Virus record (IMG/VR): IMGVR_UViG_3300047564_001761 | Span: 1-55,313 of that record | Reading direction: 5' to 3' (one strand) | DNA from: a virus | Lineage: Duplodnaviria; Caudoviricetes | DNA length: 55,313 nucleotides | In this document: positions 1-55,313 of the stretch, one piece after another | Layout: the number at the start of each line of letters is the position of its first letter | How positions within the stretch are numbered: position 1 is the first letter of the stretch | Program-made: the position numbers and the translations under genes | The notes under the pieces: model-generated | Databases searched by the model: none | What the model was told of the DNA's origin: nothing | Seen by the model: only the letters and a program-made list of their open reading frames with translations

Positions 1-32
1 TGCTGTTCCAAAAGCACGACTAGAAACCTTAT

Positions 33-347
33 TTGCAAACTATGAGTGATGATTTTTTAAATGCTTTGCTTTCTACTGGTCCTAAAGAAGAAGACATACG
101 TAGAAAAATTCATGACGAACTTCGTGATATGTCATTAGTATTTACAGAAAAAGGACGGAGCCAAATGGCTGCAGGACTAACCCTTGCTTCTATGGTAGCA
201 TTAGGAATGAAGATAGATACAGAAGGTCATAGAATATTTGATGAGCTTTTAGATCTAAGTAATACAGAATCAGCTCCAATTAAAGAGACAGACCAAATGG
301 GTAGAGAAAAGTTTTGGGAAGATTTAGGTAGACCAGATGGCTCGTGA
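33..347 (+). CDS. hypothetical phage protein (start may be ATG at 42)
   Basis: ORF track; overlaps next ORF as in an operon. Confidence 0.65.
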   Translation: MQTMSDDFLNALLSTGPKEEDIRRKIHDELRDMSLVFTEKGRSQMAAGLTLASMVALGMKIDTEGHRIFDELLDLSNTESAPIKETDQMGREKFWEDLGRPDGS

Positions 348-555
348 TTGCTCTGGACCTAGCCTATTAAGTATTTGTCAGTGGATAATAAATAACGTAG
401 AGTCTAAAGATTACTATCAGCTAGAATTATTTAATTACTCTGTAGAGCACAGGTGGATACCTAATGAAGATAGGTTACACAAAGAGGAGTATTTTACTTT
501 ATTTCCGTATGAATCAGCGGTTAATTATGTTCGGTCTTACGAACAGACTTCTTAG
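337..555 (+). CDS. hypothetical protein
   Basis: ORF track; coupled to upstream ORF. Confidence 0.55.
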   Translation: MARDCSGPSLLSICQWIINNVESKDYYQLELFNYSVEHRWIPNEDRLHKEEYFTLFPYESAVNYVRSYEQTS

Positions 556-829
556 CTGTATTGTGTTCGATTCTGTTAACAGCATCACGAAGACTTGAAC
601 CGTTATTGGTGAATAGTTCGTGTTTGATGGTTGTAATTTCTTGTTCAATTTTCTCAAACCTTTCGTTACCTTCTTTAAGTCTTTCTACAACACCTGGATT
701 ATCTTCTGTGCCATTCCAGTCTTCAATGAATTTGAACCAAGTCTTGAATAGCTTAAAAAACTTGTTAAATATATAAATAAGCGCTGAAAAAGCAGCGCCT
801 ACAAGTACGATCCATTCAAGAATATTCAT
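521..829 (-). CDS. small membrane protein (N-terminal TM helix + coiled coil; actinophage lysis-associated type)
   Basis: hydrophobic N-terminus WIVLVGAAFSALIYIF; C-terminal NNGSSLRDAVNRIE motif resembling actinophage membrane proteins. Confidence 0.65.
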   Translation of the reverse strand: MNILEWIVLVGAAFSALIYIFNKFFKLFKTWFKFIEDWNGTEDNPGVVERLKEGNERFEKIEQEITTIKHELFTNNGSSLRDAVNRIEHNTAKKSVRKTEHN

Positions 830-909
830 GATAGTATAAGTATATATTAGTATTTATTATGATATAAGAAAAAATTAAATATTTTTTTATTTTACACGCT
901 TATTCTTAG

Positions 910-939
910 TTGACAAGAATTTATGTGTTAGTGTATAAT
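910..939 (+). promoter_or_regulatory. consensus sigma70/SigA promoter for tRNA operon
   Basis: TTGACA(910-915)-N18-TATAAT(934-939), 14 nt upstream of tRNA-Met. Confidence 0.85.
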
Positions 940-953
940 ATACATTACAACAA

Positions 954-1028
954 CGCAGAGTAGAGAAGCTCGGTTATCTCGTCTGGCTCATAACCAGAAG
1001 GCCACGGGTTCGAATCCCGTCTCTGCTA
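954..1028 (+). tRNA. tRNA-Met(CAT), initiator-like
   Basis: acceptor CGCAGAG/CTCTGCT with 1:72 mismatch; anticodon arm TCTGG-CTCATAA-CCAGA; T arm ACGGG-TTCGAAT-CCCGT. Confidence 0.92.
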
Positions 1029-1048
1029 CTAATCCTGTAGTGGGGGTT

Positions 1049-1112
1049 AAATGACCTATCAGATGTCATTAAACTGGGTAAAATGACCTGAGCACGTCTA
1101 TGTAAACTGCTC
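1049..1112 (+). ncRNA. two tandem small H-type pseudoknot candidates
   Basis: AATGAC-CTATCAGAT-GTCATT-AAACTGGGTA and GAC-CTGAGCAC-GTC-TATGT-AAACTGCTC; same motif recurs at 13319 and 13624. Confidence 0.55.
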
Positions 1113-1114
1113 TC

Positions 1115-1184
1115 TATCGTGGGTACTGGGTACGGATTGGTCTCCAAAACCGATCTTGCAGAGTTCGATTCTTTGACACGGTGC
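1115..1184 (+). tRNA. atypical or degenerate tRNA-Trp(CCA)
   Basis: anticodon arm TTGGT-CTCCAAA-ACCGA; T arm CAGAG-TTCGATT-CTTTG; D arm reduced to GTAC-TGG-GTAC; weak acceptor stem. Confidence 0.65.
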
Positions 1185-1385
1185 AAACAGAGGAGCGACG
1201 GCAACTCTGGAATATGACTGAACGAAGTCTTTTGTCAGCAAGGGATGAGTAAGGTACACTGGGGGATTAGCGTCCTGATCTTAGCGGGTCTAACTGGTGG
1301 TCGGATGAAAGCGTATATCATACAATGGTATTGTTGACTTATCCGTGGTGGTAAAAGGCAATCCACCTATTCACAATAATTATAA

Positions 1386-1420
1386 AACCCTGCATTAGCC
1401 ATTACAATGCAGGGCTTTAT
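1386..1420 (+). terminator. stem-loop, probable intrinsic terminator
   Basis: CCCTGCATT...AATGCAGGG followed by T-rich tract. Confidence 0.6.
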
Positions 1421-1425
1421 ATTTT

Positions 1426-1499
1426 GCTCTAGTAGTCCAATTGGTAGAGGCGCATGTCTTAGCAACATGATGTTGTAGGTTCAAGTCCTACCTGGAGCA
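1426..1499 (+). tRNA. tRNA-Leu(TAG) with short variable arm
   Basis: acceptor GCTCTAG/CTGGAGC-A; anticodon arm CATGT-CTTAGCA-ACATG; T arm GTAGG-TTCAAGT-CCTAC. Confidence 0.8.
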
Positions 1500-1502
1500 C
1501 TA

Positions 1503-1531
1503 TTGACAACTTCACATTAATTTATTATACT
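1503..1531 (+). promoter_or_regulatory. SigA-type promoter, leaderless transcript
   Basis: TTGACA-N17-TATACT then 6 nt to ATG at 1538. Confidence 0.8.
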
Positions 1532-1537
1532 TAAGTA

Positions 1538-1744
1538 ATGATCAATATGGATATTCCAGACCCATTTGATACATTTGTGTCAAAAAAATATAGGAACTAT
1601 ATTGGTTCAAAGTATGACTTTTTTGCAAGGGAATGGGCTATGAATTGCGGGTGTTGCAACGAAGAGCTTTTTGCAAAAACAAGGAAGATGCTTGTTAAGA
1701 TAAGGCTATATCATACTAGAAATGAATGTATGGGTGGATACTAA
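1538..1744 (+). CDS. hypothetical protein, Cys/His (possible Zn-binding)
   Basis: ORF directly after promoter; CGCC...H..NEC. Confidence 0.7.
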   Translation: MINMDIPDPFDTFVSKKYRNYIGSKYDFFAREWAMNCGCCNEELFAKTRKMLVKIRLYHTRNECMGGY

Positions 1745-1834
1745 TGAACTGTAATAAATGCGGTATGGACAAAGAACACATTGAATATTGGGATACCCAT
1801 CAAACCATGAGTGACTATAAGGTGTGGTGCAAGA

Positions 1835-2245
1835 ATGGATCTTGAATTAGGTCAAATGTTACTAAGCAATAATGATTGGCACAAATACGATTGTTATTGG
1901 GCATCAGATGGATTAAATTTGATTGCAGAGGTAATTGCTGAGTTGCGTGGAGAGCAGTACTCTACTTATGGATGGAATGGATTGCTTACATCTAATTCAG
2001 GTTCAGAAGAATACATAAATGATGTATTTGAGATGCGACCTTATTGCTGGTGTGGTATGGTGTGGGAAGAAGATCCAAATCACCCGCATGCTCAGGGTTG
2101 TCCTCCAAACTTTTTATACAAGCCAAACGGAATGATAATTACATGGTACAAGCATGCAGCTCGTGGAGCAACTTCAAATAAAAAATATCCAGGGGCCAGA
2201 ACTTGGTTTGAAATAGTTAAGCATTGTATTGGGAGTATAGAATGA
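1835..2245 (+). CDS. hypothetical protein
   Basis: ORF track 1811..2245; ATG at 1835 preferred (overlaps stop of 33-aa ORF 1744-1845). Confidence 0.7.
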   Translation: MDLELGQMLLSNNDWHKYDCYWASDGLNLIAEVIAELRGEQYSTYGWNGLLTSNSGSEEYINDVFEMRPYCWCGMVWEEDPNHPHAQGCPPNFLYKPNGMIITWYKHAARGATSNKKYPGARTWFEIVKHCIGSIE

Positions 2246-2418
2246 CAGATCAGATAATTAGGCTTCTTTCTGTTATTATTAATAATGAAATTCAAAGGGA
2301 TCAATGGATGAATGGTTATAATCATGCCTTTAAGATGTCACCTGTTGAAATGATTAAGGCGGGAAAAGAAGAAGAAGTAATAAAATATTTAATGTATCAG
2401 ATTGAGGGTCCATACTAA
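2242..2418 (+). CDS. stand-alone Xre/MbcA/ParS antitoxin toxin-binding-like domain
   Basis: W-M-x3-N-x-AF-x2-SP-x-EMI-x2-G-x4-V-x2-YL pattern recalled from this family; ATGA coupling. Confidence 0.55.
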   Translation: MTDQIIRLLSVIINNEIQRDQWMNGYNHAFKMSPVEMIKAGKEEEVIKYLMYQIEGPY

Positions 2419-2609
2419 TGACACACGATGAGATGATGCTAAGAATAGCACAGCTATCTATTACACCTGAAACTAATGTGGTTCCAAGCGAATTAGCAAC
2501 TGCTTTGATGGCAGTAGTTGAATATATTAGACCCAATGACTGGGACTTTACTGATGAAAAGTATAACAAGACAGAGATATTTAAGATTATTGAAAGGCAT
2601 CTAAAATGA
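2418..2609 (+). CDS. hypothetical protein
   Basis: ORF track; TAATG coupling. Confidence 0.65.
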   Translation: MTHDEMMLRIAQLSITPETNVVPSELATALMAVVEYIRPNDWDFTDEKYNKTEIFKIIERHLK

Positions 2610-2881
2610 GCAAAAAGAAAATTGATCGCCCAGAATATATAATTAAGGTTAATCGTGACTGGAGATATGGCAAGAGAGCCAGATTCTGGGATATTCAAAA
2701 GTGGTATCAAATGGGTGCAGGTCCAGAAGACGGATATTGGGGAAATGCTTGTAAGGGTGGTCTAGCATATACTGAGTGGGGTATGTGGTGGGCTATTAAA
2801 AGAAGGCTAAAGAAGATGCAGCTTGGATATAGCAATACCTATTTTAATTTAGATAAGTCTAAAATAAAAGACCTATTGTAA
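2606..2881 (+). CDS. hypothetical protein
   Basis: ORF track; ATGA coupling. Confidence 0.65.
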   Translation: MSKKKIDRPEYIIKVNRDWRYGKRARFWDIQKWYQMGAGPEDGYWGNACKGGLAYTEWGMWWAIKRRLKKMQLGYSNTYFNLDKSKIKDLL

Positions 2882-2926
2882 AATTTGCTATAAAATGATA
2901 TACTATTAAAAACAGAAAGAAGTAAA

Positions 2927-3223
2927 ATGATTAAACCTATGGGTGCAAACCTTTTAGTAAAGAAGATTGATTCAGTAGATAGAACTACTAAGAGTGGGCT
3001 AGTAATCTCAGCAGCCCTTACAGACAGTGATTTAACACAGGCTACCGTAATCCTAGTTGGGGACGGAGAGCAGAACTACCTTGGAGATACCATCAAGGTA
3101 GACTATATTAGTGTTGGGGATATCATCTATTACGCAGAGCGTAATGGTACAGAGATCGAAGATTTCGATACCAATGAGAAGTATTATCTAGTAAATGCCA
3201 AGAATGTCATGGCAAAGCGATGA
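2927..3223 (+). CDS. groES: co-chaperonin GroES (Cpn10)
   Basis: IKPMGANLLVK, mobile loop TTKSGLVI, VILVGDG, VGDIIYY...GTEIE. Confidence 0.9.
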   Translation: MIKPMGANLLVKKIDSVDRTTKSGLVISAALTDSDLTQATVILVGDGEQNYLGDTIKVDYISVGDIIYYAERNGTEIEDFDTNEKYYLVNAKNVMAKR

Positions 3224-3372
3224 CCCAGAAGCGTCACCAGAAGCAGCTAAAGCGTAGAAAGAATAAGCAGAAGGACGAACAGCACTACATGATGCGTGAG
3301 TATCGTCGTATGGCCCAGTACATGTTCGGCCAGGCTATGAAGGGTCAGGAAGAGGCTAAAAGTGAGCAGTGA
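3220..3372 (+). CDS. small basic hypothetical protein (50 aa)
   Basis: read manually; ATGA overlap with groES. Confidence 0.55.
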   Translation: MTQKRHQKQLKRRKNKQKDEQHYMMREYRRMAQYMFGQAMKGQEEAKSEQ

Positions 3373-3521
3373 GCGGCTGGAAGAAGGAATTACCCTATTT
3401 TATGATGACGGCATCCTATGGAAGGGTGCTGTATTGTATAAGGGAAGATACTACTTTGATGACATTGGAAGCGAATCCTTCATGGATGAATTAGAGTTTA
3501 TGGATGAATGGTCAGGCCTAA

Positions 3522-3713
3522 ATGCGAATTAAATTCTTTGCTGGGGTATGGGATTCATGGGGTATAGAAGTCTCATATTGCCACTGGTATAGAGGCTTTA
3601 CAATAGCTCTGATCCACTGGTATTTTGGCTTTGAAATCTGGACTAAAGAAGAAGTAGAGATTGCTTCAGAAGTAAGACGTAAAATGACAGAAGAAGAGTT
3701 TTCAGAAGAGTGA
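3522..3713 (+). CDS. hypothetical protein
   Basis: ORF track. Confidence 0.55.
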   Translation: MRIKFFAGVWDSWGIEVSYCHWYRGFTIALIHWYFGFEIWTKEEVEIASEVRRKMTEEEFSEE

Positions 3714-3775
3714 GCCGAAAACAGAAGCCCCGTCCAGAACTGGACCTAAATAAAGAGAAACTTAAGGATAAATAA

Positions 3776-4096
3776 ATGGGATATTGGTCATGGATACTGG
3801 CTGTAATAGGCGTTACAGGCATATTTTTGGTAGGTAAGAAAACTCTCTACGGATGGTTAATTCTCCTACTCAATGAATGCATCTGGATCGCCTATGCATT
3901 AGCTACTGACCAGTACGGTTTTATCGTTATGGCTACCGCCTATGCTCTAGTCTATATTAAATCATATAGGGCCTGGCGGAAAGAGGAAGAATCCAATAAA
4001 GTACGTAATAGAATAAAGGATAAGGTACTCAATAAGGATAAGTATGTCCCAGAGGGTAAATATCCAGAGAAATATGAAATTTTGACGGAGCTATAG
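3776..4096 (+). CDS. PnuC-like / 3-TM half-transporter membrane protein
   Basis: three hydrophobic segments, WSWILAVIGVTGIFLVGKK...GW...W...QYG; AAGGA RBS. Confidence 0.6.
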   Translation: MGYWSWILAVIGVTGIFLVGKKTLYGWLILLLNECIWIAYALATDQYGFIVMATAYALVYIKSYRAWRKEEESNKVRNRIKDKVLNKDKYVPEGKYPEKYEILTEL

Positions 4097-4098
4097 AG

Positions 4099-4290
4099 AT
4101 GTTTAATCTCAGAGGAATACCTACTCCTATATGTCCTTGTTGTCAATCTAGCCTATTACGGGTTACTGTACAGTTTGATCAGGATACATATGATATTGTA
4201 GGATATCTTCTAGATGATGCAGAGTGTATGGAATGTAAATGCTTAATTACTGCTCCAACTCCATTAGATCATCCTGAATATAGCCCATAG
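4099..4290 (+). CDS. small Zn-ribbon protein (actinophage type)
   Basis: RGIPTPICPCC...AECMEC...TAPTPLD; GGAG RBS. Confidence 0.7.
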   Translation: MFNLRGIPTPICPCCQSSLLRVTVQFDQDTYDIVGYLLDDAECMECKCLITAPTPLDHPEYSP

Positions 4291-4324
4291 AAGGCTTATA
4301 GAGCTATCGCTCTGCTTGTGCCAA

Positions 4325-4350
4325 GAGGGGGAATATCCATTCCCCCTTTT
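4325..4350 (+). terminator. intrinsic terminator ending rightward block
   Basis: AGGGGGAAT-ATCC-ATTCCCCCT followed by TTTTT. Confidence 0.75.
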
Positions 4351-4392
4351 TGCCATTTCTAGAGCCAAATAACAGGGTTTTAGAGGCATATC

Positions 4393-4990
4393 TGTGGATA
4401 ACTTGTGGATAACTATATAAAGAAAATTAATAAATAACTAATGTTTATATATGTTATAGTTATATGGGTAATAGCGCATATCAAAATATGAGACGTAATG
4501 TCAAATTTGGAGGGATAAAATATCAACATATGAGACCTATCATATTTGGAGAGACTTGTCAATAACTTGACCATATATATCTCATTATATGAGACAATAT
4601 TCCCGTGATTTTTGGGACTCATCGTAATGTTTTTTTGCATAAAAAATCCCAAATTTCACGGAGAAATTGGGATAAAATAGATTATAATTATATTATTTAA
4701 ATAGTTTTTCTAGAATTCTTTCAAGAAATATAAGCAGCTTATTAGACCTCTTATCTGTATAGTGCATAGGTTGTTTATATAGGTTAGAGAAGTATCTACG
4801 TGGCATTATTATTCCTCCTGCCGCCGTTCGGCGGCGGTGATCCAGAAGATCACCTTACTCCTAGTATAGTACATAGAATAATACCTTGTCAAATTCCCGT
4901 GATTTTTTAGATCATGTCGTAATGTCTAAATTATATAGATAATACTTATCCACAGAGATATCCACAGGTTGTGGATAAAGTTGTGGATAA
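4393..4990. promoter_or_regulatory. DnaA-box cluster flanking AT-rich non-coding island
   Basis: TGTGGATAA at 4393, 4404, 4970, 4982; TTATCCACA at 4946; ATATCCACA at 4958. Confidence 0.85.
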
Positions 4991-5047
4991 CTTTTATCAA
5001 ATTTATTCCCCAAATTCCAGTGATTTTTATCATGTTGACGTAATGTC
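4599..5047 (+). repeat. three imperfect ~33-37 bp direct repeats
   Basis: ATTCC(C/A)GTGATTTTT...CGTAATGT at ~4599, ~4892, ~5011. Confidence 0.75.
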
Positions 5048-5120
5048 ATTTATTTGATATGCTGCATTTTATATGCCGCACACAAACCCCAGCTTTGTCA
5101 AGCTGGGATCGTGCGTTATA

Positions 5121-5492
5121 TTATGCGTTTTGCGGGATACGGAATCCTAGTTTATCTAAGAGCTCTTGCCCCAAATGATACTGGCAGAATTCCTCAAATG
5201 AATGCCCGTCGATTTGCTTATTTACCATATCAATTTCTACAGTAAAGTCCCATAGATTTGTATTCTCTGGGTCCACCGCAAATAAACCAAAGCCCGTTTC
5301 TGAATTCCAGTCTTCGTTAATTAATTGGCTTACGATAATACGGGTTGCATAGGATGCATCGTTCCACCGTGGCTTTGCCATCCAGATTGCATGTGCGATT
5401 GATGACTCCCATTCAGTCTCGCCCCAATGTGAATATAGGGCCACTGCCTGAGATGTGCCATCGTTGAATACGTAATTGATACGTGCTCCCAT
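5121..5492 (-). CDS. hypothetical phage protein
   Basis: ORF track; AAGGAG RBS. Confidence 0.8.
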   Translation of the reverse strand: MGARINYVFNDGTSQAVALYSHWGETEWESSIAHAIWMAKPRWNDASYATRIIVSQLINEDWNSETGFGLFAVDPENTNLWDFTVEIDMVNKQIDGHSFEEFCQYHLGQELLDKLGFRIPQNA

Positions 5493-5495
5493 AAT

Positions 5496-5777
5496 TTATT
5501 CTCCTTGTTGTAGTGGGTTTGCCTTGAAGTATTTCTTCAATTCATTGTATGCTCCTACGATGTAGGAAACTGCGCTATCGTTTTTCTTTACTGTGATGTG
5601 TCCAAGTGCTGAGCCAATTGCGTAGGCAGTACCTAAATCATTAGCCTCATGTACAGGCTTGCCCTTATCACCAAGATAAGCAACCATGACCATAACACGA
5701 TAGCAGAGTGTGTTTAATTGTAGTTCGCCATCGGCTTCGTTAGCCCATGCCTGGATTTCGTTACTGATTGTAGTCAT
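5496..5777 (-). CDS. hypothetical protein
   Basis: ORF track; operon coupling. Confidence 0.7.
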   Translation of the reverse strand: MTTISNEIQAWANEADGELQLNTLCYRVMVMVAYLGDKGKPVHEANDLGTAYAIGSALGHITVKKNDSAVSYIVGAYNELKKYFKANPLQQGE

Positions 5778-6114
5778 CTAGATTAACCGCTTTCTCATCG
5801 TATTTGTAATTGGACCATTGTACTACAGGTGGCTCGTAGTTGTCAAGAATATCCTTGCCTGGACCCTCGTCTAGGACTATGGTATCTATCACACTGGCTA
5901 CCTCAACTGTATCGTTGTCTTTATTGTGGTAGTTATAGTATTTGAAATCAACTCCCCAATACTTTATCATTGTTAGAAATAGTTTCATTATTCGCCGCTG
6001 GACATTTGGTGGTTGCTTCATCACGTTCATGGCAAAGTCTGAGTCTTGGAATCTAATATCTGAAATTGAATCTACTAACTTTTCTACCGCCTTCTCTTCA
6101 TCTCTCTTAGCCAT
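5761..6114 (-). CDS. hypothetical protein
   Basis: ORF track; TTGACA...TAGAAT promoter and GGGAG immediately upstream. Confidence 0.75.
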   Translation of the reverse strand: MAKRDEEKAVEKLVDSISDIRFQDSDFAMNVMKQPPNVQRRIMKLFLTMIKYWGVDFKYYNYHNKDNDTVEVASVIDTIVLDEGPGKDILDNYEPPVVQWSNYKYDEKAVNLDDYNQ

Positions 6115-6180
6115 AACTCCCTATTCTACTAAAAATATGTGGGGGTGTCAAGTACCCACCCCCACCGCTATTAAATTATA

Positions 6181-6315
6181 TTACTTAGTGTTTGGTGCTT
6201 CAAAGACCTTACCTTCGGCCTCTGCATTGCGTAGTGCTTCTACCTGAGCACGTGTGAAACGTCCTCGTGCCCCAACTAGAAATCCTAGTTGCTCTAGATA
6301 TTCACGCTTTGTCAT
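6181..6315 (-). CDS. Lsr2-like DNA-binding domain microprotein (44 aa)
   Basis: manual translation MTKREYLEQLGFLVGARGRFTRAQVEAL..., RGR AT-hook-like motif; AAGGAG RBS; own promoter upstream. Confidence 0.65.
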   Translation of the reverse strand: MTKREYLEQLGFLVGARGRFTRAQVEALRNAEAEGKVFEAPNTK

Positions 6316-6394
6316 CCGCATTCTCCTTTTTGTTAGTTTGTGCTAATCCTACCACCATGATAGGAAACCTGTCAAGCTGTCTCATAATTTGAGA

Positions 6395-6784
6395 CTACTC
6401 TTCCTCTTCTCCGTCATACTCTTCGATAATGCCTTCATCAAGCATCCAGTCCCGTACAGCCTCGTACAGGTCCTCTGTCCCGTATTCCAGTGTGAACCCG
6501 TTCTTGTCCGCCTGTGTGAAGAACAGTTCCCACATCTCTTCTTCATCCATAGTTACGTTGTAATCAGGATCTCCGCCTTCACGGATGTCTTTTAAAATAG
6601 TTATTGCTACATCCCAAGTCCATACCCAAACCAGGGGCGGGAATAAACGAAGTTCCCCTATCTTATCAATGATTATATTGATATCACGGAATGTATCCTG
6701 CATGCGTGTTTTTTCCTGTAGATCCATATCAGTCTTCGTACCCATCAAAATACCCCTCTGCCCATAGGCCTTGTAAGAAATCAT
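6395..6784 (-). CDS. acidic hypothetical protein (start may be 6745)
   Basis: ORF track. Confidence 0.7.
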   Translation of the reverse strand: MISYKAYGQRGILMGTKTDMDLQEKTRMQDTFRDINIIIDKIGELRLFPPLVWVWTWDVAITILKDIREGGDPDYNVTMDEEEMWELFFTQADKNGFTLEYGTEDLYEAVRDWMLDEGIIEEYDGEEEE

Positions 6785-7054
6785 GAGCCATAACTAAATA
6801 GTTATGGATAGCAGGATTTTCATCAGCATTGACTAATAAGTCTGCTTGATAAACTCCATATGTCATATCTGCTAGATCCTTCTGTGTATAACCTAGCATT
6901 ATTCATTCCACCAATACTTAACAATTGTGTTTAAAGTAGTATGAATATGGCAGTCACAATCTTCACCGCCCATATTCTCGTGGAATTCTATATGAGAATA
7001 ATTATCCTCGTATATCTCGTTAACTAGTTCTTCGATAGTTCTCATGCCTGCTCC

Positions 7055-7588
7055 TTAGAAGTGGAAATCAACTGGGACGAGGAATTGTAGCATGGCGGTC
7101 TCAGGCTTGTCAAGTCTTTCCCGTAAATATCTCAAATCCGCAGTGTATTCCTTTTTGTCAAAGAAGGCGGAGTCAGGTATCCATTCGCCTGACATTAACT
7201 TACACATAGTATTAATATAGTAATTGTTAAAATCAAATCGGCTGTCGTCAGGTAGTTCTCCACTGTTACTAATATACTCAACAATGTCAGAGGTAAACTT
7301 ATCTAACTTTATCTTAGTTAGATATTGGTTGGCATTCTCAATACGATACTTAACAATACCGTCAATTATCTTATTAAACTCTTCAGGCTTTTCTGCATAT
7401 GAGATAATCATATTGGATGAATCTTCATATTGTGATTCAGACCAGCGACCACCGCCGACAACATGCCAGTCAGACCAATCGCAATTTCTAAATCCTGTTT
7501 CTTCTGACGGCTCTAAGAATGCCTGAACATCTGAGAAGGCCTCTTCCATATCTTGTGCTTCAACCGCAATGTAGTGGAGTGTGTGCAT
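7055..7588 (-). CDS. hypothetical phage protein
   Basis: ORF track; WSDWHVVGGGRW and terminal VDFHF motifs; promoter upstream. Confidence 0.8.
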   Translation of the reverse strand: MHTLHYIAVEAQDMEEAFSDVQAFLEPSEETGFRNCDWSDWHVVGGGRWSESQYEDSSNMIISYAEKPEEFNKIIDGIVKYRIENANQYLTKIKLDKFTSDIVEYISNSGELPDDSRFDFNNYYINTMCKLMSGEWIPDSAFFDKKEYTADLRYLRERLDKPETAMLQFLVPVDFHF

Positions 7589-7624
7589 TTTCCTGTGCTT
7601 TCTATTAGTTTATCGTAATGGGTA

Positions 7625-7680
7625 ATTCTACCATGCGGGACTGACATCTGTCCAGCCCAGCCAGTGTGATTAATATCACA
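7625..7680 (-). promoter_or_regulatory. promoter with perfect CRP-type box
   Basis: minus strand TGTGATATTAATCACA-N10-TGGACA-N18-TAGAAT. Confidence 0.75.
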
Positions 7681-7683
7681 AAG

Positions 7684-7896
7684 CTATGCGAAGATCGACC
7701 AGCCCTGGAAGTCTCCCTCATCCACGACATAGCGCTGAACGGCAGACCAAGCGGACTCCCCGTAGAAATACTTAGGGCGCTTGTTGGGGACGGTAACCTT
7801 GAAGAAACAATTATCTTCGTTGGCCTCGTATACGTCAATTGCTGTGTCCCCGTTATAAATAGGGAACCAGGTTACAGAATTTACTTTAGGTTTCAT
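7684..7896 (-). CDS. hypothetical protein, leaderless
   Basis: TTGACT-N18-TAGAAT-N6-ATG on minus strand. Confidence 0.75.
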   Translation of the reverse strand: MKPKVNSVTWFPIYNGDTAIDVYEANEDNCFFKVTVPNKRPKYFYGESAWSAVQRYVVDEGDFQGWSIFA

Positions 7897-8130
7897 GGCT
7901 GTATTCTACCACCCCGCATAGCCGTGAGTCAAGTTTGATCCCCGTAATGTGATCAAAGTCACAGGGGCCGCACCAGCTTTATAAAAAGCAGAAGGGCCAG
8001 GTCCCCCAACCTGGCCCCTCATGTAGGCATTCCCATATTTAACGACTTGGCGAAGCCTGACAGCCGTACCTACATCATCACCACTTACGTGATACATACT
8101 ATTTTACTTGACTGAAATAAATCTGTCAAG

Positions 8131-8349
8131 TTACTCCCACTTTAGTGTGTATCCCTTTACCCTAATGTTTCTGCCCATGTTAAACTTCTTCACGGCCTCT
8201 GATACAACTGCCTTGTCTTCATATTTAGTTATTGCTATGAAGTTATCAATTGCATCGCTGGCGGTGATACCCGCAAACATAAGATTGTTATTCTTACGAA
8301 TAATCCAAGCCATTAGAACTCCCCGTTCTCTAACATGGTAATAAGCCAT
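8131..8349 (-). CDS. hypothetical protein (start likely 8313)
   Basis: ORF track; GGGGAG before second Met. Confidence 0.6.
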   Translation of the reverse strand: MAYYHVRERGVLMAWIIRKNNNLMFAGITASDAIDNFIAITKYEDKAVVSEAVKKFNMGRNIRVKGYTLKWE

Positions 8350-8469
8350 TCGATTGCTTCTACCAATTCGTCGTCTATTGTTTGTTCTGCTTTTTCTGCC
8401 AATTGTTCTACAAGATCCTCACGAGATTGCTTGTAGCCATCGTGCCAGCCAGATGTGTAGTCTGACATA

Positions 8470-8697
8470 TTACTCCTTTTGATATGGATGATTTGGTTCG
8501 TACTCTGACAAATAAGTTTCTTTTAAACTGTACTTGTCTCTAATACGTGAGACCTTCTCAATGCTACCAGTTCCAATGTTGAATGTCAACGGGGGCATGA
8601 ACTCAGGGTCCAGCCCATTAATCTCAGCCTCCCAATAGGCCCTCTCAAGAGAGAGCCTATCAGGAGCGGTAAGTTCAAAATACATTATGCGTTCCAA
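8470..8697 (-). CDS. hypothetical protein
   Basis: ORF track; operon coupling. Confidence 0.65.
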   Translation of the reverse strand: MERIMYFELTAPDRLSLERAYWEAEINGLDPEFMPPLTFNIGTGSIEKVSRIRDKYSLKETYLSEYEPNHPYQKE

Positions 8698-9371
8698 TCA
8701 ACGTCGTGGTCTTCAACGGACCAGGAATCAACTGAGACGTCACCATGCCATGAATCAATACTTAGATTGTCACTTAAGAAGTAACGGGCATCGAAATCTT
8801 CTACTTCTTCAAGTGGGATATCGTAGTCTACTTCAACCTGAATAGTTGCAGTAATACGCACTGTTTGCTTTGGCTCGTGCCCAAGAATCTCGCAAAGGTC
8901 GTTTAGAACTTCTACCTTCTCATAGTTTGGGTTATACCAACCGTCAGCGTTTAGGTTATCAATAATGCTATTGACCTGTGTCTGAAGATTATTTAATCTA
9001 GTAGTTAACAACTGATTCTCATGAAGTTGATATTCTAAATCAACAGTCTTGATACTTGGGTAAATTGCCTCACCGTTGACGATAGACTTATATGTAATAA
9101 GACTATTAGGATTGTAGGTCTCAGGGACCGTTGGTGTTAGAATTGGTTCGTACTGATTTTCCATTTGATTACTTTCTGCTTGTAGGGACGAAGGCGCTAT
9201 TGTAGCACTTTCGGATGAGATATGCAACATATCTCGCCCACATGGACATGTGAGCTTTACCACACCAGATGGGAATCCAAACCCATCTGATGTAGTTACT
9301 TCGATCATAGTATCACACTCATCTGGGTCACAGATGAATGTGTACTTGCTAGAGATAATGTCAGACATCAT
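8685..9371 (-). CDS. hypothetical protein with N-terminal Zn ribbon
   Basis: CDPDEC...CPCG; ATGA coupling. Confidence 0.75.
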   Translation of the reverse strand: MMSDIISSKYTFICDPDECDTMIEVTTSDGFGFPSGVVKLTCPCGRDMLHISSESATIAPSSLQAESNQMENQYEPILTPTVPETYNPNSLITYKSIVNGEAIYPSIKTVDLEYQLHENQLLTTRLNNLQTQVNSIIDNLNADGWYNPNYEKVEVLNDLCEILGHEPKQTVRITATIQVEVDYDIPLEEVEDFDARYFLSDNLSIDSWHGDVSVDSWSVEDHDVDWNA

Positions 9372-10132
9372 GCATCTACCTTATCTACTAGAGACTTATG
9401 GATTTCGCATTCTGCCATTGCCTCTTCATCTTGCCATGAACCTTCGTTACATTCAGAGCAGAATTCACCGCATTCATTATCGCAGTAAGATAATGTATCA
9501 AAAGATTGGCAGGCGTAGCAACGATTCTCCCATTCTGCTAATTCTTTTACTTCACCACGTAGAATCTCATACTCTCCACCCCAGCCAGTTTCTTCTTCAA
9601 ACTCTAATGTGAGAAGAGAGTTGGGAACTAAGTTAGATAGTTTAGTTAGAACTGTGACGGCAGGAGACCAAGCAGTCTCATACTTATAAACAAGCCAGTT
9701 ATCCTCACCCTCTGACTTGTGTTCAACCAACTCAGTATTAGGATATTCATCCTCATCACGAACTGCTACATCCCACTTGGTTCCCCAGTTAGTATGATTC
9801 CAGTTATACCAATCCTTTTGAGTCTTAGCAAACTCGACGGACTTAGCAAACCAACTAGGGTCTTTCATATCTACACCATCACGAGCAGGCTGGCAGGCAT
9901 ACTCTTCATCAGTAATACCAGCATCCTTATATGAATAGATATTATGAAAAGCAAAGACAGGATTGTTGTATTCAACCTGAGTAATCTTAGTTGGGAATCC
10001 CATAGAACTAATATCACCCATGCCAAACGTTTCCTGCGCTAGTGTAAACGGACGGTTAAGTCTTTCTTTGATAGAATCAATCTCAGACTTAGGACCTTGG
10101 ATTGTTAATGTATTATATACCCAGTTTGGCAT
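9368..10132 (-). CDS. DUF1281/YubB (Api92-like) ferredoxin-like domain protein with Cys-rich tail
   Basis: MPNWVYNTL, WYNWNHTNWGTKWD, ETAWSP motifs. Confidence 0.75.
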   Translation of the reverse strand: MPNWVYNTLTIQGPKSEIDSIKERLNRPFTLAQETFGMGDISSMGFPTKITQVEYNNPVFAFHNIYSYKDAGITDEEYACQPARDGVDMKDPSWFAKSVEFAKTQKDWYNWNHTNWGTKWDVAVRDEDEYPNTELVEHKSEGEDNWLVYKYETAWSPAVTVLTKLSNLVPNSLLTLEFEEETGWGGEYEILRGEVKELAEWENRCYACQSFDTLSYCDNECGEFCSECNEGSWQDEEAMAECEIHKSLVDKVDA

Positions 10133-10165
10133 ATTATTACCTTTCGTAGTAGGAGGGGGCTTATT

Positions 10166-10600
10166 CTACACTGTTGCGACGGCGTTGTCAAGAACCATCT
10201 TGGATTGCCATAGCATACAGTTAGAATCTAAACGGTCACCGAATATACGTATATAATCAGCGATATCTTCTGTTTGATCAGTTAAGCAGGACTTCACGGT
10301 TTCTACTGAAATAAACACACGTCCATTCCATAGACCCATTGCACCTATATTAGTAGGAACTTCTAGGCAACCATATGTATCTTGCTCCCAGCCAACACCT
10401 TCTGAACAAACAAGGGCGTACTTATTATCACCGAAGACATTCTTTTCTTCAAGTGTAATCAGTAATAGATTATCTACTGTGCATTCGCTAAAGTCATTGC
10501 CATATTGTAAGCGATAGATATCATTAGCAATTGTAGCCAGTTTCTTTCCGTCCACAATTTGTCCAACATATCCGTTCATTCGTGATGCTCTGCGGTCCAT
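10166..10600 (-). CDS. hypothetical protein
   Basis: ORF track to 10789, but GAAAGG RBS and promoter support ATG at 10600. Confidence 0.7.
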   Translation of the reverse strand: MDRRASRMNGYVGQIVDGKKLATIANDIYRLQYGNDFSECTVDNLLLITLEEKNVFGDNKYALVCSEGVGWEQDTYGCLEVPTNIGAMGLWNGRVFISVETVKSCLTDQTEDIADYIRIFGDRLDSNCMLWQSKMVLDNAVATV

Positions 10601-10802
10601 ATATTTCCTTTCGATAAGGGTGAATTTTACCATTCTGCAGGGACCCGTGTCAAATCCGTGATGCCCGTAATAGACCCGTAATATGTGATTTTGAGCACAA
10701 ATGGTGCCGCCCCATTTTTTCAGCTTTGTCAAGTGCAACACGATCATGAAATAAAAAAAATACGGGAGCGAATTTCTTCGCCCCCGCATCTTTTATTTTT
10801 TA

Positions 10803-11822
10803 TTATGCGATTTGCATAATTCCCTTAACCACTTTTAGCAAGCGATTTTTTTCTGCGTTGATTTGTGCATCAAATCCTGATGCAGATGCAAGGATAGATT
10901 CGTTAGAACCACCACGAGCAGAGCGGTGCCAGTCAAGGCGTTCAGTAAGTGCATTAAACGCACCCCAAGCAGTTCCAGCAATCATGCCGTTAAACTCGCC
11001 TGTGTAAATATCGTTGAGAGTATCAACTTTATTTGTCCATTTGGTGATTGCGTTCTTTGCTTCACCCTTTGGCTTTGGATAAGCAGCGAGAATGATGTCG
11101 TTGAATTCCTGAGCGGTGACTTCCTTCTCATATAGAGAATTAGCCAACTTTGAGAATTCGTCCATGTATGCATTAGCAAGACCAAGAGTCTCACGTGCAA
11201 CTTGAATTTTTCCTTCTGCTGTTTGTGTGTGGCGAATCTTGAAAGATTGCTTAACGCCACCCTTCTTACGACCAACACCATTAAGTGCAAGGTTTAGAGT
11301 ATTAGCGCACACAACACGAACGGGAGTAATAGATGCCTGAATAGCAATAGACCCGTCATGAGATGTGTTGATGAGCAAATAAGTCTTCACCTTATCTGCT
11401 ACGCCCTGAGCGTCAATAACCGCTTCACGTTCAAGAGCAAGAGAGCCGAATACAACACGCCCTCCACGAATAGAGCCAGCAGTTTCCCAGCGTCCTCCAC
11501 CATCTAGAATGTTATCGCCGAATGAGAATAAATCTTCATTCTGCAATGGTACATAACGCTGACCAACTACGCCGAGAACGTCTGTTTGAGATGCGTCGGT
11601 AGGATTGGTACGCACTACGTACTGATATGATTTATCAGATGAGAGGTGATTTGGAATTTCCAAATCTTCAAGGCGAACGTTCCACCCGTCAAGATTTGCG
11701 AGAGATAGCATTTCGCCAGTAGTTACTTCATTTGTAAATACTGTTCCGAGACCATGCCAAGCAGGTTCTCTGAATGATGCGAATGAGGTTTTGCCATTTT
11801 GATTTTCTAGGTCGTGAGCCAT
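10803..11822 (-). CDS. DUF932 family phage/plasmid-like protein
   Basis: PAWHGLG, ETAGSIRGGR, YLLINTSHDGS, TPVRVVCANTL, IRHT, GTAWGAFNA. Confidence 0.88.
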   Translation of the reverse strand: MAHDLENQNGKTSFASFREPAWHGLGTVFTNEVTTGEMLSLANLDGWNVRLEDLEIPNHLSSDKSYQYVVRTNPTDASQTDVLGVVGQRYVPLQNEDLFSFGDNILDGGGRWETAGSIRGGRVVFGSLALEREAVIDAQGVADKVKTYLLINTSHDGSIAIQASITPVRVVCANTLNLALNGVGRKKGGVKQSFKIRHTQTAEGKIQVARETLGLANAYMDEFSKLANSLYEKEVTAQEFNDIILAAYPKPKGEAKNAITKWTNKVDTLNDIYTGEFNGMIAGTAWGAFNALTERLDWHRSARGGSNESILASASGFDAQINAEKNRLLKVVKGIMQIA

Positions 11823-12276
11823 AGTTTTCCTTTCGATTGTTTGAAGAGCCTATTTTAGCACAACCACCCCAGCGGAGTCAATTCATCTTAGTTAAATGTC
11901 CGAATTATCCTAGTATTTCCCGTGTGTTTAAAATCACACCCGTAAAACTTGACAAGATCAGTTTTTGGGGGCGGCACAGCTCAGGCTATTTGTCAATAGC
12001 CAAAGCGTCTTGCCATTCTGTGTCGTCTATTTTTGGCGTAGGGATAGATAATAAATTAACTATAACAGCAATTGGAAGAATAATAAAATAAATTACCAAC
12101 ACAACTGCAATTAACACGCCAAAGAAAGTGCCCATACCGTAGTAGAAATCCATTGCGTTATCCTATCACATTTTTTAGTCGTTGTACAATTGGCAGGTGA
12201 CACACGCACTCGCACACATAGTAATTATTTTGTTTACAATCATTGCACATATAATCAGATCTACACTGCCAGCCCA

Positions 12277-12999
12277 TTATTTTTTACTCGCAGAGAATCT
12301 AACATCGGCCTTACCATAAACACACAATCCGCATGATACGCAGGCGGACCCATTGCTAGAGATAAGAGGAATTTTCTTTAGGTTCTCAGGACACTTAGCG
12401 CCAGGCTTACCGATTAATTCTTTCATCTTGCTTTCAGTAGCGGCGAAAGTCTTACCTAGATATGCAAGACGAATACCCTCATAGTTAGTGCGTAAGTCTT
12501 CCGCAATTTCTGCATTCTCATCGTCGGTAGAATAGTAAAGAGATAGGTTTTCAATACCCTTAAGCATAATAGCAGCGGACTTTACACGTGTATATACCCA
12601 GAATTGAACATCGGGATGATTAAGAATAACATGCTTCCAGGCGAATGTATAAGTATCGTTAAAGAAATCTCCGTCCCAGTGGATACGGAATAACTTATCT
12701 GCCTTACGCTTATCGCAATCTTTTTTGAAGTCTTCGATCATTTCCATGAGTAGCGCTTCCATAGTATCATGGTCGGCGTCTTTTAATAATTCCCAGTTAT
12801 GTAGAAGAGTAGCCTTTACTCCCTTATAGACTTTTTCCAATTTGCCTGCATAGCAAACAGTCTCGCAGATAGACGTAGCACCAGGACATGAATAGGCTTT
12901 TCCTGCAGGTAATCCGAAGGTGTTGGCAATTGTTGGGGTTTTTCCATTAGGGGAGACGGCATTAGTTACTTTCCTATCATTAGAGCGCTTCAGTTTCAT
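12277..12999 (-). CDS. mycobacteriophage gp88-like protein (Cys-rich, Fe-S candidate)
   Basis: SCPGATSICETVCYA, FRIHWDGDF, WVYTR, C-terminal CP...CVSCGLC. Confidence 0.75.
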   Translation of the reverse strand: MKLKRSNDRKVTNAVSPNGKTPTIANTFGLPAGKAYSCPGATSICETVCYAGKLEKVYKGVKATLLHNWELLKDADHDTMEALLMEMIEDFKKDCDKRKADKLFRIHWDGDFFNDTYTFAWKHVILNHPDVQFWVYTRVKSAAIMLKGIENLSLYYSTDDENAEIAEDLRTNYEGIRLAYLGKTFAATESKMKELIGKPGAKCPENLKKIPLISSNGSACVSCGLCVYGKADVRFSASKK

Positions 13000-13046
13000 T
13001 AGGGGCCTTTCTTAGTGGGGGTGTAATTCTAGCATACTGCAGGGGT

Positions 13047-13181
13047 TTAATCAAGTTTATTAGCGTGTTTCTTTTTCCTAGTATAAACTTTCTTACTAGG
13101 AATAGCGGTAGCGCAATTGCTACGTCGTAGCTCAAGCACACGGCGTAATTCCTCACGGGTTTTCCTAGTTTTAGTAATCAT
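13047..13181 (-). CDS. small basic protein (44 aa), leaderless
   Basis: manual translation MITKTRKTREELRRVLELRRSN...; TATTAT-N6-ATG. Confidence 0.6.
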   Translation of the reverse strand: MITKTRKTREELRRVLELRRSNCATAIPSKKVYTRKKKHANKLD

Positions 13182-13318
13182 GCCGTAATAATAGCAGAAA
13201 TTCCAGCGTTAATCAAATCCTACCCGTAAGTAGCTCTGTGAGATTGATCACAGGTGCCGCAATTTTTTCAAGGGAAATGCCCCGCTAGAAAGAAAGGTAA
13301 CTAACGGGGCAAGATTGT

Positions 13319-13344
13319 GAGCAGTTTTGGCTCTTGCTCAGGAG
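13319..13344 (-). ncRNA. small pseudoknot motif copy
   Basis: CTC-CTGAGCAA-GAG-CC-AAAACTGCTC, just before terminator-like hairpin at ~13277-13311. Confidence 0.55.
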
Positions 13345-13421
13345 GTCTGCGTCTTTAGGTCGGCAGTAACCTTGCTCTATAGTATTTTTATTATCGCCCT
13401 AATCAGCCTGGCGAATATTTT

Positions 13422-13592
13422 TTACTTGCTTGTTTTCACCATTGCAAAACGGCGAGAACCATTAGCGAGAATTAGATTTACACGAGTAACCTTATTGCTA
13501 ATTGGAGAGAAGTTAGCAATACGACCTGTAACACCTGTCTTTGATGTTGTGAAAAGGTCTCCGATTTGATAAGTGTATCCGCCAAGAGTCAT
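13422..13592 (-). CDS. small hypothetical protein (56 aa), paralog of 14162-14308
   Basis: manual translation ...IGDLFTTSKTGVTG...; GAAAGG RBS. Confidence 0.7.
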   Translation of the reverse strand: MTLGGYTYQIGDLFTTSKTGVTGRIANFSPISNKVTRVNLILANGSRRFAMVKTSK

Positions 13593-13623
13593 TTATTTAT
13601 TTCCTTTCAGTAGTGGGTTGGTT

Positions 13624-13650
13624 GAGTAGTTTAGCGACATACTCAGGTCG
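13624..13650 (-). ncRNA. small pseudoknot motif copy
   Basis: CGAC-CTGAGTAT-GTCG-CT-AAACTACTC. Confidence 0.55.
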
Positions 13651-13658
13651 TAGATTAT

Positions 13659-14075
13659 TTAGAGATACTTAGCAATTTGCTTCATGGTTGAAGCATTTAC
13701 TGTTTCCTCATCTGTCATCTTTAGAATTGTGAGAGCATTTGTGATGTCCTCTACAATTTCATTGTATGTGTGCTGGTGCATAATTGTGAAATCACGCTCA
13801 GGCTCTTTAGGGAAATCGGTTTCCTTTACAATCAAATCAAAATCAACATTAAGAGAGTTGTTCCAAGAGCGATAAGATGTGCGGAAGTTTTCAGCCTTCT
13901 TGATGTTTGCAATAGCAAAATCTTGAACTTCCTTACGCCACTTTTCTCTTGACTTCTCATACTTTGCTTCGTTTGCACCCTGCTCAGCATAGTCTTTCTT
14001 GATTGTTGCCAACTTTGTTTCCAAAGCCTTGATTACCTTTGGTGTTGCCACCTTTACTGTGATTGCTCTGCTCAT
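13659..14075 (-). CDS. hypothetical protein
   Basis: ORF track; AGGA RBS; promoter at 14111-14140. Confidence 0.8.
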   Translation of the reverse strand: MSRAITVKVATPKVIKALETKLATIKKDYAEQGANEAKYEKSREKWRKEVQDFAIANIKKAENFRTSYRSWNNSLNVDFDLIVKETDFPKEPERDFTIMHQHTYNEIVEDITNALTILKMTDEETVNASTMKQIAKYL

Positions 14076-14161
14076 GTTATTCCTGTTCTTTTAGTGGGTT
14101 ATTAGGGAGTATTTTAGCAGATGGGCTGAACTATTGTCCAGCCCACCCGCTGTGATTTACA

Positions 14162-14308
14162 TTACTTTGCTGTTGTCCAGCGGTCTTGACCATTGACGGA
14201 TAGTCTGATACGATAAGAGCCATTATCGTTCTTGACTACTTCCTGAACCTCACCTGTTACGCCTGACTTAGCAGTTGTAAAGGTTTCACCGATTTTTGGA
14301 GTTGCCAT
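14162..14308 (-). CDS. small hypothetical protein (48 aa)
   Basis: manual translation MATPKIGETFTTAKSGVTG...; GAAAGG RBS. Confidence 0.7.
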   Translation of the reverse strand: MATPKIGETFTTAKSGVTGEVQEVVKNDNGSYRIRLSVNGQDRWTTAK

Positions 14309-14588
14309 TTGTGCTTCCTTTCTGTTGTTGTTGAGAGAGAATTATAGCAAAACCCACCGACATACACAAATCCAAAATGCTATCAAATCGGACATTTTCC
14401 TGTGATAAAAAACACATTAGCGTAACTTGACTTTCGCCAAAAAATCGGCGGCAAATTCCAGGGATTCCTGTGAGATCTTAGTAATGCATGTAATAGCAAG
14501 TAGTAGCTCTGTGCGGCGCTGTCGGGCGTGTCTAAATTAGTTGAAAGTTAAACCAATTTGATTTAACTTTCAACCTTTTTAGATCGTG

Positions 14589-14879
14589 TTACTTTCCTGA
14601 AACTTTTCCATCTCGCCAAAAGTTTTTAGTCCAAAGTTTTCCATTTGGTTCTGCTAAATTATAAGTTGCGTATTCTTCAGCGTCACCGAAATCAACGCAC
14701 TTATTAAAATCATTTACTGCGTCAAGTGCAAAGTTATAGCGTTGTGTATTTACTAATTCACCATCATAGTAAGTTGTTAGTGCGTAGTCGTATTCCAAAG
14801 TTTCCCCCTTGTTGTAGTTCATAAATGTACCGCCTCTCTCAAACCAGTTTCGTCTTTTTTCTAATTCAGTAATTGTCAC
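14589..14879 (-). CDS. hypothetical protein (start may be 14822)
   Basis: ORF track. Confidence 0.65.
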   Translation of the reverse strand: MTITELEKRRNWFERGGTFMNYNKGETLEYDYALTTYYDGELVNTQRYNFALDAVNDFNKCVDFGDAEEYATYNLAEPNGKLWTKNFWRDGKVSGK

Positions 14880-15043
14880 TACTCATTAACCCAGTCAATG
14901 GTTAGTTCATCAGATAGTTCTGCGATACAATCGCAAGGCTCTACATCATAGTCGTATTCATTTCCAAAGAAAATAAATCCTGCTCCACCGCACTCATCAC
15001 ATGGAGCAGAAACAATCTCGATTAGTTCTTTTACATTAGCCAT
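14879..15043 (-). CDS. small Zn-binding hypothetical protein
   Basis: MANVKEL... with GAAAGG RBS; CDECGGAG...CDC. Confidence 0.65.
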   Translation of the reverse strand: MANVKELIEIVSAPCDECGGAGFIFFGNEYDYDVEPCDCIAELSDELTIDWVNE

Positions 15044-15187
15044 TTTAGTTTTCCTTTCGTGTTGTTGTTGGAATTGTAGCAGATAGCACTGACAATGCCT
15101 CCGCCTTGCTTGCTTCACGTTGAGCAATAACGTGAGCCTTGAATTCATCTAGGTTCATTTAGTTTTCCTTTCGTTAGAAAATTGTGT

Positions 15188-15243
15188 GTGAGTTCTTACT
15201 TACGACATTGGGCGAGAACACTCACGAAACTGCCCCTGTTTCG
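15188..15243 (-). ncRNA. intergenic two-hairpin pseudoknot candidate
   Basis: CGAAAC-AGGGGCA-GTTTCG then GTGAG.GTTCT...AGAACTCAC, with loop GCCC complementary to GGGC. Confidence 0.45.
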
Positions 15244-15250
15244 ATTTTAG

Positions 15251-15454
15251 TTAATCGGAATTCTTAACCGCAACTGTGCGGAAAGTTGTAGAAATACGAT
15301 TAGTAGGCTGTACCTCTACTAGATAGGTATCGCAACCTTCATACCATACCGCTTTAGGGTGTGGCTCGGCGTTGATAATAATTCCTTCAAGGGAATTGGA
15401 GTAATACTGCTTACCTACTAGGAGGTTACGGACAGAGTATACATTTGCTGACAT
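15251..15454 (-). CDS. hypothetical protein
   Basis: MSANVY... with GAAAGG RBS. Confidence 0.7.
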   Translation of the reverse strand: MSANVYSVRNLLVGKQYYSNSLEGIIINAEPHPKAVWYEGCDTYLVEVQPTNRISTTFRTVAVKNSD

Positions 15455-15841
15455 TTTATTTCCTTTCTTTATACCCGCAATTATAGCGGATAGGTCTGAC
15501 AAATTATTAAGTTTTGGGGGGTGTGTCGTTGTGATTTATATCACAACGCACCTTCCTGAAATAAACCTATTTCAAGGTCTAGCAATTCGGACGGGGTGGC
15601 GTCTGATAAATCAACCCAGCCAGCACCCTCTTCATCTATTCTGAATATTTCAATATAACCCATAGTTAGTTATCCTTTCTTTATGTCTGAAATTATAGCA
15701 TGGGGGACTGACAAATTTCTTGTTACCTCTCAGTATTTGAGACAAAATTCCTGTGATAAAAATCACATGATCATAAATTCCTGTGAAAAAGTTATCCACA
15801 GAATAATCCCCAGACACGCCCGACCTCGTGGGGCGGCAAAT

Positions 15842-15857
15842 TCGAACAGATGTTCGA
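15842..15857. promoter_or_regulatory. LexA (SOS) box, actinobacterial consensus
   Basis: TCGAAC-AGAT-GTTCGA. Confidence 0.7.
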
Positions 15858-16423
15858 ACTGCATTTATAATTATGAATTGTTATGCATAATTATTCAAAG
15901 TAGAACGGATCAAATTCTCCATCGAATAATTCAGCGTCAGCTGAATTTTCAAATTCAAATTCATCAGTTTCATTTATTACTTCTGGAGTAGTAAATAATT
16001 CTGAATTATCCTCGTAGTAATTATCCCAATTATATTTGGGCTGTTCCCATGACATTGTGTAACTCATAGATAGTTCTCCTTACATTCTGAACAAACGAAA
16101 TTAATTTTGCAATAGCAGCCAACGGCGGAAAGTAGATTATCATTCTGATAATCGTAGTAATCATCACGATAACTCATTCTGAAACCTCCTCAACATGGAA
16201 AGCGTTAAACTTATCGAGTTCATTCTCGCTAAGTGGGTAGAGTGTTTTATTAAGTGCAAAGATTGCGCTTAGTTCATCTTGTGCCTCTACGACATAAGAT
16301 ATAAGTACATTATATTTACTCATTTATATTCTCCTTTCGAGATAAGTTCATCTAGTTTTAAAACTAGTTCATCTTGAGGTTCATCAAGATAGTTTTTTAA
16401 TTCTGAATTTTTTACGAAGTCTA

Positions 16424-16600
16424 TCATTTAGATACCTTCCAATCTGTCCACATTGGTAGACGCTCAGGGTCGGTATCGTTATACCAACGCTCAATATTGT
16501 TTTCACAAACTTCACAAAATGTGAATTGTGTATCTGCATATTCTGAGATAGCAGGTTTGAATGGTGTGTGCTCTGCACACTTGATAATTGTTGAATTCAT
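16424..16600 (-). CDS. small Cys/His hypothetical protein (58 aa)
   Basis: manual translation MNSTIIKCAEH...CEVCENN...; GAAAGG RBS. Confidence 0.65.
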   Translation of the reverse strand: MNSTIIKCAEHTPFKPAISEYADTQFTFCEVCENNIERWYNDTDPERLPMWTDWKVSK

Positions 16601-17202
16601 TTGAATTCCTTTCTAGTTTGAGAACCTTTCTCAACTTTCTTTATAATGGAATTATAACAGGGGGGTCTGACATTTACTGACTGGTAATGCCACAAATCGG
16701 ACATTTTGAAATGTGATGTAGGTCATGTGGATAACTCACGCTCAAATTTCCGTGTGATTTAAATCACGTGCATAAACCTGTGGAGGACACGCCCGAGTGC
16801 GGGGGCCGCAAAATTTTCGCAGCTTGTCAAGTTAACACGCCGAGAAAATTTTGTTTTTTATTTTTTTTTATAATGTGATCAGAATTCCAAAAGCTAAACA
16901 AAATAAAAAGAAAATAAAAGTCTCTTTCATTTCATGCATGCTTCCCAAAATCTATCGGAATCAAATCTTTCGTTATCTTCCGAAAACATAACGGCGAAAT
17001 CATCCACCAAATCTTCATAAGTAAAACTGTTACCGATTAAATCTTTATAAGTAGAAAGAATCTCGGCGGTCTTTACATAGTCTTTACGTGTCATCATATT
17101 AATTTAGTCCGTTCTCTCGTAGGTCCTTGATTACTGCAATTAGTAGGGGAATGGTAACGCCTGCCAAGATTAATTGGACGGCGGTTGTTAGTAGTCTATT
17201 CA

Positions 17203-17403
17203 TTAGAAATCATCTCCGAACATGTCTAGGATTTCATTTACCTGTTCATCTGTTAGGTGTTCTGTCTCTATAGCCTTAGAGAAACCGAAGACATCTTCTT
17301 CCTCTTCCTCTACAGGGTATTCATCTAAGTAGGTGTAGGCATCTGCTACATCCTCTTGAATTGTGTCCCATTTAGACATTTTACTATTATCGAATGAGTA
17401 CAT
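17203..17403 (-). CDS. highly acidic small protein
   Basis: ORF track; GGAGG RBS. Confidence 0.7.
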   Translation of the reverse strand: MYSFDNSKMSKWDTIQEDVADAYTYLDEYPVEEEEEDVFGFSKAIETEHLTDEQVNEILDMFGDDF

Positions 17404-17653
17404 TACTTAGCCTCCAATTTCTGTACATTAGCGGTAAACTTTACCTTCTTACCTAAGTCGCTAGCATTTAGCGAATTGATTAGGTGGTCAATTTCTTTTG
17501 TATCTGTTGCAACATTGTCAATAGATAGTAGACGAGAGCCTTGCCAAATTGAGTAAGTGATTTTCATTTATTTATTTCCTATTCTTTTAGTTTTATTTAT
17601 TGAGATTATTCTAGGGGATAGACTTAAGAAAGTCAAGTTTATTTAGTGTGTTG

Positions 17654-17869
17654 TTACTCACACTGTCCGCATGGACACTGTGGGAACTCTCGTTCCTGCT
17701 TGATACGATTAGCAAGAGCGATAACCTTGTTATAGGTATCGGCGGAGGCGCCTCTAAAAGAGACCACCTCTCCATTTGCTACCATTTGAGCAGCGAGAGT
17801 AATTCTAGCGTTAAGGTCAAGGTGACCGAACTTAGAGTGGTTAATTTTGTTTTTATCTAGTGTAGTCAT
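17654..17869 (-). CDS. hypothetical protein
   Basis: ORF track; GAGGT RBS; own promoter. Confidence 0.7.
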   Translation of the reverse strand: MTTLDKNKINHSKFGHLDLNARITLAAQMVANGEVVSFRGASADTYNKVIALANRIKQEREFPQCPCGQCE

Positions 17870-17975
17870 TTGGTGACCACCTTTCTTTAGTTTAGTTTAT
17901 TTTTATTTCTATTAAATTGTTATGGCTTAAGCCTAGCAGACCAAAGGCGGAAAGTCAAGCCTATTTAGTGTGAGG

Positions 17976-18152
17976 TTAATCACACTGGCTAGGGGACTTA
18001 GAGTAAGAGTAAGCCATAGCCTCTCTATCGAACCATGCGAACATCTGTTCGGTTTTATGAGACTTGTCTACTTTACAGAACATGTCCCAAGAGTCGCCTG
18101 TCCAATTACAGGACTGGCACTTACTAACTTGATGTGATAAAACTTTTGTCAT
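17976..18152 (-). CDS. small Cys-containing hypothetical protein (58 aa)
   Basis: manual translation MTKVLSHQVSKCQSC...; GAAAGG RBS. Confidence 0.6.
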   Translation of the reverse strand: MTKVLSHQVSKCQSCNWTGDSWDMFCKVDKSHKTEQMFAWFDREAMAYSYSKSPSQCD

Positions 18153-18374
18153 TTTGACCTTTCTAGTTTAGAGACCTTCTCTAACTTTCTAATAGTGTAA
18201 CTATAACACCCCCCACTGACATTTTCAACTTGAAAAACGGGTAAATCGGACATTATTTTTGTGATTTACACCACATGGATCTATGGGCGCACTATTTGTC
18301 CGAATTATACTAAAAAAAGTATGCATCATACAAGAAAAATATATATTCACATTTTTATAAATCTAATATTCTAG

Positions 18375-18404
18375 TTGACTAAAAATATAGGGCGGTGATA
18401 TAAT
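18375..18404 (+). promoter_or_regulatory. SigA-type promoter (extended -10), leaderless
   Basis: TTGACT-N18-TATAAT with TGn, 6 nt to ATG at 18411. Confidence 0.75.
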
Positions 18405-18410
18405 CAGATC

Positions 18411-18488
18411 ATGAGAACAATAATTGCCATAACCATAGTCACTATAATGACCTTTATACTTGGCATATGCTATCAGATATTTTCCTAA
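18411..18488 (+). CDS. 25-aa hydrophobic peptide
   Basis: MRTIIAITIVTIMTFILGICYQIFS directly after promoter. Confidence 0.45.
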   Translation: MRTIIAITIVTIMTFILGICYQIFS

Positions 18489-18495
18489 TCTCTTT

Positions 18496-18570
18496 GGGGA
18501 TATAGCTTAATCTGGTTAAAGCAATTGTCTTATATACAATCGAGTTTGGGTTCAAATCCCAATATCCCTA
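18496..18570 (+). tRNA. tRNA-Ile(TAT)
   Basis: acceptor GGGGATA/TATCCCT-A; anticodon arm ATTGT-CTTATAT-ACAAT; T arm TTGGG-TTCAAAT-CCCAA. Confidence 0.9.
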
Positions 18571-18643
18571 CAAAAAAATTTTATTAACATTTTTGAATAT
18601 CTAATATTCTAGTTGACTAGAATTTATGTGATACAATTATTTT

Positions 18644-19192
18644 ATGATACAACAATTACAATCTAGAGAAATAAAAACGGCGGTATTAAAAGGTTTAATG
18701 GAAGAATCCAGAATAAACCGAAAGCCATTTGTCATAAGAGATTTCTATAAGCCTATGTTTGGATGGGATTTCGGAATCGACTTGCTCAATAAATGCATGT
18801 TAAATTCTGAACCAAATATCAGCATGATCAAAACTGGTGATTACTACTTCATCTTGCAACCAAGTGAAAAGTATAACGATATCTACTCTGATTACTATGA
18901 TCTGATTAATACAGCTCATCCAGATGGAGTAATATCTATTCCAGTAATACTGGTGAGTATATTTAATAACATCCCAAATCTTACTGAGCATGCAGATCCA
19001 TTAGATCAGATGCATCTAGCTATAGTTGGAAGCAGTAATTGGAAAATTACATTAGACGACGGTGAGATAGAAAGATTTACTCTAAACCCAGGAGACTTTA
19101 TCTTTATGCCTATAGGTATTAAACATGAGGTTAACTCAGAAACTCCTAGAATGGGAATTACTTTTTCATCTAATAATATTCTAGTTGACTAG
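18644..19192 (+). CDS. JmjC/cupin-fold 2OG-Fe(II) oxygenase-like protein
   Basis: HAD...GSSNWKI...LNPGDFIFMPIGIKHEV; leaderless TACAAT-N6-ATG. Confidence 0.8.
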   Translation: MIQQLQSREIKTAVLKGLMEESRINRKPFVIRDFYKPMFGWDFGIDLLNKCMLNSEPNISMIKTGDYYFILQPSEKYNDIYSDYYDLINTAHPDGVISIPVILVSIFNNIPNLTEHADPLDQMHLAIVGSSNWKITLDDGEIERFTLNPGDFIFMPIGIKHEVNSETPRMGITFSSNNILVD

Positions 19193-19301
19193 GATTTATG
19201 TTACTTATCAGTACGATGTTCTTTAGATTTATGATTATTTAATGTGAAGTATGCAAAGGCAGATCGAACTTCGATTTCTTTCTTGCATATCTCACAGATA
19301 A

Positions 19302-19490
19302 CTACTCTTGATGCATTTGCCATGTCTTATCTGCACATTTCTTACATAGTGGTTTTAATATGTGATCTGACTTTTCTATTGGTAAAAATTCGGCGGAGAT
19401 AAAGAGCTTTAGCTCTTTCTTGCATAGAGTACATGACTTGTACTTTTGCTCTATATACTTTCTATAGACTGCTCTATACTGAACTGACAT
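19302..19490 (-). CDS. small Zn-finger hypothetical protein
   Basis: CTLC...CKKC. Confidence 0.55.
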   Translation of the reverse strand: MSVQYRAVYRKYIEQKYKSCTLCKKELKLFISAEFLPIEKSDHILKPLCKKCADKTWQMHQE

Positions 19491-19831
19491 AGTATCCCTA
19501 ATTCCGCCTTAAAAATGCCTATGAGCCTCTTTCGGCTCACTTTTGATGTCTTCCCATCGACCTGGCCTTAAAACGGCTTACAGGGCCTTTAAAAAGACGA
19601 GAACCCTCGGATCTGCGGTAATCCAAGGGCCTCTAATGTAAGGGAGCATGGTGGATGCTCAACCAAACACTTCTATAAGAATACTATAACTCATTTTCTA
19701 AGTCAACTTCTTCGTCGACTGAAAATAAGTCCTCTTCTAGAACATCTGATAAAGTCTTGGCAGCATAGATAGCAAAACCTACTGCTGCAAAGCCAGATAG
19801 TGTTGCTATGCCTGCTGCTAGATATGCCATT

Positions 19832-20044
19832 TTACCCCTCATCGATTACTTCTTCAATTAGCGCTGGATCTGGTCCAAGTAGCTTACCGTCCTTATGGGA
19901 TTCAATGAGCTGTAACAGTTCCTCGCCTTTTCCGACCCCATCTGCAATTAGGCAGAGAACGTCGTAAATGCGAGACATCAGGATATAATTGACCATACCC
20001 AGATTATCATCAATATTTTGTGCTTCTACTTTCGGATCACTCAT
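19832..20044 (-). CDS. hypothetical protein
   Basis: ORF track; overlaps thyX stop; GAGG RBS. Confidence 0.7.
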   Translation of the reverse strand: MSDPKVEAQNIDDNLGMVNYILMSRIYDVLCLIADGVGKGEELLQLIESHKDGKLLGPDPALIEEVIDEG

Positions 20045-20732
20045 TAGTATATACCTCGTATGTTAGTGGAAATTTTTCTTTTACCAATTCTCGTACTGCT
20101 TTAGCGTATTCTTGAATTTCTACCTGTGCATCATGTGGAAGACGCTGATCAAGGAATGTTAGAACACCTTGTAGAGATACCGTCCATCTCCAGCGTACAT
20201 ACATGGAGTATGCAGGTAACATAAGTCGAGCCATCTCTGGTGCGACGCCATCACTCAATGCTTCTTCGTATTTAGTCATAGCAAACTCAGATATCTGTCG
20301 TAGTGCCTGAGTATACTTAGCACCTATCATATCTGATACAGGCTCTCCTGAGCCCTGCTTAGAGTTTTCTGGAGCACTTCTCCACTCATTAGGCATAGGA
20401 ATGTAGAATACTTCATTCTCAGTAATATATCTACGAGAAGATTCATTCCAACCGTTCTGATCGTCAATATGAGATGAAGCAACAGCATACTTCCACCATT
20501 GACGAGCAACCATTAATGGAGCATATACTTCAAATGTCATCGCAGCATGACGAAATGGGCTAGTGTGGTTTTCTTTTAACAAAAAGCGAATGAGCTTCTG
20601 GTCACGCTCACTCAATTCTGTGCTTTCTTTATCGTATGAGACTCTAGCAGCATTAACTACTGATAAATCACTACCAAGTGTATCTACAAGTCTTACATAT
20701 CCAATATTATTAATTACGTTGATGTGGCTCAA
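20037..20732 (-). CDS. thyX: FAD-dependent thymidylate synthase ThyX
   Basis: VVNAARVSY, HTSPF, APLMVARQW, NESSRRY, PEMARLMLP, AQVEIQEYA. Confidence 0.93.
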   Translation of the reverse strand: MSHINVINNIGYVRLVDTLGSDLSVVNAARVSYDKESTELSERDQKLIRFLLKENHTSPFRHAAMTFEVYAPLMVARQWWKYAVASSHIDDQNGWNESSRRYITENEVFYIPMPNEWRSAPENSKQGSGEPVSDMIGAKYTQALRQISEFAMTKYEEALSDGVAPEMARLMLPAYSMYVRWRWTVSLQGVLTFLDQRLPHDAQVEIQEYAKAVRELVKEKFPLTYEVYTNE

Positions 20733-20922
20733 GTACCGCTCTTTTCATTCTGTCATATAAATTGTATCCAACATTAACTCTATGGTTACATGCTAGACAG
20801 TAAAGGTATACTGTATCATTATCTGTTAAATTTGGCAACATCTCATAAAGATCATAGGGACAGGTTATATCCCTGTCCCCATGAAAACGTCCTAAGAACT
20901 CCCGCACAATTCTAATGTCCAT
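20710..20922 (-). CDS. small Zn-ribbon hypothetical protein
   Basis: CP...CLAC; coupled to neighbours. Confidence 0.65.
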   Translation of the reverse strand: MDIRIVREFLGRFHGDRDITCPYDLYEMLPNLTDNDTVYLYCLACNHRVNVGYNLYDRMKRAVLEPHQRN

Positions 20923-21494
20923 TAATTACTTACTCTCTTCTCCTTGCATGGTTCTGGCTTAAAGCTTTTAGGATACTGAGCCATCCATGATTTTGTTCTA
21001 GGTGTTAAACCTTTCCAAGAAATCCAGTTGTCTCCACCCTGAGACATGTAAAACGCAGCTTCTGCATTTGTAACTGGATCGAGGAGGTCACGATTATAAG
21101 TTAATTCAAACTTATCTCTACGCTCTGGTCCTAAATTTCCAATCATATTGATTTGGAAAATACCATAAGAGCTATCTCCTGTTTTTGCATTTCCATTATA
21201 AGCAAGTGGCCTACCGTTCGACTCCTTCTTAGCAACGCTCCATGCTTCACGCAGATCTAATCCACGGAAGCCCACACAATAAAGCAGTTGGGCCAGGTCT
21301 TCATCTGAAAATTGCTTGTCCTGCTGACGGAAATCAGACAGGTATACGTATTTTGCATCATCTTGGACTTTTACGCTAGATAATGCTACAATGTTATCAG
21401 CAACTGCGGGTGAGTCAATGCTTGGGAACTGGCTAAATAAATAACCAACAAACACTAGCTTAGCGGCAGCTACTACTAAATTTTTAGTAAACAT
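20922..21494 (-). CDS. secreted lysozyme-like lytic transglycosylase (SLT-like)
   Basis: signal/TM N-terminus; AKKESNG catalytic Glu, TGDSSYGIFQIN, LLDPVTNAEAA, W..W. Confidence 0.8.
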   Translation of the reverse strand: MFTKNLVVAAAKLVFVGYLFSQFPSIDSPAVADNIVALSSVKVQDDAKYVYLSDFRQQDKQFSDEDLAQLLYCVGFRGLDLREAWSVAKKESNGRPLAYNGNAKTGDSSYGIFQINMIGNLGPERRDKFELTYNRDLLDPVTNAEAAFYMSQGGDNWISWKGLTPRTKSWMAQYPKSFKPEPCKEKRVSN

Positions 21495-21534
21495 GAATAC
21501 TATCTTAACCTATTATGAAAGGATTTGTCAAGTC

Positions 21535-22536
21535 GTGATTTTAAGTTTTAACACAAATCCAGGAAGTCTCAATATAAATACAGGTTATGGATATGCAGGG
21601 TATCATATGGTTACCTCTATGCAAGAGCTTGGACATAAAATTCCTTTTCGTTATCCAAAGTCTAAAGTTCAATTAAATTTTAGTCAACCACAATTTATTC
21701 AATTTAATAAAGGACAAAAACAGATTGCTTTTCATCCGTGGGAATCAACTCAATTAAAACAAGGGTGGCTAGAAACTTTAAAACAAGCAGACGATGTTTG
21801 GGCTCCGTCTCAATGGGTTGCAAACATTTACAAGGATCTTGGAATAGATGATGTTTATGTTTATCCTCATGGTGTAGAAAAATTATGGAAGCCAGTTAAA
21901 AGAAAAACTAATGGGCCACTAAGATTTTTACATGTTGGAGAACCAGCACCTCGAAAAGGTGGACAAATGGTCTTTGAAGCTTTTCTACAAGTTTTTGGAA
22001 ACGATCCAGATTATCAACTAACAATTAAAGCTCATCATTATAATACTATTAGATTATATAATAATTATAATAAATATAATAATATATATAATAAATATAA
22101 TATATCTAATATATATAATATTAATAATATATCAATTATAACAAATGATGTTTCTACAAGTCAACTTGCGGGTATATTTATGACACATCACTGTTTAGTT
22201 TATCCTTCCTACGGCGAAGGTTTTGGCTTCATTCCGCTTCAAGCCCTTGCAACTGGTATGCCAACAATTTGTACTGGAGAATGGGCAGAGTATAAAAAGT
22301 ATCTAGGTGAACTTGAACTCAAGAGTTCTTACATCCCTTCCCCTTGGCCAGACATGCATCCTGGATATATGCCAGAGCCAGACTTCGATCATTTATGCGA
22401 TTTGCTAAAAGATGTTGCAAATAGGTATAATACTCACTCTGAAGTTTTTTACAATCAAGCTGCGGAAGTTGCTCAAGCATTTGACTGGTTACAGTTGACC
22501 AATAATGCTATGAAGAGAATTGAAGAAAAATTTTAA
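21535..22536 (+). CDS. GT4-like (GT-B) glycosyltransferase
   Basis: WES, VWAPS, PHGV, PRKG, YPSYGEGFGFIPLQALATGMP; GTG at 21535 preferred over 21493. Confidence 0.88.
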   Translation: MILSFNTNPGSLNINTGYGYAGYHMVTSMQELGHKIPFRYPKSKVQLNFSQPQFIQFNKGQKQIAFHPWESTQLKQGWLETLKQADDVWAPSQWVANIYKDLGIDDVYVYPHGVEKLWKPVKRKTNGPLRFLHVGEPAPRKGGQMVFEAFLQVFGNDPDYQLTIKAHHYNTIRLYNNYNKYNNIYNKYNISNIYNINNISIITNDVSTSQLAGIFMTHHCLVYPSYGEGFGFIPLQALATGMPTICTGEWAEYKKYLGELELKSSYIPSPWPDMHPGYMPEPDFDHLCDLLKDVANRYNTHSEVFYNQAAEVAQAFDWLQLTNNAMKRIEEKF

Positions 22537-22625
22537 AAGTTTTTGGTCTTTAAAACCAGATTCATTATACTTGTATTTACTAACAGATTTTAAGCCCATG
22601 GATGGGCCAGGAGGAGTATTCGGAA

Positions 22626-24560
22626 ATGTCAGAAACAATTGATAACGCATATGAGAATTTCATTGCACTAAGCAGATATGCAAGATGGATCCCAGAACAT
22701 GGGAGAAGAGAAACTTGGGGAGAAACAGTTGATCGCTATGTCAACTATATGACCAAGCATCTTAAAGATAATTATAACTACGAGCCATCAGCAAGTCTTG
22801 TATTTGAAATTCGTGATTCTATTTTTAATAGAAACGTTATGCCATCAATGAGAGGTGTGATGACAGCTGGAGCAGCATTGGATAGAGATAATGTTGCTGG
22901 TTACAACTGCTCTTTCTTGCCTGTCGATTCACTACGTTCTTTTGACGAAGCAATGTATATCTTGATGTGCGGAACAGGTGTTGGTTTTTCTGTTGAATCA
23001 GTTTATGTAGATAAGCTTCCAGCCGTCAACGAGCACTTTGAAAAGTCTAGCACAGTAATTGTAGTTGAAGATTCAAAGGCTGGTTGGGCAAAGTCTCTCA
23101 GAGAGCTTCTTGCTTTGTTGTGGCAGGGTCAGATTCCAACATGGGATGTTTCTAATGTTCGTCCTGCAGGTGCAAGACTAAAGACTTTTGGTGGTCGTGC
23201 ATCAGGACCAGAACCACTTGTTAATCTTTTTGAGTTTTGTGTTACAACAGTAAAGCATGCAGCAGGTCGCAGACTAAGTTCTATTGAAGCACATGACATT
23301 ATGTGTAAGATTGGTGAGGTTGTTGTAGTTGGTGGAGTTCGACGTTCTGCTTTGATTTCACTTTCAGATCTTCGTGATAACGATATGGCAAAAGCAAAGG
23401 CTGGAGCATGGTGGGAAGCAACAGGTCATCGTGCACTTGCAAATAACTCAGTAGCATATACTGATCGTCCTTCAATGTCAGACTTTATTACAGAGTGGAA
23501 GAATCTTTATGACTCAAAGTCTGGAGAGCGTGGTATCTACAATATTAAGGCTGCACAAAAGCAGGCTGCAAAGTATGGACGTCGTGATGAAACAATTAGA
23601 TACGGAACAAATCCATGTTCAGAAATTATTCTTCGTCCTTATCAGTTCTGTAACCTTTCAGAAGTTATCGTAAGACCAGAAGACAACGAAGAAACACTAA
23701 AGAGAAAGGTTGAGCTTGCCACTATTCTTGGAACATGGCAATCAACACTTACAAACTTTAAGTATCTTCGCAAGATTTGGAAAGAGAATACTGAAGAAGA
23801 AAGACTGCTAGGAGTTTCAATCACTGGCCAGTTCGGACATGAAATGATGTCTGGAAAGCAGGGTCTTGATAAGCTTGAGCAAGTTCTAAATGATCTAAGA
23901 AAAACTGCAGTTATAACTAACTATGATGAAGCAGAAAGAATTGGAATTCAGCACTCAGCAGCTATTACCTGCGTTAAGCCATCTGGAACAGTATCACAGC
24001 TAACTGGAGTTTCTTCAGGAATGCACCCATGGCATAACGACTACTACATTCGTACAGTTCGTGGAGACAAGAAAGATCCTCTAACTCAGTTCCTAATGGA
24101 AGCTGGAGTTCCAGCTGAGGATGACTTTATGAATCCTACTCAAACTAAAGTATTCTCATTCCCAGTAAAGGCTCCAGAAGGAGCTATTTTAAGAAATGAT
24201 CTTACTGCTATTGAACACCTGAATACTTGGCTTGTTTATCAGAGAGCATGGTGTGAGCACAAGCCTTCTATCACCGTTTCAGTCAGAGATGAAGAATGGA
24301 TGGAAGTTGGGGCATGGGTTTGGGAGCACTTCGATGAAGTATCTGGAATCTCATTCTTGCCTTACTCAGATCATACATACAAGCAAGCACCATATCAAGA
24401 TGCTACTAAGGAAGAGTACGAAGAAGCTCTTTCAAAGATGCCAGAAAAGATTTACTGGGAAATGCTAACAATGTATGAAACAGAGGACGGAACTTCAGGA
24501 AGCCAGACCCTAGCCTGCTCTTCAGATGCAGGTTGCGAAGTAGTAGATATTGGCTCTTAA
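22626..24560 (+). CDS. nrdJ: class II (adenosylcobalamin-dependent) ribonucleotide reductase
   Basis: GYNC, GGVRRSA, TNPCSEI, TCVKPSGT, C-terminal CSSDAGC; no beta subunit adjacent; GGAG RBS before ATG 22626. Confidence 0.92.
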   Translation: MSETIDNAYENFIALSRYARWIPEHGRRETWGETVDRYVNYMTKHLKDNYNYEPSASLVFEIRDSIFNRNVMPSMRGVMTAGAALDRDNVAGYNCSFLPVDSLRSFDEAMYILMCGTGVGFSVESVYVDKLPAVNEHFEKSSTVIVVEDSKAGWAKSLRELLALLWQGQIPTWDVSNVRPAGARLKTFGGRASGPEPLVNLFEFCVTTVKHAAGRRLSSIEAHDIMCKIGEVVVVGGVRRSALISLSDLRDNDMAKAKAGAWWEATGHRALANNSVAYTDRPSMSDFITEWKNLYDSKSGERGIYNIKAAQKQAAKYGRRDETIRYGTNPCSEIILRPYQFCNLSEVIVRPEDNEETLKRKVELATILGTWQSTLTNFKYLRKIWKENTEEERLLGVSITGQFGHEMMSGKQGLDKLEQVLNDLRKTAVITNYDEAERIGIQHSAAITCVKPSGTVSQLTGVSSGMHPWHNDYYIRTVRGDKKDPLTQFLMEAGVPAEDDFMNPTQTKVFSFPVKAPEGAILRNDLTAIEHLNTWLVYQRAWCEHKPSITVSVRDEEWMEVGAWVWEHFDEVSGISFLPYSDHTYKQAPYQDATKEEYEEALSKMPEKIYWEMLTMYETEDGTSGSQTLACSSDAGCEVVDIGS

Positions 24561-24606
24561 TCCTAACTCATTCCATGATAAAATGATATTGTGTGAGGAG
24601 TAGCTA

Positions 24607-24957
24607 ATGCCATTTGTAACTAAAAATTTTTCAGTCGACCAAGGTGCAACATATACATTTGATGTTGTATGGAATGACTCTAATGGTCAGCCAATTAATT
24701 TGACTGGATATTCTGCTAAGATGCAGGTTAGAGATCAAGCTGGAGGTAAGCAGCTAGCATTTACTTTAACGCATGTAGACGGAATAGCTATAAATGGTCC
24801 ACTTGGTAAAATAACTGTTACCATTAGTGCAGAGAGAACAAATAAGCTAATTTACCCTAAGTCTTTTTATGATATTCTTCTTACCGCTCCAGACAGCATA
24901 ACCAAGACAAGAATTCTTGAAGGAACACTTACTCTATCAAGGGCTGTGACAGTTTAA
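24607..24957 (+). CDS. putative virion-associated protein
   Basis: DQGAT...INLTGYSAKMQVR...RILEG motif; first gene of fibre block. Confidence 0.7.
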   Translation: MPFVTKNFSVDQGATYTFDVVWNDSNGQPINLTGYSAKMQVRDQAGGKQLAFTLTHVDGIAINGPLGKITVTISAERTNKLIYPKSFYDILLTAPDSITKTRILEGTLTLSRAVTV

Positions 24958-25442
24958 TGGCTGAAACAATAATTGTTACCGAATTAAATCAATCAGTTCA
25001 GGTAGATGAAAACACTACAGTAATTCAAATAGCGACAACTGGTCCACAAGGACCCTCTGGAAGAACAATTCTTAATGGTTCTGGAAATCCTTCAGACTCC
25101 CTTGGAGCAGTTGGAGATTTTTATTACGATACCACAGGGTTTAAATTTTGGGGTCCAAAGATCCAGATAGATCCAGAGTCAACTACTGGAACATGGGCAG
25201 GATCAACAGTAATACCATTTAACGAGCCTGTCGCATTTGAGTACAGCTGGGGAACTGACGACCTAGTTTCTCATGCTGATGGATGGGCTATAACTATTCA
25301 GCACAACCTAGGATTTAAGCCCAATGTCACTGTAAAAGCAACTGGCGGAGACGTATTAGAGACTGGAGTGCAGTATAATAATCTTAGCAGTATTACGCTA
25401 ACTATGACACAAAAATTTAGTGGGACAGCGTATCTGTCTTAA
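24957..25442 (+). CDS. putative fibre-associated protein with short collagen motif
   Basis: GPQGPSG, G.P...G..GDFYYDT, HNLG. Confidence 0.7.
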   Translation: MAETIIVTELNQSVQVDENTTVIQIATTGPQGPSGRTILNGSGNPSDSLGAVGDFYYDTTGFKFWGPKIQIDPESTTGTWAGSTVIPFNEPVAFEYSWGTDDLVSHADGWAITIQHNLGFKPNVTVKATGGDVLETGVQYNNLSSITLTMTQKFSGTAYLS

Positions 25443-25454
25443 CGAGGAGTTGAA

Positions 25455-26948
25455 ATGGCAAGAGTATTTGCTATAAACATTGATTTAGCTAAAAATCAGC
25501 TGATCAATGCTAGAATTCATAATGCGCCATCCAGTGCAAAGCCTGCAACACCTGGATTAGGTCAAATCTATTTTGATACAACTGACAATTTTTTATATTT
25601 TTGGAATGGAACTTCTTGGTTAAGAGCATCTGGTGATTTTGGTGTTGGCGGAGAAACAACTTCTCTAACTTTTGGAAATACAAAGTCTGACGGAACATCT
25701 ACTGCGGTAGCTCGTGCAGATCATACTCATGAAGTTCCAGACATCCTTGGAACAACTGGAAAGATTACAGTTACAAAAGATGGGACAACTGGCGATGCAA
25801 CAATTACGCTTCCAGACGAAGTAACAGTAACTACAAAAGTAACTGCGCCAGAGTTTGTTGGAGATTTAACTGGTAATGCTCAAACAGCAACAGCTTTTGA
25901 TGGTTTAAGAACTGTAGAGTTAGCTGGAGATGTAGCAGGAACTACAACTTGGGATGGTTCTGGAAATCTTACAATAACTACATCAGTACAAGAAAACTCA
26001 GTAGCACTTGGAACTGATACAACTGGCGATTATGTTGCTGGAGTTTCAGTATCTGGTAATGGTATTTCAGCAACTGGAACTGGAGAAGGAGCCTCAGTTG
26101 CAATTTCTTCAAACGCTACAGCAGACAATGTTGCAAGCACAACAGTATTTCGTGATTCAAGTGGTAACTTCTCCGCTAATAGAATTACAGTAGAAAATTT
26201 AACAATTAATCAGACTCCCACACAAGCTACAGATGCTGCAACCAAGGGTTACGTAGATGGACTTAAGCAGGGCCTTGATGTAAAAGATTCTGTTAAGGCT
26301 GCAACAACCGAAAACATCGCACTTGATCAAACAACAACAGTGCTTGACGGAGTTGCTCTTGCAGATGGAGACAGAGTACTTGTAAAAGATCAGACAGATG
26401 CTGTAGAAAACGGTATTTGGGTTGTAAGCACAACTGCATCATGGACAAGAGCTGTAGATGCAATAAATGGAAAATTAACTGGTGGATCATTCTTCTTTGT
26501 AGAACAAGGTGGAGTAAACGGAGATAACGGTTTCGTACTTGCAACAAATGGTACACCATCTGTTGGGACAGTAGGTCTAATATTCACACAGTTCTCTGGC
26601 GCAGGTCAGATTGATGCTGGTGCAGGACTTTCTAAGGCAGGAAACCTACTAACAGTAAACACTGGACTTGGATTAGAGATTGTTGATGACAATGTAAAAA
26701 TTGACACAGCAATTGTTGTAAGAAAAGCGGCAGCAACAATCCCAGGAGATTCTACAAGCACAACATTTGCAATAACACATAACCTAGGAACAGACGATAC
26801 AACAGTTCAGGTATTTAGATCAACTGGAGATAAGTCTCAAGTAGAAGTAGATGTAGAGCATACAGATACAAACACTGTTACTATTAAGATGGCTCAGAGT
26901 CCAAATGACTTAGGCCTAGGAGCTTTCAGAGTAGTTATCCACGGATAG
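25455..26948 (+). CDS. tail fibre-like structural protein
   Basis: GQIYFDT, ARADHTH, DAATKGYVD, DRVLVKDQ...ENGIW, FTQFSGAG. Confidence 0.75.
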   Translation: MARVFAINIDLAKNQLINARIHNAPSSAKPATPGLGQIYFDTTDNFLYFWNGTSWLRASGDFGVGGETTSLTFGNTKSDGTSTAVARADHTHEVPDILGTTGKITVTKDGTTGDATITLPDEVTVTTKVTAPEFVGDLTGNAQTATAFDGLRTVELAGDVAGTTTWDGSGNLTITTSVQENSVALGTDTTGDYVAGVSVSGNGISATGTGEGASVAISSNATADNVASTTVFRDSSGNFSANRITVENLTINQTPTQATDAATKGYVDGLKQGLDVKDSVKAATTENIALDQTTTVLDGVALADGDRVLVKDQTDAVENGIWVVSTTASWTRAVDAINGKLTGGSFFFVEQGGVNGDNGFVLATNGTPSVGTVGLIFTQFSGAGQIDAGAGLSKAGNLLTVNTGLGLEIVDDNVKIDTAIVVRKAAATIPGDSTSTTFAITHNLGTDDTTVQVFRSTGDKSQVEVDVEHTDTNTVTIKMAQSPNDLGLGAFRVVIHG

Positions 26949-26958
26949 GAGATAATAG

Positions 26959-29900
26959 ATGGCTAAGAGACTTCTATCTACAGTATCTCTCCCTTCATTA
27001 AGTACAGCACCTACTGGTGCAAATGTTGGCGAACTTTACTATAACACAGCAGATAAAACAGTTCATTCATATACTGGAACTGAGTGGAGACCACTTAGCG
27101 TAGATTATATGAAAGAAATGTTCCTTGGTGGCGCACACGAAGGAATAAATGTAAACTATGACTCTGTAGCAAATACACTTAATTTAGATTTAGATTTAAC
27201 AAAATATTCTTTAGAGCCAGGGGGATTTGAAAATAGAGATGATTCTGAGCTTATTTGGGATGCCCCTTCAAAATCAATAAGATTAAATATAACTGGAAAC
27301 TCTTCTCTGTATTCTCCATATGGTGCATCTCCATATACATTTAAAGGTGCATATGAGAATGGAGCTGATTATAACGTAGATGATGTTGTTACTTACAACG
27401 GTAAATATTACGTAAGAATACTTCCAGCAAATCCAGGTTATCCTCCTGAAACAGAATATTGGGATGCAGGGCATGGACAGCAATGGGCTGAATACTTTTT
27501 AAATCAATATATTTATTATGTTCAGGGCAAGAAGTTTACGAGATTCTTGCCAGATGCAATGAATATACCAGACGATATTGATGGTCTGGTTCCAGGAATA
27601 TATTACATTTATTATGCAGTCGATGGAAACCTTGTTAGAAAAACAACACCATTTAATTTTAAAGATGAGTGTCCAGTAGCAGTAGTAGTAGTTGGCGAAG
27701 ATAGATCTGTTCTCCATGTTGGCGAAGAAAGACATGGAATTGCAATGGACTGGGCAACTCAGTATTATTTGCACAGAACTTTTGGAACACAGTCTACTGG
27801 CGGATTTAATATTGGAAATTACAATATTGCAACAGATGGAACAGCCGATTCAAATTATCAATTCTCTTTAACTGGCGGAACAATATATGATGAAGACAGT
27901 GACTTTACAATAACACATTCTGCTACTCCTTCAGTAGAGGGTGAACAGATATTAGAGCCTATAGCAAACCTTCCAGTTTTATATAGAGTTGGTCCAACTG
28001 GATGGGCTAAAAAGAATCCAAGTCCAATGGCTATTAATGTCAATGGGTCTGGAATACCACAAATAAATGTTAAGTCTGGAACAGACTGGATATCTCAATC
28101 TGCAACAAATAATGATTTTTATGCAGTGTGGATTGTAGCAACAAATAATTTGCTACATCCAATAATTGCTATTATGGGTCAAAGAACAGACACAACAATA
28201 AATGCTGCAAAAGCAAATAACTCTTATGATTCATTAGATCTTATTGGAATTCCAGGATCAGAATTTTATCCTTTATATAGAGTTATACTTCAGCACAAGA
28301 CATCGTACACAAATTCAGCAGCTTCGGTTATAGAAGATGTTTTAGATATTAGATCTTCTTCTGGAGGAACATCTGGTGGCGGCTCTACAACAACTCCAGA
28401 ACACGGAGAGCTTGTAGGATTACTAGATGATGATCATACTCAATATATTCATATATCTAATCCAAGAACTATCGTAGCCGCACACACATTTAATCCCTCT
28501 TCAGTTGGACCAGCTTTTGTGCTTGGACCAAATGCACAAGATTATTTAATAGAGGGCTTAAATGCTGAAATGGTTGGTGGAAATACACTAACTCAAATTA
28601 ACACAACAGCATTTGGATATGCTTCTTCTGCTAAAGATGATGCAATTGCAGCATCTAATGGGTATACAGATGGAAAGTTTACAAACATAGATAGTTACGT
28701 TGCACCTCTCTTAAACCATTCAGGTCATGATGGAGTTCAAGTTGCATGGGATGATTCTCAAAACAAAATAACTTTAAATGTTGAAGAGCCAGTAAGAGTT
28801 TCTAATACTCCTCCAACAGGTGTTGCTGAAGGTGATCAATGGTACGATAATCAAACTGGTGTAATGTATGTTTACGACGGAGCTTACTGGGTTGAAGTAT
28901 CTGGAGGTCTAGGAGCAGATGCGGCGGAACTACCTTCAACAGTACAATATTTGACTGGAACTACATCTAATATACAGTCTCAATTAAATGCAAAGGCTCC
29001 TTTAGCAAGCCCAACATTTACAGGAACCGTCAATCTTCCTAGCAATACATTCTATAATGGAACTGAGTTATCTATTATTTCTAATATACCAAATGCAGCA
29101 CCAAAAGAATCTCCAACATTTACTGGAACAGTTTCTTTGCCAAGTACAACTTCGATAGGAAATGTTTCTTCTTCAGAGATCGCTCACCTCGATGGAGTTA
29201 CATCAAATGTGCAAACACAAATCAATTCTAAAATTTCTGCAAATAATCCTACACTTACTGGAGTCGTAAACCTTCCGTCAACTACATATATTGGATCTGT
29301 AACCCCGATAGAAATAGGTCATTTGGATGGACTAACTGGATCAGTTCAAACACAGCTAGATGATAAAGTTTCTTATGGAAACTTTAATACAGCTAATATT
29401 TCTATTCAGACATATGCAACACTAGCTAATCTACCACCAGCTTCCGCTAATGCTGGAAGAATAGCATATGTTTCTGGAGATGGATATACATACTATTCTC
29501 ATAGCAACGCATGGATTAAGTTAGCTAAGTTTTCAGATATTGCAACTGGCGGAGCAGCATTTCCAATAAACGAACTTTCAGATGTAGATACATCAACAAC
29601 TTCTCCTACATCTGGACAAGTTCTATCTTGGGATGGTTCTAGCTGGGTGCCAGCAACGGTAGCTGGAGGAACAGGAAGTGCTCCGCTAGAAAGCCCAGCA
29701 TTCACTGGTAACGTTTATTTGCCTAATACTACAACTATAGGAGATATTTCATCTACAGAATTATCTTATCTAGATGGAGTTTCTTCTAGCATTCAAGATC
29801 AGTTAGATTTAAAATCTCCTGTTAATGATCCAGTGTTTACTGGTCAGGTATCTCTTCCATCAACAACAAGCATAGGTGGAGTTTCAGAAGAAGAGATTGG

Positions 29901-30627
29901 ATATCTAAACGGAGTAACTAGCGAAATCCAAGCTCAAATAAACTCTAAGTTAAATTCTACTGATTTTAAATATACAGACATTGCCATAAATGCATATGCA
30001 ACAGTCCTAGCTTTACCAGCAGCATCTTCTAACACTGGAAGAATTGCATTCGTATCAGCAGATCAATCAATATACGTTTCAACTGGAACTGTATGGGCTA
30101 GATTAGCAAAGGCTTCAGAAATTTCTGGAACAACTATATCTACAATAAATGATTTAACTGACGTAGATACAGCAACCGCATCTCCTATGACAGGGCAAGT
30201 CTTATACTGGAACGGCACATCTTGGATTCCACAAACGTTAGCGATTCCAACCATAGTTCCTACATATCCAGCAATTACTCAGTTGGAAGTAACAAACAAC
30301 GGAGCAATGGCGTATAACTTCTTAAACCAATATACTGGAGACAATCCATCGCTGTATGCAATTTCTGGAACTACAATTGCATTTAAGCTAAATGTACCAG
30401 GACACCCTTTCTTGATACAAAATTCTTCTGGAACAAATTATAGCAATGGTTTAGTGCATGTTGGACTAGATGGTACCATTTCTACTGGGTCTAATGCTCA
30501 GGGAAAAACAAATGGTACACTATATTGGCAAATACCAGCAACATTAAGCGGAGACTATAAGTATCAGTGTCAAGTGCATTCTATGATGAATGGTATTATA
30601 ACCGTAAAGGATATATCTCTGATATGA
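26959..30627 (+). CDS. large repetitive fibre-like protein with C-terminal cupredoxin-like domain
   Basis: repeats P.FTG.V.LPSTT.IG...EI..LDG; C-terminal GHPF...YQCQVHSMM. Confidence 0.75.
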   Translation: MAKRLLSTVSLPSLSTAPTGANVGELYYNTADKTVHSYTGTEWRPLSVDYMKEMFLGGAHEGINVNYDSVANTLNLDLDLTKYSLEPGGFENRDDSELIWDAPSKSIRLNITGNSSLYSPYGASPYTFKGAYENGADYNVDDVVTYNGKYYVRILPANPGYPPETEYWDAGHGQQWAEYFLNQYIYYVQGKKFTRFLPDAMNIPDDIDGLVPGIYYIYYAVDGNLVRKTTPFNFKDECPVAVVVVGEDRSVLHVGEERHGIAMDWATQYYLHRTFGTQSTGGFNIGNYNIATDGTADSNYQFSLTGGTIYDEDSDFTITHSATPSVEGEQILEPIANLPVLYRVGPTGWAKKNPSPMAINVNGSGIPQINVKSGTDWISQSATNNDFYAVWIVATNNLLHPIIAIMGQRTDTTINAAKANNSYDSLDLIGIPGSEFYPLYRVILQHKTSYTNSAASVIEDVLDIRSSSGGTSGGGSTTTPEHGELVGLLDDDHTQYIHISNPRTIVAAHTFNPSSVGPAFVLGPNAQDYLIEGLNAEMVGGNTLTQINTTAFGYASSAKDDAIAASNGYTDGKFTNIDSYVAPLLNHSGHDGVQVAWDDSQNKITLNVEEPVRVSNTPPTGVAEGDQWYDNQTGVMYVYDGAYWVEVSGGLGADAAELPSTVQYLTGTTSNIQSQLNAKAPLASPTFTGTVNLPSNTFYNGTELSIISNIPNAAPKESPTFTGTVSLPSTTSIGNVSSSEIAHLDGVTSNVQTQINSKISANNPTLTGVVNLPSTTYIGSVTPIEIGHLDGLTGSVQTQLDDKVSYGNFNTANISIQTYATLANLPPASANAGRIAYVSGDGYTYYSHSNAWIKLAKFSDIATGGAAFPINELSDVDTSTTSPTSGQVLSWDGSSWVPATVAGGTGSAPLESPAFTGNVYLPNTTTIGDISSTELSYLDGVSSSIQDQLDLKSPVNDPVFTGQVSLPSTTSIGGVSEEEIGYLNGVTSEIQAQINSKLNSTDFKYTDIAINAYATVLALPAASSNTGRIAFVSADQSIYVSTGTVWARLAKASEISGTTISTINDLTDVDTATASPMTGQVLYWNGTSWIPQTLAIPTIVPTYPAITQLEVTNNGAMAYNFLNQYTGDNPSLYAISGTTIAFKLNVPGHPFLIQNSSGTNYSNGLVHVGLDGTISTGSNAQGKTNGTLYWQIPATLSGDYKYQCQVHSMMNGIITVKDISLI

Positions 30628-30646
30628 TAAATAAGGAAAATCTATA

Positions 30647-32239
30647 ATGGCTACAATATTCCCAGCTAATCCATCCATTAACCAGATATATAATGGTTAT
30701 CAATGGAATGGTACTGCCTGGAAGATTATAGATAATTTTACTGAAAGATCTCAAGATGCTGTATCATCTTTGTTTACTCATACAAATCACTCAAATGTAA
30801 GCGCTGTATATAATGATGAAACAAACCAGATAATATTTACTGCTTCTGCAACATTAACGCAAGAACAAATACAGGATTCTGTAGCACCACTTTTAAATCA
30901 CGTAAATCATCAAAACATAGACGTTTTGTATGATGACGATAATAATAAGCTTATACTAGAAGCGGTTATTCCTCCTTCTAAGGCAATAATTTCTGCAACT
31001 GCCCCAACCTCTCCTCAAGATGGAGAGTTCTGGTTTGATATAGACGATTTGCGTGGGGACATAAAGGCATTAAAGGTTTGGAATGCCACTTCTTCTGCAT
31101 GGGAGTATGTTAGCCCAAATCTAGGTCTGTCTACAACTAACTCTTGGACAGCAAAAAATACATTTAGCCAAGGTGTTGTAATTGGACTTTCCTCTTCACC
31201 ATCATCTCCAGTAGAAGGCCAAGTTTACTACGATACAACTTTAGACACATTGCGAATCTGGAATGGCACTCAATGGACAACAGTAACTGGTGGTGGGGGT
31301 GGCGGATCAGCATTCTCCTTAATATCTACTGACACAACTCAAGTTCCAGCAATTATGTTTTTTGGAGCAGCAGCTCCTTCAGGCGGAACTCAAAACGTAG
31401 GTGATTTATGGATTGATATAGATGATGATGCTGGAGATACAGAGTTTATACATGTTGGTCCTGATGCGCCAGATACTTATGGTGCAGGAACATTGTGGGT
31501 AGATACAGATGAGCCAGAACTTCCTTTAATATATTCTGATGAGGAGCCTCCAAATCAAACTCCAATCGAGGGAGACTTTTGGGTAGACATTGATGATCTA
31601 GCTGGACAACTGGTAACAGTAAGAGAAACAGCACCCCTACCATCAGAGTCCGAACTTTGGATTGATACTTCTACAGAAGAAGGACTAGAAACATTTACAG
31701 TTGCAAATGTATATGAAGGAAATAGGTCAGTATTTAATACAGTAACAGATTTACCAAACGCTTCAACTCATGGTGGAATGATTGCGTATGTAGAGCAAAA
31801 CAAATCTCTTTATGTGTCAAGAGTAGATATCCCAGAATATACCCTTGCTGCTACTTATACTATTTCAAACAATGGGTCATTAAACTATACAATTAATGGA
31901 AATTCTAATGCGCCTATAATTTTGCAAAGAGGTAAAAAGTATATATTCAATATAAATTCACCAGGACACCCATTTTGGATTAAAACTCAGCCTTCGGCTG
32001 GAGTTAACTTTGACTGGTATTATGGAGTCGTAAATAATGGCTCAGACAGTGGTTCTGTAATATTTAATGTGCCATACAATGCTCCAGACAACCTATACTA
32101 TGTTTGTCAAGGGCATGAGGCTATGAGTGGATCAATAACAGTAACTGGAACAGTCACATTAACCTCATCTTGGGAAAAGCTTTACCCAAATGATGCAAAA
32201 GATCAATTAGAGGTCTTTGGTTACATGGGATTATTATAA
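30647..32239 (+). CDS. fibre-like protein with acidic W-x-D repeats and cupredoxin-like domain
   Basis: repeated G.(L/F)W(I/V)D; GHPF...YVCQGHEAM. Confidence 0.75.
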   Translation: MATIFPANPSINQIYNGYQWNGTAWKIIDNFTERSQDAVSSLFTHTNHSNVSAVYNDETNQIIFTASATLTQEQIQDSVAPLLNHVNHQNIDVLYDDDNNKLILEAVIPPSKAIISATAPTSPQDGEFWFDIDDLRGDIKALKVWNATSSAWEYVSPNLGLSTTNSWTAKNTFSQGVVIGLSSSPSSPVEGQVYYDTTLDTLRIWNGTQWTTVTGGGGGGSAFSLISTDTTQVPAIMFFGAAAPSGGTQNVGDLWIDIDDDAGDTEFIHVGPDAPDTYGAGTLWVDTDEPELPLIYSDEEPPNQTPIEGDFWVDIDDLAGQLVTVRETAPLPSESELWIDTSTEEGLETFTVANVYEGNRSVFNTVTDLPNASTHGGMIAYVEQNKSLYVSRVDIPEYTLAATYTISNNGSLNYTINGNSNAPIILQRGKKYIFNINSPGHPFWIKTQPSAGVNFDWYYGVVNNGSDSGSVIFNVPYNAPDNLYYVCQGHEAMSGSITVTGTVTLTSSWEKLYPNDAKDQLEVFGYMGLL

Positions 32240-32274
32240 AGAATTTGGTATAATTCTATAAGGAGTGTGAGCTA

Positions 32275-32838
32275 ATGTCATTAAAACGCTATGATGGAAC
32301 GCAATGGGTTACCGTTGCTGGTTCACGTCCAGGCCCTACAGGTCCAGCAGGACCTCAAGGCCCAGCAGGTTCACAGGGGCCAGCAGGCCCCGCAGGTGCG
32401 GCAGGCCCAGCAGGACCACAAGGTCCGCAAGGAGTCGCAGGCCCAGCAGGTTCACAAGGAATTCAGGGTCCTATTGGTCCAACAGGTGAAAGAGGCTCAA
32501 AGTATTTTACTGGCTCATTGAATCCAGTTTCAACTTCTGGCTACTTCACTGGAGATCAGTTTTTAAACACCACAACTGGTGACCTATTTACATTTAGTGC
32601 ACTTCCAACACCAGCTTGGACACTAGCGGATAATATTATTGGTCCAGCAGGACCGCAAGGCCCAGCAGGACCAACAGGTCCTACTGGAGAAATTGTTGTG
32701 GCGGACATTGAAAGAAGAGTATCTGCATATGAGTTAGATATTCTGCTAAACTTAGGTATATACTTTCCAAAGTATAATACCCTTGCAAATCTTTCAACAG
32801 TTACTGGAACAATTTCAGCAACAAGCTTTATTCTATAA
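32275..32838 (+). CDS. collagen-like (Gly-X-Y) protein
   Basis: long GPA/GPQ triplet runs. Confidence 0.85.
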
Positions 32839-32852
32839 GATGGAGAAAATGA

Positions 32853-35800
32853 ATGGCTAGAAGAACGTTAGTAAACAGAGATTACATATTTAATCCAGTA
32901 GCTGGAACAATTATAATTCCTGAACCAATTCAACGTGAAAGACTCATGTTGATAACAAACGTAACACGTAATAAGGTTATCTATAACTTCTCAGATCAAA
33001 ACCTAGGTGCGCTTGCTTACTCCATCAGCGACCACCCAACATCACCTGACACAACAGTAACATTAGAGTATAACACTGCTGATATGGCATCAACAGATGA
33101 TCTATCAATTATTTACGATGATGCAGTAGAAAGATTCTTGCCAGCAGAGACAATGATCGATGCAGTTGGAAAAATGCGTGTTTCTACTCCGCAGTCTCTC
33201 ATCGATACAGACTTTGAATACTCAGTTCAGAACTCTAAGTGGGAAACACTTACACTTCAAAACAATTACCCATCATTCTTCTCAAGAGGTACTGGAGGAA
33301 ACTCATTTGACCTTCTTTCTGTTACATCGAATGGAGCTTCACCTAGATCAGTTATTACAGTAACAACAAACTCATTAGCCCCACATGGACTTAATAGTGG
33401 TGATATCGTTTCTGTTCAAGAAACATTAAACGCTTTGGCAGATGGTACATCTGTTATTCAGGTAACAAACGCAAACGTATTTACATATACTTCAAAAGGA
33501 ATAATTCCAGCAGGCGAATTGCTAGATGGAACACTAACAACAATTTATGGTGGCGGTATTTTTGACAATGCACATATCCCAGGAGGAATCCCAGGACAGT
33601 TTAACGCATTTGCAGCGGTATCAGATGAAGCATCAGCCGCATCAGGCGGATCTACAATTACAATTCAGACTCAGAGACCACATGGACTCTATGCTGGAGT
33701 TACAGTTTTGTTTGCAGGATCTTCTGCAACATCAATCGACGGCAACTACTTGGTAACAAAAGTTCCTACAGCTACTACAATTCAGTTTAAATCACCAAAT
33801 ACAGTATTAAACCCAATCAATACTGACCAGCTAGGATTTTATGTAAGACCAGAAGGATACGTAGACCACAGACCATTTGACGGTGGTGTTATTCTTTCAA
33901 CCGCTAATAACGTATGCGGAACACAAACAATTCGTCAGACACGCCGTTACTTCCGTTATCAGTCAGGTAAGTCAATTCAGTTCTCAACAGGAACTAAGTT
34001 TACACCTACATTTGATATTACAGATATTTATTCTACATCAACTGCAGCAGGATCAAACTACATTAATATTACAACACTTCAAGACCATAACCTACAGCCA
34101 GGCGCAGAGGTACTTCTTGAGGGAATTGAAACAGTTGGATACAACCCATATAATGGTGTACACGTTGTATATGAAGTTATTAATAACACACAGCTTAGAC
34201 TTCAAACAGTATTCACACAAACAATTTCTGGACTAGATCAATATCCAGGTGGTGTTAATGCATTCTTAACAGCATACCGCTGGAAGGGTTCAGCAACACG
34301 TGCAGGTCTATATGATGAGCAAAATGGATTCTATTTTGAGTATGACGGAACAAAGCTTTATGCAGTTAAAAGATTCTCAAACAAAGAGCTTTTTGGAAAG
34401 CTAACATGTACTCAATACTCTAATCTAATTACAGGTCAAGGAACAAGATTCCGCAAGCAGCTTGTGGTTGGACAGTATATTGTTATTCGTGGACAGTCAT
34501 ATCGTGTTATTGGAATTGATTCTGACACACAGATGTATGTTTCTCCAGCATATCGTGGATCATCAAATACATCTGCAAGATATATGGTTACTCAAGTAGA
34601 AAAAATTCCTCTAGATGAGTGGAACATAGATAGATTTGACGGAACAGGTCCTTCAGGATTTAAGATTGATCTTTCAAAGATGCAGATGACATATATTGAT
34701 TACTCATGGTATGGAGCTGGTTACATTAGATTTGGTCTCAGAACAACAGAGGGAGACATTGCTTGGGGTCATAAGATTTCAAACAACAATATTAATACAG
34801 CAGCATATATGCGTTCTGGTAACCTTCCAGCTCGTTATGAAACAATTAACGAGCCACTTGAGTCAACAAGATTAATTGCAGGAGGAGATGGAGTAAGCGG
34901 TTCAACATTGTTCCCACAGCAAACACTTCTTTACGTAGAAAATGTTGAAAGATGGCCAGCACAAGGTCACCTAAGAATTTCTGATAATACAAACTTTGAA
35001 ATTTGTGAGTATACTCAAATTGGTGCATATAACTCTACATTACGTGCTTATCCGATTACAGTAATTAGAAGAGCTCCACAAACATTAGTTTATGGAGGAC
35101 AATCTTATGTCCTAACTGGAACATCAAGCCTTGTAAACTTTGTACCAGACCTATCAATTCCTGGTGGTTCTGGAAATGCTCAAGTTTCTGTTCAAACAAT
35201 TTCTCAAAACTGTGCACCAGTTATGTCCCACTGGGGATCATCCGTAATTATGGATGGTGGATTCAATGATGACTCATTCTACCTCTTCACTGCTGGTATG
35301 CAGAGATATCTACAGGTTGGTGGATCTGGTACAGTTTCTGCAACAGTTACAAACCGTTCACGTGCTGCAAACATTGTAACCCTAACAACGTCAACAAATC
35401 ATGGATTACAGGTTGGCTCTGCAGCAACTATTTCTGGAATTCTTCAGCTATCAACTATTACTGGTAGACAGTTAACATCTGGAGTTGCAATTATTTATAT
35501 GGCATCTGATCACGATGCAGTTGTAGGAAATCAAGTAACAATCACAGGACTTGATTCAAGATTTAATGGAACATATACAGTAGCATCTGTTCCAAATAAT
35601 AATACTATTACTTACTCAAGATTAGGATTTGGAAACGTACCATTTGCCTCTGCATCAGGAACTGCAACAGTTTCTACTTCATACAATGGAGTATTTACAC
35701 TTACAGCAGCCTCTGGAAACACTTTAACCTATTCTAATACTGGACCAGATGAACCACAAACATCTGTTATTCCAAATGGTACAGTTCAACAGTCACTTGG

Positions 35801-36350
35801 ATCTACTCCAATTCCACGTCCATTAATTTCTCTTAGAATTGCACCTTCTGTAGATAATGGTATTGCAAGAAACTTTGGTGTTCGTGAACTAGCAAATAGA
35901 ATGCAGCTAAAGCTTGACTCAATTGGAGTTTTGGCTTCAGGTCAGTTCCTAATTGAAGGAATTTTAAATCCAGCATCTATGAACGGTCCAACATTGCCTA
36001 CAGCATGGGAAACAGTTCGTGTTGGAGCAGGTTCCCTAGCTCAAGTTATCTTCCATGATAATACTGGTACTCAAGGAGCAACAGTTACATCTCCTACAAA
36101 TACAATCGGTGGTGGTGACCGTGTATTTGCATTTTATACAGAAGCTCCTACAGGTGGTACATTCTCAGTAACAAACTTCTCTGCTACAAAGATCAGAGAT
36201 TTGGGTAACTCAATTCTTAACGGAAATGGATCACAGACAAATCCATCATTCCCTAACGGTCCAGATATTCTTACAATTGTAGCAACAAACATTGGTACAG
36301 CAGCTGCAAACATTTCAGCTCGTGTAACATGGACAGAAGCTCAGGCATAA
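32853..36350 (+). CDS. large virion structural protein (baseplate/fibre-associated)
   Basis: KMRVSTPQSLIDTDFEY, RQTRRYFRYQSGK, YSWYGAG, SHWGSSVIMDG; repeated HGL..G beta domains. Confidence 0.75.
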   Translation: MARRTLVNRDYIFNPVAGTIIIPEPIQRERLMLITNVTRNKVIYNFSDQNLGALAYSISDHPTSPDTTVTLEYNTADMASTDDLSIIYDDAVERFLPAETMIDAVGKMRVSTPQSLIDTDFEYSVQNSKWETLTLQNNYPSFFSRGTGGNSFDLLSVTSNGASPRSVITVTTNSLAPHGLNSGDIVSVQETLNALADGTSVIQVTNANVFTYTSKGIIPAGELLDGTLTTIYGGGIFDNAHIPGGIPGQFNAFAAVSDEASAASGGSTITIQTQRPHGLYAGVTVLFAGSSATSIDGNYLVTKVPTATTIQFKSPNTVLNPINTDQLGFYVRPEGYVDHRPFDGGVILSTANNVCGTQTIRQTRRYFRYQSGKSIQFSTGTKFTPTFDITDIYSTSTAAGSNYINITTLQDHNLQPGAEVLLEGIETVGYNPYNGVHVVYEVINNTQLRLQTVFTQTISGLDQYPGGVNAFLTAYRWKGSATRAGLYDEQNGFYFEYDGTKLYAVKRFSNKELFGKLTCTQYSNLITGQGTRFRKQLVVGQYIVIRGQSYRVIGIDSDTQMYVSPAYRGSSNTSARYMVTQVEKIPLDEWNIDRFDGTGPSGFKIDLSKMQMTYIDYSWYGAGYIRFGLRTTEGDIAWGHKISNNNINTAAYMRSGNLPARYETINEPLESTRLIAGGDGVSGSTLFPQQTLLYVENVERWPAQGHLRISDNTNFEICEYTQIGAYNSTLRAYPITVIRRAPQTLVYGGQSYVLTGTSSLVNFVPDLSIPGGSGNAQVSVQTISQNCAPVMSHWGSSVIMDGGFNDDSFYLFTAGMQRYLQVGGSGTVSATVTNRSRAANIVTLTTSTNHGLQVGSAATISGILQLSTITGRQLTSGVAIIYMASDHDAVVGNQVTITGLDSRFNGTYTVASVPNNNTITYSRLGFGNVPFASASGTATVSTSYNGVFTLTAASGNTLTYSNTGPDEPQTSVIPNGTVQQSLGSTPIPRPLISLRIAPSVDNGIARNFGVRELANRMQLKLDSIGVLASGQFLIEGILNPASMNGPTLPTAWETVRVGAGSLAQVIFHDNTGTQGATVTSPTNTIGGGDRVFAFYTEAPTGGTFSVTNFSATKIRDLGNSILNGNGSQTNPSFPNGPDILTIVATNIGTAAANISARVTWTEAQA

Positions 36351-36361
36351 AAGGAGAATAA

Positions 36362-37030
36362 ATGCCAGACTATACTACGCTATCTGATCAGATAGAGTTA
36401 TTTAAAGATAAGGTTGATGCCTTAACCTCAACAACTATGGATGCAAACGACCTAGTTCTTTTGGCATCTGCTCTAAATGCTCTAGGAGCATCTCTTGGCG
36501 TAAATGACATTTTGCAGGCTACAGTAGATAGAATAGCAGCAATTGAGGCGGCTAAGGTTGCTGCAATTGCAACAATTAACTCTTCAGTTAATGGTGATAG
36601 ACTTACAGACCTAGAAACAAGCCAGGTTGATCAAGAATCAAGACTAGACAACGTAGAAAACTTTGTGTCAACTAGCCTTTCAGATTTTAGCGGTTTGTCT
36701 TCTCAAATAAATACAATTAATTCTCAGCTGGCACCAAACCTTCCATCAACATGGAAAGTAATTACAGACAGTGGATATACAATTGCCAACAAGGATAGAC
36801 TACTTGTTGTCCCCTCTGCTGGTCAAACAGTAACTTTACCAATTACTCCTACAGTTGGAGCAAATGTTCAGATTGTAGATGCAGTAGGAAATTCAGCAAC
36901 AACTAGCTTTACCGTATTAAGAAACGGATCACTAATAAATGGTGTAGCAGAAGATTTGGTATTTAACGTAAATGGTGGAAACGTAACAATGGTTTTTGCA
37001 GGTTCAACTTATGGATGGAGAGTGTTCTAA
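36362..37030 (+). CDS. fibre-associated coiled-coil protein
   Basis: coiled coil then TVTLP..P.VG...YGWRV; N-terminus paralogous to 38345. Confidence 0.7.
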   Translation: MPDYTTLSDQIELFKDKVDALTSTTMDANDLVLLASALNALGASLGVNDILQATVDRIAAIEAAKVAAIATINSSVNGDRLTDLETSQVDQESRLDNVENFVSTSLSDFSGLSSQINTINSQLAPNLPSTWKVITDSGYTIANKDRLLVVPSAGQTVTLPITPTVGANVQIVDAVGNSATTSFTVLRNGSLINGVAEDLVFNVNGGNVTMVFAGSTYGWRVF

Positions 37031-37909
37031 TTGGCTAATTTAAATACAATAAAAACTAATCAGTCTGGTATTTCTTTAAATATTCAGCAGGCTGAAGAAA
37101 GACTTTTTAAAGAAGTAACGGATGGCTCAAGAAGACCATTTCAAATTCCTACCATTACAACAGTAAATAATAGAACAAATGTCTGGGCTTATAACTGGTC
37201 ATCAGGAGAATCTTGGACAAACTATTATAATTACCTTACTGGAGCTGGTGAGCCAGATATGGAAAGAGCTTTCTGGTTCTCACTTGGAACAAACAATAGA
37301 CAAAGCACTTTAAGCTATTCTTCACAGCATCCAGCGCATACTGGAAGAGTTGAGTATGCAACTAATACTGTAGCTGGCGGAGAATCTCAGTTCACATCTT
37401 GGTCAAATAATACATCATATGGACCAATGAGATTTAGAACTTTATTTCTAAGAAATTTTCACCCAACATTAACTAAATCAGTTACTATGTACGGACATTA
37501 TTCAAATTACTGGTCAGCTGGATATGAGGGTTCTGGAGTTACTATTGGAACTCCTAATACTCAGAATTACGCTGGGTGCACAAGAGTAAATTGGACAGTT
37601 CCAGTAAATAGATCTGGCGGAAACTCTTATTACACTTGGTCGTGGAACGTATCAATTCCTCCTCTTAGAACAGTTGCAGTTGTACAGGCAAATTCAATGT
37701 GGTATTGGACAAGCTCAAGCGGACAATATGTTTGGGGAGATATTAATAAGTTCTACGATCTTCATACAACATTCAGCGATTTTTGGGTTCAACCAGATCT
37801 TAAAATGACTCATGCTGCAGATACATATAATGACCATGATAACCAGTTTAATTCATATACCGCACATAAAATTTGGAATAGAACAGCACAGTTGTTTGGA
37901 GACAGATAA
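37031..37909 (+). CDS. Trp/Tyr-rich putative receptor-binding or lectin-like protein
   Basis: ORF track (TTG start); followed by chaperone-like gene. Confidence 0.6.
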   Translation: MANLNTIKTNQSGISLNIQQAEERLFKEVTDGSRRPFQIPTITTVNNRTNVWAYNWSSGESWTNYYNYLTGAGEPDMERAFWFSLGTNNRQSTLSYSSQHPAHTGRVEYATNTVAGGESQFTSWSNNTSYGPMRFRTLFLRNFHPTLTKSVTMYGHYSNYWSAGYEGSGVTIGTPNTQNYAGCTRVNWTVPVNRSGGNSYYTWSWNVSIPPLRTVAVVQANSMWYWTSSSGQYVWGDINKFYDLHTTFSDFWVQPDLKMTHAADTYNDHDNQFNSYTAHKIWNRTAQLFGDR

Positions 37910-38307
37910 TGTATTACATAAATTTTGATGAAAACGGAAATCAGTCAGAGCTAAAATGGTTTGACGGCGTTGAGCCTTCAGAAGAAGGCTGGTACCAAGC
38001 AGATCTAGATATTATTGGAAAAAGATATAAGCTAGTTTCTGGTGAAGTTTCAGAAATGACATCAGAGGAAATACAGTCTGAAAATGACCAGCTTTTTTTT
38101 AATAGTTCTCTAATTGGAATAAAAGATCAAAGAAACAGAATGCTTTTAGAGTCAGACTGGACAGCAAATCCTCAAATTCCTATGTCGGATGAAAAGAAGG
38201 CTGAATGGGCTATGTATAGACAATCTTTGAGAGATTTTCCGTCAACAGTAACTCTAGAATTCCTAAAGAGTGGGGCTGACCTTTTATGGCCAGTCCCTCC
38301 TTCTTAA
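37909..38307 (+). CDS. tail fibre assembly chaperone-like protein
   Basis: RNRMLLESDW...W..YRQSLRD.P...WP.PP. Confidence 0.8.
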   Translation: MYYINFDENGNQSELKWFDGVEPSEEGWYQADLDIIGKRYKLVSGEVSEMTSEEIQSENDQLFFNSSLIGIKDQRNRMLLESDWTANPQIPMSDEKKAEWAMYRQSLRDFPSTVTLEFLKSGADLLWPVPPS

Positions 38308-38344
38308 AGGATTTTAAGGTATAATTTAACAAGAGGTGAGATAA

Positions 38345-38677
38345 ATGCCAAGTTATGATAGTTTACAGACACAGATTGACCTTTTTAAGACAAAGGTTAA
38401 TGCTTTGTCGGGTTCAACTTTAAATACACAGGATCTAGTCTTTTTGGCTAAGGCCATCGAATCAATGGGCAACCTGCTTGGCGTTAACGACGTTCTTGCA
38501 GCAACAGCAGCAAAGATCAACGAGATTCAAACAGCTTCTTCTGGAGCTGTTACACAAATTGGAACAGCAGGAGGAACTCAGGTTTCTAATGTTCAAAGTG
38601 CAGGACTAGCAGCAATAGCTTCAGTAGAAGCGGTGCTAGATAATTTTAAGATATATTCACACATGGGAGTAATTTAA
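38345..38677 (+). CDS. fibre-associated protein, paralog of 36362 N-terminus
   Basis: MP.Y..L..QI.LFK.KV.AL...DLV.LA...LGVND. Confidence 0.7.
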   Translation: MPSYDSLQTQIDLFKTKVNALSGSTLNTQDLVFLAKAIESMGNLLGVNDVLAATAAKINEIQTASSGAVTQIGTAGGTQVSNVQSAGLAAIASVEAVLDNFKIYSHMGVI

Positions 38678-38678
38678 T

Positions 38679-38996
38679 ATGGCTACAGTAGTAACACCAG
38701 TCAGATTTTATGCGAATGTCCCAGGAACATCAGACGTAGCTGTGTATACCGTACCAGCATCTCAAATCGATGTTGTTACTGGAATTTCAATTAATAACAA
38801 TACAGATGTCGCAGCTCAGGTAAGCATCAAGATGGCAGGAGTATTCTTCTGCAAGAACCTAGATATTCCACCACGTTCACTAGTGGCCTTGGATTCAAAG
38901 ACAGTTTTGAATACAGTAGAGACAATATCTGTTTATCAGAACACAGCAAGCGCTTGCTCAGTATTTATTTCTGGCGTAAAAGTAAACGAAGTTTAA
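38679..38996 (+). CDS. small beta-rich virion-type protein
   Basis: VYTVP...I.I.N...ISG motif; similar to 42886. Confidence 0.65.
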   Translation: MATVVTPVRFYANVPGTSDVAVYTVPASQIDVVTGISINNNTDVAAQVSIKMAGVFFCKNLDIPPRSLVALDSKTVLNTVETISVYQNTASACSVFISGVKVNEV

Positions 38997-39019
38997 TATA
39001 ATTTAGTTAGGGGTTACAA

Positions 39020-39997
39020 ATGACATACAGCGTAGGTACTACAACAGGGCAAACCTATTTACCAGGCCTTACCTCAACATTAACAAGTATTGTTTCGGCA
39101 AATCTTGTAGTTAATGGTGGTGCTTACTTGCCAGTTCAAGAAAGAATTTATACAACTGGTAACTGGACACGTCCAGCAAATCCAGTTCAGATTGCAGACT
39201 GGATCAAAGTAACTTGTGTTGGAGGAGGCGGCTCTGGTGGATCTGCAACATCATGGACTGGTCCTGGCTCAGGCGGTGGCGGAGCTGGTCAGTACCTAAC
39301 ACGATTTGTCAACATCGCAGGTGTTGCTGCTGGAGGAACAATACCAGTTGTTATAGGTGATGGAGGTGCTCAGGTTGGAGGAAACACTAACGGAAATAAT
39401 GGTGGAAATACAACCTTCGGAGTAAATGGTAACGCATTCCATCTTATTGCATATGGCGGTGGCGGTGGAGCATATGCTAGAGACTGGGGAAGAAATGGCA
39501 ACAACGGTTCATGCGGAGCAGGTGCAAGTAACATTCAAGGCTCAGGCTCAGGCGGTGGCGGAGGGGGTTACTGGCAGTATCAGTACTCAGGATCAGGCGG
39601 AGGTGGAGGAGCTAATGAAGTTGGACACCATGCATTCTCCCACGTAAGAACAAACGGAACATTTTATGGTGGATACCTAGGAGGAAGAGCCTACGGCTTT
39701 GGTTCATCTATGGGTGGAAATGGAATTTCAAACTCTTGGGGAACGTATCACACTTCTGGAGGAAGAGGTGGACAAGGCATCAACGGTCTTGCAGGCGGCG
39801 GCGGAGGCGGCGGCGGAGTTGGTGGAGCAGGATCTTCTGGTGGAGGACAAGGGGGAGATGCAATTAGAGATAACGCTGGACAGCCAGGTGTTGATGGAAC
39901 TGGCGCAGGCGGAGGCGGCGGAATGAATGGTGGATCAGTAGGTCGAAAAGGCGGTAGTGGAATAATAATAGTAGAATATTATAGAAGGATATCATAA
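39020..39997 (+). CDS. glycine-rich domain fibre protein
   Basis: GNWTRP...VGGGGSGG...GGSGIIIVEY. Confidence 0.8.
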   Translation: MTYSVGTTTGQTYLPGLTSTLTSIVSANLVVNGGAYLPVQERIYTTGNWTRPANPVQIADWIKVTCVGGGGSGGSATSWTGPGSGGGGAGQYLTRFVNIAGVAAGGTIPVVIGDGGAQVGGNTNGNNGGNTTFGVNGNAFHLIAYGGGGGAYARDWGRNGNNGSCGAGASNIQGSGSGGGGGGYWQYQYSGSGGGGGANEVGHHAFSHVRTNGTFYGGYLGGRAYGFGSSMGGNGISNSWGTYHTSGGRGGQGINGLAGGGGGGGGVGGAGSSGGGQGGDAIRDNAGQPGVDGTGAGGGGGMNGGSVGRKGGSGIIIVEYYRRIS

Positions 39998-40272
39998 TGA
40001 CAAGTAGATTTGTTTTAGTTGATGGAGAAACAATTGTAAATTCTGTTTATGGCGGAACTAGAGAGTTTTTAGAGTCTCACCCAGATTATCAAGGGTATAC
40101 AGTAGTTGATGTTTCTGATATGGATCCGTGGCCATCAGTAGATTGGACATATGTAGATGGGGAATTTGTTCCTCCAGTTACAAATGTAGAGGCAGCTCCA
40201 GTTCCTGGAGCTTTTGAAGAAGAAATTGTAACTGAAGTTGAAAATATAACTCCAGCTATTGGAGAAGTTTAA
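39997..40272 (+). CDS. small chaperone-like protein following Gly-rich gene
   Basis: F.LVDG..IVN...WTYVDGEFVPP. Confidence 0.65.
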   Translation: MTSRFVLVDGETIVNSVYGGTREFLESHPDYQGYTVVDVSDMDPWPSVDWTYVDGEFVPPVTNVEAAPVPGAFEEEIVTEVENITPAIGEV

Positions 40273-40282
40273 GGAGAGTAAC

Positions 40283-41245
40283 ATGCCAACAGTTCTAAGC
40301 ACAACCCAACAAATAATGATTCCAGGCCTTGAGGACACTTTAGGTTCTGTTGTCAGAAACGTGACTCCACCAACTCCTCTTTTTATTCAAAAAGAAGAAA
40401 CAATTTTAGCTAATGGTAACTGGACACGTCCAGCAAACATTTCTGATTTTATTGAAGTGACACTAATTGCTGGTGGTGGATCAGGAGGAACTTCAAATAA
40501 CAACTCACGTTATGGCGGAGGCGGTGGCGCAGGCCAGTTTGTAAGAAGAATTCTTAATATCTCATCAATAGCGTCACTTGGAGTTATTCCAGTTACAATT
40601 GGAAACGGCGGAGCAGCGGTATCTGGTGCAACTAATGGAAACAATGGCGGAAACTCAGCGTTTGGAACATCTGGAAATACATTTTACATGGTTGCATACG
40701 GCGGAGGCGGCGGAGGTTGGGCCGCAGATAATGGACGTGATGGAAATAATGGATCGATGGGTCCAGGTGCAGAGAATAGAACAGGATCTGGCTCAGGCGG
40801 AGGCGGCGGTTCAGAATGGCAACGTTCATGGGGCGGCGCAGGCGGAGGCGGAGGTGCTTCTCAGGGAGGAATGACTGGTGGAGCAATTCATGGAGGACAC
40901 CAAGGAGACTTTGATGCTGGACGTGCTGGAGGAAGAGGAATTGGTGAAGGCTCGTCTGGCGGTGGCGGTGGAATGGGAAACAGTACATCTCATGAAGACG
41001 CAACTGGCGGATCAGGCGGAGCAGGAATTGAAGGTTACGCAGGCGGAGGCGGCGGAGCAGGACGATGTGGTGGAGGTAATGGGTCTTGCGGTGGAGGAAT
41101 GGGAAGAAATCACACCCATGGTGAGCATGACAAGTCTGCCGCACCTAACTCAGGCTCAGGAGGCGGAGGATCTAATTCAGATACTTCTTCTGGGGCTGGT
41201 GGTTCAGGAATATGCATAATCAGATACTGGGCTAAAATAAATTAA
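40283..41245 (+). CDS. glycine-rich domain fibre protein, paralog of 39020
   Basis: GNWTRPAN...GGSGICIIRY; AAGGAG before ATG 40283. Confidence 0.8.
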   Translation: MPTVLSTTQQIMIPGLEDTLGSVVRNVTPPTPLFIQKEETILANGNWTRPANISDFIEVTLIAGGGSGGTSNNNSRYGGGGGAGQFVRRILNISSIASLGVIPVTIGNGGAAVSGATNGNNGGNSAFGTSGNTFYMVAYGGGGGGWAADNGRDGNNGSMGPGAENRTGSGSGGGGGSEWQRSWGGAGGGGGASQGGMTGGAIHGGHQGDFDAGRAGGRGIGEGSSGGGGGMGNSTSHEDATGGSGGAGIEGYAGGGGGAGRCGGGNGSCGGGMGRNHTHGEHDKSAAPNSGSGGGGSNSDTSSGAGGSGICIIRYWAKIN

Positions 41246-41270
41246 GGTATAATATAACAAGGAGATAATT

Positions 41271-41699
41271 ATGGCAATTACATCGATACCAACACAAGTA
41301 ACACCTCCACTTTGGGCTTATACCTTTGTTCAGGCACCAATCAACGGAAATGGTTACGACTATTTTAATACTGCAGTTAAGAGAACAAACTATGGAACTG
41401 TCTCAACAGGGACACTTGCCCTAGATGTAACAGCAGCAGCTATTCACAGATGGCAACCAGGTGCTACCACAACAGTTTCATTTACTGGTTTTCCAGCAGT
41501 TTCAACAGGATATTTTTGGCAGGTAGAAATTAAGGGTGGTTCACTCTTTACAATTAACTGGCCAGCATCAATTAAGTGGGATTCATCTGCATCAGCTCCA
41601 ACGCTATCTGCAAACGTAACACTACTTAATTTCTTTACCCCTAATCAGGGAACAACAGTTTACGGCGGAGTAGCATTCGCAGATATTAACGCAGCATAG
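41271..41699 (+). CDS. fibre-tip-like structural protein
   Basis: INWPASIKW...APTLS motif; own promoter and AAGGAG. Confidence 0.65.
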   Translation: MAITSIPTQVTPPLWAYTFVQAPINGNGYDYFNTAVKRTNYGTVSTGTLALDVTAAAIHRWQPGATTTVSFTGFPAVSTGYFWQVEIKGGSLFTINWPASIKWDSSASAPTLSANVTLLNFFTPNQGTTVYGGVAFADINAA

Positions 41700-41707
41700 G
41701 AGATATA

Positions 41708-42142
41708 ATGTACGCAATTTTAGAAGATGGAAAAGTATCAAAGTTTGGATCATTGTCAGAACTCTTTCCAAGCGTATCTTTTGCTGCTTCTGGTCCAGAT
41801 AAAGAGTGGCTAACACTAAACAACGTAACAGAAGTTGAAATGACAATGCCATACAATCAGGATACCGAAGAATTAGTTTATCTAGAGACACCAAAGGTTA
41901 CAAAGGGCGGAAAAGTAATTGGAGTCGAAGCAAAGAAGCTTTCAGATGAAAATGCATGGGCAAGAATTAAGATGAAAAGAAATGATTTGCTTACAAAGAC
42001 TGACTGGACTCAACTAGCAGATACTCTAACACCAGAAATGACAAAGAAGTATGCAGAGTATCGTGCTGCACTTCGAGACATTACATCAGCAAAAAGTCCG
42101 TCTGATGTTATCTGGCCAGAGGATCCTGCAAAGGGGGCATAA
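41708..42142 (+). CDS. tail fibre assembly chaperone-like protein
   Basis: RNDLLTKTDWTQLAD...YRAALRDIT...WPEDP. Confidence 0.8.
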   Translation: MYAILEDGKVSKFGSLSELFPSVSFAASGPDKEWLTLNNVTEVEMTMPYNQDTEELVYLETPKVTKGGKVIGVEAKKLSDENAWARIKMKRNDLLTKTDWTQLADTLTPEMTKKYAEYRAALRDITSAKSPSDVIWPEDPAKGA

Positions 42143-42873
42143 TGCTTCCTCACGTATTATTTAACTTTAGAACTGCTAATAGAGCAGCCTTTCCAGTAAC
42201 AGCTGGATTGCAAATGCATTATGATGCAGATGCGCTAAATACATTTACAAAAAATGCTTCTAACGATGTTTCTCAATGGAGAGACCGTTCTGGAAATTCA
42301 AGACATGCTGCACAAGCAACATCTAATCAACAGCCAAGATATACTCTTAATACTGTAGGAGGAAAGGCTGGAGTCGTACATGATGGTTCAAATGACTTTA
42401 TGCTTATGGGAGATGGAACACTATCTTTCTTGAATACATCTTCAATGACAATTGCAATTGTATGTAATAGACCAGATACACCAATTAACAAGTGGATTGT
42501 TGGTGGTCAGGGTGGAATTACAAGAACAAATCTGCAAATTGGTTACAACTCAGCAACATCGTTTAAGTTTGGTTTTGGTTCAGACGACCTTAACGCAATT
42601 ATTCCAAACGTTTCAACAAACACAACAGAAATGTTTATTATGACATACAACTCCTTGAACCAAGAAAAGTTTTTGAGAAGAAATAAAGTAGAAGAGGCAT
42701 CTGGCGCAGGAACTGGATCAATCTCATCTATGACAGGCCAATCAATAGGTAGATACCTATCAGCATTTGGCAACATATCTGTTGGAGAAATTGCAATATT
42801 TAATAGAGTCCTTTCACAGGCAGAAATAGATACAGTAGAGACATCTCTTGCTATTAAGTGGCAAGTAGTTTAG
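42142..42873 (+). CDS. LamG/concanavalin-like domain protein
   Basis: L.MHYDA...VSQWRDRSGN.RHA...GEIAIFNRVLS. Confidence 0.75.
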   Translation: MLPHVLFNFRTANRAAFPVTAGLQMHYDADALNTFTKNASNDVSQWRDRSGNSRHAAQATSNQQPRYTLNTVGGKAGVVHDGSNDFMLMGDGTLSFLNTSSMTIAIVCNRPDTPINKWIVGGQGGITRTNLQIGYNSATSFKFGFGSDDLNAIIPNVSTNTTEMFIMTYNSLNQEKFLRRNKVEEASGAGTGSISSMTGQSIGRYLSAFGNISVGEIAIFNRVLSQAEIDTVETSLAIKWQVV

Positions 42874-42885
42874 TTAGGGGATAAA

Positions 42886-43221
42886 ATGGGATACATACCA
42901 ACCAGAATAGTTGGTCCATATAACCTGATTGATGATTATCAGGCAGTTTATGTTGCCCAAAACAAAACAATCATGAAGCAGGTATTGCTTTCTAATGTAA
43001 CGGGAACTGCTGCTAACGTAAGACTTGCAATAACTGGATTTCAAGGATCACCGTCCTCAATTAACGCTATTATGCAAGACGTAGAAATAGAAGCAAACTC
43101 AACATTGGTTGCAGATATTGTACAAGTTTTAGAGGTATCAGATAAGTTGTATGCAAGATGTTCTATTTCTGGAGCAATTAATCTTACAGTTTCTGGTGTA
43201 GTTCAAGAAGAAACAGAGTAA
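42886..43221 (+). CDS. small beta-rich virion-type protein
   Basis: similar to 38679 (I.KQVLLSN...LTVSG). Confidence 0.65.
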   Translation: MGYIPTRIVGPYNLIDDYQAVYVAQNKTIMKQVLLSNVTGTAANVRLAITGFQGSPSSINAIMQDVEIEANSTLVADIVQVLEVSDKLYARCSISGAINLTVSGVVQEETE

Positions 43222-43235
43222 AATGGGAGACTACC

Positions 43236-44354
43236 TTGGCCGTTCAGTCTTTTCCCAAAGATAGAAATCAGCAAGTAGAGCATTTAAATGTTCCATATGC
43301 CCGTGTAATTGTTCCTAATTTAGTTGGATTAAATAATGTTGTTGCACAGCAAGAGCTTGATGGTCAAGGTCTAAGATCAGACGAAAGGTACTTTGTAGAT
43401 ACTTCAGGAACTGGCGGAGTAGTAATTTCACAAGCAGTTCCAGCTGGAAAAAGAATTAGATTTAAAACTAAAATTGAATACACAGTAAGAACCTTGTCTG
43501 CAGTAACCACCCCATATGTTGTAGGGCAAACAAAAAATTCAGCAATAGCAACAATTACATCATCACTACTTACCTATAATATTGTTACTGCATCTACTCC
43601 AAACCAAAATAATCAAGATGTTGTTATTGGTCAGTCTCCAGAGCCACCAGTACAGCTTGCCCCTGGTGCCACAGTTACAATAGTTGTTGGTAATTATGTT
43701 CCAGCAACAGCTGGAATTTTGCCAGACGTAACAAGCAAAACAGAATCTGAAGCGATATTAGCATTAAATGTTGCTGGATTTACAACATATACCGTAACAA
43801 ATAGCGTAGGGTCAACACCATCATATCAAACTTTAAACGGTAAAATTATTGCTCAAACTCCAACAGGTGGAGCGCTACAAGACTTTACAACAAACATATC
43901 TTTGACAAAGGCAGTTTATCAAGTTGTAACGCCAACTGTTACACCTACAGCTCCTACAGTAACTCCTACAGCCCCAACAGCACCAGTCGGTGTTGTTCCA
44001 GCAGCTCCTACAGTTACTCCTACAGCCCCAACAGTTGTTCCTACTGCCCCAACAGCGCCAAGAGCTCCGACGGTAACCCCTACAGCCCCAATTGGTGTTG
44101 TTCCAACCGCACCTACGGTCACACCAACCGCACCTACGGTCACACCAACCGCACCTACGGTCACACCAACCGCACCTACGGTCACACCAACCGCACCTAG
44201 CGGAGGCGGGGGATGTACACCAGGAGCTGTTTGTGGTGAAATCATAGTTCCTTGTGGATCTTCAGGATGTACTTGTTGTCCAGAAGGATGTACAAGATTG
44301 AGAAGATATACAGCAACCTGCGCCTGTACAAATAGCGGTGGATTGTTATGTTAA
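43236..44354 (+). CDS. three-PASTA-domain protein with Pro/Thr mucin-like linker and Cys-rich tip
   Basis: VPNLVG/PYVVG/PDVT...VI.Q.P repeats; TPTAPTV repeats; 9 Cys in last ~45 aa. Confidence 0.8.
   Translation: MAVQSFPKDRNQQVEHLNVPYARVIVPNLVGLNNVVAQQELDGQGLRSDERYFVDTSGTGGVVISQAVPAGKRIRFKTKIEYTVRTLSAVTTPYVVGQTKNSAIATITSSLLTYNIVTASTPNQNNQDVVIGQSPEPPVQLAPGATVTIVVGNYVPATAGILPDVTSKTESEAILALNVAGFTTYTVTNSVGSTPSYQTLNGKIIAQTPTGGALQDFTTNISLTKAVYQVVTPTVTPTAPTVTPTAPTAPVGVVPAAPTVTPTAPTVVPTAPTAPRAPTVTPTAPIGVVPTAPTVTPTAPTVTPTAPTVTPTAPTVTPTAPSGGGGCTPGAVCGEIIVPCGSSGCTCCPEGCTRLRRYTATCACTNSGGLLC
44103..44199 (+). repeat. perfect 21-bp tandem repeat (4.6 copies)
   Basis: CCAACCGCACCTACGGTCACA x4 plus partial copy. 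Confidence 0.95.
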
Positions 44355-44405
44355 TATTGACATCATTAAAACAATATGATATTATCGTTCATATGAGGAA
44401 TAAAA

Positions 44406-44846
44406 ATGTTAAAAAATAAATTTGCTATGGTTGTAGAAAACGACGTGTTTGATGTCCTAGAGTTTGGAACAGGGTCTGACATATCTGGAAGATGGATAGC
44501 TGGAATGAACTCTGATCCAACCTTTGTAAAGGTCAATCTTGTACCAGACGTATGTGCAGGATCTTTTTGGGACGGCAACAACTTCTTCTTGCCTGGAGAT
44601 GATCTTAGAGAAAATGCTTTAGTTCCTTCGGAAGTAGATAGTTTAGGCGGAGCAATTAAATACGCTGCAATTGTAGACGGAGACGTATTTGGAACTATAA
44701 CGTATGATCTAGAGGCTTACTCTATTCAAGAAGTAGAGATGATAGATGCGGCAATGCAATCAAATCCAGTAGCAGTACCAGTAGATTCTTCCACCCAGGT
44801 TTTACCTGGATGGACATGGGACGGACAAAACTTTAATCCAGCATAG
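44406..44846 (+). CDS. hypothetical protein with internal duplication
   Basis: two copies of K(F/Y)A..V..DVF...M.S.P...WDG.NF. Confidence 0.75.
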   Translation: MLKNKFAMVVENDVFDVLEFGTGSDISGRWIAGMNSDPTFVKVNLVPDVCAGSFWDGNNFFLPGDDLRENALVPSEVDSLGGAIKYAAIVDGDVFGTITYDLEAYSIQEVEMIDAAMQSNPVAVPVDSSTQVLPGWTWDGQNFNPA

Positions 44847-44860
44847 AAAGGGCTAGTCAC

Positions 44861-45091
44861 ATGACTTCAGCTTGGCAGCAGTATAAAAAGAATTTAGGTG
44901 AAAGCAGGCCCTGGCATATGCTTGACCCTACAACAGAAATGGCAGATAAAGAAATTGCAGACTCTAGAATGGAGATATGCAAGGCATGCCCAGAGCTTAT
45001 AAAAGTAACTCATCAATGCAAGAAATGTGGATGCTTTATGTCTGCAAAGACAAAATTAAAAAATGCAACGTGCCCATTGTCTAAGTGGTAA
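44861..45091 (+). CDS. small Cys-rich protein (DUF6171-like)
   Basis: R..ICKACP...QCKKCGCFM..K......CP..KW. Confidence 0.75.
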   Translation: MTSAWQQYKKNLGESRPWHMLDPTTEMADKEIADSRMEICKACPELIKVTHQCKKCGCFMSAKTKLKNATCPLSKW

Positions 45092-45100
45092 GGAGTAAAA

Positions 45101-45802
45101 ATGGAAAAAACAGCATGGCAATTATACAAAGAGCAAAACTCAACAGCTCCTGCTAAAAAGGAAGTTGTTTTTAATCCAGAGCCAATAAATTTTACAAAAG
45201 TAGAATTAGCTCCAGGGGTATGGATTTATAAGAATGTTTTTCCAAGCCCAGATGATCTAGTCGCAAAGATCAATTCTGAGTTTGAGTCAAGTTGGCAAGA
45301 TGGCCAAGTGTTTAGTAATGGCGACGAAAAGAAAGAAGAAATAAACAAAAAATTTAGAGATTGCTCTGTGGTTGTAATCAATAAGCCAAATGAAGATTCA
45401 AGCGAGCAGAGAGATTTGCTGTATAAGCTTGTAGATCATTCAATGAGGGTATGCCTAGAAGACTATACAGCTATGTTTGGCATGAGTATGACAGAGCTTA
45501 TTGGTGATGAGTGGCAAGTTTTAAAGTACGGACACGGACAGCATTTTGATGGCCACGCAGATGATGGATTTAGATTCCCAAGAACAGTTTCTATTACAGC
45601 ATATCTCAACGATGAATATGAAGGCGGAGAGCTAGACTATAAGCACTTTAATCTATTCTTTAAGCCAGAAAAGGGAGACGTATTAGTATTTCCATCCAAC
45701 TATGTATATAACCATCGTGTTGTAGAGGTAAAGACTGGTGTAAGATACGCATTGGTAAATTGGTTTAGATGGAAGACTATGAAGGTGGATATGTTATCAT
45801 GA
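45101..45802 (+). CDS. 2OG-Fe(II) oxygenase, prolyl-4-hydroxylase-like
   Basis: HAD, YLND.YEGGEL, FPSN...H.V..V..G.RY. Confidence 0.9.
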   Translation: MEKTAWQLYKEQNSTAPAKKEVVFNPEPINFTKVELAPGVWIYKNVFPSPDDLVAKINSEFESSWQDGQVFSNGDEKKEEINKKFRDCSVVVINKPNEDSSEQRDLLYKLVDHSMRVCLEDYTAMFGMSMTELIGDEWQVLKYGHGQHFDGHADDGFRFPRTVSITAYLNDEYEGGELDYKHFNLFFKPEKGDVLVFPSNYVYNHRVVEVKTGVRYALVNWFRWKTMKVDMLS

Positions 45803-46368
45803 ATATAAAAGTACAAGAACCAAGAATTATAAAAGATTTATTTTCTCAGCCAGATTATGAGAGGTTAAAGAATTACCTATACTCATATGAAAAAACAGAT
45901 TCTACCTACGATAAGTACTTTGGTAGATACTGTTTTCATGATCCATTAATAGATGAGTATGCAAAGAAGATAACTCCCTATGCCAGAAAAGTTTTTGGTA
46001 GTGACACACTAGTTCCGTCCTACTCTTTATTTGCACACTATGAAGGGTCAGAAGCAAACTTGTTCAAGCATGTAGACGATAATGCTTGCACATATACTTT
46101 AGATATGTGTGTGTATCAGAATGAGCCATGGGATTTATGGGTAGATGATAAACCTTATGAACTGTATCCTAATGAAGCTCTAGCATATTATGGAAATGAT
46201 CAGATGCACTGGAGAGAAAAGTTTCCAAATCCAAATTCTCAACATGTAGCAATGATATTTTTTCACTTTATTGAGCCAGACCACTGGTATATAACAAAGG
46301 GTCCTTCGTATTTAGAAGTTATTAGAGGAATAAAAACGGAAGATCAATGGAACAGCGAACAGCACTAG
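45799..46368 (+). CDS. 2OG-Fe(II) oxygenase-like protein
   Basis: HVD..AC...HWRE...FFHF; ATGA coupling at 45799. Confidence 0.8.
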   Translation: MNIKVQEPRIIKDLFSQPDYERLKNYLYSYEKTDSTYDKYFGRYCFHDPLIDEYAKKITPYARKVFGSDTLVPSYSLFAHYEGSEANLFKHVDDNACTYTLDMCVYQNEPWDLWVDDKPYELYPNEALAYYGNDQMHWREKFPNPNSQHVAMIFFHFIEPDHWYITKGPSYLEVIRGIKTEDQWNSEQH

Positions 46369-47315
46369 TATTAGGTGCAGGCGGTTTTATAGGAAGCCAT
46401 CTAGTAAAAAGACTCAAGGAAGATGGCTTTTGGGTCAGAGGCGTAGATTTAAAGCTTCCAGAATACTGGGACACATACGCAGATGATTTTGTAATAGGTG
46501 ATCTAAGAAACCCTATTGTTGTAAATAAAGTTATAGACATACGTTTTGATGAAGTCTACCAGCTTGCCGCAGATATGGGTGGCGCTGGATATATAAATAC
46601 TGGAGATAATGATGCAGAAGTAATGGGAAACTCAATTCTTATTAATGTTAATGTGTTAAAAAGATCTCATGACATAGGGATAAAAAGTGTTTTTTATTCT
46701 TCTACTGCATGTGTTTATCCAGAATATAATCAGATGGATCCAGATTCAATAAATTGCCGTGAAGATTCTGTTTATCCAGCTGCACCAGATACAGAGTATG
46801 GATGGGAAAAGCTTTTTAGCGAAAGGCTATATCTAGCATACAACAAAAACTATGGTATGAAAAACAAAATTGCAAGATACCACAACGTCTTTGGTCCGTA
46901 CGGAACATATGATGGTGGAAAAGAAAAAGCTCCAGCTGCTATATGCAGAAAAGTAGCAAAAGCTGATTCTAATATTGAAATATGGGGAAGCGGAAAGCAA
47001 CATAGGTCATTTTTATTTATCGATGAATGTATTAAGGCAACAGTTGACTTCTATAGGCAGGAAGGCTTTAATGAGCCTATAAACATAGGTTCTGAAAGAT
47101 CAGTATCTATAGATGAGCTTGTAGATATAGTTTCTTCTATAGCAGGAAAAAATTTAGTTAAAAAGTATATTGACGGTCCAATTGGAGTTCATGCAAGAAA
47201 GTCAGAGAATTCCCTAATCAGAAAAGTTTTAGGTTACGCACCAAAAGAAAATTTAGAGCATGGGTTGTCGGTTACCTATGCTTGGATATCAGAAAGGATC
47301 AGCAATGAAAAATAA
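46347..47315 (+). CDS. NAD-dependent epimerase/dehydratase, GDP-mannose 3,5-epimerase-like
   Basis: GAGGFIG, QLAADMGGAGYI, SSTACVYP, YGWEK, GGKEKAPAAICRK. Confidence 0.9.
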   Translation: MEQRTALVLGAGGFIGSHLVKRLKEDGFWVRGVDLKLPEYWDTYADDFVIGDLRNPIVVNKVIDIRFDEVYQLAADMGGAGYINTGDNDAEVMGNSILINVNVLKRSHDIGIKSVFYSSTACVYPEYNQMDPDSINCREDSVYPAAPDTEYGWEKLFSERLYLAYNKNYGMKNKIARYHNVFGPYGTYDGGKEKAPAAICRKVAKADSNIEIWGSGKQHRSFLFIDECIKATVDFYRQEGFNEPINIGSERSVSIDELVDIVSSIAGKNLVKKYIDGPIGVHARKSENSLIRKVLGYAPKENLEHGLSVTYAWISERISNEK

Positions 47316-48339
47316 AATATTTTTTCAAATGTGGAATCCAACTGGAATGATTAACCAAGTAATGAGCCTGGAGATAGCCGCAGGAATCTCTCATGAAACA
47401 AAGAGTAATGTTATAGTTCATTATGTTTCTACAGAGGGAGAACACTTTAAAAAAGTTCCGATATATACGCCAAGCATATACCATAATCAAAATAGAATAA
47501 ACTTTACTGACAAAACAAGGTTCCCACACTTAAAAGATATATTAGAGTGGGATGCAGATCTAACTCTAATAGATGAGTTAATATCTTCTTTTCCTCAGCA
47601 AGACGTAGAAATTACTGGAACATGTAATGACTACTACTATGCTAATCCAAATAATTCAATAACAGAGGACGAGCTCATGTTTGCTGAAGGAAGACAAAGA
47701 TTAGTTATAGATAGAAACGTGCATCTTAAACAAACCCTAGGCTGGTACTCAAGATTTTTCTATAAAAGAAGCAGCGACCTAGACAGATCCCTTGCGTCGG
47801 TAAAATTTAAAGACCAGTACGTACAATTTGCAAATATGGTTTCAAAATCTCTAGGAGATTTTCAAGGAGCTCACATTAGGCTTTCAGATCATGCAACCAG
47901 AATGTTTAGTACATCTCAAGAGATGTTTGAGGCTGGACTTGAAAAGATGGAAAGAAATAATCTTCCTATAGTTATATCTACCTGTGAACCAATGAATAAG
48001 ATGATTATAGACAATAAGCATAGGTTTATTCTTTTAGACGATTACATAGTTCAAAATTTTGAAAAAGAGTTTAAACAACTAGACTTCCAAGACGAGGTTG
48101 TATTTGGCCTTATATGTAATCTAGTTATGCATGATGCAAAATATTTTATAGGAACTTCTGGAAGCACATATACTGCGTATATTCATAGAAAAAGAAATCA
48201 ATCTGGAATAGAAACATGGGATCTTTTTGATAATCCAGACCATTCTAGTGCTGGACCATACAGCTTTAATACGCCAAAGCTTGAAGGATATCAAAAGAAT
48301 TTTTGGAGAGAGTGGGAGGAGTCAAAATTAGTTTTTTAA
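47305..48339 (+). CDS. O-fucosyltransferase-like glycosyltransferase
   Basis: G..NQ, HIRLSD, FIGTSGSTYT; AAGGA before ATG 47305. Confidence 0.75.
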   Translation: MKNKIFFQMWNPTGMINQVMSLEIAAGISHETKSNVIVHYVSTEGEHFKKVPIYTPSIYHNQNRINFTDKTRFPHLKDILEWDADLTLIDELISSFPQQDVEITGTCNDYYYANPNNSITEDELMFAEGRQRLVIDRNVHLKQTLGWYSRFFYKRSSDLDRSLASVKFKDQYVQFANMVSKSLGDFQGAHIRLSDHATRMFSTSQEMFEAGLEKMERNNLPIVISTCEPMNKMIIDNKHRFILLDDYIVQNFEKEFKQLDFQDEVVFGLICNLVMHDAKYFIGTSGSTYTAYIHRKRNQSGIETWDLFDNPDHSSAGPYSFNTPKLEGYQKNFWREWEESKLVF

Positions 48340-48409
48340 GAAGATTCCTGTATAAATATAAAATGTGGAAAAAATATAGGAAGATTAAAAAAAGTAATTT
48401 AACCTACTG

Positions 48410-49357
48410 ATGTTATTTGATACTTATTACAGCAAAGTAATTCCAAATTTTAATAGGGAACTAGAAAACCCAAATAAGAATTACTCAGAGGTCTTAGACA
48501 TTATAGCTCCACACTCTGAGGTGCCACGCTCAGAGTACAACTATGTTATGAATTCAGATGGTCTAAGGTCTATAAAGTTTGATCCTATGCCAGAGGTGAT
48601 AGCGCTTGGATGCTCAATAACTTTAGGTCAGGGCCTTCCTGTAGACTTAAGGTGGTCAGACTTGCTATCAAAAAGAATAGATAAGCCAATAGGTAATATA
48701 TCTTATAGCGGAGCAGCAATAAACAAAGACATTTCTAGCTTTTTTGGTTTAGTAAATCAATATGGCAAATACCCAAAGATACTGCTCTGCAACTTTGCAA
48801 ATTTTGAGCGTTTCTATTTTATTGATGAGGGAGGTCAATATTTAAGAGATTGGTATATAAACTATAGTCCAAAAGTTACAAAAGCAAAAGTTCCATGGAA
48901 CTATCAAGAAATACTTCCATATGAATGGGTATACTATCAAAATCTAGATCACATAAAAATGCTAGAAGTATTTTGCGATTCAGTAGGAATAAAGCTATTG
49001 TGGACTTGTTGGTCAAACGCCCTGACAGTAGAAATGGAAAGTTTTTTAACTTGTAACTTTAAACACTATGTTCCAAATATGGTTAGAAAAGTTTTCCCAG
49101 AAAACTTTGAGTTCAACGTTGTGGCCAATACCGTAGATGACTTAGAGAAAAGCTACAAGATGAAAAATTGGGATATTGTTAGATGTCACAAAGAATATAA
49201 AGATATGTACCCAGAAATATTTGAATATGCATATGACAAGAATAAGATAGCGGGACCATGGGGAAGTGGATCCCATTGGCCACACCCAGGCCTACACAAG
49301 CAGTTACACTTTGCAGACTTTTTTTATGAAGAGCTAAAAGACAGAAGTTGGATATAA
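48410..49357 (+). CDS. SGNH-like hydrolase/acyltransferase
   Basis: NSDGLRS...LGCSITLG...HPG..H. Confidence 0.6.
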   Translation: MLFDTYYSKVIPNFNRELENPNKNYSEVLDIIAPHSEVPRSEYNYVMNSDGLRSIKFDPMPEVIALGCSITLGQGLPVDLRWSDLLSKRIDKPIGNISYSGAAINKDISSFFGLVNQYGKYPKILLCNFANFERFYFIDEGGQYLRDWYINYSPKVTKAKVPWNYQEILPYEWVYYQNLDHIKMLEVFCDSVGIKLLWTCWSNALTVEMESFLTCNFKHYVPNMVRKVFPENFEFNVVANTVDDLEKSYKMKNWDIVRCHKEYKDMYPEIFEYAYDKNKIAGPWGSGSHWPHPGLHKQLHFADFFYEELKDRSWI

Positions 49358-49364
49358 TATTGGT

Positions 49365-50294
49365 ATGAAGTTTTTATATAGTTACGAGACCTGGGGTAAG
49401 ATACTAAGATATGTTGATCCTAACAGACTAGATAACTTTACTTTCGATTATGAGTCTTACCATTTTTATTCAGACGGCAGGCTTAAGAAAACTGAAGATG
49501 GCTACCACATTGGTCCAAATGGATATTATGACCCCTCAATAAAAAAAGAGGATAGGGTAAGCTATAGATTTAACAATTTATTTTTTAGATCTAGGCACTT
49601 TGAAAAACTAAACGAAAAAGAAGTAAATATACTATACTCTGGTTGCTCATGGACATATGGAAGCGGCATGTATGAAGACTTTATGTGGACAAAGTTTTTG
49701 ACAGAGAAGATAAAGGGTAATGGAAAAGTGGTAAAAGATTTCAACGTTGCACTTCCTGGAAGCTCAGTTTTTTTAGCTATAAAAAATGTAATGTCGTTTA
49801 TTAGACAGTATGGAAAACCTACCTATATTTTTATTAATATGCCACCAATAGCTAGAGACATGAAGTATGATAAGAAAAACAATTTCTTCTATTCGGTAGT
49901 TATGGGTAGCGGGTACTTTGAGAGCAATCATCCAAAAATATACCTAGAGTATATAAAGTCACATAATCATGAAGATAGTATATTAAAAGCAGTAGACCAA
50001 ATAAAGATGCTAGAAGATTACTGTAGTGAAGCTGGGATTAAATTAATATGGACATTCTGGCATCAACATGACTCTGGGGTTTATGAAAGCATAAAGTTTG
50101 ATAATATTTTTTTACCAGACTTCAATTTTAGACCCTACGTTTTAGATGAGGATAATAATAAAGAATACTATGATAATTCAAATGGACTACCGCTTTGGGA
50201 GTTAGCGCAGGATAGATGTCACCCAGGCTCAGCATGGAATATAAAGTGTGCAGATGATTTTTATAGCGAGATCGTTAGGAGAGGTTATGAATAA
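49365..50294 (+). CDS. SGNH-like protein, paralog of 48410; leaderless
   Basis: N..FFRS...GCSWTYG...D.CHPG; TATAAT-N6-ATG. Confidence 0.6.
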   Translation: MKFLYSYETWGKILRYVDPNRLDNFTFDYESYHFYSDGRLKKTEDGYHIGPNGYYDPSIKKEDRVSYRFNNLFFRSRHFEKLNEKEVNILYSGCSWTYGSGMYEDFMWTKFLTEKIKGNGKVVKDFNVALPGSSVFLAIKNVMSFIRQYGKPTYIFINMPPIARDMKYDKKNNFFYSVVMGSGYFESNHPKIYLEYIKSHNHEDSILKAVDQIKMLEDYCSEAGIKLIWTFWHQHDSGVYESIKFDNIFLPDFNFRPYVLDEDNNKEYYDNSNGLPLWELAQDRCHPGSAWNIKCADDFYSEIVRRGYE

Positions 50295-50372
50295 GATAAA
50301 GTCTATTTTTTATAAAATAAGATATTATAAAATATACAGAGAATTAAAAAAGAAGAGCGATTACACATACTG

Positions 50373-51800
50373 ATGATAGTACTTGGTATAAATGAAACAT
50401 CTCATGATGCAGCAGCATGTCTTATAAAAGATGGAGACATACTTTTTGCTGGCCATGCAGAAAGGTACAGCAAGGTAAAGAATGACTGGTATGTAAATGA
50501 TGATCTTATAAATGACTTAATGTCGTATGGAAAACCAGACGCTATTGCATATTATGAAAAACCATTTTTTAAAAAGTTAAGGCTTAGTCTAAGAGGCGGA
50601 CTTGGAGACTGGAAGCCAAAGTTTGATATATCAGATATTCCAAGACGTAACTTTAATCATCATTACTCTCACGCATGTGCTGGATACTTTACAAGCAAAT
50701 TTAATGATGCCGTAATAGTTGTTTTAGATGCTATAGGAGAATGGAATACTTCAACTATATGGGTAGGCAAAGGTACAGAGATTACTCAGAAGTATAAGAA
50801 AAACTACCCAGTCAGCTTTGGCCTGTTTTACTCAGCTTTCACAAAGTTAATAGGTCTTATGCCAAACCAAGAAGAATACATAATGATGGGCATGGCTGGT
50901 TATGGTGACCCAAATAAATATCTATATAAAGTTTCTCAATACTTTCCAGATATAAACACTCAAAAATATAATTTTCATAAAGGTATATTTGATTGGGATG
51001 AACCAATTACTGAGAAAAATAAATTTGATATTGCAGCATCAGTTCAAAAAGTTTATGAATTAAGACTTAACGAATTTATGCACTTTGCCTATAAAATTAC
51101 TGGTAAAGAAAATCTAGTATTTATGGGTGGGTGTGCTCTTAATTCTTCTGCCAACACGATGTTATGGAACATATTTAAAAACGTATGGATAATGCCGAAC
51201 CCAGGAGATGCTGGTAGCTCTTTGGGAGCAGCAGCAGCTTTTTATGGCAAGCATTTAAATTGGAATGGTCCATATTTAGGACACGATTTAGGCGGAGAGT
51301 ATCCAGTAGAAAAGATTGTAGAAAAAATATTAAATGACAAAATAGCTGCAGTCGCAACTGGTAAGGCGGAGTTTGGCCCAAGAGCGCTAGGAAACAGAAG
51401 CATACTCGCTGACCCAAGAGATCCAGATATAAAAGATAAGGTTAATCTTATAAAGCAGAGAGAGTTGTTCAGACCATTTGCTCCAGTAGTTTTAGAAGAA
51501 CATGCCTCATCATGGTTTGATATGGACTTTAAATCTCCATACATGCAATATACCGTCAAATGCTTAAGGCCAGATATTATCCCATCAGTAGTTCATGTGG
51601 ACGGAACTTCTAGGGTACAAACAGTCAGTAAGTCTGAAAATCCAGGACTATGGGAAGTGGTGAATAAATTTTATGAAAAGACTGGAGTTCCAGTGCTCTT
51701 AAATACTAGCCTTAATATAAAGGGACAGCCGTTGCTTAATGACCTCAATGATGCTCAAGAATGGTCAAATCTTTATGGTACTGGTATAATTGGTGTATGA
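50373..51800 (+). CDS. carbamoyltransferase (NodU/CmcH/TobZ family)
   Basis: HDAAA, ERY..K, HHYSHA, GGCALN, EFGPRALGNRSIL, FRPFAP, HVDGTSRVQ, LLNTSLN. Confidence 0.93.
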   Translation: MIVLGINETSHDAAACLIKDGDILFAGHAERYSKVKNDWYVNDDLINDLMSYGKPDAIAYYEKPFFKKLRLSLRGGLGDWKPKFDISDIPRRNFNHHYSHACAGYFTSKFNDAVIVVLDAIGEWNTSTIWVGKGTEITQKYKKNYPVSFGLFYSAFTKLIGLMPNQEEYIMMGMAGYGDPNKYLYKVSQYFPDINTQKYNFHKGIFDWDEPITEKNKFDIAASVQKVYELRLNEFMHFAYKITGKENLVFMGGCALNSSANTMLWNIFKNVWIMPNPGDAGSSLGAAAAFYGKHLNWNGPYLGHDLGGEYPVEKIVEKILNDKIAAVATGKAEFGPRALGNRSILADPRDPDIKDKVNLIKQRELFRPFAPVVLEEHASSWFDMDFKSPYMQYTVKCLRPDIIPSVVHVDGTSRVQTVSKSENPGLWEVVNKFYEKTGVPVLLNTSLNIKGQPLLNDLNDAQEWSNLYGTGIIGV

Positions 51801-53449
51801 AGATATTAGATGCTGTTTTTAATCAGCAAGACCAGTCATTCTCAAATCCATGCGGATTCGCTGCACGAGCTATGAAGGAAGGTCTTGGAACCTTAAAGTA
51901 CACAACCCCACTATCATCTACCTCATATAGCTCTATAAGGGTTACCCCGCAGGCATCAGTGTCACTACATGATTTAAATATAGGTAAATATAGCTATGAA
52001 AAAGAAGACTTTTTCTTTTCTTTCCAGGCCTATTTTGGAAACACTTTTTCTACCCAACAAAATTTTCTTTATGACGTAAGTCAAAATATAGGTTTTTCTG
52101 TAAAAGACGGAAATGTAATTTTTACTATTACAGATAGTCTAGATGTTTCGCACAAGATATATTACAAGCTTCCTTCTATATCTGAGTCTTATTCGATAAT
52201 AGGAGCCTACTCAAACAATCAATCCTCTTTATATATAAATGGTGAGTTAAAGGCTTCAAAATATCTAGGAGATTTGTTTAAGTTTAAGTCTCAGATTGAT
52301 CTTCAGCTAGACTCAGAAGTAAGCTCAGATTTTATAATATTGGACAAAATAGAGGTTTATAAATCAAAGGTTAATTCTGTATATCTAAGAGATATAGCAG
52401 AGTACAAGGTTTTGGCTAATAATATAAATAGAAACATTGTCATGGATAACCCAGTTTATTTTGAGGCGGCTAGAGACTCAAAGCCAATATCTCATGCCAT
52501 GATCTATGGAGTAAATAAAGATGTTTCCACAGCAGAGCTATCTAATGTTTATATAACAGACTCTAGAGAAGTAAAGTTGATTGAAGGTCAGGCTTCTGGG
52601 TATTTAAAAGATTACTACTTCTTCCCTCCAGTTGCTGACTCAGACCATAATCAAATTGAGTGGTTATTTAACAACTCTGGCATAGCCTTTGAGTACAGCT
52701 TTGACGATATTACATATTATCCAGCAACAAATAATTCTAATATACCTGGATTTTCGGGTGGCTATTTTTATTATAAGGTCACGCTAACATCTTCAGATAC
52801 ATCAATTAATGATCCAGTATTTTCTGGGATATCTTTTATTTGCTATGAATCTAAAACAATAGGCTCAGATAATTCAATAGGACAAATAACAACAGACTAT
52901 AATTTTTTGGTTGGGAAAAGAAACTCATCCGTACTCTACTATGCCTCTAATAAAGGCATAGTGCCGCTTTCTGGAGGCTTTAGATATAACTCTGGAGATG
53001 TAAGGTCAGTAGAGTTTATGTACCGTCCTACGGGCCTAGGACAGACTTCTTTGGTTGACTGCGGAGATTCTAGAGTTTCTTGGAGTGCGGCTGGAAATGT
53101 AACAAAAAGTAATATTTCCTCATTCTACGTAAATGGTACAAATCAGACATCTACTTCTATATCAGACATATTCGACATAGGTATCTGGTATCACGTACTA
53201 ATAACATTTTCTTCAAACAAGCAAGCAGATCTATTCTTTAATCAGACACAGACTGGGACCATGCTTGGAAGCAACAGTAACTATTCTAATATTGCTATTT
53301 ATGACTATGATGCTTCAGGATTAGCATCTAAGCATTTTAATAACATAATTAATAACACATATATTGCATCTTCTTCAGATTCCATAACCATAGGTTCAGA
53401 TTCCTATAACGGCTTTAATGTTGACGTATTAGTGCACTCAACACAATAA
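51797..53449 (+). CDS. LamG-domain-containing minor structural protein
   Basis: leaderless TATAAT-N6-ATG at 51797; LYING, WYHV, IAIYD motifs; upstream of portal. Confidence 0.65.
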   Translation: MKILDAVFNQQDQSFSNPCGFAARAMKEGLGTLKYTTPLSSTSYSSIRVTPQASVSLHDLNIGKYSYEKEDFFFSFQAYFGNTFSTQQNFLYDVSQNIGFSVKDGNVIFTITDSLDVSHKIYYKLPSISESYSIIGAYSNNQSSLYINGELKASKYLGDLFKFKSQIDLQLDSEVSSDFIILDKIEVYKSKVNSVYLRDIAEYKVLANNINRNIVMDNPVYFEAARDSKPISHAMIYGVNKDVSTAELSNVYITDSREVKLIEGQASGYLKDYYFFPPVADSDHNQIEWLFNNSGIAFEYSFDDITYYPATNNSNIPGFSGGYFYYKVTLTSSDTSINDPVFSGISFICYESKTIGSDNSIGQITTDYNFLVGKRNSSVLYYASNKGIVPLSGGFRYNSGDVRSVEFMYRPTGLGQTSLVDCGDSRVSWSAAGNVTKSNISSFYVNGTNQTSTSISDIFDIGIWYHVLITFSSNKQADLFFNQTQTGTMLGSNSNYSNIAIYDYDASGLASKHFNNIINNTYIASSSDSITIGSDSYNGFNVDVLVHSTQ

Positions 53450-53508
53450 TTTGTCCACGCTGGCGGACAAATTCCGCCTGATACTACAGAAAATGGTAAA
53501 ATGTAACT

Positions 53509-53841
53509 ATGAACAATAAAAGAGTTAAAGAAGTCCAAGAGACTAAATACGGCGTCTATGTCTGGGAAATGCCAGATGGCAAGTGGGTTGGAGATGACGA
53601 AGGTCACTACATGCTTGTGCCAGCAACTCAGGGTGATAAGGACAGCATAAAGGCTATAACCGATGCTGCTAAGTCATATGGGATAGAGGAAGGCGGACCA
53701 GTATTTTTAGCTGGAAGAAGAAAGGTTACTGATGAGGAGTATTCTCTTCAGGAAACAAGATTAAAGTTAGGACTTACACCAGACCCATATGATATTGGAG
53801 AAGGTTTAGATTTGCAAAGGAAGTTAATCCATGGCCGCTGA
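53509..53841 (+). CDS. hypothetical protein upstream of portal, leaderless
   Basis: TAAAAT-N6-ATG. Confidence 0.75.
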   Translation: MNNKRVKEVQETKYGVYVWEMPDGKWVGDDEGHYMLVPATQGDKDSIKAITDAAKSYGIEEGGPVFLAGRRKVTDEEYSLQETRLKLGLTPDPYDIGEGLDLQRKLIHGR

Positions 53842-55313
53842 GTTTGTAGAAGATAACGATATCCAAGAAATCGATATCAAGCTAGGTACTGATTTTTCAG
53901 AGAGTAAAGAGTCATACTCTGACCCTTTCATGAGACCTCTAGAGAAAACAAAAAAGCTAGATGGGTTAAGTACAGCATTCAAGAAAAGAATTGCAAGAAC
54001 AGACTTCTCAAAGTTTTTGCGTGGTGATGGAGTAGCATCAACAGCAATTGTTGAACCATTCATGATCACAGGATACAGCATCCTTGATGTAGTTCAGCCA
54101 CCATACAACATAGACTACCTTGCAAAGATTTATGAAATTTCTGCACCACACTACGCTGCTGTAAATGCAAAGGTTGCAAACATTGTTGGCCTAGGCTACG
54201 ACTTTGTTGAGAGCGAAGCAACAAAAGAAAGACTTGCTGATATTGATGACGAAAAGAAATTAGAGTTTGCAAGACGCAAGCTTGAAAGAATGAAGATTGC
54301 AATAAACGAATGGATCGAGTCTACAAACGAAGAGGAGACATTTGTTGAAACTCTTTCTCGTGTATGGAAAGACTATGAAACAACTGGTAACGGATATCTA
54401 GAAATTGGTAGAAAGAATACTGGAGAGATTGGCTATATTGGTCATGTTCCAGCGGCATCAATGCGTGTTCGCAGATTAAGAGATGGCTTCGTACAAATAA
54501 TTGGAAATCAATCTGTCTACTTTAGAAATTATGGAGATACAACATCTCCAAATCCAGTAACAGCAGATGCTCGTCCAAATGAGATTATTCACTTCAAGAA
54601 CTATACACCAACAAATGGATACTATGGTGTTCCAGATATCATAGCTTCTAAGAGCGCTATGACTGGAAACGAGTTTGCAGCCAGATATAACCTGGACTAC
54701 TTTGAAAATAAGGCGGTACCAAGATATATTATTACCGTAAAGGGTGCAAAGCTTTCTAACGATGCAGAAAGAAAGTTGCTTGAGTTCTTCCAGACTGGTC
54801 TAAAGGGAAAGAATCATAGATCACTCTATATTCCACTTCCAGCAGACAATCCAGACTCAAAGGTAGAGTTTAAGATGGATGCGGTTGAGAACGGAATTCA
54901 GGACTCATCTTTTAACACCTATAGAAATGCCAACAGAGATGAAATATTGATCTCTCACAGAGTTCCAATTAACAAGGTTGGAACGCCACAGGGCGTCTCT
55001 TTGGCCAATGCTCGTGATGCAGATAAGACATTTAAAGAGCAGGTATGTCGTCCAGCTCAAAGAAATATTGAGAAGAGACTAAGCAAGATAATTTCAGAAA
55101 AAACAGACATTTTTATTCTTAAGTTTAACGAGCTTACCCTTACAGACGAAGACACCCAGTCTAAGATTGATGAGCGCTACTTGCGTATGAAAGTCGTGGT
55201 TCCTAATGAAATTCGTGCTAGAATGGGACTACAAGGAATACCTGGTGGAGACCAGCCAGTTGAACTTAACGCTAAGGCGGCTGCAGAGCAAACAACTCAA
55301 GCAACTGGCAATA
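53831..55313 (+). CDS. portal protein (3' truncated by window edge)
   Basis: manual reading of open frame from ATG 53831: PPYN..YL, DYETTGNGYLE, EIIHFK, YYGVPD, YFEN.AVP, HRVP, PNEIRA. Confidence 0.9.
   Translation, partial: MAAEFVEDNDIQEIDIKLGTDFSESKESYSDPFMRPLEKTKKLDGLSTAFKKRIARTDFSKFLRGDGVASTAIVEPFMITGYSILDVVQPPYNIDYLAKIYEISAPHYAAVNAKVANIVGLGYDFVESEATKERLADIDDEKKLEFARRKLERMKIAINEWIESTNEEETFVETLSRVWKDYETTGNGYLEIGRKNTGEIGYIGHVPAASMRVRRLRDGFVQIIGNQSVYFRNYGDTTSPNPVTADARPNEIIHFKNYTPTNGYYGVPDIIASKSAMTGNEFAARYNLDYFENKAVPRYIITVKGAKLSNDAERKLLEFFQTGLKGKNHRSLYIPLPADNPDSKVEFKMDAVENGIQDSSFNTYRNANRDEILISHRVPINKVGTPQGVSLANARDADKTFKEQVCRPAQRNIEKRLSKIISEKTDIFILKFNELTLTDEDTQSKIDERYLRMKVVVPNEIRARMGLQGIPGGDQPVELNAKAAAEQTTQATGN

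What the first reader, a model, noticed from the sequence alone, without database searches (positions are those of the whole stretch)
1049..13650. Repeated ~27-nt H-type pseudoknot RNA motif with covarying stems
Seen: consensus stem1-CTGAGYAN-stem1'-N2-5-AAACTRCTC at 1085-1112(+), 13319-13344(-) and 13624-13650(-), plus a variant at 1049-1080(+). Stem 1 changes (GAC/GTC, CTC/GAG, CGAC/GTCG, AATGAC/GTCATT) and loop-tail pairing covaries (GAGCA/TGCTC vs GAGTA/TACTC), while CT and AAAC stay fixed. Every copy is on the transcribed strand: between tRNAs, just after a stop codon, or just before a terminator. Inference: an RNA-level element such as an exonuclease block, processing signal, small ligand sensor or protein-binding site. 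I cannot assign it to a named family.
Basis: partly seen in the sequence, partly recalled or inferred. Interest (0 to 1): 0.75.

Follow-up and report, generated by a model that had tools for sequence, protein, structure and literature searches.

The report
Widespread tiny pseudoknot ending phage genes
The repeated 27-base motif is a real, strongly conserved RNA pseudoknot that phages, prophages and other mobile elements of many bacterial phyla place just after gene ends and just before tRNAs, it is in no RNA family library searched here, and its function is still open.

Summary
The window has three strong copies, at 1085-1112(+), 13344-13319(-) and 13650-13624(-). The "variant" at 1049-1080 is only a degenerate tandem copy.

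The motif is NNNC-C-UGAGYA-N-GNNN-NN-AAAC-URCUC(A), a compact H-type pseudoknot. Stem P1 covaries massively. Stem P2 is nearly invariant, but its rare changes are compensated.

It is not phage-lineage specific. No Rfam 15 family matches, even at E<=10.

Position rules:
- It lies on the transcribed strand (92 vs 11 upstream genes; 98 vs 8 downstream).
- P1 starts 5-10 nt after an upstream stop codon in about 60% of cases, with a sharp floor at 4-5 nt.
- It lies 3-13 nt upstream of a tRNA in 16 cases and never directly downstream of one.
- A U-tract follows directly in 24% of cases.
- It marks homology-block junctions between related phages.

Best reading (about 0.35): a cis-acting 3'-boundary module of a cistron that caps, protects or insulates the upstream RNA. 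Rivals are a ribosome-directed element, a ribozyme or processing signal, a decoy, and a riboswitch. The function is inferred, not shown.

The parts
1085..1112 (+). Pseudoknot copy A. P1 is 1085-1087/1096-1098 (GAC/GTC). The loop CUGAGCAC is 1088-1095. P2 is 1090-1094/1108-1112 (GAGCA/UGCUC). L3 UAUGUAAAC is 1099-1107.
   Evidence: 29.3 bits, E 4.1e-07. It lies 3 nt before tRNA-Trp.
13319..13344 (-). Pseudoknot copy B. P1 is 13344-13342/13333-13331 (CUC/GAG). The loop is 13341-13334. L3 CCAAAAC is 13330-13324. P2' UGCUC is 13323-13319.
   Evidence: 37.9 bits, E 9.3e-10.
13624..13650 (-). Pseudoknot copy C. P1 is 13650-13647/13638-13635 (CGAC/GUCG). The loop CUGAGUAU is 13646-13639. L3 CUAAAC is 13634-13629. 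P2' UACUC is 13628-13624.
   Evidence: 42.5 bits, E 3.6e-11. It starts 8 nt after the TAA of ORF 13659-14075(-).
1049..1080 (+). Degenerate tandem copy: a 6-bp hairpin AAUGAC/GUCAUU followed by AAAC. The pseudoknot is doubtful.
   Evidence: 9.0 bits, E 0.76; sequence read.
910..939 (+). Sigma-70-type promoter match (TTGACA-18-TATAAT, 12 of 12) heading the operon tRNA-Met, pseudoknots, tRNA-Trp, manA RNA, tRNA-Leu.
   Evidence: This is a consensus match only.
954..1029 (+). tRNA-Met(cat), 55 nt upstream of copy A.
1116..1184 (+). tRNA-Trp(cca), beginning 3 nt after copy A.
   Evidence: Rfam's tRNA model did not reach threshold here (one search lists only a weak tRNA-Sec match at 19.6 bits).
1191..1377 (+). 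manA RNA (RF01745) in the same non-coding operon.
   Evidence: 63.9 bits; gathering score 55.2.
13659..14075 (-). 138-aa ORF whose stop codon lies 8 nt before copy C. ORF plus pseudoknot recurs as one homology block in related phages.
   Evidence: L041 block 13624-14067; L040 and L109 blocks 13623/4-13727.
13422..13592 (-). 56-aa ORF between copies C and B. Its start lies 31 nt after copy C; its stop lies 77 nt before copy B.
13278..13311 (-). 11-bp hairpin 7 nt downstream of copy B, followed by AUUUCCCUU. It is terminator-like but has a weak U-tract.
   Evidence: fold of 13350-13260, -25.7 kcal/mol in total. Not listed by the terminator scan.

Best explanation
**What it is.** The motif is an autonomous, about 27-nt H-type RNA pseudoknot.
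- P1 is 3-5 bp and closed by an invariant C-G pair.
- L1 is a single C.
- P2 is UGAGYA/URCUCA.
- L2 is 1 nt and tolerates insertions.
- L3 is an A-rich NNAAAC.

**What I think it does.** Mobile genetic elements use it as a 3'-boundary module of an RNA unit.
- It is placed as close to the end of the upstream cistron as it can be while staying folded when a ribosome sits on the stop codon. P1 begins at about +11/+12 from the P-site codon.
- There it caps the upstream RNA.
- The RNA is cut or ends just downstream. This happens by RNase P at an adjoining tRNA, by endonucleases in the G-poor A/U-rich spacer, or at a U-tract.
- The folded knot leaves only a short 3' tail. That protects the upstream segment from 3'-to-5' decay and keeps it from misfolding with its neighbours. 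The result would be segment-specific stability inside polycistronic transcripts.

**Shown.** The structure, the strand, the placement rules and the breadth.

**Inferred.** The capping and protecting action, and which nucleases are involved.
For: **Structure.**
- P1 covariation and controls.
- Compensated P2 variants GGACA/UGUCC (twice), AAGCA/UGCUU (twice) and AAAUA/UAUUU (once), plus the wobble form GGGCA/UGCUC (once); the reversed-sequence control gave 2 unrelated hits.
- Further compensated forms GGGCA/UGCCC and the paired insertion GAGCCA/UGGCUC.
- In the ORF-anchored set, all three changes in the GCUC strand are C-to-U opposite G.

**Strand.**
- The upstream gene is on the same strand in 92 cases, opposite in 11, none found in 11.
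- The downstream gene is on the same strand in 98, opposite in 8, none found in 8 (114 intergenic hits of 125).

**It is tied to the upstream gene end.**
- Of 216 unique copies, 159 have a frame of 50 or more codons ending within 60 nt upstream.
- Spacer counts are 5 nt: 28; 6: 22; 7: 14; 8: 13; 9: 11; 10: 7. Only one copy has 4 nt and none has 1-3 nt.
- Distances to the next start codon are far wider, 6-906 nt.

**tRNA.** Sixteen copies lie 3-13 nt before a same-strand tRNA. None follows a tRNA by less than 50 nt. RNase P cleavage would therefore leave the knot plus a tail of 13 nt or less.

**U-tract.** Five or more T in the 9 nt after the knot: 56 of 237, against 10 of 237 and 17 of 237 at two control positions.

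**Flanks.** They are G-poor. There is no further conserved hairpin and no closing helix.

**Modules.**
- Homology blocks between the window and related phages start or stop at the edges of the knot.
- RNA-library contigs of relatives diverge at 13624, 13651 and 13655.

**Breadth.**
- Diverse upstream genes.
- 114 of 122 hits in bacterial genomes keep P1 pairing.
- 32 of 401 Lactobacillaceae species genomes carry the pattern, against 0 for the reversed-pattern control.
Against: - Nothing here shows an RNA end or a half-life. The RNA data were assembled contigs only.
- Nested folding of the three window copies gives only about -6 kcal/mol. That is weak next to usual 3' stabilisers, so any block must rest on tertiary contacts, which are untested.
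- P2 is nearly invariant although it is paired. A mere barrier would not need that; it hints at recognition by a partner.
- Copy A sits in an operon with no ORF, between two tRNAs, where protecting an upstream cistron makes no sense.
- In a chromosomal 20-codon ORF family the knot overlaps the stop codon at a fixed 10-nt register. That points to an interplay with the ribosome.
- Where a canonical terminator follows, a cap seems redundant.
- Closeness to stop codons could partly reflect genome compaction alone.
- ORFs were called with my own crude longest-ORF script.
- Loci were fetched by exact pattern, so the invariance of pattern positions is partly by construction.
Confidence: 0.35

Rival explanations
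1. **Ribosome-directed element.** The knot sits at the mRNA entrance of a ribosome that holds the upstream stop codon in its A site. It would modulate termination or recycling, or block post-termination sliding and re-initiation, so that neighbouring cistrons and downstream tRNAs are translationally insulated.
For: - The spacer distribution peaks at 5-7 nt after the stop codon. That matches the spacing used by frameshift and readthrough pseudoknots (recalled knowledge).
- The architecture (short L1, A-rich L3) is that of luteovirus-type frameshift knots (recalled).
- In the chromosomal small-ORF family the knot is in a fixed register. A ribosome with Cys16 in the P site first meets P1, and the conserved part of the peptide ends exactly there (the geometry is my inference).
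- The loop C-U-GAG-Y-A resembles a tRNA anticodon loop C32-U33-NNN-R37-A38, paired to a CUC 'codon' (resemblance only).
Against: - Copy A and other copies lie in untranslated settings.
- About 40% of copies are more than 10 nt from a stop codon.
- There is no slippery heptamer: 10 of 242 against 8 of 242 controls.
- The motif's UGA shows no frame preference relative to the upstream ORF: 39, 62 and 49.
- Readthrough of copy C would add 21 codons and stop (read).
Confidence: 0.15
2. **Processing signal.** The knot would be either a very small self-cleaving ribozyme or a substrate mimic cut by a universal RNase such as RNase P. Either way it would punctuate polycistronic transcripts of mobile elements.
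For: - The distribution is like that of hammerhead, twister and pistol ribozymes: many phyla, phage-associated, several copies per genome, intergenic and on the sense strand (pistol paper PMC4604425, passages read).
- There are many invariant unpaired or junction nucleotides: C0, U1, A14-A16.
- The knot lies at module junctions.
- Like pistol, a P1 loop pairs with a downstream strand after an A-rich linker.
Against: - The knot lacks pistol's P2 and P3, and no ribozyme family in Rfam matches.
- 27 nt is smaller than any natural self-cleaver known to me (recalled).
- A ribozyme directly before a tRNA would be redundant with RNase P.
- There is no conserved CCA after the knot.
- Positions 17 and 18 vary: CU, AG, CG, UC.
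- Catalysis cannot be tested with these tools.
Confidence: 0.15
3. **Decoy or binding site.** The knot would bind a conserved host or element-encoded factor, such as a nuclease, the ribosome, RNA polymerase or a defence protein. It would act in cis or, after excision, in trans.
For: - P2 is nearly invariant in sequence although it is base-paired, while P1 varies freely.
- Several copies per genome cluster among small early-type genes.
- In bacterial genomes the knot follows ArdA, DUF3768, DUF2958 and DUF7249 genes, which are typical of early or leading regions of mobile elements (that typing is recalled).
- The tRNA-flanked copy would be released as a small stable fragment.
- P2 plus its flanking As equals the commonest tRNA D-stem, GCUCA...GAGCA: 21 of 112 tRNAs in the loci held.
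Against: - No co-occurring protein family was found among neighbouring genes (only immediate neighbours were scanned).
- The strict placement after stop codons is not explained.
- The hosts span 15 or more phyla, so the partner would have to be universal.
Confidence: 0.12
4. **Small ligand-sensing riboswitch** with a preQ1-I-like architecture.
For: The size and fold resemble preQ1-I: a roughly 30-nt H-type knot with an A-rich 3' tail (recalled).
Against: - No match to RF00522 or any riboswitch model at E<=10.
- L2 is not conserved and accepts hairpin insertions.
- There is no gene association.
- Up to 8 copies occur in about 5.5 kb.
- The knot hugs the upstream stop, not the downstream ribosome-binding site.
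- It occurs before tRNAs.
Confidence: 0.04
5. **Recombination linker or selfish repeat.** The knot would be kept mainly because it spreads with, or mediates exchange of, gene cassettes. Any RNA structure would be secondary.
For: Homology blocks and contig divergence points coincide with the edges of the knot. Tandem and degenerate copies exist.
Against: - Base pairing is maintained by compensatory change over hundreds of copies and many phyla.
- The strand bias and the ribosome-footprint spacing show selection at the RNA level.
Confidence: 0.05

Closest known systems
preQ1-I riboswitch (Rfam RF00522)
   Same: A minimal H-type pseudoknot of about 30 nt: a short P1, a loop that pairs with the 3' tail, and an A-rich tail lying along P1 (architecture recalled).
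   Different: - No cmscan match at E<=10.
- L2 carries no conserved C.
- It is multi-copy.
- It follows stop codons and precedes tRNAs.
- It shows no link to queuosine genes.
Luteovirus-type (BWYV, PLRV) -1 frameshift pseudoknots
   Same: A 26-28-nt compact knot with a 1-2-nt L1 and an A-rich L3. It lies 5-8 nt downstream of the codon in the ribosomal A site (recalled; spacing).
   Different: - The A-site codon is a stop codon.
- There is no slippery heptamer (10 of 242 against 8 of 242).
- There is no overlapping ORF.
- It occurs in DNA mobile elements of bacteria, and also in untranslated RNA.
T2/T4 gene 32 mRNA pseudoknot
   Same: A phage mRNA H-type knot in which a single L1 nucleotide crosses a 6-7-bp stem 2. 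It is followed by unstructured A/U-rich RNA (recalled; mentioned in PMC10690425, passages read).
   Different: That knot is a single-gene operator in the 5' leader of gene 32 and is bound by gp32. This one flanks many unrelated genes and is tied to the upstream gene's end.
Pistol and other small self-cleaving ribozymes of phages
   Same: They are phage-associated, present in many phyla, and intergenic. In pistol the P1 loop forms a pseudoknot with a downstream strand, and there are about 10 or more invariant nucleotides (PMC4604425, passages read).
   Different: There is no P2/P3 and no GU cleavage junction. No Rfam match was found. Cleavage is untested.
Intrinsic terminators, REP-type 3' stabilisers and PeSL cassettes of T4-type phages
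   Same: All are structured elements at gene ends. This one has a U-tract after it in 24% of copies. It lies at module junctions, as PeSLs do (PeSL recalled, not read).
   Different: - It is a pseudoknot with a fixed sequence, not a GC-rich hairpin.
- Most copies have no U-tract.
- A terminator-like hairpin follows in only 30 of 233 copies against 21 of 233 controls.
Type III antitoxin RNAs (ToxI and the like)
   Same: Pseudoknot units of about 35 nt, linked to phage-host conflict (recalled).
   Different: Those are tandem arrays next to a toxin gene. This motif occurs as dispersed single copies with no toxin gene alongside.

Membership tests
Any Rfam 15 family | A covariance-model match at the gathering score, or at least at E<=10 | tested here: not met
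   - Whole window at the gathering threshold: only tRNA and manA.
- Window 900-1600, 13200-13750 and the 51-nt stretch 13612-13662 at E<=10: nothing on the motif.
- 20 bacterial loci at the gathering threshold: only tRNAs.
preQ1-I riboswitch | Location in the 5' UTR of queuosine or preQ1 transport genes, with the Shine-Dalgarno sequence or a terminator overlapping the 3' strand | tested here: not met
   Downstream ORF families are diverse. The knot is tied to the upstream stop codon. The P2 3' strand UGCUCA is not a Shine-Dalgarno sequence.
preQ1-I riboswitch | Ligand binding | not testable with these tools
   Needs in-line probing or calorimetry.
-1 programmed frameshift stimulator | A slippery heptamer X XXY YYZ 5-9 nt upstream, inside an ORF with an overlapping -1 frame | tested here: not met
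   10 of 242 copies have such a heptamer, against 8 of 242 at a control offset. A stop codon, not a sense codon, precedes the knot.
Pistol ribozyme | P2 and P3 stems after the pseudoknot strand, and a GU cleavage junction | tested here: not met
   There is no conserved position beyond +24 and no general downstream hairpin. No RF02679 match.
Self-cleaving ribozyme (any class) | Site-specific self-scission | not testable with these tools
   Needs an in vitro cleavage assay.
Intrinsic terminator | A GC-rich hairpin with a 3-8-nt loop, directly followed by a U-tract | tested here: inconclusive
   Five or more T in the 9 nt after the knot occur in 56 of 237 copies, against 10 and 17 of 237 at control positions. 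But 76% lack a U-tract, and the P2 'hairpin' has an 11-13-nt loop.
Type III toxin-antitoxin antitoxin RNA | Tandem repeats next to a ToxN/AbiQ-type toxin gene | tested here: not met
   Copies are dispersed or at most paired. No toxin family appears among the neighbours scanned.
tRNA-like structure or RNase P substrate mimic | A 3' discriminator plus CCA after the acceptor-like helix, and a T-arm mimic | tested here: not met
   After the knot, position +23 is A in 73 of 106 copies. Positions +24 to +26 are not conserved as CCA. ARAGORN calls no tRNA or tmRNA on the motif.
Bacterial SECIS (considered because the motif's UGA ends a small ORF) | An in-frame UGA that is decoded, with the ORF continuing, and a SelB-binding hairpin downstream | tested here: not met
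   In L156 and L282 the ORF stops one codon before the UGA. The frames after the UGA are not conserved.

The most novel reading that the evidence does not exclude
The 27-nt knot is a new class of functional RNA with an activity of its own. It would be either the smallest natural self-cleaving ribozyme, or a mimic of a tRNA anticodon stem paired to a codon that engages a universal machine (the ribosome, or an exonuclease). Mobile elements of most bacterial phyla would use it as a general 'full stop' between RNA units.
Probability: 0.12. Interest if true: 0.95.

Novelty: new variant of a known kind. Interest (0 to 1): 0.8.

Why it matters
- **Size and conservation.** Few RNA motifs this small (about 27 nt, roughly 17 near-invariant positions) are conserved across phages, prophages, conjugative-element-like regions and chromosomal genes of 15 or more bacterial phyla. 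This one is absent from Rfam 15, and I did not find it in the literature searched.
- **Testability.** Its placement follows a rule at single-nucleotide resolution relative to the terminating ribosome. That makes its function directly testable.
- **If it caps or punctuates RNA segments.** It would explain how mobile elements set different expression levels within long operons without promoters or terminators. It would also give synthetic biology a portable 27-nt insulator.
- **If it is catalytic or engages the ribosome.** It would be a new RNA class.
- **Annotation.** It is also a useful marker for gene ends in phage genomes.

Tried and rejected
**Hypotheses tested and dropped.**
- *Rfam membership:* none.
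- *tmRNA or part of a larger known RNA in bacteria:* ARAGORN and cmscan on 20 loci found only unrelated tRNAs.
- *Frameshift signal:* no slippery sites.
- *Selenocysteine insertion element:* rejected.
- *Riboswitch:* no gene association.
- *General link to terminators:* 30 of 233 against 21 of 233 controls.
- *A helix closing the knot, from the A-rich 5' flank and U-rich 3' flank:* mean duplex energy -2.26 kcal/mol, against -2.03 to -2.32 with permuted partners.
- *Extra conserved hairpin:* none.
- *Further copies in the window:* the partial matches at 6242, 2087 and 3359 are 5' or 3' halves only, inside coding sequence.

**Searches and data that led nowhere.**
- *Named relatives:* megablast of window 1-20000 found no phage record. 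The phrog_1221 protein finds only distant actinophages. A Lacticaseibacillus prophage locus matched one little-studied phage. So no transcript map could be consulted.
- *RNA evidence:* four metatranscriptome runs, held only as assembled contigs, carry relatives of this phage. They cannot show RNA ends, strand or level. Stretches without cover are not evidence of anything.
- *The 20-aa ORF:* no Pfam or NCBIfam hit, and it is too short for the homologue search.
- *Earlier findings of this scan* were not open.
- *Literature:* four full-text searches and passages of four papers gave no description of this motif. Supplementary tables of PMC10690425 (10,006 candidate phage RNAs) and PMC5737381 could not be seen and may list it.

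Full report
**1. The observation**

The pattern CTGAGYA-N5-14-AAACTRCTC occurs three times in the window, at 1088-1112(+), 13319-13341(-) and 13624-13646(-). It did not occur in any of 100 dinucleotide-preserving shuffles.

I built a covariance model from 99 copies taken from other viral contigs, with P1 as the only modelled helix.
- It scores the three sites at 42.5, 37.9 and 29.3 bits.
- Nothing else in the window exceeds 9.4 bits (filters off, 12 matches at E<=10).

The variant shares AAATGACCT...GTC...TAAACTG with the copy that follows it. But its loop-tail pairing is 3-4 bp in a shifted register, and a 3-nt L3 would have to cross a 6-bp stem. I read it as a decayed tandem duplicate. Tandem pairs also occur in related contigs.

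**2. The window**

The window is an IMG/VR virus record estimated 46% complete. DNA and RNA runs that hold this stretch are labelled freshwater or lake water, apart from one labelled crustacean. It carries genes matching ribonucleotide reductase, baseplate-wedge connector, portal and carbamoyltransferase families.

Copy A lies in a non-coding operon. The order is a 12-of-12 sigma-70 promoter match at 910-939, tRNA-Met, the degenerate copy, copy A, tRNA-Trp 3 nt later, manA RNA (RF01745, 63.9 bits), then tRNA-Leu.

Copies C and B lie on the minus strand among minus-strand ORFs.
- C starts 8 nt after the TAA of a 138-aa ORF and ends 31 nt before a 56-aa ORF.
- B lies 77 nt after that ORF and 7 nt before an 11-bp hairpin.

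**3. The motif is widespread**

- Of the 148 hits in them, 108 have the same 7-nt gap. Chance would spread hits evenly over 10 gap lengths.
- Several loci hold 3-4 exact copies. A relaxed descriptor finds up to 8 in about 5.5 kb (L118).

- I estimate about 70 chance hits in that collection. Yet 114 of the 122 hits have both inner P1 pairs formed, where chance gives about 14%.
- By record title the hosts include Saccharibacteria and other candidate-phyla bacteria, Aminicenantes, Lachnospiraceae, Lactobacillaceae, Bacteroidia, Actinomycetota, Anaerolineae, Calothrix, Thermodesulfobacteriota, Polynucleobacter, Brucella, Omnitrophota, Atribacterota, Spirochaetota and Akkermansia.
- Five of these genomes hold 1-2 copies each.
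- In Lactobacillaceae, 32 of 401 species genomes carry the pattern (36 matches). The reversed pattern matches none. That patchiness fits carriage on prophages.

**4. Anatomy**

I number from the C of CUGAG as position 0. These counts come from 106 unique gap-7 copies.
- *P1.* Pair 1 is C(-1)-G8 in 102 of 106 copies. Pair 2 is formed in 103, almost always A-U or U-A. Pair 3 is formed in 104, with any pair type. Pair 4 is formed in 79. Pair 5 is formed in only 36, a level I take to be chance.
- *Counts on the 99-row alignment.* 94.1% of cells are paired, against 79.3 +/- 0.8% in shuffles (0 of 500 reach the observed value). The covariation score is 0.402, against 0.127 in shuffles and 0.103 or less when partners are slid. 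Double changes number 37, 59 and 49 at three P1 pairs.
- *P2.* This is (U1)G2A3G4Y5A6 paired with U18R19C20U21C22(A23). Most of it was fixed by my search pattern. The free pair Y5/R19 is CG 67, UG 23, UA 12, CA 4.

Evidence on P2 that is free of the pattern bias comes from three sources.
- A descriptor that left the P2 sequence open found 122 canonical copies and 6 with other, fully paired sequences: GGACA/UGUCC twice, AAGCA/UGCUU twice, AAAUA/UAUUU, and GGGCA/UGCUC. Reversed sequences gave 2 unrelated hits.
- The model found 142 matches at E<=1 in 100 viral loci. I inspected 26 of them, chosen because they scored low or did not fit the pattern. They include GGGCA/UGCCC; a paired insertion GAGCCA/UGGCUC; a recurrent subtype ...AAAA-GGCUCA (5 copies); and L2 insertions of 9 nt and of a whole hairpin.
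- In 31 copies anchored on a neighbouring ORF rather than on the 3' half, positions 17-18 read CU, AG, CG or UC. All three changes in GCUC are C-to-U opposite G.

So the fold is P1 (3-5 bp), a one-base L1 (C0), P2 (5-6 bp), a one-base L2 that tolerates insertions, and a 6-nt L3 ending in AAA(C/A). The flanks are G-poor. There is no further conserved hairpin and no helix closing the whole element.

*Caveat.* The loci were fetched by exact pattern, so the near-invariance of pattern positions is partly by construction. Relaxing one block at a time in the held loci gave almost only canonical forms.

**5. Placement rules**

The ORF calls below come from my own crude script.
- *Strand.* Of 125 hits, 114 are intergenic. 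The upstream gene is on the same strand in 92 cases, opposite in 11, none found in 11. The downstream gene is on the same strand in 98, opposite in 8, none found in 8.
- *Stop codon.* Of 216 unique copies, 159 have an open frame of 50 or more codons ending within 60 nt upstream. The spacer from the stop codon to position -4 is 5 nt in 28 copies, 6 in 22, 7 in 14, 8 in 13, 9 in 11 and 10 in 7, with a long thin tail. One copy has 4 nt and none has 1-3 nt. Nine overlap the knot, six of them using its own UGA. Measured to the real base of P1, the counts are 4 nt: 6; 5: 18; 6: 26; 7: 18.
- *Next start codon.* Distances are much wider, 6-906 nt. The knot is therefore left-justified in its intergenic space.
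- *Ribosome geometry.* From established footprint and helicase positions (recalled), a structure that begins 4-5 nt after the A-site codon is the closest that need not be unwound by a terminating ribosome.
- *tRNA.* Sixteen copies lie 3-13 nt upstream of a same-strand tRNA: Asp 11 (mostly one phage lineage), Arg 2, Ser 2, and Trp in the window. None lies within 50 nt downstream of a tRNA.
- *U-tract.* Five or more T in the 9 nt after the knot occur in 56 of 237 copies, against 10 and 17 of 237 at control positions. Six or more T occur in 35, against 2 and 6.
- *Separate terminator.* A terminator-like hairpin within 70 nt is not enriched: 30 of 233 against 21 of 233.
- *Neighbouring genes* are diverse. 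Among 97 upstream ORFs, phrog_1221 matches 13, phrog_871 matches 7, several minor-head and head-morphogenesis families match 1-2 each, and an anti-restriction family (phrog_2059) matches 2. Among 108 downstream ORFs, head-scaffolding families match 6 and 3, and integrase families match 3 each. Pfam adds DUF7249, DUF3768, ArdA and DUF2958 upstream.
- *Module junctions.* blastn blocks between the window and related contigs begin or end at the edges of the knot. Examples are L041 13624-14067, L040 and L109 13623/4-13727, L107 13432-13651 and L060 13317-13420. Contigs of relatives in RNA libraries diverge at 13624, 13651 and 13655.

**6. What it is not**
- No Rfam 15 family matches at the gathering threshold or at E<=10, even on a 51-nt search.
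- It is not part of a tmRNA or another known RNA in bacteria.
- It is not a frameshift signal: slippery heptamers occur in 10 of 242 copies against 8 of 242 controls.
- It is not a selenocysteine insertion element.
- A riboswitch is unlikely, given the gene diversity, the copy number and the placement.

**7. A chromosomal relative**

In Aminicenantes, Thermodesulfobacteriota, Anaerolineae, Omnitrophota, Actinomycetes and others, the knot ends a stand-alone small gene.
- The gene has a strong Shine-Dalgarno sequence and a 20-codon ORF, M-K-R-[FY]-x-[VI]-P-R-[VI]-[AS]-H-C-x-x-G-C-x-x-x-S.
- The stop codon is the UGA inside CC-UGA-G. In two cases it is a stop one codon earlier.
- A terminator often follows.
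- I found 26 clean examples and 31 in all.
- The distance from the GGN-UGY codons to the knot is always 10 nt.
- The neighbours scanned in three of these loci (L148, L208, L222) are housekeeping genes: Fpg, PmbA/TldD, GH130 and an OPT transporter.
- Pfam and NCBIfam do not know the peptide.

By my geometry, the ribosome first meets P1 when codon 16, the last conserved one, is in the P site. This fixed register is the best argument that the knot can interact with a translating ribosome.

**8. Mechanism**

All settings share one thing: the knot marks the 3' boundary of an RNA unit, and something different begins after it. What follows may be a tRNA, a U-tract, a leader with its own ribosome-binding site, or a terminator.

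My best reading (0.35) is a boundary module.
- It stays folded just outside the terminating ribosome, so that no naked RNA lies between the last ribosome and the cap.
- After RNase P cleavage, endonucleolytic cleavage in the G-poor A/U-rich spacer, or termination at a U-tract, it leaves the upstream segment with a structured end and a short tail.
- It also prevents misfolding with neighbours.

This fits the left-justification, the one-sided relation to tRNAs, the U-tracts, the junction position and the universality of 3' exonucleases.

Against it:
- There are no RNA-end data.
- Nested stability is weak, about -6 kcal/mol.
- P2 is nearly invariant, which suggests recognition.
- Copy A has no ORF upstream.
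- The small-ORF register points to the ribosome.

Rivals are a ribosome-directed insulator or termination element (0.15), a ribozyme or RNase substrate (0.15), a decoy or protein site (0.12), a recombination linker (0.05) and a riboswitch (0.04).

**9. Novelty**

The fold type is classical. The family, its breadth and its placement rule are, as far as my searches reach, undescribed. These were four full-text searches and passages of PMC5737381, PMC10690425, the Minerva preprint and PMC4604425. Supplementary lists of large candidate-RNA screens could not be read and may contain it. For example, PMC10690425 mentions a candidate found 27 times that overlaps a tRNA-Asp prediction once.

I rate it a new variant of a known kind, with interest 0.8.

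Noticed in passing
Loci L126, L127, L134, L141, L155, L170, L172, L178, L182, L188, L194, L205, L208, L220, L222, L257, L258, L269, L273, L292, L293, L309, L311, L318, L341, L344 (coordinates): An unannotated, stand-alone 20-codon gene, MKR[FY]x[VI]PR[VI][AS]HCxxGCxxxS. It has a strong Shine-Dalgarno sequence, occurs in many anaerobe-rich phyla, and its stop codon lies inside the pseudoknot at a fixed 10-nt register. There is no Pfam or NCBIfam hit. In the three loci scanned, the neighbours are housekeeping genes.
   Followed up: partly
window 910-1531: A non-coding operon behind a perfect sigma-70 consensus match. It runs tRNA-Met, two pseudoknot copies, tRNA-Trp, manA RNA (RF01745), a 17-bp hairpin (1381-1421) and tRNA-Leu. 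A second promoter match (11 of 12) follows at 1503-1531.
   Followed up: partly
All copies; window 1090-1094/1108-1113 and equivalents: P2 with its flanking As (GAGCA / GCUCA) equals the commonest tRNA D-stem: 21 of 112 tRNAs in the loci held have GCUCA...GAGC[AG]. The loop C-U-GAG-Y-A also resembles an anticodon loop, C32-U33-NNN-R37-A38. These are resemblances only; chance is not excluded.
   Followed up: partly
L060:3326-3352, L060:3676-3702, L118:4522-4548, L017:11344-11379, L101:1973-2008, and 11 of 31 small-ORF copies: A second subtype in which AAAC-U is replaced by AAAA-G (...AAAAGGCUCA), so that the A6-U18 pair is lost. Both subtypes occur in the same phage.
   Followed up: partly
window 13624-13655; L041, L040, L109, L107, L060: Homology blocks between related phages, and the divergence points of RNA-library contigs, fall at the edges of the pseudoknot. 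The knot may act as a junction for gene-cassette exchange.
   Followed up: partly
window 10803-11822(-): A 339-aa protein of phrog_1221 (unknown function). It is shared at about 53% identity with 130-kb Streptomyces phages and with 574 phage records in all. In 13 related contigs its stop codon is followed by the pseudoknot, usually with tRNA-Asp after that. In this window it is not.
   Followed up: partly
L100:6624-6674, L038:9986-10029: Copies with a 9-nt insertion or a whole hairpin inserted in L2 (the P1-P2 junction) still score 31.7-35.7 bits. L2 therefore points outward.
   Followed up: no
L140, L191, L197, L201, L189 (Lactobacillaceae prophages): Between the minor-head and scaffold genes the knot is followed by a U-tract and then a 50-70-nt structured leader. 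The leader has conserved pieces such as UAUGCCUUG or a GCGGG...CCCGC hairpin, and it ends at the scaffold gene's ribosome-binding site.
   Followed up: no
window 18496-18571: A fourth tRNA, tRNA-Ile(tat), lies far from the tRNA operon.
   Followed up: no

Follow-up and report, generated by a model that had tools for sequence, protein, structure and literature searches.

The closest known systems are regulatory cassettes of T4-type phages called PeSLs, for promoter-early stem-loops (Arbiol et al. 2010, PMC2839356; Comeau et al. 2014, PMC4122927). They consist of sigma-70 promoters and stem-loops rich in polyG...polyC, and overlap of these stem-loops with the -35 or -10 box is possible (PMC2839356). 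The locus studied here is alike in its composite terminator/promoter modules between small early genes of mostly unknown function, its sigma-70-like promoters with an A/T-rich upstream part, its stem-loops, which abound in G-runs and C-runs and may reach into the -35 box, and its gene-cassette indels or replacements between close relatives with joints in regulatory modules. It differs in belonging to another phage family (with a portal 60% identical to that of ~130-kb Streptomyces phages) and in having modules of 160-330 nt with DnaA boxes, TGTGA-N6-TCACA palindromes and GACACGCC. In addition, the GC element here is a short word which switches between lineages, and some -35-like hexamers stand entirely without a -10.

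The stoperators of Cluster A mycobacteriophages (L5 type; PMC9283540, PMC6550527) give a second comparison. They share with the present words the many short copies in intergenic spaces of an actinobacteriophage-related genome, a consensus varying by lineage and a proposed action as transcription block instead of initiation. Stoperators, however, number more than 20 per genome and are asymmetric 13-mers, strictly oriented with transcription and bound by a known monomeric repressor, whereas the GC words here are dyad-like and 5-10 bp long, the TTGACA unit has mixed orientation, and no binding protein was found. No lysogeny genes were present within the 55 kb of this phage. The L5 stoperator 13-mer contains the complement of a -35-like hexamer. 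The T5 genome carries site-specific single-strand interruptions. Like the present sites they are short, contain GC and hold defined positions in a large phage genome that has tRNA genes, but the sites here lie on both strands and any nick at them would be hypothetical.

The window analysed is the whole stretch of viral DNA, 55,313 nt long. Eight GCCGC/GCGGC cores (5075, 7967, 10706, 11971, 13256, 14448, 15833 and 16805) had been described by the first-pass annotation as marking cassette boundaries; the cores, the intervals between them and the boundary position were all confirmed, each core having on one side the 3' hairpin or terminator that closes an early unit and on the other the operator/promoter region of the next. 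In the gene map, the minus-strand genes from 4.3 to 18.4 kb leave eight gaps of 160 nt or more, and these coincide exactly with the places of the cores; the gap definition came after the sites were known, yet leaves no long gap without a core. GCSGC occurred 11 times in these gaps (1,987 nt) against 2.0 expected under a first-order Markov model, a count reached in 0 of 2,000 simulations, and none of the eight gaps was without a core (number of gaps with a core in the simulations: mean 1.66, maximum 5). The remaining 12,114 nt of the early region contained only two copies, at 5994 and 12440. Three further cores in the gaps, at 4820, 4831 and 14513, had not been annotated before. The longer form KGCSGCMC had 13 matches against 2.6 expected, 10 of them at seven of the eight sites, and in gene sense five cores read GCGGC and three GCCGC.

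Read in gene sense, a long gap opens with the hairpin or terminator at the 3' end of the upstream unit, usually followed by an A/T tract, then by a short GC-rich quasi-palindromic boundary word (GCSGC in this lineage, often TKGCSGCCCC), by operator-like words (TGTGA-N6-TCACA palindromes, DnaA boxes, GACACGCCCGA, ATGTCCGATTT and ATTACGGG) and by a real promoter with extended -10. The TGTGA-N6-TCACA palindrome (7948..7963) has further exact copies at 7665, 13237, 15530, 15752 and 17969, giving 6 in the window against 0.05 expected, and near-copies at 10684, 11923 and 14401; in relatives it reached 8.6 per locus (205 against 12 in shuffled sequence, 20 loci). Exact DnaA-box nonamers TTATCCACA form a cluster at 4946..4990 (4946, 4970, 4982) and occur also at 4393, 4404, 15792 and 16726; this nonamer was the top multi-copy 9-mer of the relatives, with 427 copies in 81 sequences. 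The real early promoter at 10624..10653 (minus strand) is composed of TTGACA, 18 nt and a TG-extended TAAAAT; further ones stand at 4892-4863, 7932-7903, 11881-11852 and 13216-13188, and extended -10 elements at 14349-14341, 15700-15692 and 16659-16651.

The five bipartite sites TTGACW-N15/16-GCGGC reported earlier were all found, three in the sense of the genes (minus strand 5075-5101, 10706-10732 and 16805-16830) and two antisense (plus strand 11949-11975 and 14427-14452). The pattern was enriched, with 5 matches against a mean of 0.06 and a largest value of 1 in 100 dinucleotide-preserving shuffles, and no further match occurred in the whole 55,313-nt window. By inspection of the sequence no -10-like hexamer stands 16-18 nt past any of the five TTGACW hexamers, and none of the five sites was detected by a promoter scan.

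The eight places are built differently. Site 1 (5075..5115, minus strand) lies directly 3' of the stop codon of the gene 5121-5492 and is a long hairpin (-25 kcal/mol, z -5.6) whose loop region contains TTGACA (5101-5096) and whose 3' base carries GCGGC (5079-5075), and the spacing here is simply that of an arm of one long hairpin; the homologue in the relative L010 has a like fold with a different stem. At site 2 (7967..7971, minus strand) GCGGC, read as TGCGGCCCC, stands without TTGACA between the terminator 8020-7991 and the palindrome 7948-7963. Site 3 (10706..10732, minus strand) has TTGACA-N16-GCGGC in sense orientation and no significant fold; it follows the terminator 10794-10755 and precedes the palindrome 10684-10699 and the real promoter 10653-10624. 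Site 4 (11949..11996, both strands) occupies the upstream region of a DUF932 gene and folds with -15.2 kcal/mol (z -3.65). As had been noted, TTGACA flanks its core on both sides: TTGACA-N16-GCGGC on the plus strand (11949-11975), and a minus-strand hairpin containing TTGACA (11996-11991), with N15 to GCCGC, the spacing of this second pair having in part the same hairpin-arm origin as at 5075.

At site 5 (13256..13260, minus strand) GCGGC comes after a AAAAAATT tract and directly before the palindrome 13237-13252, with only TTGAAA upstream, at N5; the homologous module of the L010 clade reads TTGACA-N19-GCGGC. Site 6 (14427..14452, plus strand) carries TTGACT-N15-GCGGC against the direction of the genes; read along the genes, it runs A/T tract, GCCGC, N15, AGTCAAG, TTACG and then the palindrome 14401-14416, which is the design of modules in GACGTC-type relatives. 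The extra GCGGC nearby (14513-14517, plus strand), missing from the first-pass annotation, adjoins the repeated word TCGGGCGTGTC (14522-14532). Site 7 (15813..15837, plus strand) has GCGGC at 15833-15837 (GCCGC in gene sense); the CAGACA-N16 claimed there is present, but belongs to another repeated word, GACACGCCCGA, with copies at 15813-15823 and 16786-16796 and an inverted one at 14522-14532. Site 8 (16786..16839, minus strand) reads GGCGTGT-N4-TTGACA-N15-GCGGC-N8-TCGGGCGTGTC in sense orientation, and its homologues in the L010 clade have N18 or no GCSGC.

In relatives, a looser design composed of a half promoter and a lineage-specific GC word is family-wide. The word is GCSGC in the window and GACGTC, SACGTG, CYCGRG or GGCGCC in sister lineages, and it stands at the head of every early regulatory region, in most cases behind an A/T-rich tract. 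GCSGC was present in 13-14 copies each in the window, L010, L011 and L026, while GGGACGTC had 5-12 copies in eight loci with 0-2 GCSGC, other loci used CCCCGAG and SACGTG, and L022 used GGGGCGCCCC. The slot upstream of the DUF932 gene keeps its flanks among orthologues, with the GC word swapped between relatives. The word is confined to the early region where tested: GGGACGTC had nine matches in a complete 116.6-kb relative, all within an 11-kb early stretch, and six in a second complete relative, all in a 4-kb stretch, and was absent from three other complete relatives. The word groups were drawn up after the data had been seen, and assignment by thresholds left 44 of 81 sequences untyped; some slots in untyped sequences show no clear GC word, and the word may be dispensable. 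A candidate binding protein was found neither by tracking ORF clusters, none of which follows word type beyond clade membership (best F1 0.77-0.82, 6,885 ORFs), nor among 22 different early-side ORFs, which had no DNA-binding domain in Pfam and/or PHROGs.

The exact TTGACW-N15/16-GCGGC pattern had no match in 1.3 Mb of 80 relatives, so the fixed spacing was not kept, but its looser version was. Spacers in homologous modules are N18, N19, N13 and N5, and several relatives have a single DnaA box as the whole spacer. The half promoter is a -35-like TTGACA, in relatives often after GGCGTGTCG, with a GC-rich quasi-palindrome centred mostly 17-20 nt downstream. Counting cores up to 45 nt downstream of TTGACW in unique contexts only, the word centre lay at 17-20 nt in 13/15 cases in the GACGTC lineage, 18/34 in the SACGTG lineage and 6/24 in the GCSGC lineage (17/24 at 15.5-21.5 nt), and in the CYCGRG lineage at 16-19 nt in 17/21 (17-19 nt in 16/21); sites in related loci are not independent, and this conserved spacing could be inherited instead of selected. 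GYGTGT-N2-7-TTGACW occurred in 148 copies in 67 of 80 loci against 4-9 in five shuffles, and a -10-like hexamer was present in 41 of the 148. Copies with TTGACT+TTTT are genuine promoters with extended -10; those with TTGACA+AA are without a -10, and GC blocks follow. In three sister lineages most TTGACA units are antisense. Of the GC words, only about one in four was paired with TTGACW at N12-19 (18/53, 25/98, 21/93 and 21/84), thus the pair is not the basic unit.

It is possible, though in our view unlikely, that the pair is functionless and the gaps are paralogous repeat families kept alike by recombination (concerted evolution), the TTGACA being leftover promoter halves and the GC word a string that escaped host restriction and then spread among slots. 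TTGACAAAGCTG occurs at both 5101 and 10732, GTGTTGCACTTGACA is common to window 10732 and L010-type modules at other places, cassette swaps are frequent, and a clear word is missing in some relatives. Restriction-type avoidance is extreme, CCGG and CGCG each numbering 0 against 78 expected in the window, with CCGG at 0 in 732 kb of relative loci. Inside conserved ORFs (observed/expected, with an approximate coding mask), each lineage tolerates its own word and has purged other ones: the GACGTC type has GACGTC 15/13, CYCGRG 0/33, GCSGC 3/50 and CACGTG 0/13, and the GCSGC type GCSGC 40/49 and CYCGRG 0/31. However, slots of the window clade hold only GCSGC although its genes tolerate several GC palindromes (GACGTC 6/11, CACGTG 9/11, GGCGCC 9/5). 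The hexamer core is also near-invariant over 5-12 slots per genome with variable flanks, the dyad symmetry of the words is far above chance, and the stems of hairpin-type sites change in a compensatory way.

A true bipartite promoter, in which an alternative factor (a host ECF-type sigma or a phage protein) would use TTGACA as -35 and the GC word as -10 substitute, is improbable; under this reading, the window clade would have tandem promoters upstream, and divergent or antisense RNAs would arise elsewhere. The earlier statement that the core sits at the -10 place held in four lineages with different GC words, ECF-type -10 elements contain GC, and genuine promoters are preceded by the same upstream word GGCGTGTCG. 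In addition, a hairpin at 14531-14583 with a plus-strand T-run downstream of the site at 14427 could end a short RNA, and a high-depth RNA-library contig, which may be of either strand, spans 14073-14559. Nevertheless the proposal of a promoter was not supported, with the -10 missing, the orientation mixed and no Sigma70_r2 domain found by domain search in five complete relatives (a control search was positive for 10 of the 14 named genomes). Unlike sigma -10 elements, the GC words have dyad symmetry and vary between close relatives, most of them are without TTGACA, and the unit faces away from genes, into hairpins and tRNA flanks, in three lineages. RNA-library contigs from three runs of three studies end at 10597-10604, where the downstream gene has its start codon, falling short of the 10732 site, which is a weak hint in the same direction.

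The GC words could also be the target of a sequence-specific enzyme (nickase or recombinase) acting at cassette boundaries with specificity differing between lineages, for which we see little chance. The words resemble type-II enzyme sites (GCSGC, GACGTC, CACGTG, CYCGRG, GGCGCC), are confined to the early region where tested and stand at the upstream edge of homology blocks common to relatives; the PeSL authors speculated that a GGGG...CCCC motif could be a recombination-protein target (PMC2839356). The first-pass annotation had proposed to check for synteny breakpoints at the core. Homology with relatives does start at or just after the GC word, but none of the 15 listed strain-to-strain joints ends at a core; they lie at promoter or 5'UTR places or inside genes, five linking promoter or 5'UTR places. 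A strain-level joint of 14075 to 16651, seen in two runs, is an example of a cassette swap between such places. No candidate enzyme tracks word type within +/-10 kb, in the window the core stands on both strands, and the own word occurs in genes at about the expected rate, unexpected were cutting harmful. An ordinary sigma-70-type promoter, although matched by the perfect or near-perfect -35 hexamer and by the upstream word which relatives share with genuine promoters, was rejected, a GC-rich block replacing the -10 hexamer at 16-18 nt, orientation being mixed and the exact pattern missing from relatives.

We give about an even chance to the reading that TTGACW-N15/16-GCGGC is a real but non-initiating sub-unit of composite boundary modules, whose likeliest role is that of boundary and linker. 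In part of the modules TTGACA is placed so that the GC word fills the place of the missing -10, and in relatives this hexamer has the genuine promoters' own upstream word. Such a unit would neither melt nor initiate transcription; sigma region 4/RNA polymerase or a -35-mimicking regulator could dock there, in combination with a GC clamp. Restriction avoidance probably influenced which GC word a lineage uses, as did homogenisation between slots within a genome; the tolerance of the own word and the avoidance of the others inside conserved ORFs also speak for this reading. In this widespread freshwater phage family, with genomes of ~110-120 kb whose early transcription units are separated by the boundary modules, the unit would limit read-through and stray initiation and may serve as a conserved linker for cassette exchange, as thought for the PeSL cassettes.

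The bipartite element TTGACW-N15/16-GCGGC was found at the five sites where the first-pass annotation had placed it (minus strand 5075-5101, 10706-10732 and 16805-16830; plus strand 11949-11975 and 14427-14452), vs. 0.06 expected, and nowhere else in the window. All eight GCCGC/GCGGC cores of that annotation (5075, 7967, 10706, 11971, 13256, 14448, 15833 and 16805) were present as well, and its placing of them at cassette boundaries held exactly, for they coincided one to one with all eight gaps that separate minus-strand genes by 160 nt or more on a gene map built from ORFs and ribosome-binding sites. GCSGC occurred 11 times in these long gaps vs. 2.0 expected (0 of 2,000 simulations reached 11), with at least one core in 8/8 gaps (simulated mean 1.66, maximum 5), and the other 12.1 kb of early DNA held two more copies. 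It was the most enriched of the all-G/C pentamers in the long gaps, followed by GGGGC (9) and GGGCG (8), which overlapped GCSGC in blocks such as GGGGCGGC; a longer core form, KGCSGCMC, was counted 13 times vs. 2.6 expected, and 10 of the 13 lay at seven of the eight sites. Three pairs were on the strand of the genes (5101, 10732 and 16830) and two were against it (11949 and 14427). The CAGACA reported near 15833 was indeed present, and it turned out to belong to a different repeated word, GACACGCCCGA. No Rfam family was found at the motif sites.

The window was one contig of 55,313 nt with 38.8% G+C and a CheckV completeness of 46%. Small minus-strand genes occupied the stretch between about 21.5 and 4.7 kb, and the plus-strand genes from 21.5 kb on encoded ribonucleotide reductase, a glycosyltransferase, proteins of the tail and head, and a portal truncated where the contig stops. 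Outside the early region GCSGC came mostly from coding repeats in putative tail/fibre genes (32330-32700, 39200-41170 and 43930-44210), which consisted of collagen-like GGN/CCN triplets, glycine-rich GGCGGAGGCGG runs and Pro/Thr-rich 21-nt repeats. Four tRNA genes were present, and a manA RNA motif (Rfam) lay between tRNA genes at 1191-1377 on the plus strand (63.9 bits vs. a gathering score of 55.2). The best matches of the portal were Streptomyces phages of about 130 kb (60% identity), and the DUF932 protein (10803-11822, minus strand) shared 53% identity with its Streptomyces-phage counterparts, with most early ORFs having no family match. Among the phage records open to comparison none was nearly identical to the window. 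At least 465 related DUF932-encoding contigs were found in IMG/VR, and the relatives analysed were the best 80 of these (80-84% DUF932 identity, up to 10 kb per side). Part of the window DNA was detected in 20 of 24 runs among those listed, in freshwater metagenomes and metatranscriptomes of 15 studies.

The long gaps followed a common order in gene sense. Each began with the upstream gene's 3' end and its hairpin or terminator (e.g. 8020-7991 and 10794-10755); in six of the eight an A/T tract came next, no more than 3 nt from the core, and the core itself (GCGGC at five sites, GCCGC at three, often with CCC next) was followed by operator-like words, namely TGTGA-N6-TCACA palindromes, DnaA boxes, TCGGGCGTGTC, ATGTCCGATTT and ATTACGGG, and lastly by a promoter with an extended -10. 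Six exact copies of TGTGA-N6-TCACA were found in the window vs. 0.05 expected, and each relative locus held 8.6 at one mismatch. With near-copies included, these CRP/FNR-like palindromes were located upstream of early promoters at 7665, 7948, 10684, 11923, 13237, 14401, 15530, 15752 and 17969, their centre about 60-75 nt before the predicted start in the three gaps measured. A regulator of the host or the phage may use them as operators. The DnaA-box nonamer was found in seven exact copies, every one in early intergenic DNA, at 4393-4412, 4946-4990, 15792-15800 and 16726-16734. The same nonamer was the most repeated 9-mer in the relatives (427 copies in 81 sequences, at least three copies in 69), where it often adjoined the GC-rich word at the boundary or overlapped a palindrome.

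Some further features of this region were observed. The 5'UTR (4807-4860) of gene 4693-4806 contained two small hairpins, GGTGATC...GATCACC and GCCGCCGAACGGCGGC, of which the latter supplied cores at 4820 and 4831 and had a similar hairpin in L010 and L026, two loci of close relatives. The minus-strand genes starting at 7896 and 13181 began 6 nt past an extended -10 (TGGTAGAAT and TGCTATTAT) and had no ribosome-binding site, so their mRNAs are likely leaderless. Leaderless mRNAs are common in Actinobacteria, and this trait fits the kinship with Streptomyces phages. The roughly 100-nt stretch 13317-13421 (minus strand), which lies downstream of gene 13422-13592, showed 89-96% identity in the 12 best-matching relatives, and its gap was matched by 57 of the 80 loci though the adjacent intergenic DNA had diverged. 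It ended in the hairpin words CCTGAGCA...AAACTGCTCA, which flanked tRNA genes in relatives too. A search of Rfam gave nothing credible for it (best E-value 0.54; fold z-score -1.8). Either a small RNA or a processing signal may lie here. A 26-nt inverted repeat with 85% complementarity was present at 14531-14583, the better of its T-runs being that of the plus strand and thus opposite to the genes, and a high-depth RNA-library contig stopped within it at 14559.

The exact pattern was not kept in the relatives, with 0 matches in 80 loci (1,314,955 nt); the design there was looser. Homologous modules of the closest clade (L010, L011, L020, L026, L027, L030 and L033) had a spacing of N18, N19 or N13, GCSGC was wholly missing from some of them, and at 13256 the window carried TTGAAA at N5 where the closest-clade homologues carried TTGACA at N19. 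A composite GYGTGT-N2-7-TTGACW was found in 148 copies in 67 of the 80 loci vs. 4-9 in shuffles. The copies with TTGACT then TTTT were genuine promoters with TGCTAnnAT at 17 nt; those with TTGACA then AA had no -10 and a GC block next, and are promoter halves. In total 173 of 2,602 TTGACW hexamers had no -10-like hexamer but a run of five G/C at +17 to +30. When a lineage's own core lay within 45 nt downstream of TTGACW, its centre was mostly 17-20 nt after the hexamer (unique contexts): 13/15 at 17-20 nt in the GACGTC lineage, 17/21 at 16-19 nt for CYCGRG, 18/34 at 17-20 nt for SACGTG and 17/24 at 15.5-21.5 nt for GCSGC, a spacing that may be partly inherited, since related loci do not give independent sites and in several relatives the spacer is no more than a DnaA box. 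These core centres supported the idea that the GC core sits where a -10 would be. Of the cores, only between a quarter and a third were paired with TTGACW (18/53, 25/98, 21/93 and 21/84). The hexamer was antisense to the early genes in three lineages (16/18, 25/25 and 18/21) and sense in the window clade (19/21), one orientation prevailing within each lineage. A by-product without function is a less likely reading of the pair.

The GC word itself differed between lineages. GCSGC was used in the window and the L010 clade (8-14 per locus), and GGGACGTC(CC) in L003, L004, L005, L007, L018, L038, L040 and L065 (5-12 per locus, with GCSGC at 0-2). About ten loci had CCCCGAG/CTCGGGG (CYCGRG core), about ten had GGACGTG/CACGTGG, one (L022) had GGGGCGCCCC, and further strings, e.g. 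of the GGCCAGC and CCGGC types, occurred in other loci. These words stood directly after the A/T tract and headed the regulatory region. In the slot upstream of the DUF932 gene, which is orthologous, the word was swapped and the flanks were conserved, with an A/T tract on one side and a DnaA box, TGTCAA and CGACACGCC on the other. In a complete 116.6-kb relative 9/9 matches of GGGACGTC lay within 11 kb of the early region, in a second complete relative 6/6 lay within 4 kb, and three further complete relatives had none. On a quick DUF932 tree the word changed 2 times for GCSGC, 4 for GACGTC, 7 for CYCGRG and 7 for SACGTG, with word groups defined post hoc, after the data had been seen, and typed by thresholds that left 44 of 81 rows untyped, some with other words and some with none visible. 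Clusters of the 6,885 ORFs of the 80 loci and the window, built at 40% and 70% identity, were searched for co-variation. No gene tracking the word type was found among them, the best ORF clusters mirroring clades only (F1 0.77-0.82); for the GACGTC type, with its four changes, the best cluster was present in 5/8 loci. No DNA-binding domain or binding factor was found in the early-side ORFs scanned with Pfam and/or PHROGs in this 46% complete record.

Several restriction-type words were strongly avoided in these phages. In the window CCGG occurred 0 times vs. 78 expected, CGCG 0 vs. 78, CCSGG 0 vs. 30 and CYCGRG once, and GCSGC occurred 44 times vs. 30. CCGG was absent from 732 kb of grouped loci. 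ACGT and TCGA were depleted 2-8-fold, and the avoidance profiles varied by lineage. Such avoidance patterns suggest heavy and varied restriction pressure from hosts. In conserved ORFs (an approximate mask that kept an ORF of 45 aa or more if two or more other loci held a relative of it) each lineage tolerated its own word and lacked those of the others. The observed/expected counts were GACGTC 15/13, CACGTG 0/13, CYCGRG 0/33 and GCSGC 3/50 in the GACGTC type; CACGTG 20/19, GACGTC 0/19 and CYCGRG 0/51 in the SACGTG type; and GCSGC 40/49 and CYCGRG 0/31 in the GCSGC type. Outside ORFs the own word was enriched (38/3, 17/4, 69/20 and 40/16). Genes of the window clade tolerated several GC palindromes, and the slots used GCSGC only. 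Neither C5 (PF00145) nor N4/N6 (PF01555) phage methyltransferases were found in the window and four complete relatives.

An alternative-sigma promoter had been proposed for TTGACW-GCGGC, and a -35-like hexamer (TTGACA or TTGACT) did stand at 5/5 sites. None of the five had a -10 (TAnnnT) 16-18 nt past TTGACW, where the hexamers were GC-rich, and none appeared in the promoter scan. A sigma-70-type promoter was therefore not supported, and an alternative-sigma promoter is an unlikely reading. No phage sigma factor with a Sigma70_r2 domain was found in five complete relatives, and real early promoters were present within the modules (e.g. 10653-10624, 7932-7903, 11881-11852 and 4892-4863) in addition to extended -10 elements. 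Several other candidates were dropped: for plus-strand TTGTCA promoters only 5095-5124 scored 10/12 and the remainder had no -10; a sigma-54 reading of TGGCAC in some relatives had no -12 element; and a Chi-like reading of GCTGGTGC at 7967 was dropped for its mixed orientation and a word not common to the other sites.

The RNA-library data consisted of contigs only, so they carried no starts, ends or strand, and coverage gaps (e.g. 10605-10823) were left out as evidence. Contigs of three runs ended at 10599 (adapter letters next), 10604 and 10597, at the start codon of gene 10166-10600 and about 15 nt short of the start predicted from promoter 10653-10624. None of the listed RNA pieces reached the pair at 10732, a weak hint against initiation there. 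Read-through or DNA carry-over is possible, since other contigs (6906-8202 and 11514-12393) spanned gaps, and a contig end at 7975 in RNA run X16 was not common to run X15, which bridged that gap.

Two kinds of pair could be distinguished by folding. At 5075 the hexamer lay in the loop and GCGGC at the 3' base of a hairpin (5115-5077; -25 kcal/mol, z -5.6), so the spacing there equals the arm length. The homologous site in L010 folded alike (-24.9 kcal/mol, z -6.0) with another stem sequence and GCCGC, which indicates compensatory change, and the minus-strand hexamer at 11996 showed a comparable arrangement (-15.2 kcal/mol, z -3.65). Linear pairs, folding no better than shuffles, stood at 10732, 16830, 14427 and 11949, and a significant fold was missing from some gaps.

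Contig joints to related strains (14075-16651 in two runs, 14069/14075-15186/15178 and 16675-15190) linked the promoter/5'UTR places 14064-14075, 15178-15190 and 16651-16675, skipping 1.1 or 2.6 kb, and a further joint was 15134-15605. Early cassettes are thus swapped, being present or absent between strains, with crossovers at the promoter end of the modules, presumably by homologous exchange. Of the 15 listed joints, 0 ended within 20 nt of a core. A nick or recombination site at the core is a less likely reading. A 'direct terminal repeat' in sequence G002 proved to be a 123-nt overlap and says nothing on a T5-like first-step-transfer region.

Two known systems were compared. In the PeSL cassettes of T4-type phages a sigma-70-like promoter is joined by a polyG...polyC-rich stem-loop, which can extend over the -35 or -10, terminates transcription arriving from upstream and serves as a linker in modular shuffling (PMC2839356; PMC4122927). 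Like PeSLs, the window modules hold a strong sigma-70-like early promoter, have an adjacent stem-loop or terminator (e.g. 8020-7991, 10794-10755 and hairpin 5115-5077), and flank variable early genes of unknown function that are gained, lost or replaced between relatives. Unlike the PeSL phages, the window phage is not a T4-type myovirus, and with its portal closest to Streptomyces phages (60%) its modules are an analogue and not a member. Stoperators of Cluster A mycobacteriophages are one asymmetric word in more than 20 copies per genome, whereas the window has dyad-like words, with five pairs and 11 long-gap cores in 55 kb, eight of the cores being the boundary cores at one per gap. Stoperators have a cognate phage repressor; the ORFs scanned in the 46% complete window record gave no DNA-binding domain. 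Stoperator orientation follows transcription; the window pairs are three sense and two antisense, and a single orientation prevails per relative lineage. A literature search of main texts retrieved the PeSL and stoperator papers, and none described these words.

The gaps are most likely composite boundary modules comparable to PeSL cassettes. TTGACW-GCGGC would be a sub-unit of them, either a promoter half with the lineage's GC word in the -10 place or a hairpin with the motifs at loop and base. The pair would not initiate transcription and would act as a boundary, through docking of sigma region 4/RNA polymerase or of a -35-mimicking regulator, as with mycobacteriophage stoperators (PMC9283540; PMC6550527), or alternatively as a plain unmeltable clamp. 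Which GC word a lineage carries may reflect both evasion of host restriction and homogenisation across the slots. A bolder reading, which is unlikely, is that the GC words are recognition sites of a fast-diversifying phage or host factor and give each lineage a 'boundary code' that heads all its early regulatory regions, that together with the -10-replaced promoter half they dock or trap RNA polymerase at a site that does not melt, and that word type sets the partners in cassette exchange.

Regulatory cassettes at early-gene boundaries are rated here as known, and the orphan promoter halves and the lineage-switching GC word as new. If the reading as PeSL-like boundary modules is right, abundant uncultured freshwater phages keep their early genes in exchangeable cassettes as the T4-type phages do. 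Two features are without counterpart in the papers found, namely promoter halves with a GC block in place of the -10, and a short GC palindrome that changes in every slot together from one close relative to another. Since this swap parallels the strong lineage-specific avoidance of restriction sites, it would give a concrete link from host restriction pressure to the evolution of phage regulatory DNA, and the GC words could serve for grouping these phages.

Follow-up and report, generated by a model that had tools for sequence, protein, structure and literature searches.

The stretch between 5.1 and 18.3 kb of the window (the whole 55,313-nucleotide stretch of viral DNA that was analysed, IMG/VR record IMGVR_UViG_3300047564_001761) is, as judged from its sequence, most likely a long terminal repeat of an uncultured phage of freshwater Actinobacteria. 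The best overall explanation, to which we assign a probability of about 0.6, is that a terminal repeat was collapsed on assembly and that its promoters would be set by predicted host regulators. Textbook CRP, DnaA, and LexA sites occur in this block of approximately 40 genes, and the phage may thereby read the condition of its host on entry. A first-pass annotation had described the interval as a leftward array of small genes dense in host-regulator boxes and as a probable early region or terminal repeat; the observation itself is confirmed, and the interpretation as a whole is partly supported.

The window is incomplete (46%) and comes from an approximately 115-kb freshwater actinophage that is related to Streptomyces BE-cluster phages (Stanwilliamsviridae), with a portal 60% identical to that of Gilsonvirus phages. 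All 20 sequencing runs holding this DNA are freshwater metagenomes, spread across 12 studies, and WhiB was found in 4 of 4 complete relatives. The phage would be lytic and siphovirus-type, with a genome of some 115 kb, and would infect freshwater low-GC Actinobacteria.

The interval appears to be one assembly-collapsed copy of a direct terminal repeat of about 13.9 kb, predicted from sequence at approximately positions 4473 to 18326. The terminal-repeat reading, already proposed in the first-pass annotation, is well supported; it has three independent lines behind it, namely synteny with the BE1 repeat, a conserved right-boundary motif, and roughly doubled contig depth. Gene order follows that of Samisti12, with leftward small genes that include DUF932 and GP88 homologs, then ThyX and a transglycosylase, and then diverging glycosyltransferase and RNR genes; ThyX, a 70-amino-acid (aa) ORF, and the SLT transglycosylase (20037 to 21494, minus strand) would form the unique left arm, arranged as they are beyond the BE1 repeat. 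Among the matches listed, a DUF932 homolog occurs twice per record in 30 of 30 BE phage records. The published repeat is 10,666 bp long in Samisti12 and about 11 kb in BE1 phages (Table 1 of PMC5764925).

The predicted right boundary (18282 to 18333, plus strand) consists of TATGGGCGCACTAT (18282 to 18295) followed by GTATGCAT|CATACA, placing the repeat end near 18326. This 14-mer occurs once in the window, 26 to 31 bp from the right limit drawn in the first-pass annotation; 33 of 80 relatives have it in the corresponding position, with up to two mismatches. In three of the four BE1 records examined it precedes the published repeat end by exactly 33 nt, and CATACA directly follows the cut in every BE1/Comrade case compared. 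Comrade carries the motif with one mismatch, likewise 33 nt before the end of a repeat of 734 bp, so the motif alone gives no repeat length. Similarity is weaker at the left boundary, whose predicted position (a cut at about 4473) is approximate: an AT-rich stretch (4413 to 4480, 19% GC) holds the candidate boundary GGGTAATA|G (4466 to 4474), and BE1/Comrade left boundaries read GTGTAATA|G. The edge carries DnaA boxes and GTAATA|G, as do those of Samisti12 and Warpy, in which DnaA boxes lie 50 to 110 nt before the left repeat boundary (three perfect in Samisti12; two perfect and one with a single mismatch in Warpy).

Doubled coverage had been proposed as a check, and contig k-mer depth is indeed approximately 2 to 3 times higher over about 4.7 to 18.1 kb, the values being sums over mixed-strain contigs. 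Among exact-match Logan contigs, depth in run X3 was 106 (3401 to 4278), 260 to 308 (5809 to 15219), and then 130 and 124 (18178 to 21345), and in run X1 it was 620 to 734 (4783 to 11252) and then 511, 314, and 211; the left step falls between 4279 and 4783. Flanking depths vary as well (118 to 443 in X1; only 27.9 beyond 21.3 kb in X3), and with mixed-strain sums, sharing between strains could therefore mimic a doubling. The two raw-read runs yielded only 4 and 2 reads.

The ORF list holds 43 minus-strand ORFs of 34 to 339 aa between 5121 and 18300, in line with the dozens of short same-strand genes first noticed, though not all are short (the DUF932 protein has 339 aa, and others have 254, 240, and 228 aa). 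The leftward run in fact spans approximately 4.4 to 21.5 kb, its only interruption being a tRNA-Ile on the plus strand and a cupin-like gene (18496 to 19192). These two, a tRNA-Ile(tat) and a cupin/JmjC-like gene, belong to a segment (18364 to 19201) just beyond the predicted repeat and are each bordered by a 28-nt repeat present in three copies. By tblastn (E ≤ 1e-4), 34 of the 43 array ORFs were matched in at least 1 of 80 related loci and 12 in at least 50, and the set of cassettes varies widely; strain variants that lack some cassettes were also seen, with joints at 13417 to 15183 and other places. The conserved core of the array is the DUF932 gene (10803 to 11822, minus strand), 53% identical to gene 2 within the BE1 terminal repeat, and a GP88-family gene (PF17338; 12277 to 12999, minus strand) is 49% identical to Samisti12 gp008, itself within the Samisti12 terminal repeat. 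A 138-aa protein (13659 to 14075, minus strand) is present in 76 of 80 relatives; its confident model has a long helix, a hairpin, and a helix, and neither a helix-turn-helix nor a PDB analog was found for this model. The final array gene (5121 to 5492, minus strand; 123 aa, phrog_31860, function not known) is present in 71 of 80 relatives, and a 46-aa ORF (6181 to 6321, minus strand) resembles Lsr2-like DNA-bridging proteins over their N-terminal 43 positions only (phrog_6269, E = 1.5e-7). The majority of array proteins belong to no known fold or family. The repeat would be a hypervariable block of some 40 small leftward genes, with a presumed role in early host takeover or antidefense; early timing is suggested by the host-type promoters, the small genes of no known function, and analogy with BE1, T5, and SPO1.

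That many of these genes have their own promoter is borne out by an excess of sigma-70-like sites between 4300 and 21600 (76, versus 51.6 ± 7.5 in shuffles), and of those with 10 or more of 12 positions matched, 21 are on the minus strand and 6 on the plus strand. Terminator-like sites are likewise enriched (25 versus 10.2 ± 3.1 over the same interval), and by ORF layout one such hairpin (4327 to 4345) lies where rightward genes (1 to 4290) converge with the leftward array. The cassettes would be driven by host RNA polymerase promoters of two classes. Those of the left half would be canonical TTGACA-N17/18-TAnAAT promoters, represented by a promoter-like TTGACA-18-TATACT (4863 to 4892, minus strand) and by sites at 5817 to 5846, 6123 to 6151, 7084 to 7113, 8101 to 8129, 10163 to 10191, and 10624 to 10653, each with 11 of 12 matches. 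Those of the right half would combine a good, often extended −10 with a weak −35 and carry a conserved TGTCAG near −28. Several motifs left unassigned at first reading are real: TGTCAG-N10-TAnnnT has six perfect copies within 7625 to 18221, every one on the minus strand, AATGTCCGATTT has three, and GACACGCC-type motifs and repeated promoter modules also occur in the array.

CRP-type palindromes are the most abundant of the regulator boxes. The window holds 14 matches to TGTGA-N6-TCACA with at most one mismatch (2.50 ± 1.48 expected; 0 of 100 shuffles reach 14), 13 of them within 7665 to 18275 and 1 beyond 21.5 kb, close to the absence from the right-hand DNA that had been reported. One box reads TGTGATTAATATCACA (7665 to 7680, minus strand), and the others, 16 nt each, are at 7948, 9249, 10684, 11923, 13237, 14151, 14401, 15530, 15752, 16753, 17647, 17969, and 18260. 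Across the 80 relatives, CRP-type boxes total 681 over 1.315 Mb (0.52 per kb), with at least one at every locus, and in the four complete genomes all 25 sites are confined to the array, where a reversed control pattern gave no match in these genomes. Positions outside the selection also track the CRP consensus (T6 0.56, T8 0.59, A9 0.58, and A11 0.65 among 473 distinct sites).

Box centers lie upstream of promoters at about −54, −64, −74, and −85. The spacing of 15 boxes in the window is helically phased (Rayleigh R 0.70 to 0.72 at 10.3 to 10.5 bp; p about 1.5e-4), and of the 196 box-to-core distances that range from −60 to −90 in the relatives, 162 are no more than 1 bp away from −64.5, −74.5, or −84.5, where 30% would be expected. 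These phased distances cover 40 different downstream-gene clusters, and the same downstream gene bears modules of differing spacing in different relatives; exceptions are box 7948, at −59.5, and 13 sites at −69.5 in the relatives. To our knowledge, −53.5 is not among the positions from which CRP classically activates in E. coli.

Perfect DnaA boxes (TTATCCACA) number 7 in the window (0.70 ± 0.82 expected), none of them beyond 21.5 kb. Two lie within the interval (15792 and 16726), as described, but the main cluster lies outside it, at the left edge of the repeat (4393, 4404, 4946, 4970, and 4982). The perfect pair at 4393 to 4412 (minus strand; the plus strand reads TGTGGATAActTGTGGATAA) sits just outside the predicted left boundary, and four boxes 12 bp apart (4946 to 4990; three perfect, one with a single mismatch) are arranged with two facing two within a noncoding terminal control region (4486 to 5047) that also holds three copies of ATATGAGAC, four of CGTAATGT, and a 37-nt repeat; three ORFs there are not conserved among relatives. 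With these boxes next to it in pairs and in a group of four, the AT-rich, iteron-bearing, noncoding end of the repeat is probably the replication origin. DnaA boxes are carried by 75 of 80 relatives, and 29 of 36 in the four complete genomes are in the array. The reported LexA motif stands for the Gram-positive/actinobacterial type, CGAAC-N4-GTTCG, with two perfect copies (15843 and 18038; 0.01 expected), but not for the E. coli type, CTGT-N8-ACAG, which has no occurrence; LexA boxes are sporadic among relatives (10 of 80). The second copy (18038 to 18051) is inside a 58-aa ORF, 54 nt upstream of the CRP box at 17969 to 17984.

Some promoter modules also contain a single DnaA box, and a minority contain an actinobacterial SOS box. 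The spacer at 15664 to 15898 (minus strand) combines a promoter-like TTGAAT-17-CATAAT (15870 to 15898), the SOS box TCGAACATCTGTTCGA (15842 to 15857), GACACGCCC, a DnaA box (15792 to 15800), a CRP box (15752 to 15767), and a TGTCAG-N10-TATAAT core (15692 to 15713). A second (16651 to 16768, minus strand) has a CRP box (16753 to 16768), a DnaA box (16726 to 16734), AATGTCCGATTT (16694 to 16705), and a TGTCAG core promoter (16651 to 16672), and the first module within the repeat (18200 to 18275, minus strand) has a CRP box (18260 to 18275), AATGTCCGATTT (18243 to 18254), and TGTCAG-N10-TATAGT (18200 to 18221).

At least 13 promoters have a CRP/GlxR-type palindrome, TGTGAT-N-TA-N-ATCACA, upstream of them, centered near −54, −64, −74, −85, or −116 and hence on one helix face, the geometry of an upstream activator touching RNA polymerase; we propose that a host cAMP-receptor-family protein, present already at entry, may set promoter output. 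At the level of sequence the boxes are supported as candidate host-regulator sites: three canonical consensus types are present, kept in relatives (LexA sporadically), and no phage-encoded CRP, DnaA, or LexA homolog was found, none of the domains HTH_Crp_2, cNMP_binding, Bac_DnaA_C, LexA_DNA_bind, and Sigma70_r2 occurring in any of the four complete relatives. The palindromes could instead be bound by a phage-encoded protein, as its operators or activator sites; this might be an immediate-early product of the left-half canonical promoters that switches on TGTCAG-type delayed-early promoters, with likeness to CRP by convergence. We consider this rather unlikely: most box-bearing promoters have no −35 and look activator dependent, array proteins are for the most part without known fold or family, and the BE1 repeat's own palindrome in comparable places would fit lineage-specific phage regulators, but the lack of the regulator domains in the four complete relatives, a best-conserved protein of no known function that lacks a helix-turn-helix, the sharing of spacers by three canonical host consensus types, and the agreement of nonselected positions with the CRP consensus all argue against it. 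Improbable, in our judgment, is a sponge, in which replicating phage DNA titrates host CRP, DnaA, and LexA, blocking host replication initiation and deranging regulons. Site density is very high (11 array sites within one mismatch of the 12-position CRP consensus, versus 7 across an entire Aquiluna MAG of 1.9 Mb), and all sites, the seven perfect DnaA boxes included, would be present twice over were the block a terminal repeat; a sponge, however, does not need a fixed, helically phased promoter distance, and there is one box per promoter, with no tight arrays except the DnaA cluster. Phased distances thus favor transcriptional control over a pure decoy, and of the two mechanisms first offered, reading of host state fits better.

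A genome without a long repeat is an unlikely alternative, whether circularly permuted or with a short repeat ending near 18326; the array would then be a unique hypervariable island, with its higher depth contributed by several co-occurring strains that share it. Comrade's short repeat with the same boundary motif, uneven depth together with cassette-deletion variants, and relatives' contig ends that show no clustering at the predicted boundaries would suit such a genome, yet the depth excess covers just the interval between two BE1-like boundary features in two samples, gene content is that of the BE1 repeat rather than Comrade's, and the left edge resembles that of BE1. It is very improbable that the repeated spacer modules serve mainly for recombination and the shuffling of cassettes, like T4-type promoter/stem-loop repeats, with no regulatory role of their own. 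Differing module spacings before one downstream gene, the variable cassette content, and the 28-nt repeat bordering plus-strand cassettes are compatible with shuffling. Such shuffling, however, more probably follows from the repetition of promoters, and it leaves three exact host-regulator consensus types and spacing quantized by 10 bp unexplained.

Our preferred reading, a terminal repeat under host-regulator control, has its closest counterpart in the BE1 phages (Samistivirus, PMC5764925, which also quotes the sizes of the T5 left terminal repeat and the SPO1 terminal redundancy). Both have a leftward small-gene array (20 to 25 genes in BE1) in which each gene has its own spacer, with DUF932, GP88, and Lsr2-like homologs, the same genes beyond it, an identical motif 33 nt before the right repeat end, and DnaA boxes before the left boundary. 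The present phage differs in its GC content (39 to 40%, against 50%), its freshwater, uncultured origin, a repeat predicted at about 13.9 kb, and spacers bearing CRP-type, DnaA, and SOS boxes; within the Samisti12 repeat none of the CRP, DnaA, or LexA boxes was found, and a palindrome TGTC-N7-GACA occurs there instead in seven copies. The T5 repeat holds pre-early genes and the SPO1 terminal redundancy a host-takeover module, and the likeness lies in a long terminal repeat crowded with small genes and many strong host-polymerase promoters, early timing here being inferred and no sequence relationship expected; we know of no use of CRP, DnaA, or LexA sites in either. Class I CRP/GlxR promoters carry TGTGA-N6-TCACA, in E. 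coli at −61.5, −72.5, −82.5, and −92.5; the boxes here share the 16-bp palindrome, the preferred bases (including T6, central TA, and A11), and upstream positions one helical turn apart, with a register shifted by approximately 2 to 3 bp from that of E. coli and an additional class at −53.5. DnaA-box clusters are known from oriC, from plasmid and phage origins such as P1 oriR, and from the titration locus datA, and here too perfect boxes are paired 11 to 12 bp apart beside a 19%-GC stretch and iteron-like repeats, although this cluster lies at a phage terminal-repeat junction and further single boxes lie inside promoter modules. The stoperators of cluster A mycobacteriophages are likewise many copies of one short motif, protein-binding in their case, across actinophage intergenic spacers; they are asymmetric, oriented with transcription, genome-wide, and bound by the phage's own repressor, whereas the motif described here, for which no repressor is evident, is a palindrome placed upstream of promoters and limited to one block.

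The interval at 5121-18300 carries 43 open reading frames (ORFs) on the minus strand, 34 of which are matched in at least one relative, and the dense leftward same-strand gene array described in the first-pass annotation holds. It forms part of a longer leftward block (minus strand, about 4.4-21.5 kb) that lies between rightward genes at 1-4290 (plus strand; including three tRNAs, GroES, and a manA RNA) and, from 21,493, plus-strand genes for a glycosyltransferase, a class II RNR, approximately 27 kb of tail-fibre-like and sugar-modifying functions, and the portal. The many promoters ascribed to the array are also borne out: 76 sigma-70-like sites were identified at 4300-21600 versus 51.6 ± 7.5 in shuffles, and the sites with at least 10 of 12 positions matched comprise 21 minus-strand and 6 plus-strand entries. 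CRP-type boxes (TGTGA-N6-TCACA, at most one mismatch) exceed the shuffle expectation as claimed (14 versus 2.5 ± 1.5), with 13 of the 14 in 7665-18275. Perfect DnaA boxes (TTATCCACA) are in excess as well (7 versus 0.70 ± 0.82 expected), but two of them fall inside the interval to which they had been assigned and five lie just to its left (4393-4990). The proposed LexA motifs survive in a different form, as the E. coli-type LexA box has no match in the window but the Gram-positive/actinobacterial SOS box, CGAAC-N4-GTTCG, is present in two perfect copies (0.01 expected), one at 15842-15857 (TCGAACATCTGTTCGA), just downstream of a 9/12 promoter-like site, and the other within an ORF. The unassigned motifs are likewise present: three perfect, array-confined copies of AATGTCCGATTT, six perfect copies of a TGTCAG-N10-TAnnnT core promoter, all on the minus strand in the array, and repeated GACACGCC-type elements. 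Across the window as a whole, neither AATGTCCGATTT at up to two mismatches (11 versus 6.5) nor the core promoter at up to one mismatch (23 versus 20.3) is enriched.

These boxes are a lineage-wide feature. Among 80 related IMG/VR loci we counted 681 CRP-type boxes in 1.315 Mb (0.52 per kb, approximately 10 times the shuffle expectation of the window), with at least one in every locus, and perfect DnaA boxes were present in 75. Relative to the start of the array gene DUF932, the CRP boxes occupy the stretch between -9 and +3 kb, and the DnaA boxes are concentrated at +4 to +7 kb, -1 kb, and -5 to -8 kb. Each of the 25 strict CRP-type sites in four complete genomes of the lineage falls in the array, as do 29 of the 36 DnaA boxes, and a reversed control pattern gave no CRP-type match in these genomes. 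SOS boxes are restricted to 10 of the 80 loci (11 boxes), where they lie within a conserved module. The CRP consensus was used as a yardstick for the 473 distinct CRP-type sites, together with the Rex operator, TTGTGAA-N4-TTCACAA; a Rex-type site is excluded because the non-selected positions follow the CRP consensus (T6 0.56, T8 0.59, A9 0.58, A11 0.65), while the A6 and T11 that Rex needs were each observed at 0.04. In searches of the literature at the level of main texts, neither these boxes nor the repeat-boundary motif discussed below had been described.

The position of the boxes relative to the promoters is strongly constrained. Measured from predicted, unmapped transcription starts, the centres of 15 window boxes lie at -53.5/-54.5 (three), -59.5 (one), -63.5/-64.5 (three), -74.5/-75.5 (five), and -85.5, -89.5, and -116.5 (one each); the box at 17969, placed at -89.5 by the script, joins the -53.5/-54.5 class (then four) if assigned by hand to TTGACT-17-TAGGCT. 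Phasing of the window boxes gave a Rayleigh R of 0.70 to 0.72 at 10.3 to 10.5 bp (p ~1.5e-4), and in the relatives 162 of the 196 distances between -60 and -90 are within 1 bp of -64.5, -74.5, or -84.5 (30% expected). The phased distances cover 40 downstream-sequence clusters, and single gene clusters show more than one spacing class. An alignment upstream of DUF932 has the module order DnaA box(es), TTGTCAAG, GACACGCC, CRP box, AAATGTCCGATTT, -35, TGTCAG, -10. Judged on sequence, this geometry is that of an upstream activator on one helix face and is unlike that of a promoter-overlapping operator or a free-standing decoy. The spacers had been proposed either to read the state of the host or to act as a decoy for several transcription factors; the fixed, phased spacing to promoters favors the former, whereas free-standing decoy geometry was not seen.

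Host Crp/GlxR, DnaA, and LexA are the most economical candidate binders, because CRP-type HTH, cNMP-binding, DnaA C-terminal, LexA DNA-binding, and sigma-70 region 2 domains are absent from the four complete relatives and the window and because three canonical host consensus sequences co-occur in the same spacers; we consider binding by these host proteins to be slightly better than an even bet. Binding by a lineage-specific phage regulator is a serious rival, and it stays so because the repeat of the Streptomyces cluster BE1 phages, although comparable in layout, contains another palindrome and none of these boxes. In the Samisti12 repeat (750-9161), seven copies of TGTC-N7-GACA are found between terminator and promoter. 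The missing regulator domains argue against such a phage protein and for the host regulators, which we retain as the preferred reading.

Two phage proteins were considered as regulators and set aside. The annotated "DNA binding protein" of BE phages is ferritin/Dps-like, with weak matches in three of the four complete relatives. Among the array proteins of unknown function, the most conserved (138 aa; 13659-14075, minus strand) is modeled with a pLDDT of 87.9 as a hairpin between two helices, the first of 50 residues, a predicted fold that lacks a helix-turn-helix and has no structural match in PDB at E ≤ 0.001. PDB sequence searches with the DUF932, GP88, 254-aa, and 138-aa proteins returned no matches, Rfam had none within the array, and searches of 41 small ORFs against Pfam and PHROGs yielded an Lsr2-like match, two unnamed PHROGs, three marginal Pfam matches, and nothing else. 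The Lsr2-like similarity of a 46-aa ORF (6181-6321, minus strand) is confined to the N-terminal (oligomerisation) part, and one may speculate that a protein reduced to this domain would disturb the function of host Lsr2. Cassette-level microdiversity is also present inside the array: in Logan contigs from the probable source sample, co-occurring variants skip or replace 13417-15183, 13416-13619, 16125-16324, and 8589-8663, at depths of 174.5, 24.2, 88.3, and 8.2, respectively.

The block is probably a long terminal repeat, as had been suspected, a view that draws support from synteny with BE1 phages, a right-boundary 14-mer, and left-edge features, although the contig depths are less clear. 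Measured BE1 repeats span 10.7 to 11.5 kb and contain 20 to 25 ORFs, an lsr2-like gene among them (PMC5764925). The Samisti12 repeat, like the array in the window, is leftward and includes homologues of DUF932 (53% identity) and GP88 (49%), and beyond it come ThyX, a transglycosylase, a diverging glycosyltransferase, and RNR, in an order identical to that in the window. Outside the repeat, identity is 62% for ThyX, 44% for the glycosyltransferase, and 66% for RNR; the transglycosylase has no tblastn match and shares a Pfam family alone. All 30 of the listed BE phage records carry two copies of the DUF932 homologue. The 14-mer TATGGGCGCACTAT occurs once in the window, at 18282-18295. Samisti12, Warpy, and NootNoot have an identical copy, and Comrade one with a single mismatch, each exactly 33 nt short of the published end of the repeat, which puts the predicted right end in the window at approximately 18326; CATACA directly follows the cut in all four phages. 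With up to two mismatches, the 14-mer is found at the matching place in 33 of the 80 relatives, and it was not found in the stretch of Jay2Jay examined (10,500-11,000). Comrade has the same right-end signal with a repeat of just 734 bp, so the length of the repeat in the window rests on left-end features, depth, and gene content.

At the left boundary, GTGTAATA/G (the slash marking the boundary), Samisti12 has three perfect DnaA boxes, and Warpy has two perfect boxes and one with a single mismatch, 50 to 110 nt before it; in the window, two DnaA boxes at 4393-4412 precede the candidate left boundary, GGGTAATA/G, at 4466-4474. The region at 4413-5120 is non-coding in the relatives and, in the window, has iteron-like repeats and four DnaA boxes. 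The DnaA boxes at this left end form the pair at 4393-4412 and a quartet at 4946-4990, with helical spacing, and GC content falls to 19% at 4413-4480; this left end of the repeat, 4413-5120, is a probable replication origin. In two metagenome runs with exact-match Logan contigs (X3 and X1), k-mer depth over approximately 4.7-18.1 kb is ~2.1 to 2.4x (X3) and ~3x (X1), values that are sums over mixed strains with uneven flanks. Contig depths from left to right are 106, 260-308, 130, and 124 in X3 and 620-734, 511, 314, and 211 in X1, with one step falling within 4279-4783 and the other close to 18.2 kb. Two raw-read runs placed four (X21) and two (X22) reads on the window. The relatives are circular or collapsed assemblies, whose contig ends show no clustering at the boundaries predicted here, and the "DTR" flag on one relative proved to be a 123-bp overlap.

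Several features outside the repeat merit description. A manA RNA motif (Rfam, 63.9 bits, above gathering) lies at 1191-1377 (plus strand) among tRNA genes at 954-1500, of which tRNA-Trp (1116-1184) was called by ARAGORN and is missing from the Rfam matches. Toward the end of this right arm are GroES (Cpn10, E 2e-15; 2927-3223, plus strand) and a fragment-like ORF product of 106 aa (3776-4096, plus strand) that matches the nicotinamide mononucleotide transporter family. Just beyond the predicted right end of the repeat, three copies of a 28-nt repeat (TAATATTCTAGTTGACTA...) at 18364-19201 flank two plus-strand units, tRNA-Ile(tat) and a cupin/JmjC-like gene, that look like inserted mini-cassettes with their own promoter. 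Compared with Comrade and Samisti12, the window has approximately 27 kb of extra sequence (24.6-51.8 kb) between RNR and a 562-aa gene preceding the portal; the products of this insert include two large proteins (1222 and 1165 aa), tail-fibre-like proteins with GC-rich repeats at 39-41 kb, and three enzymes (a 2OG-Fe(II) oxygenase, a sugar epimerase, and a carbamoyltransferase), and 21-nt tandem repeats lie at 44112-44199. The 562-aa protein (51761-53449, plus strand) occupies the position expected of a large terminase directly before the portal, lacks a PHROG match, and has 22% identity to its Comrade counterpart.

The 55,313-bp window is the entire record and was rated 46% complete by CheckV; its right end truncates the portal gene, which has 60% identity to those of Streptomyces BE-cluster phages (Stanwilliamsviridae). 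No close phage was recovered at the DNA level: none of 50,697 phage records matched the interval by megablast. IMG/VR contains 465 related stretches, and in the 80 analyzed the DUF932 protein identity is 80 to 84%; the four complete relatives are 112 to 119 kb, and all encode WhiB. Near-identical DNA was found in 20 runs, all of them freshwater metagenomes, from 12 studies. The inferred source is a lytic phage infecting low-GC Actinobacteria of fresh water. An RNR scan of 185,579 genomes for the host recovered only phage-like contigs binned in assorted MAGs, and in an Aquiluna MAG that contains related phage contigs the HTH_Crp_2 match is sub-threshold (24.3 bits versus a cut-off of 27). The isolated Planktophila phages have 39-kb genomes and belong to a different family (PMC10202952).

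These observations lead us to a wider proposal that we advance tentatively, with a probability of roughly 0.3: that in an abundant freshwater actinophage lineage the promoters of a first-expressed repeat are wired to Crp/GlxR, DnaA, and LexA, that the repeat also drains these regulators, and that both the DnaA-box origin at the junction of the repeat and the 14-mer, as a cutting signal, descend from an ancestor shared with the Streptomyces BE phages. cAMP-Crp/GlxR, whose binding is predicted, would act as a phased class-I-type activator alongside DnaA and LexA (the sign of regulation is presumptive, as are the early timing and the functions of the array genes), and early gene output would follow the energy and replication states of the host and its DNA damage at the moment of entry. 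The repeat, present twice per genome in this reading, has more consensus CRP sites than a whole small actinobacterial genome, and its replication would also pull CRP, DnaA, and LexA off the host chromosome.

The sequence yields precise predictions, namely, both repeat ends within a few bases, approximately 15 promoter modules, three candidate host proteins, and a spacing rule that should break on a 5-bp insertion. The lineage is widespread and probably infects dominant, hard-to-grow freshwater Actinobacteria, and if these are the true host, the wiring bears on how infection success in lakes depends on host physiology. To our knowledge, little has been established on how the many promoters in repeats of this kind are controlled, and few lytic phages place their early promoters directly under global regulators of the host. 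The conserved boundary signal also makes it feasible to call terminal repeats in this phage family with the sequence as the sole input. Long terminal repeats filled with early genes are found in T5, SPO1, and BE1 phages, and the BE1 repeat and the window have a CGGACA/AAATCGGACATT element in common.

Follow-up and report, generated by a model that had tools for sequence, protein, structure and literature searches.

Phased CRP/GlxR-type boxes upstream of predicted promoters in the presumed early region of an uncultured phage

Results

CRP/GlxR-type boxes in a leftward gene block

The window analyzed here is the complete 55,313-nucleotide stretch of IMG/VR virus record IMGVR_UViG_3300047564_001761 (positions 1 to 55,313). 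Positions 4800–18400 contain a minus-strand, leftward block of ~45 small open reading frames (ORFs) with strong Shine-Dalgarno sites (GAAAGGA) and ~19 promoter-like sites. This block is presumed to be the early, host-takeover region. Its promoters appear to be sigma-A-like, with a -10 hexamer that is often extended and either a -35 hexamer or the sequence TGTCAG placed 10 nt upstream of the -10. We defined a box as the 16-bp inverted repeat TGTGA-N6-TCACA and counted mismatches against that consensus; d denotes the distance from the start of a box to the start of the -10 hexamer, which is a consensus call that marks a predicted start.

Six perfect boxes, beginning at 7665, 7948, 13237, 15530, 15752 and 17969, were present in the whole window against 0.07 expected, a number that none of 100 shuffles reached and that confirms the count in a preliminary description of this DNA. 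With up to one mismatch allowed, we found 14 boxes where 2.5 were expected, a number that again none of the 100 shuffles reached; 13 of these boxes fall within 7665–18275 and the remaining one lies at 35004. All 13 sites of the preliminary description are real, but it overlooked a 1-mismatch box at 9249; the extra site that it placed at 16754 exists with one mismatch and begins at 16753. Together with these two, the leftward block holds ~15 copies. The inverted repeat of a CRP/GlxR-type operator exceeds chance both in the window and in related viruses.

The leftmost perfect box (7665–7680; TGTGATATTAATCACA in the minus-strand reading) precedes the -10 hexamer TAGAAT at 7625–7630 (d = 50; inferred centre ~-54.5). 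A second perfect box (7948–7963) precedes a promoter with -35 TTGACT and -10 TAGAAT (7903–7908); its d of 55 makes it the sole site off the helical ladder described below. A terminator-like hairpin at 7991–8020 lies directly upstream of this box. The newly recognized 1-mismatch box at 9249–9264 is on the ladder (d = 60) before the extended -10 TGcTACAAT at 9199–9204; it falls within a longest-ORF call (8685–9371) whose real start may be further downstream. The 1-mismatch box at 10684–10699 is followed by TTGACA-18-TAAAAT (-10 at 10624–10629, d = 70). Its spacer contains tandem 11-bp TATTACGGG repeats, and another terminator-like hairpin (10755–10794) lies upstream. The DUF932 gene (10803–11822) is preceded by a 1-mismatch box at 11923–11938 (-10 TAAAAT at 11852–11857, d = 81), and the GP88-family gene (12277–12999) lies downstream of a perfect box at 13237–13252 (-10 TATTAT at 13188–13193, d = 59).

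Two sites initially described as weak carry two mismatches each. In one (14151–14166), the right half-site alone is intact and the promoter reads TGGACA-18-TAAAAT (-10 at 14111–14116, d = 50). The other (16712–16727; -10 TATAAT at 16651–16656, d = 71) shares its promoter with the second, 1-mismatch box at 16753–16768 (d = 112, in phase); a perfect DnaA-type box at 16726–16734 overlaps the weak site. Between them lie a 1-mismatch box at 14401–14416 (extended -10 TGcTATAAT at 14341–14346, d = 70), with the motif ATGTCCGATTT in its spacer, and two perfect boxes. These occupy 15530–15545 (TGTCAG-N10-TATAAT, -10 at 15480–15485, d = 60) and 15752–15767 (TGTCAG-N10-TGcTATAAT, -10 at 15692–15697, d = 70). 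At the right end of the block, a 1-mismatch box at 17647–17662 (TTGACT-17-TAGAAT, -10 at 17608–17613, d = 49) is followed by a perfect box at 17969–17984 (TTGACT-17-TAGGCT, with a poor -10 at 17930–17935, d = 49) and by a 1-mismatch box at 18260–18275 (TGTCAG-N10-TGtTATAGT, -10 at 18200–18205, d = 70), whose spacer again contains ATGTCCGATTT. Some of these units are paralogous cassettes: 7665 with 14151, 17647 with 17969, and 14401 with 16712 and 18260. About 6 of the ~19 strong leftward promoters lack any box.

Boxes and promoters are in helical phase

Subtracting 16 from the d values of the 13 originally listed sites reproduced every distance first reported (34, 39, 54, 65, 43, 34, 54, 44, 54, 55, 33, 33 and 54 nt). 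The claim that 12 of the 13 fall on a ~10.5-bp ladder withstood a Rayleigh test at that period (R = 0.81, p = 5e-5). When paralogues were collapsed into nine families, p was 0.003, and 0.014 after a scan of periods from 9 to 12 bp. The two added sites are both in phase, which brings the total to 14 of 15. Enrichment, phasing and the related viruses all support the placement of the boxes on one helix face upstream of minus-strand promoters. Spacing that is quantized to whole turns implies that the regulator always lies on the same side of the polymerase.

As in class I activation, the boxes lie upstream of the -35 position in whole-turn steps, both in the window and in the virus family. On the assumption that the -10 hexamer spans -12 to -7, their centres fall at ~-54, -64.5, -74.5 and -84.5. 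The class I optima of E. coli are -61.5, -71.5, -82.5 and -92.5; the phage register is not equal to these, and the offset of ~3 bp agrees with that noted earlier.

Conservation of the boxes and their spacing in related viruses

Across 80 related virus loci (1.31 Mb), we found 329 perfect boxes, whereas four control palindromes occurred 3, 0, 2 and 0 times; at least one perfect box is present in 78 of the 80 loci. All 25 perfect boxes of the four complete relatives are confined to a single block of 7–11 kb. The d values of 95 strict promoter clusters fell at 48–50 (n = 17), 58–61 (n = 18), 69–72 (n = 23), 79–82 (n = 24) or elsewhere (n = 13). Thus, 82 of the 95 occupy four rungs (R = 0.73 near 10.1 bp), a value of R attained by none of 20,000 random draws. 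The rungs contain 4, 3, 6, 7, 4 and 4 spacer groups that are unrelated at 60% identity, and the median spacer identity at d = 60–81 is near-random (0.32–0.38). The presence of several unrelated groups per rung indicates that the spacings arose independently. Boxes with one mismatch occupy the same rungs as perfect ones. Promoters of orthologous DUF932 genes show d = 70–72 (n = 14), 78–82 (n = 39) or 66 (n = 1), which reveals that orthologues switch rungs without intermediates.

Among the 482 promoters of the main type (TGTCRG-N10) in these relatives, 199 have a box with at most one mismatch, compared with 0 of 482 in two controls; 249 have no box even at two mismatches. The description of the array as a whole regulon was overstated, given these 249 and the ~6 boxless promoters of the window. 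Other conserved motifs, namely ATGTCCGATTT, GAGCGTCTCA and TTACGGG, lie between box and promoter, and these could be the real effectors instead of the boxes. In some relatives, two boxes abut each other at d ~97, off the ladder. Strain variants join promoter and leader modules across 1.1–2.6 kb in contigs from RNA libraries, which constitute the entire RNA evidence and in which 5' ends are not visible.

The 79 imperfect on-ladder boxes reveal which bases are constrained. Mismatches numbered 29 at half-site position 1, 15 at position 2 (G), 3 at position 3 (T), 7 at position 4 (G) and 46 at position 5. The GTG/CAC core is thus under the strongest constraint, with greater tolerance at the outer bases, as in CRP/GlxR-type operators, and T/A occupies the centre of the spacer. 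By these sequence measures, agreement with the internal preferences of CRP-family sites is supported. An exact match in half-site, 6-bp spacer, GTG core and central T/A is unlikely to be due to chance. A site of the NtcA type (GTA-N8-TAC) was rejected; base 4 of the half-site stays G (7 mismatches in 79 imperfect boxes), and the phage carries WhiB and lacks psbA.

Identity of the phage and its relatives

We identify the virus as an uncultured freshwater actinophage with kinship to the Streptomyces phages of Stanwilliamsviridae. Marker genes, hallmark similarity and synteny all point in this direction: all four complete relatives carry WhiB; PASTA, GP88 and DUF932 domains were detected; and the portal protein shows 60.8% identity along 100% of its length. 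On the basis of WhiB in the four relatives and the 61% portal identity, an enterobacterial phage was rejected. The cultured members Comrade (NC_048728) and Bmoc (NC_055842) have portals 60–61% identical, share the DUF932 and GP88 genes, and follow the gene order of the window, in which small genes and ThyX run leftward and are followed by glycosyltransferase, RNR and portal genes running rightward. In contrast to the window phage, they show no box enrichment (5 boxes versus 4 controls and 5 versus 1, at up to one mismatch). The window phage also carries cyanophage-like virion genes and has a lower GC content (38.8%, compared with 45.6% and 55.7% in the stretches of Comrade and Bmoc examined).

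Candidate regulators in phage and host

The preliminary description raised the possibility of a CRP/FNR-family protein encoded by the phage. A search for PF13545 and PF00027 yielded no match in the window or the four complete relatives, whereas control genomes responded, which makes such a protein unlikely. No sigma-70 r2 or class III adenylate-cyclase genes were found in the phage, and none of 40 ORFs scanned in the leftward block of the window matched a Pfam DNA-binding family. For most early ORFs, no family could be recognized. A domain scan was also made of 147 ORFs of one complete relative, for which the best 25 of 48 matched families were examined.

The host would be an actinobacterium, an assignment at the level of phylum; a search of named genomes matched only phage contigs binned into metagenome-assembled genomes of three phyla. 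According to PMC7999487, the consensus of GlxR is TGTGA-N6-TCACA, and PMC4117774 describes ChIP sites of M. tuberculosis CRP with an E. coli-like motif that cluster -60 to -40 from start sites. These motifs indicate that the host phylum uses sites of this type. The 201 Actinomycetota genomes sampled contain 461 boxes compared with 57 reversed controls, or ~2 boxes per genome. A cNMP-binding domain is encoded by 168 of the 201; the 33 without one at E<=1e-8 are mostly small (1.3–2.2 Mb). Only 1 of 12 small actinobacterial genomes gave a strong HTH_Crp_2 match, and all eight small genomes with 33–47% GC lack both cNMP-binding and Crp domains. Should the host be a streamlined, low-GC freshwater actinobacterium, it might be devoid of CRP.

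Discussion

We consider it somewhat better than an even chance (roughly 55%) that the boxes are operators, as predicted here, for a dimeric regulator of CRP specificity, probably a host protein of the CRP/GlxR family, which acts in class I-like fashion before host-RNA-polymerase promoters of the leftward block. The best candidate binder is a host CRP/GlxR-type regulator that would behave like a class I activator. Such a regulator, already in the cell at infection, would bind the boxes; the whole-turn spacing would let the bound protein meet polymerase from a constant side and contact it through the alpha C-terminal domain, the route used by class I activators. Expression of some of the first phage genes would thereby be coupled to the CRP state of the host. 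We infer the identity of the binder, its action as an activator and not a repressor, where transcription starts, the early timing and any role of cAMP. The arrangement suggests an early gene block of a phage that is switched by one dimeric regulator.

That regulator might be supplied by the phage. A phage-encoded or virion-delivered protein outside the CRP family could bind the palindromes and activate the promoters or later shut them off, its CRP likeness reflecting convergence or deliberate mimicry. The box system is particular to this lineage, being absent from Comrade and Bmoc, the sampled small low-GC actinobacterial genomes lack cNMP and Crp domains, and a novel binder could hide among the early ORFs of no recognizable family. 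We nevertheless regard this explanation as doubtful: the match to CRP is too exact to be likely by chance, the scanned early ORFs include no Pfam DNA-binding family, and a location upstream of the -35 fits an activator available from the outset, when a phage early protein has not yet been made. The more specific proposal of a protein brought by the phage that converged on the CRP operator, drives the phased phage promoters, and competes for or takes over host CRP sites is somewhat less probable still. If true, it would be consistent with a host that is a streamlined freshwater actinobacterium and has lost CRP.

Host CRP could also bind mainly to be titrated from host promoters, to repress, or only to bend DNA. 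This is quite unlikely, even though the sites are very dense (6 perfect boxes in ~10 kb versus ~2 per sampled host genome), many have the perfect consensus and hence high affinity, and the double boxes of some relatives lie off the ladder. For phage T1, PMC6737242 reports that the pir, dam and recE promoters are repressed by cAMP-CRP. A pure sponge would need neither helical phasing nor linkage to promoters, and the boxes lie upstream of the core promoter, not over it. We consider it very improbable that the boxes are passengers of recombining promoter cassettes in the style of T4-type phages, with the ladder reflecting a few ancestral modules instead of selection. Paralogous cassettes do exist, and the RNA-library variants do join promoter and leader modules. 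However, each rung holds several spacer groups of near-random similarity, 1-mismatch boxes also obey the ladder, orthologues jump rungs without intermediates, and the mismatch pattern is that of purifying selection on the GTG core.

The phage boxes share with class I sites of the CRP/GlxR type (E. coli CAP, C. glutamicum GlxR, M. tuberculosis CRP) the 16-bp palindrome, the GTG core, the 6-bp spacer, the location upstream of the -35, and face-dependent spacing in ~10-bp steps. They differ in that they reside on a virus at ~1000 times the density in the host, with a binder that is so far a candidate; in their four rungs, with centres ~3 bp away from the optima in E. coli; and in the frequent replacement of the -35 of the partner promoter by TGTCAG 10 nt before the -10.

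The promoter-early stem-loop (PeSL) cassettes of T4-type phages, which Arbiol et al. reportedly described in 2010, are said to consist of a hairpin and a sigma-70 promoter and to serve as recombination joints. They would resemble the present units as repeated terminator-plus-promoter modules before small early ORFs, whereas their definition is not known to include a transcription-factor operator or phasing.

Two other phage systems offer parallels. T4-like cyanophages carry 1–16 predicted sites per genome for NtcA, a CRP-family protein, through which the cyanophage was proposed to exploit the physiological state of its host (Sullivan et al. 2010, PMC3037559). As in the present case, a lytic phage bears numerous predicted sites for a global regulator of its host that belongs to this family. 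The cyanophage sites are GTA-N8-TAC and lie scattered among genes with a wide range of functions, and the portions of PMC3037559 consulted report neither a ladder nor clustering in one block. In T1, direct action of host CRP on phage promoters was established by experiment; the account in PMC6737242 concerns a small number of repressed promoters in a phage of enterobacteria, with no phased upstream array.

CRP-type boxes cluster in the leftward gene block

The window contains six perfect copies of the 16-bp palindrome TGTGA-N6-TCACA, which start at positions 7665, 7948, 13237, 15530, 15752, and 17969 (boxes are named by their start). Only 0.07 perfect copies were expected, and none of 100 dinucleotide-preserving shuffles contained six. 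With one mismatch allowed, the number rises to 14 compared with 2.5 expected, a count equalled in none of 100 shuffles. Thirteen of these 14 boxes lie within 7665–18275; the remaining box at 35004 is compatible with a chance occurrence. These counts strengthen the observation of CRP-type boxes made in the preliminary description. All 13 sites listed there were recovered, including two weak boxes with two mismatches each (14151 and 16712), and the site it had called extra was found at 16753, where it forms a second box before the 16712 promoter with a predicted centre near -116.5. That list had missed a 1-mismatch box at 9249. When the minus strand is read, each box stands upstream of a promoter-like site that is followed by a strong Shine-Dalgarno sequence (GAAAGGA) and then a small ORF. 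Strong terminator-like hairpins at 7991–8020 and 10755–10794 each precede one box, which indicates units ordered as terminator, box, promoter, and small genes.

The promoters take two forms. The first contains a -35 hexamer with a 17–18-bp spacer, and the box ends 10 bp upstream of the -35 element, giving a distance from box start to -10 hexamer start (d) of 49–50. The second lacks a -35 element and instead has a TGTCAG element 10 nt upstream of an extended -10, with d of 60, 70, or 80. Examples of TGTC(A/G)G-N10-TAnnnT promoters whose -10 has a TGn extension and which lack a -35 at 17 bp occupy 15480–15501, 15692–15713, 16651–16672, and 18200–18221. This promoter form is unusual and totals 482 unique contexts in the family of related loci (L005–L084). 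A consensus promoter scan of the window was weakly enriched (62 sites compared with 45.9 +/- 7.2 in shuffles). About half of the TGTC(A/G)G-type promoters in the family lack a box, which argues that the box is a modulator of a subset of promoters rather than a promoter component. Thus, the proposal that a whole early regulon is under this control holds in that boxes precede promoters of the leftward block (window 4800–18400, minus strand), but not in its extent. Early timing of the block would follow only by analogy: its ORFs are small, its promoters are of host type, and its position can be compared with that in cultured relatives.

Boxes are quantised on the DNA helix

For the 13 sites of the preliminary description, d is 50, 55, 70, 81, 59, 50, 70, 60, 70, 71, 49, 49, and 70; subtraction of 16 reproduces the distances given there exactly. 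The two added sites, 9249 (d=60) and 16753 (d=112), are both in phase. The helical phasing claimed for these sites proved significant in a Rayleigh test (R=0.81 at 10.5 bp, p=5e-5). Several cassettes in the window are paralogous (7665 and 14151; 17647 and 17969; 14401, 16712, and 18260). Merging them left nine families, for which R was 0.76 with p=0.003, or p=0.014 when the period was free over 9–12 bp.

The same ladder emerged from the relatives. Unique box contexts, with a confident promoter call in 213 of 274, were grouped into 95 strict sequence clusters, whose modal d fell at 48–50 (17 clusters), 58–61 (18), 69–72 (23), 79–82 (24), or elsewhere (13). The cluster ladder has R=0.73 with a period near 10.1 bp, a value of R that none of 20,000 random draws equalled with the period free, and the raw histogram without clustering shows the same peaks. 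In a mirror control, the flank of each box opposite the promoter was scanned for -10-like hexamers, and small peaks appeared at 53 (n=11) and 60 (n=13). When spacer sequence beyond the core promoter was grouped at 60% ungapped identity, d=49, 50, 60, 70, 80, and 81 gave 4, 3, 6, 7, 4, and 4 unrelated groups, respectively, and median spacer identity is 0.32–0.38 for d=60–81. The presence of several unrelated spacer groups on each rung indicates that the rungs do not each descend from one ancestral cassette.

With the -10 hexamer placed at -12 to -7, boxes would be centred at about -54, -64.5, -74.5, and -84.5, all upstream of the core promoter and on one helix face. This arrangement resembles class I activation; however, the centres differ in register by about 3 bp from the optima for class I sites in E. 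coli. We consider it very likely (probability about 0.9) that the boxes constitute a CRP-type operator system that depends on helix face. A regulator bound upstream on one face would touch RNA polymerase in class I style through the alpha C-terminal domain and would thereby modulate a subset of promoters in the terminator-box-promoter-small-gene units. Alternatively, the same geometry could act through a phased DNA bend. The first rung lies within the -60 to -40 range in which site-to-start distances of M. tuberculosis CRP are described as clustering (PMC4117774).

The box system is conserved in a large uncultured lineage

Relatives were gathered with the 339-aa DUF932 protein of the window, and 80 related loci with 80–84% identity were taken from at least 465 related virus contigs, some of which are complete at 113–119 kb. 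The 80 loci (1.31 Mb) contain 329 perfect boxes compared with 3, 0, 2, and 0 copies of four control palindromes, and 78 of the 80 have at least one. In four complete relatives (113–119 kb), all 25 perfect boxes lie inside one 7–11-kb block. The apparent direct terminal repeat of one complete relative (G004) proved to be a mere 127-bp end overlap, and a position of the boxed block at a physical genome end is therefore not claimed.

In the reverse direction, boxes were sought 40–115 nt upstream of the 482 unique contexts of the main promoter type. Perfect boxes were found in 111, boxes with one mismatch in 88, and boxes with two mismatches in 34; shuffled upstream regions and a reversed palindrome yielded zero boxes with up to one mismatch. 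The 1-mismatch boxes, which had no part in defining the ladder, occupy the same rungs (60, 70–72, and 79–81). The promoter of the DUF932 gene retains at least one box with up to two mismatches in 57 of 63 unique upstream regions. A promoter was called in 62 of these, and d was 70–72 (n=14), 78–82 (n=39), or 66 (n=1); orthologues thus sit on rungs, indicating that indels between them are whole turns. Mismatches in imperfect boxes fall mostly at half-site positions 5 (46) and 1 (29) and rarely at G2 (15), G4 (7), or T3 (3), a pattern that indicates selection on the core. At the centre of the spacer, both positions favour T/A. Tolerant positions 5 and 1 together with a T/A spacer centre are features of CRP-family sites.

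Cultured Streptomyces phages show no such enrichment: with up to one mismatch, Comrade has 5 boxes compared with 4 controls and Bmoc 5 compared with 1, scattered genome-wide. Judged from these genomes, the box system is an innovation of the uncultured lineage.

Identity of the phage

The virus contig that forms the window has an estimated completeness of 46%, and megablast of 12 kb against GenBank phages gave no match. Its partial portal is 60.8% identical over the full length to those of Streptomyces phages of the Stanwilliamsviridae, and its gene order (leftward small genes and ThyX, then rightward glycosyltransferase, RNR, and portal) is shared with Comrade. The window also encodes a PASTA-domain protein, a mycobacteriophage GP88-family protein, and DUF932. 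All four complete relatives carry a WhiB gene, whose use as a marker of freshwater actinophages is established (PMC6802176; PMC10202952). These features point to an actinophage that is kin to the cultured Streptomyces phages. RNA libraries that hold the phage are labelled freshwater, which indicates fresh water as its source.

One 1165-aa virion protein is 37–39% identical to structural proteins of T4-like cyanophages. The cyanophage identity this might suggest was ruled out by the lack of a psbA match (0 of 4 complete relatives) and the presence of WhiB. Large virion and tail-fibre-like genes (25455–36350) are placed between RNR and portal, and the genome would thus appear to be a mosaic of cyanophage-like virion genes inside an otherwise Streptomyces-phage-like genome. 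The relative G004 contains eleven ORFs with 2OG-Fe(II) oxygenase domains, most in a tandem run of genes for 220–260 aa (L102:4461–13312); the window has a single such ORF at 45101–45802.

Candidate regulators

The suggested wiring to host cAMP-CRP or a CRP/FNR-family protein is supported in part by CRP-type, face-dependent operators, but the phage Crp gene it allowed for was not found: PF13545 (HTH_Crp_2) and PF00027 (cNMP_binding) matched nothing in the window or in four complete relatives, and control genomes responded. Searches of the phage for sigma-70 region 2 and class III cyclase genes found none, and 40 leftward-block ORFs of the window matched no DNA-binding family in Pfam. The Pfam scan of G004 (147 ORFs) covers the best 25 of 48 families, and a helix-turn-helix protein could therefore be encoded there.

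The best reading, which we rate somewhat above even odds, is that host CRP/GlxR binds the boxes. The GlxR consensus is TGTGA-N6-TCACA, and a change of a site towards it is described as raising binding and expression (PMC7999487). An E. coli-like palindrome is reported in 97% of 191 M. tuberculosis CRP ChIP peaks (PMC4117774), and the CAP recognition helix RETVGR is described as reading G2 and G4 of TGTGA (PMC10187061). In 201 sampled Actinomycetota genomes, which include unpublished genomes (G008, G025, G055, G089, G095, G127, G155, and G181), we counted 461 boxes compared with 57 reversed controls, with at least one box in 136 genomes. The cNMP-binding domain is absent (E<=1e-8) from 33 of the 201, mostly small genomes of 1.3–2.2 Mb; 20 listed genomes without it hold 10 boxes compared with 6 reversed controls by hand count. 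The excess of boxes over control thus seems to track the presence of a cNMP-binding protein.

A streamlined, low-GC freshwater actinobacterium, if it is the host, may possess no CRP. Both domains are lacking in 8 of 8 small genomes with 33–47% GC (four listed with zero, and four assigned by their absence from the matching genomes, among 13 unlisted ones without a match). A strong HTH_Crp_2 match occurs in 1 of 12 genomes of 1.3–1.5 Mb (G012); its recognition helix is PETLSR rather than the RETVGR of CAP (PMC10187061), and it was not accepted as a clear CRP orthologue. Base composition is no firm guide to the host. GC is 45.6% and 55.7% in the stretches retrieved from the cultured relatives and near 72% in their Streptomyces hosts, so this phage group can sit far below its host in GC. 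A protein atlas searched for the host returned viral RNR clusters only, and a genome-contig scan yielded only contigs of phage origin, which had been binned into MAGs labelled Acidimicrobiaceae, Chitinophagaceae, and Beijerinckiaceae. Twelve small genomes were compared for paired DnaA-box patterns, which gave no clue to the host.

Precedents and implications

Earlier work has already connected phages with CRP-family regulators of their hosts. Sites for NtcA are predicted in cyanomyoviruses at 1–16 per genome in one study (PMC3037559), and promoters of phage T1 are described as repressed by cAMP-CRP (PMC6737242). What is new here is the clustering of canonical CRP operators, which stand at helically quantised distances ahead of promoters in a single gene block and are conserved across a large uncultured lineage. 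No account of such a phage-borne array emerged from full-text searching of a library that covers few subscription journals.

RNA libraries from four freshwater studies contain the leftward block. If host CRP binds the boxes, part of the first transcription of an abundant group of freshwater actinophages would depend on the regulator through which the host controls carbon and energy globally. The outcome of infection in lakes would then be tied mechanistically to the physiology of the host. The rotational geometry of CRP-type activation in Actinobacteria is poorly known. A single operator that recurs on four rungs separated by about 10 bp, and is followed by dozens of unrelated spacers, provides a natural spacing series that would define this geometry, seemingly about 3 bp from that of E. 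coli.

Neighbouring motifs and RNA-library contigs

Between box and promoter, ATGTCCGATTT occurs in the window spacers of boxes 14401, 16712, and 18260 and in relatives. It is found in either orientation (74 forward contexts and 55 reverse occurrences), and its conservation in the DUF932 promoter alignment exceeds that of the box; it is probably a site for a second factor. In the relatives, whenever a box lay up to 80 nt upstream of GAGCGTCTCA (30 of 30 cases), the motif stood exactly 22 nt downstream of the box start; it is almost exclusively on the gene strand (35 forward contexts and 1 reverse occurrence). TTACGGG/TCACGGG repeats number six in the leftward block and zero elsewhere in the window (10630–10683, 7090–7100, 4600–4615, 4895–4910, and 5015–5030). 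In the spacer of the 10684 promoter they stand in tandem, repeating every 11 bp, and further copies lie beside the cluster of DnaA boxes.

Perfect DnaA-type boxes (TTATCCACA) number seven in the window compared with 0.70 expected, with DnaA-type boxes at 4393–4412, 4946–4990, 15792–15800, and 16726–16734. Two adjoin an AT-rich stretch (4413–4470), and 4946–4990 comprises three perfect boxes and one with a single mismatch at 12-bp spacing. These boxes may mark a candidate origin at which phage replication would employ host DnaA. In many relatives, the DUF932 promoter is preceded by similar boxes.

The leftward block is matched at 90–99% identity by contigs from four metatranscriptome runs; these contigs carry no 5' ends, strand, or level, may include DNA carry-over, and give no signal either way for uncovered parts. 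Some contigs join distant positions: 14075 to 16651 (freshwater runs X2 and X3), 14069 to 15186 (X1), and 14075 to 15178 (X2). Such joins (14069–16651) suggest strain variants in which the gene cassettes separating promoter and leader modules are missing, and they resemble modular shuffling at regulatory cassettes.
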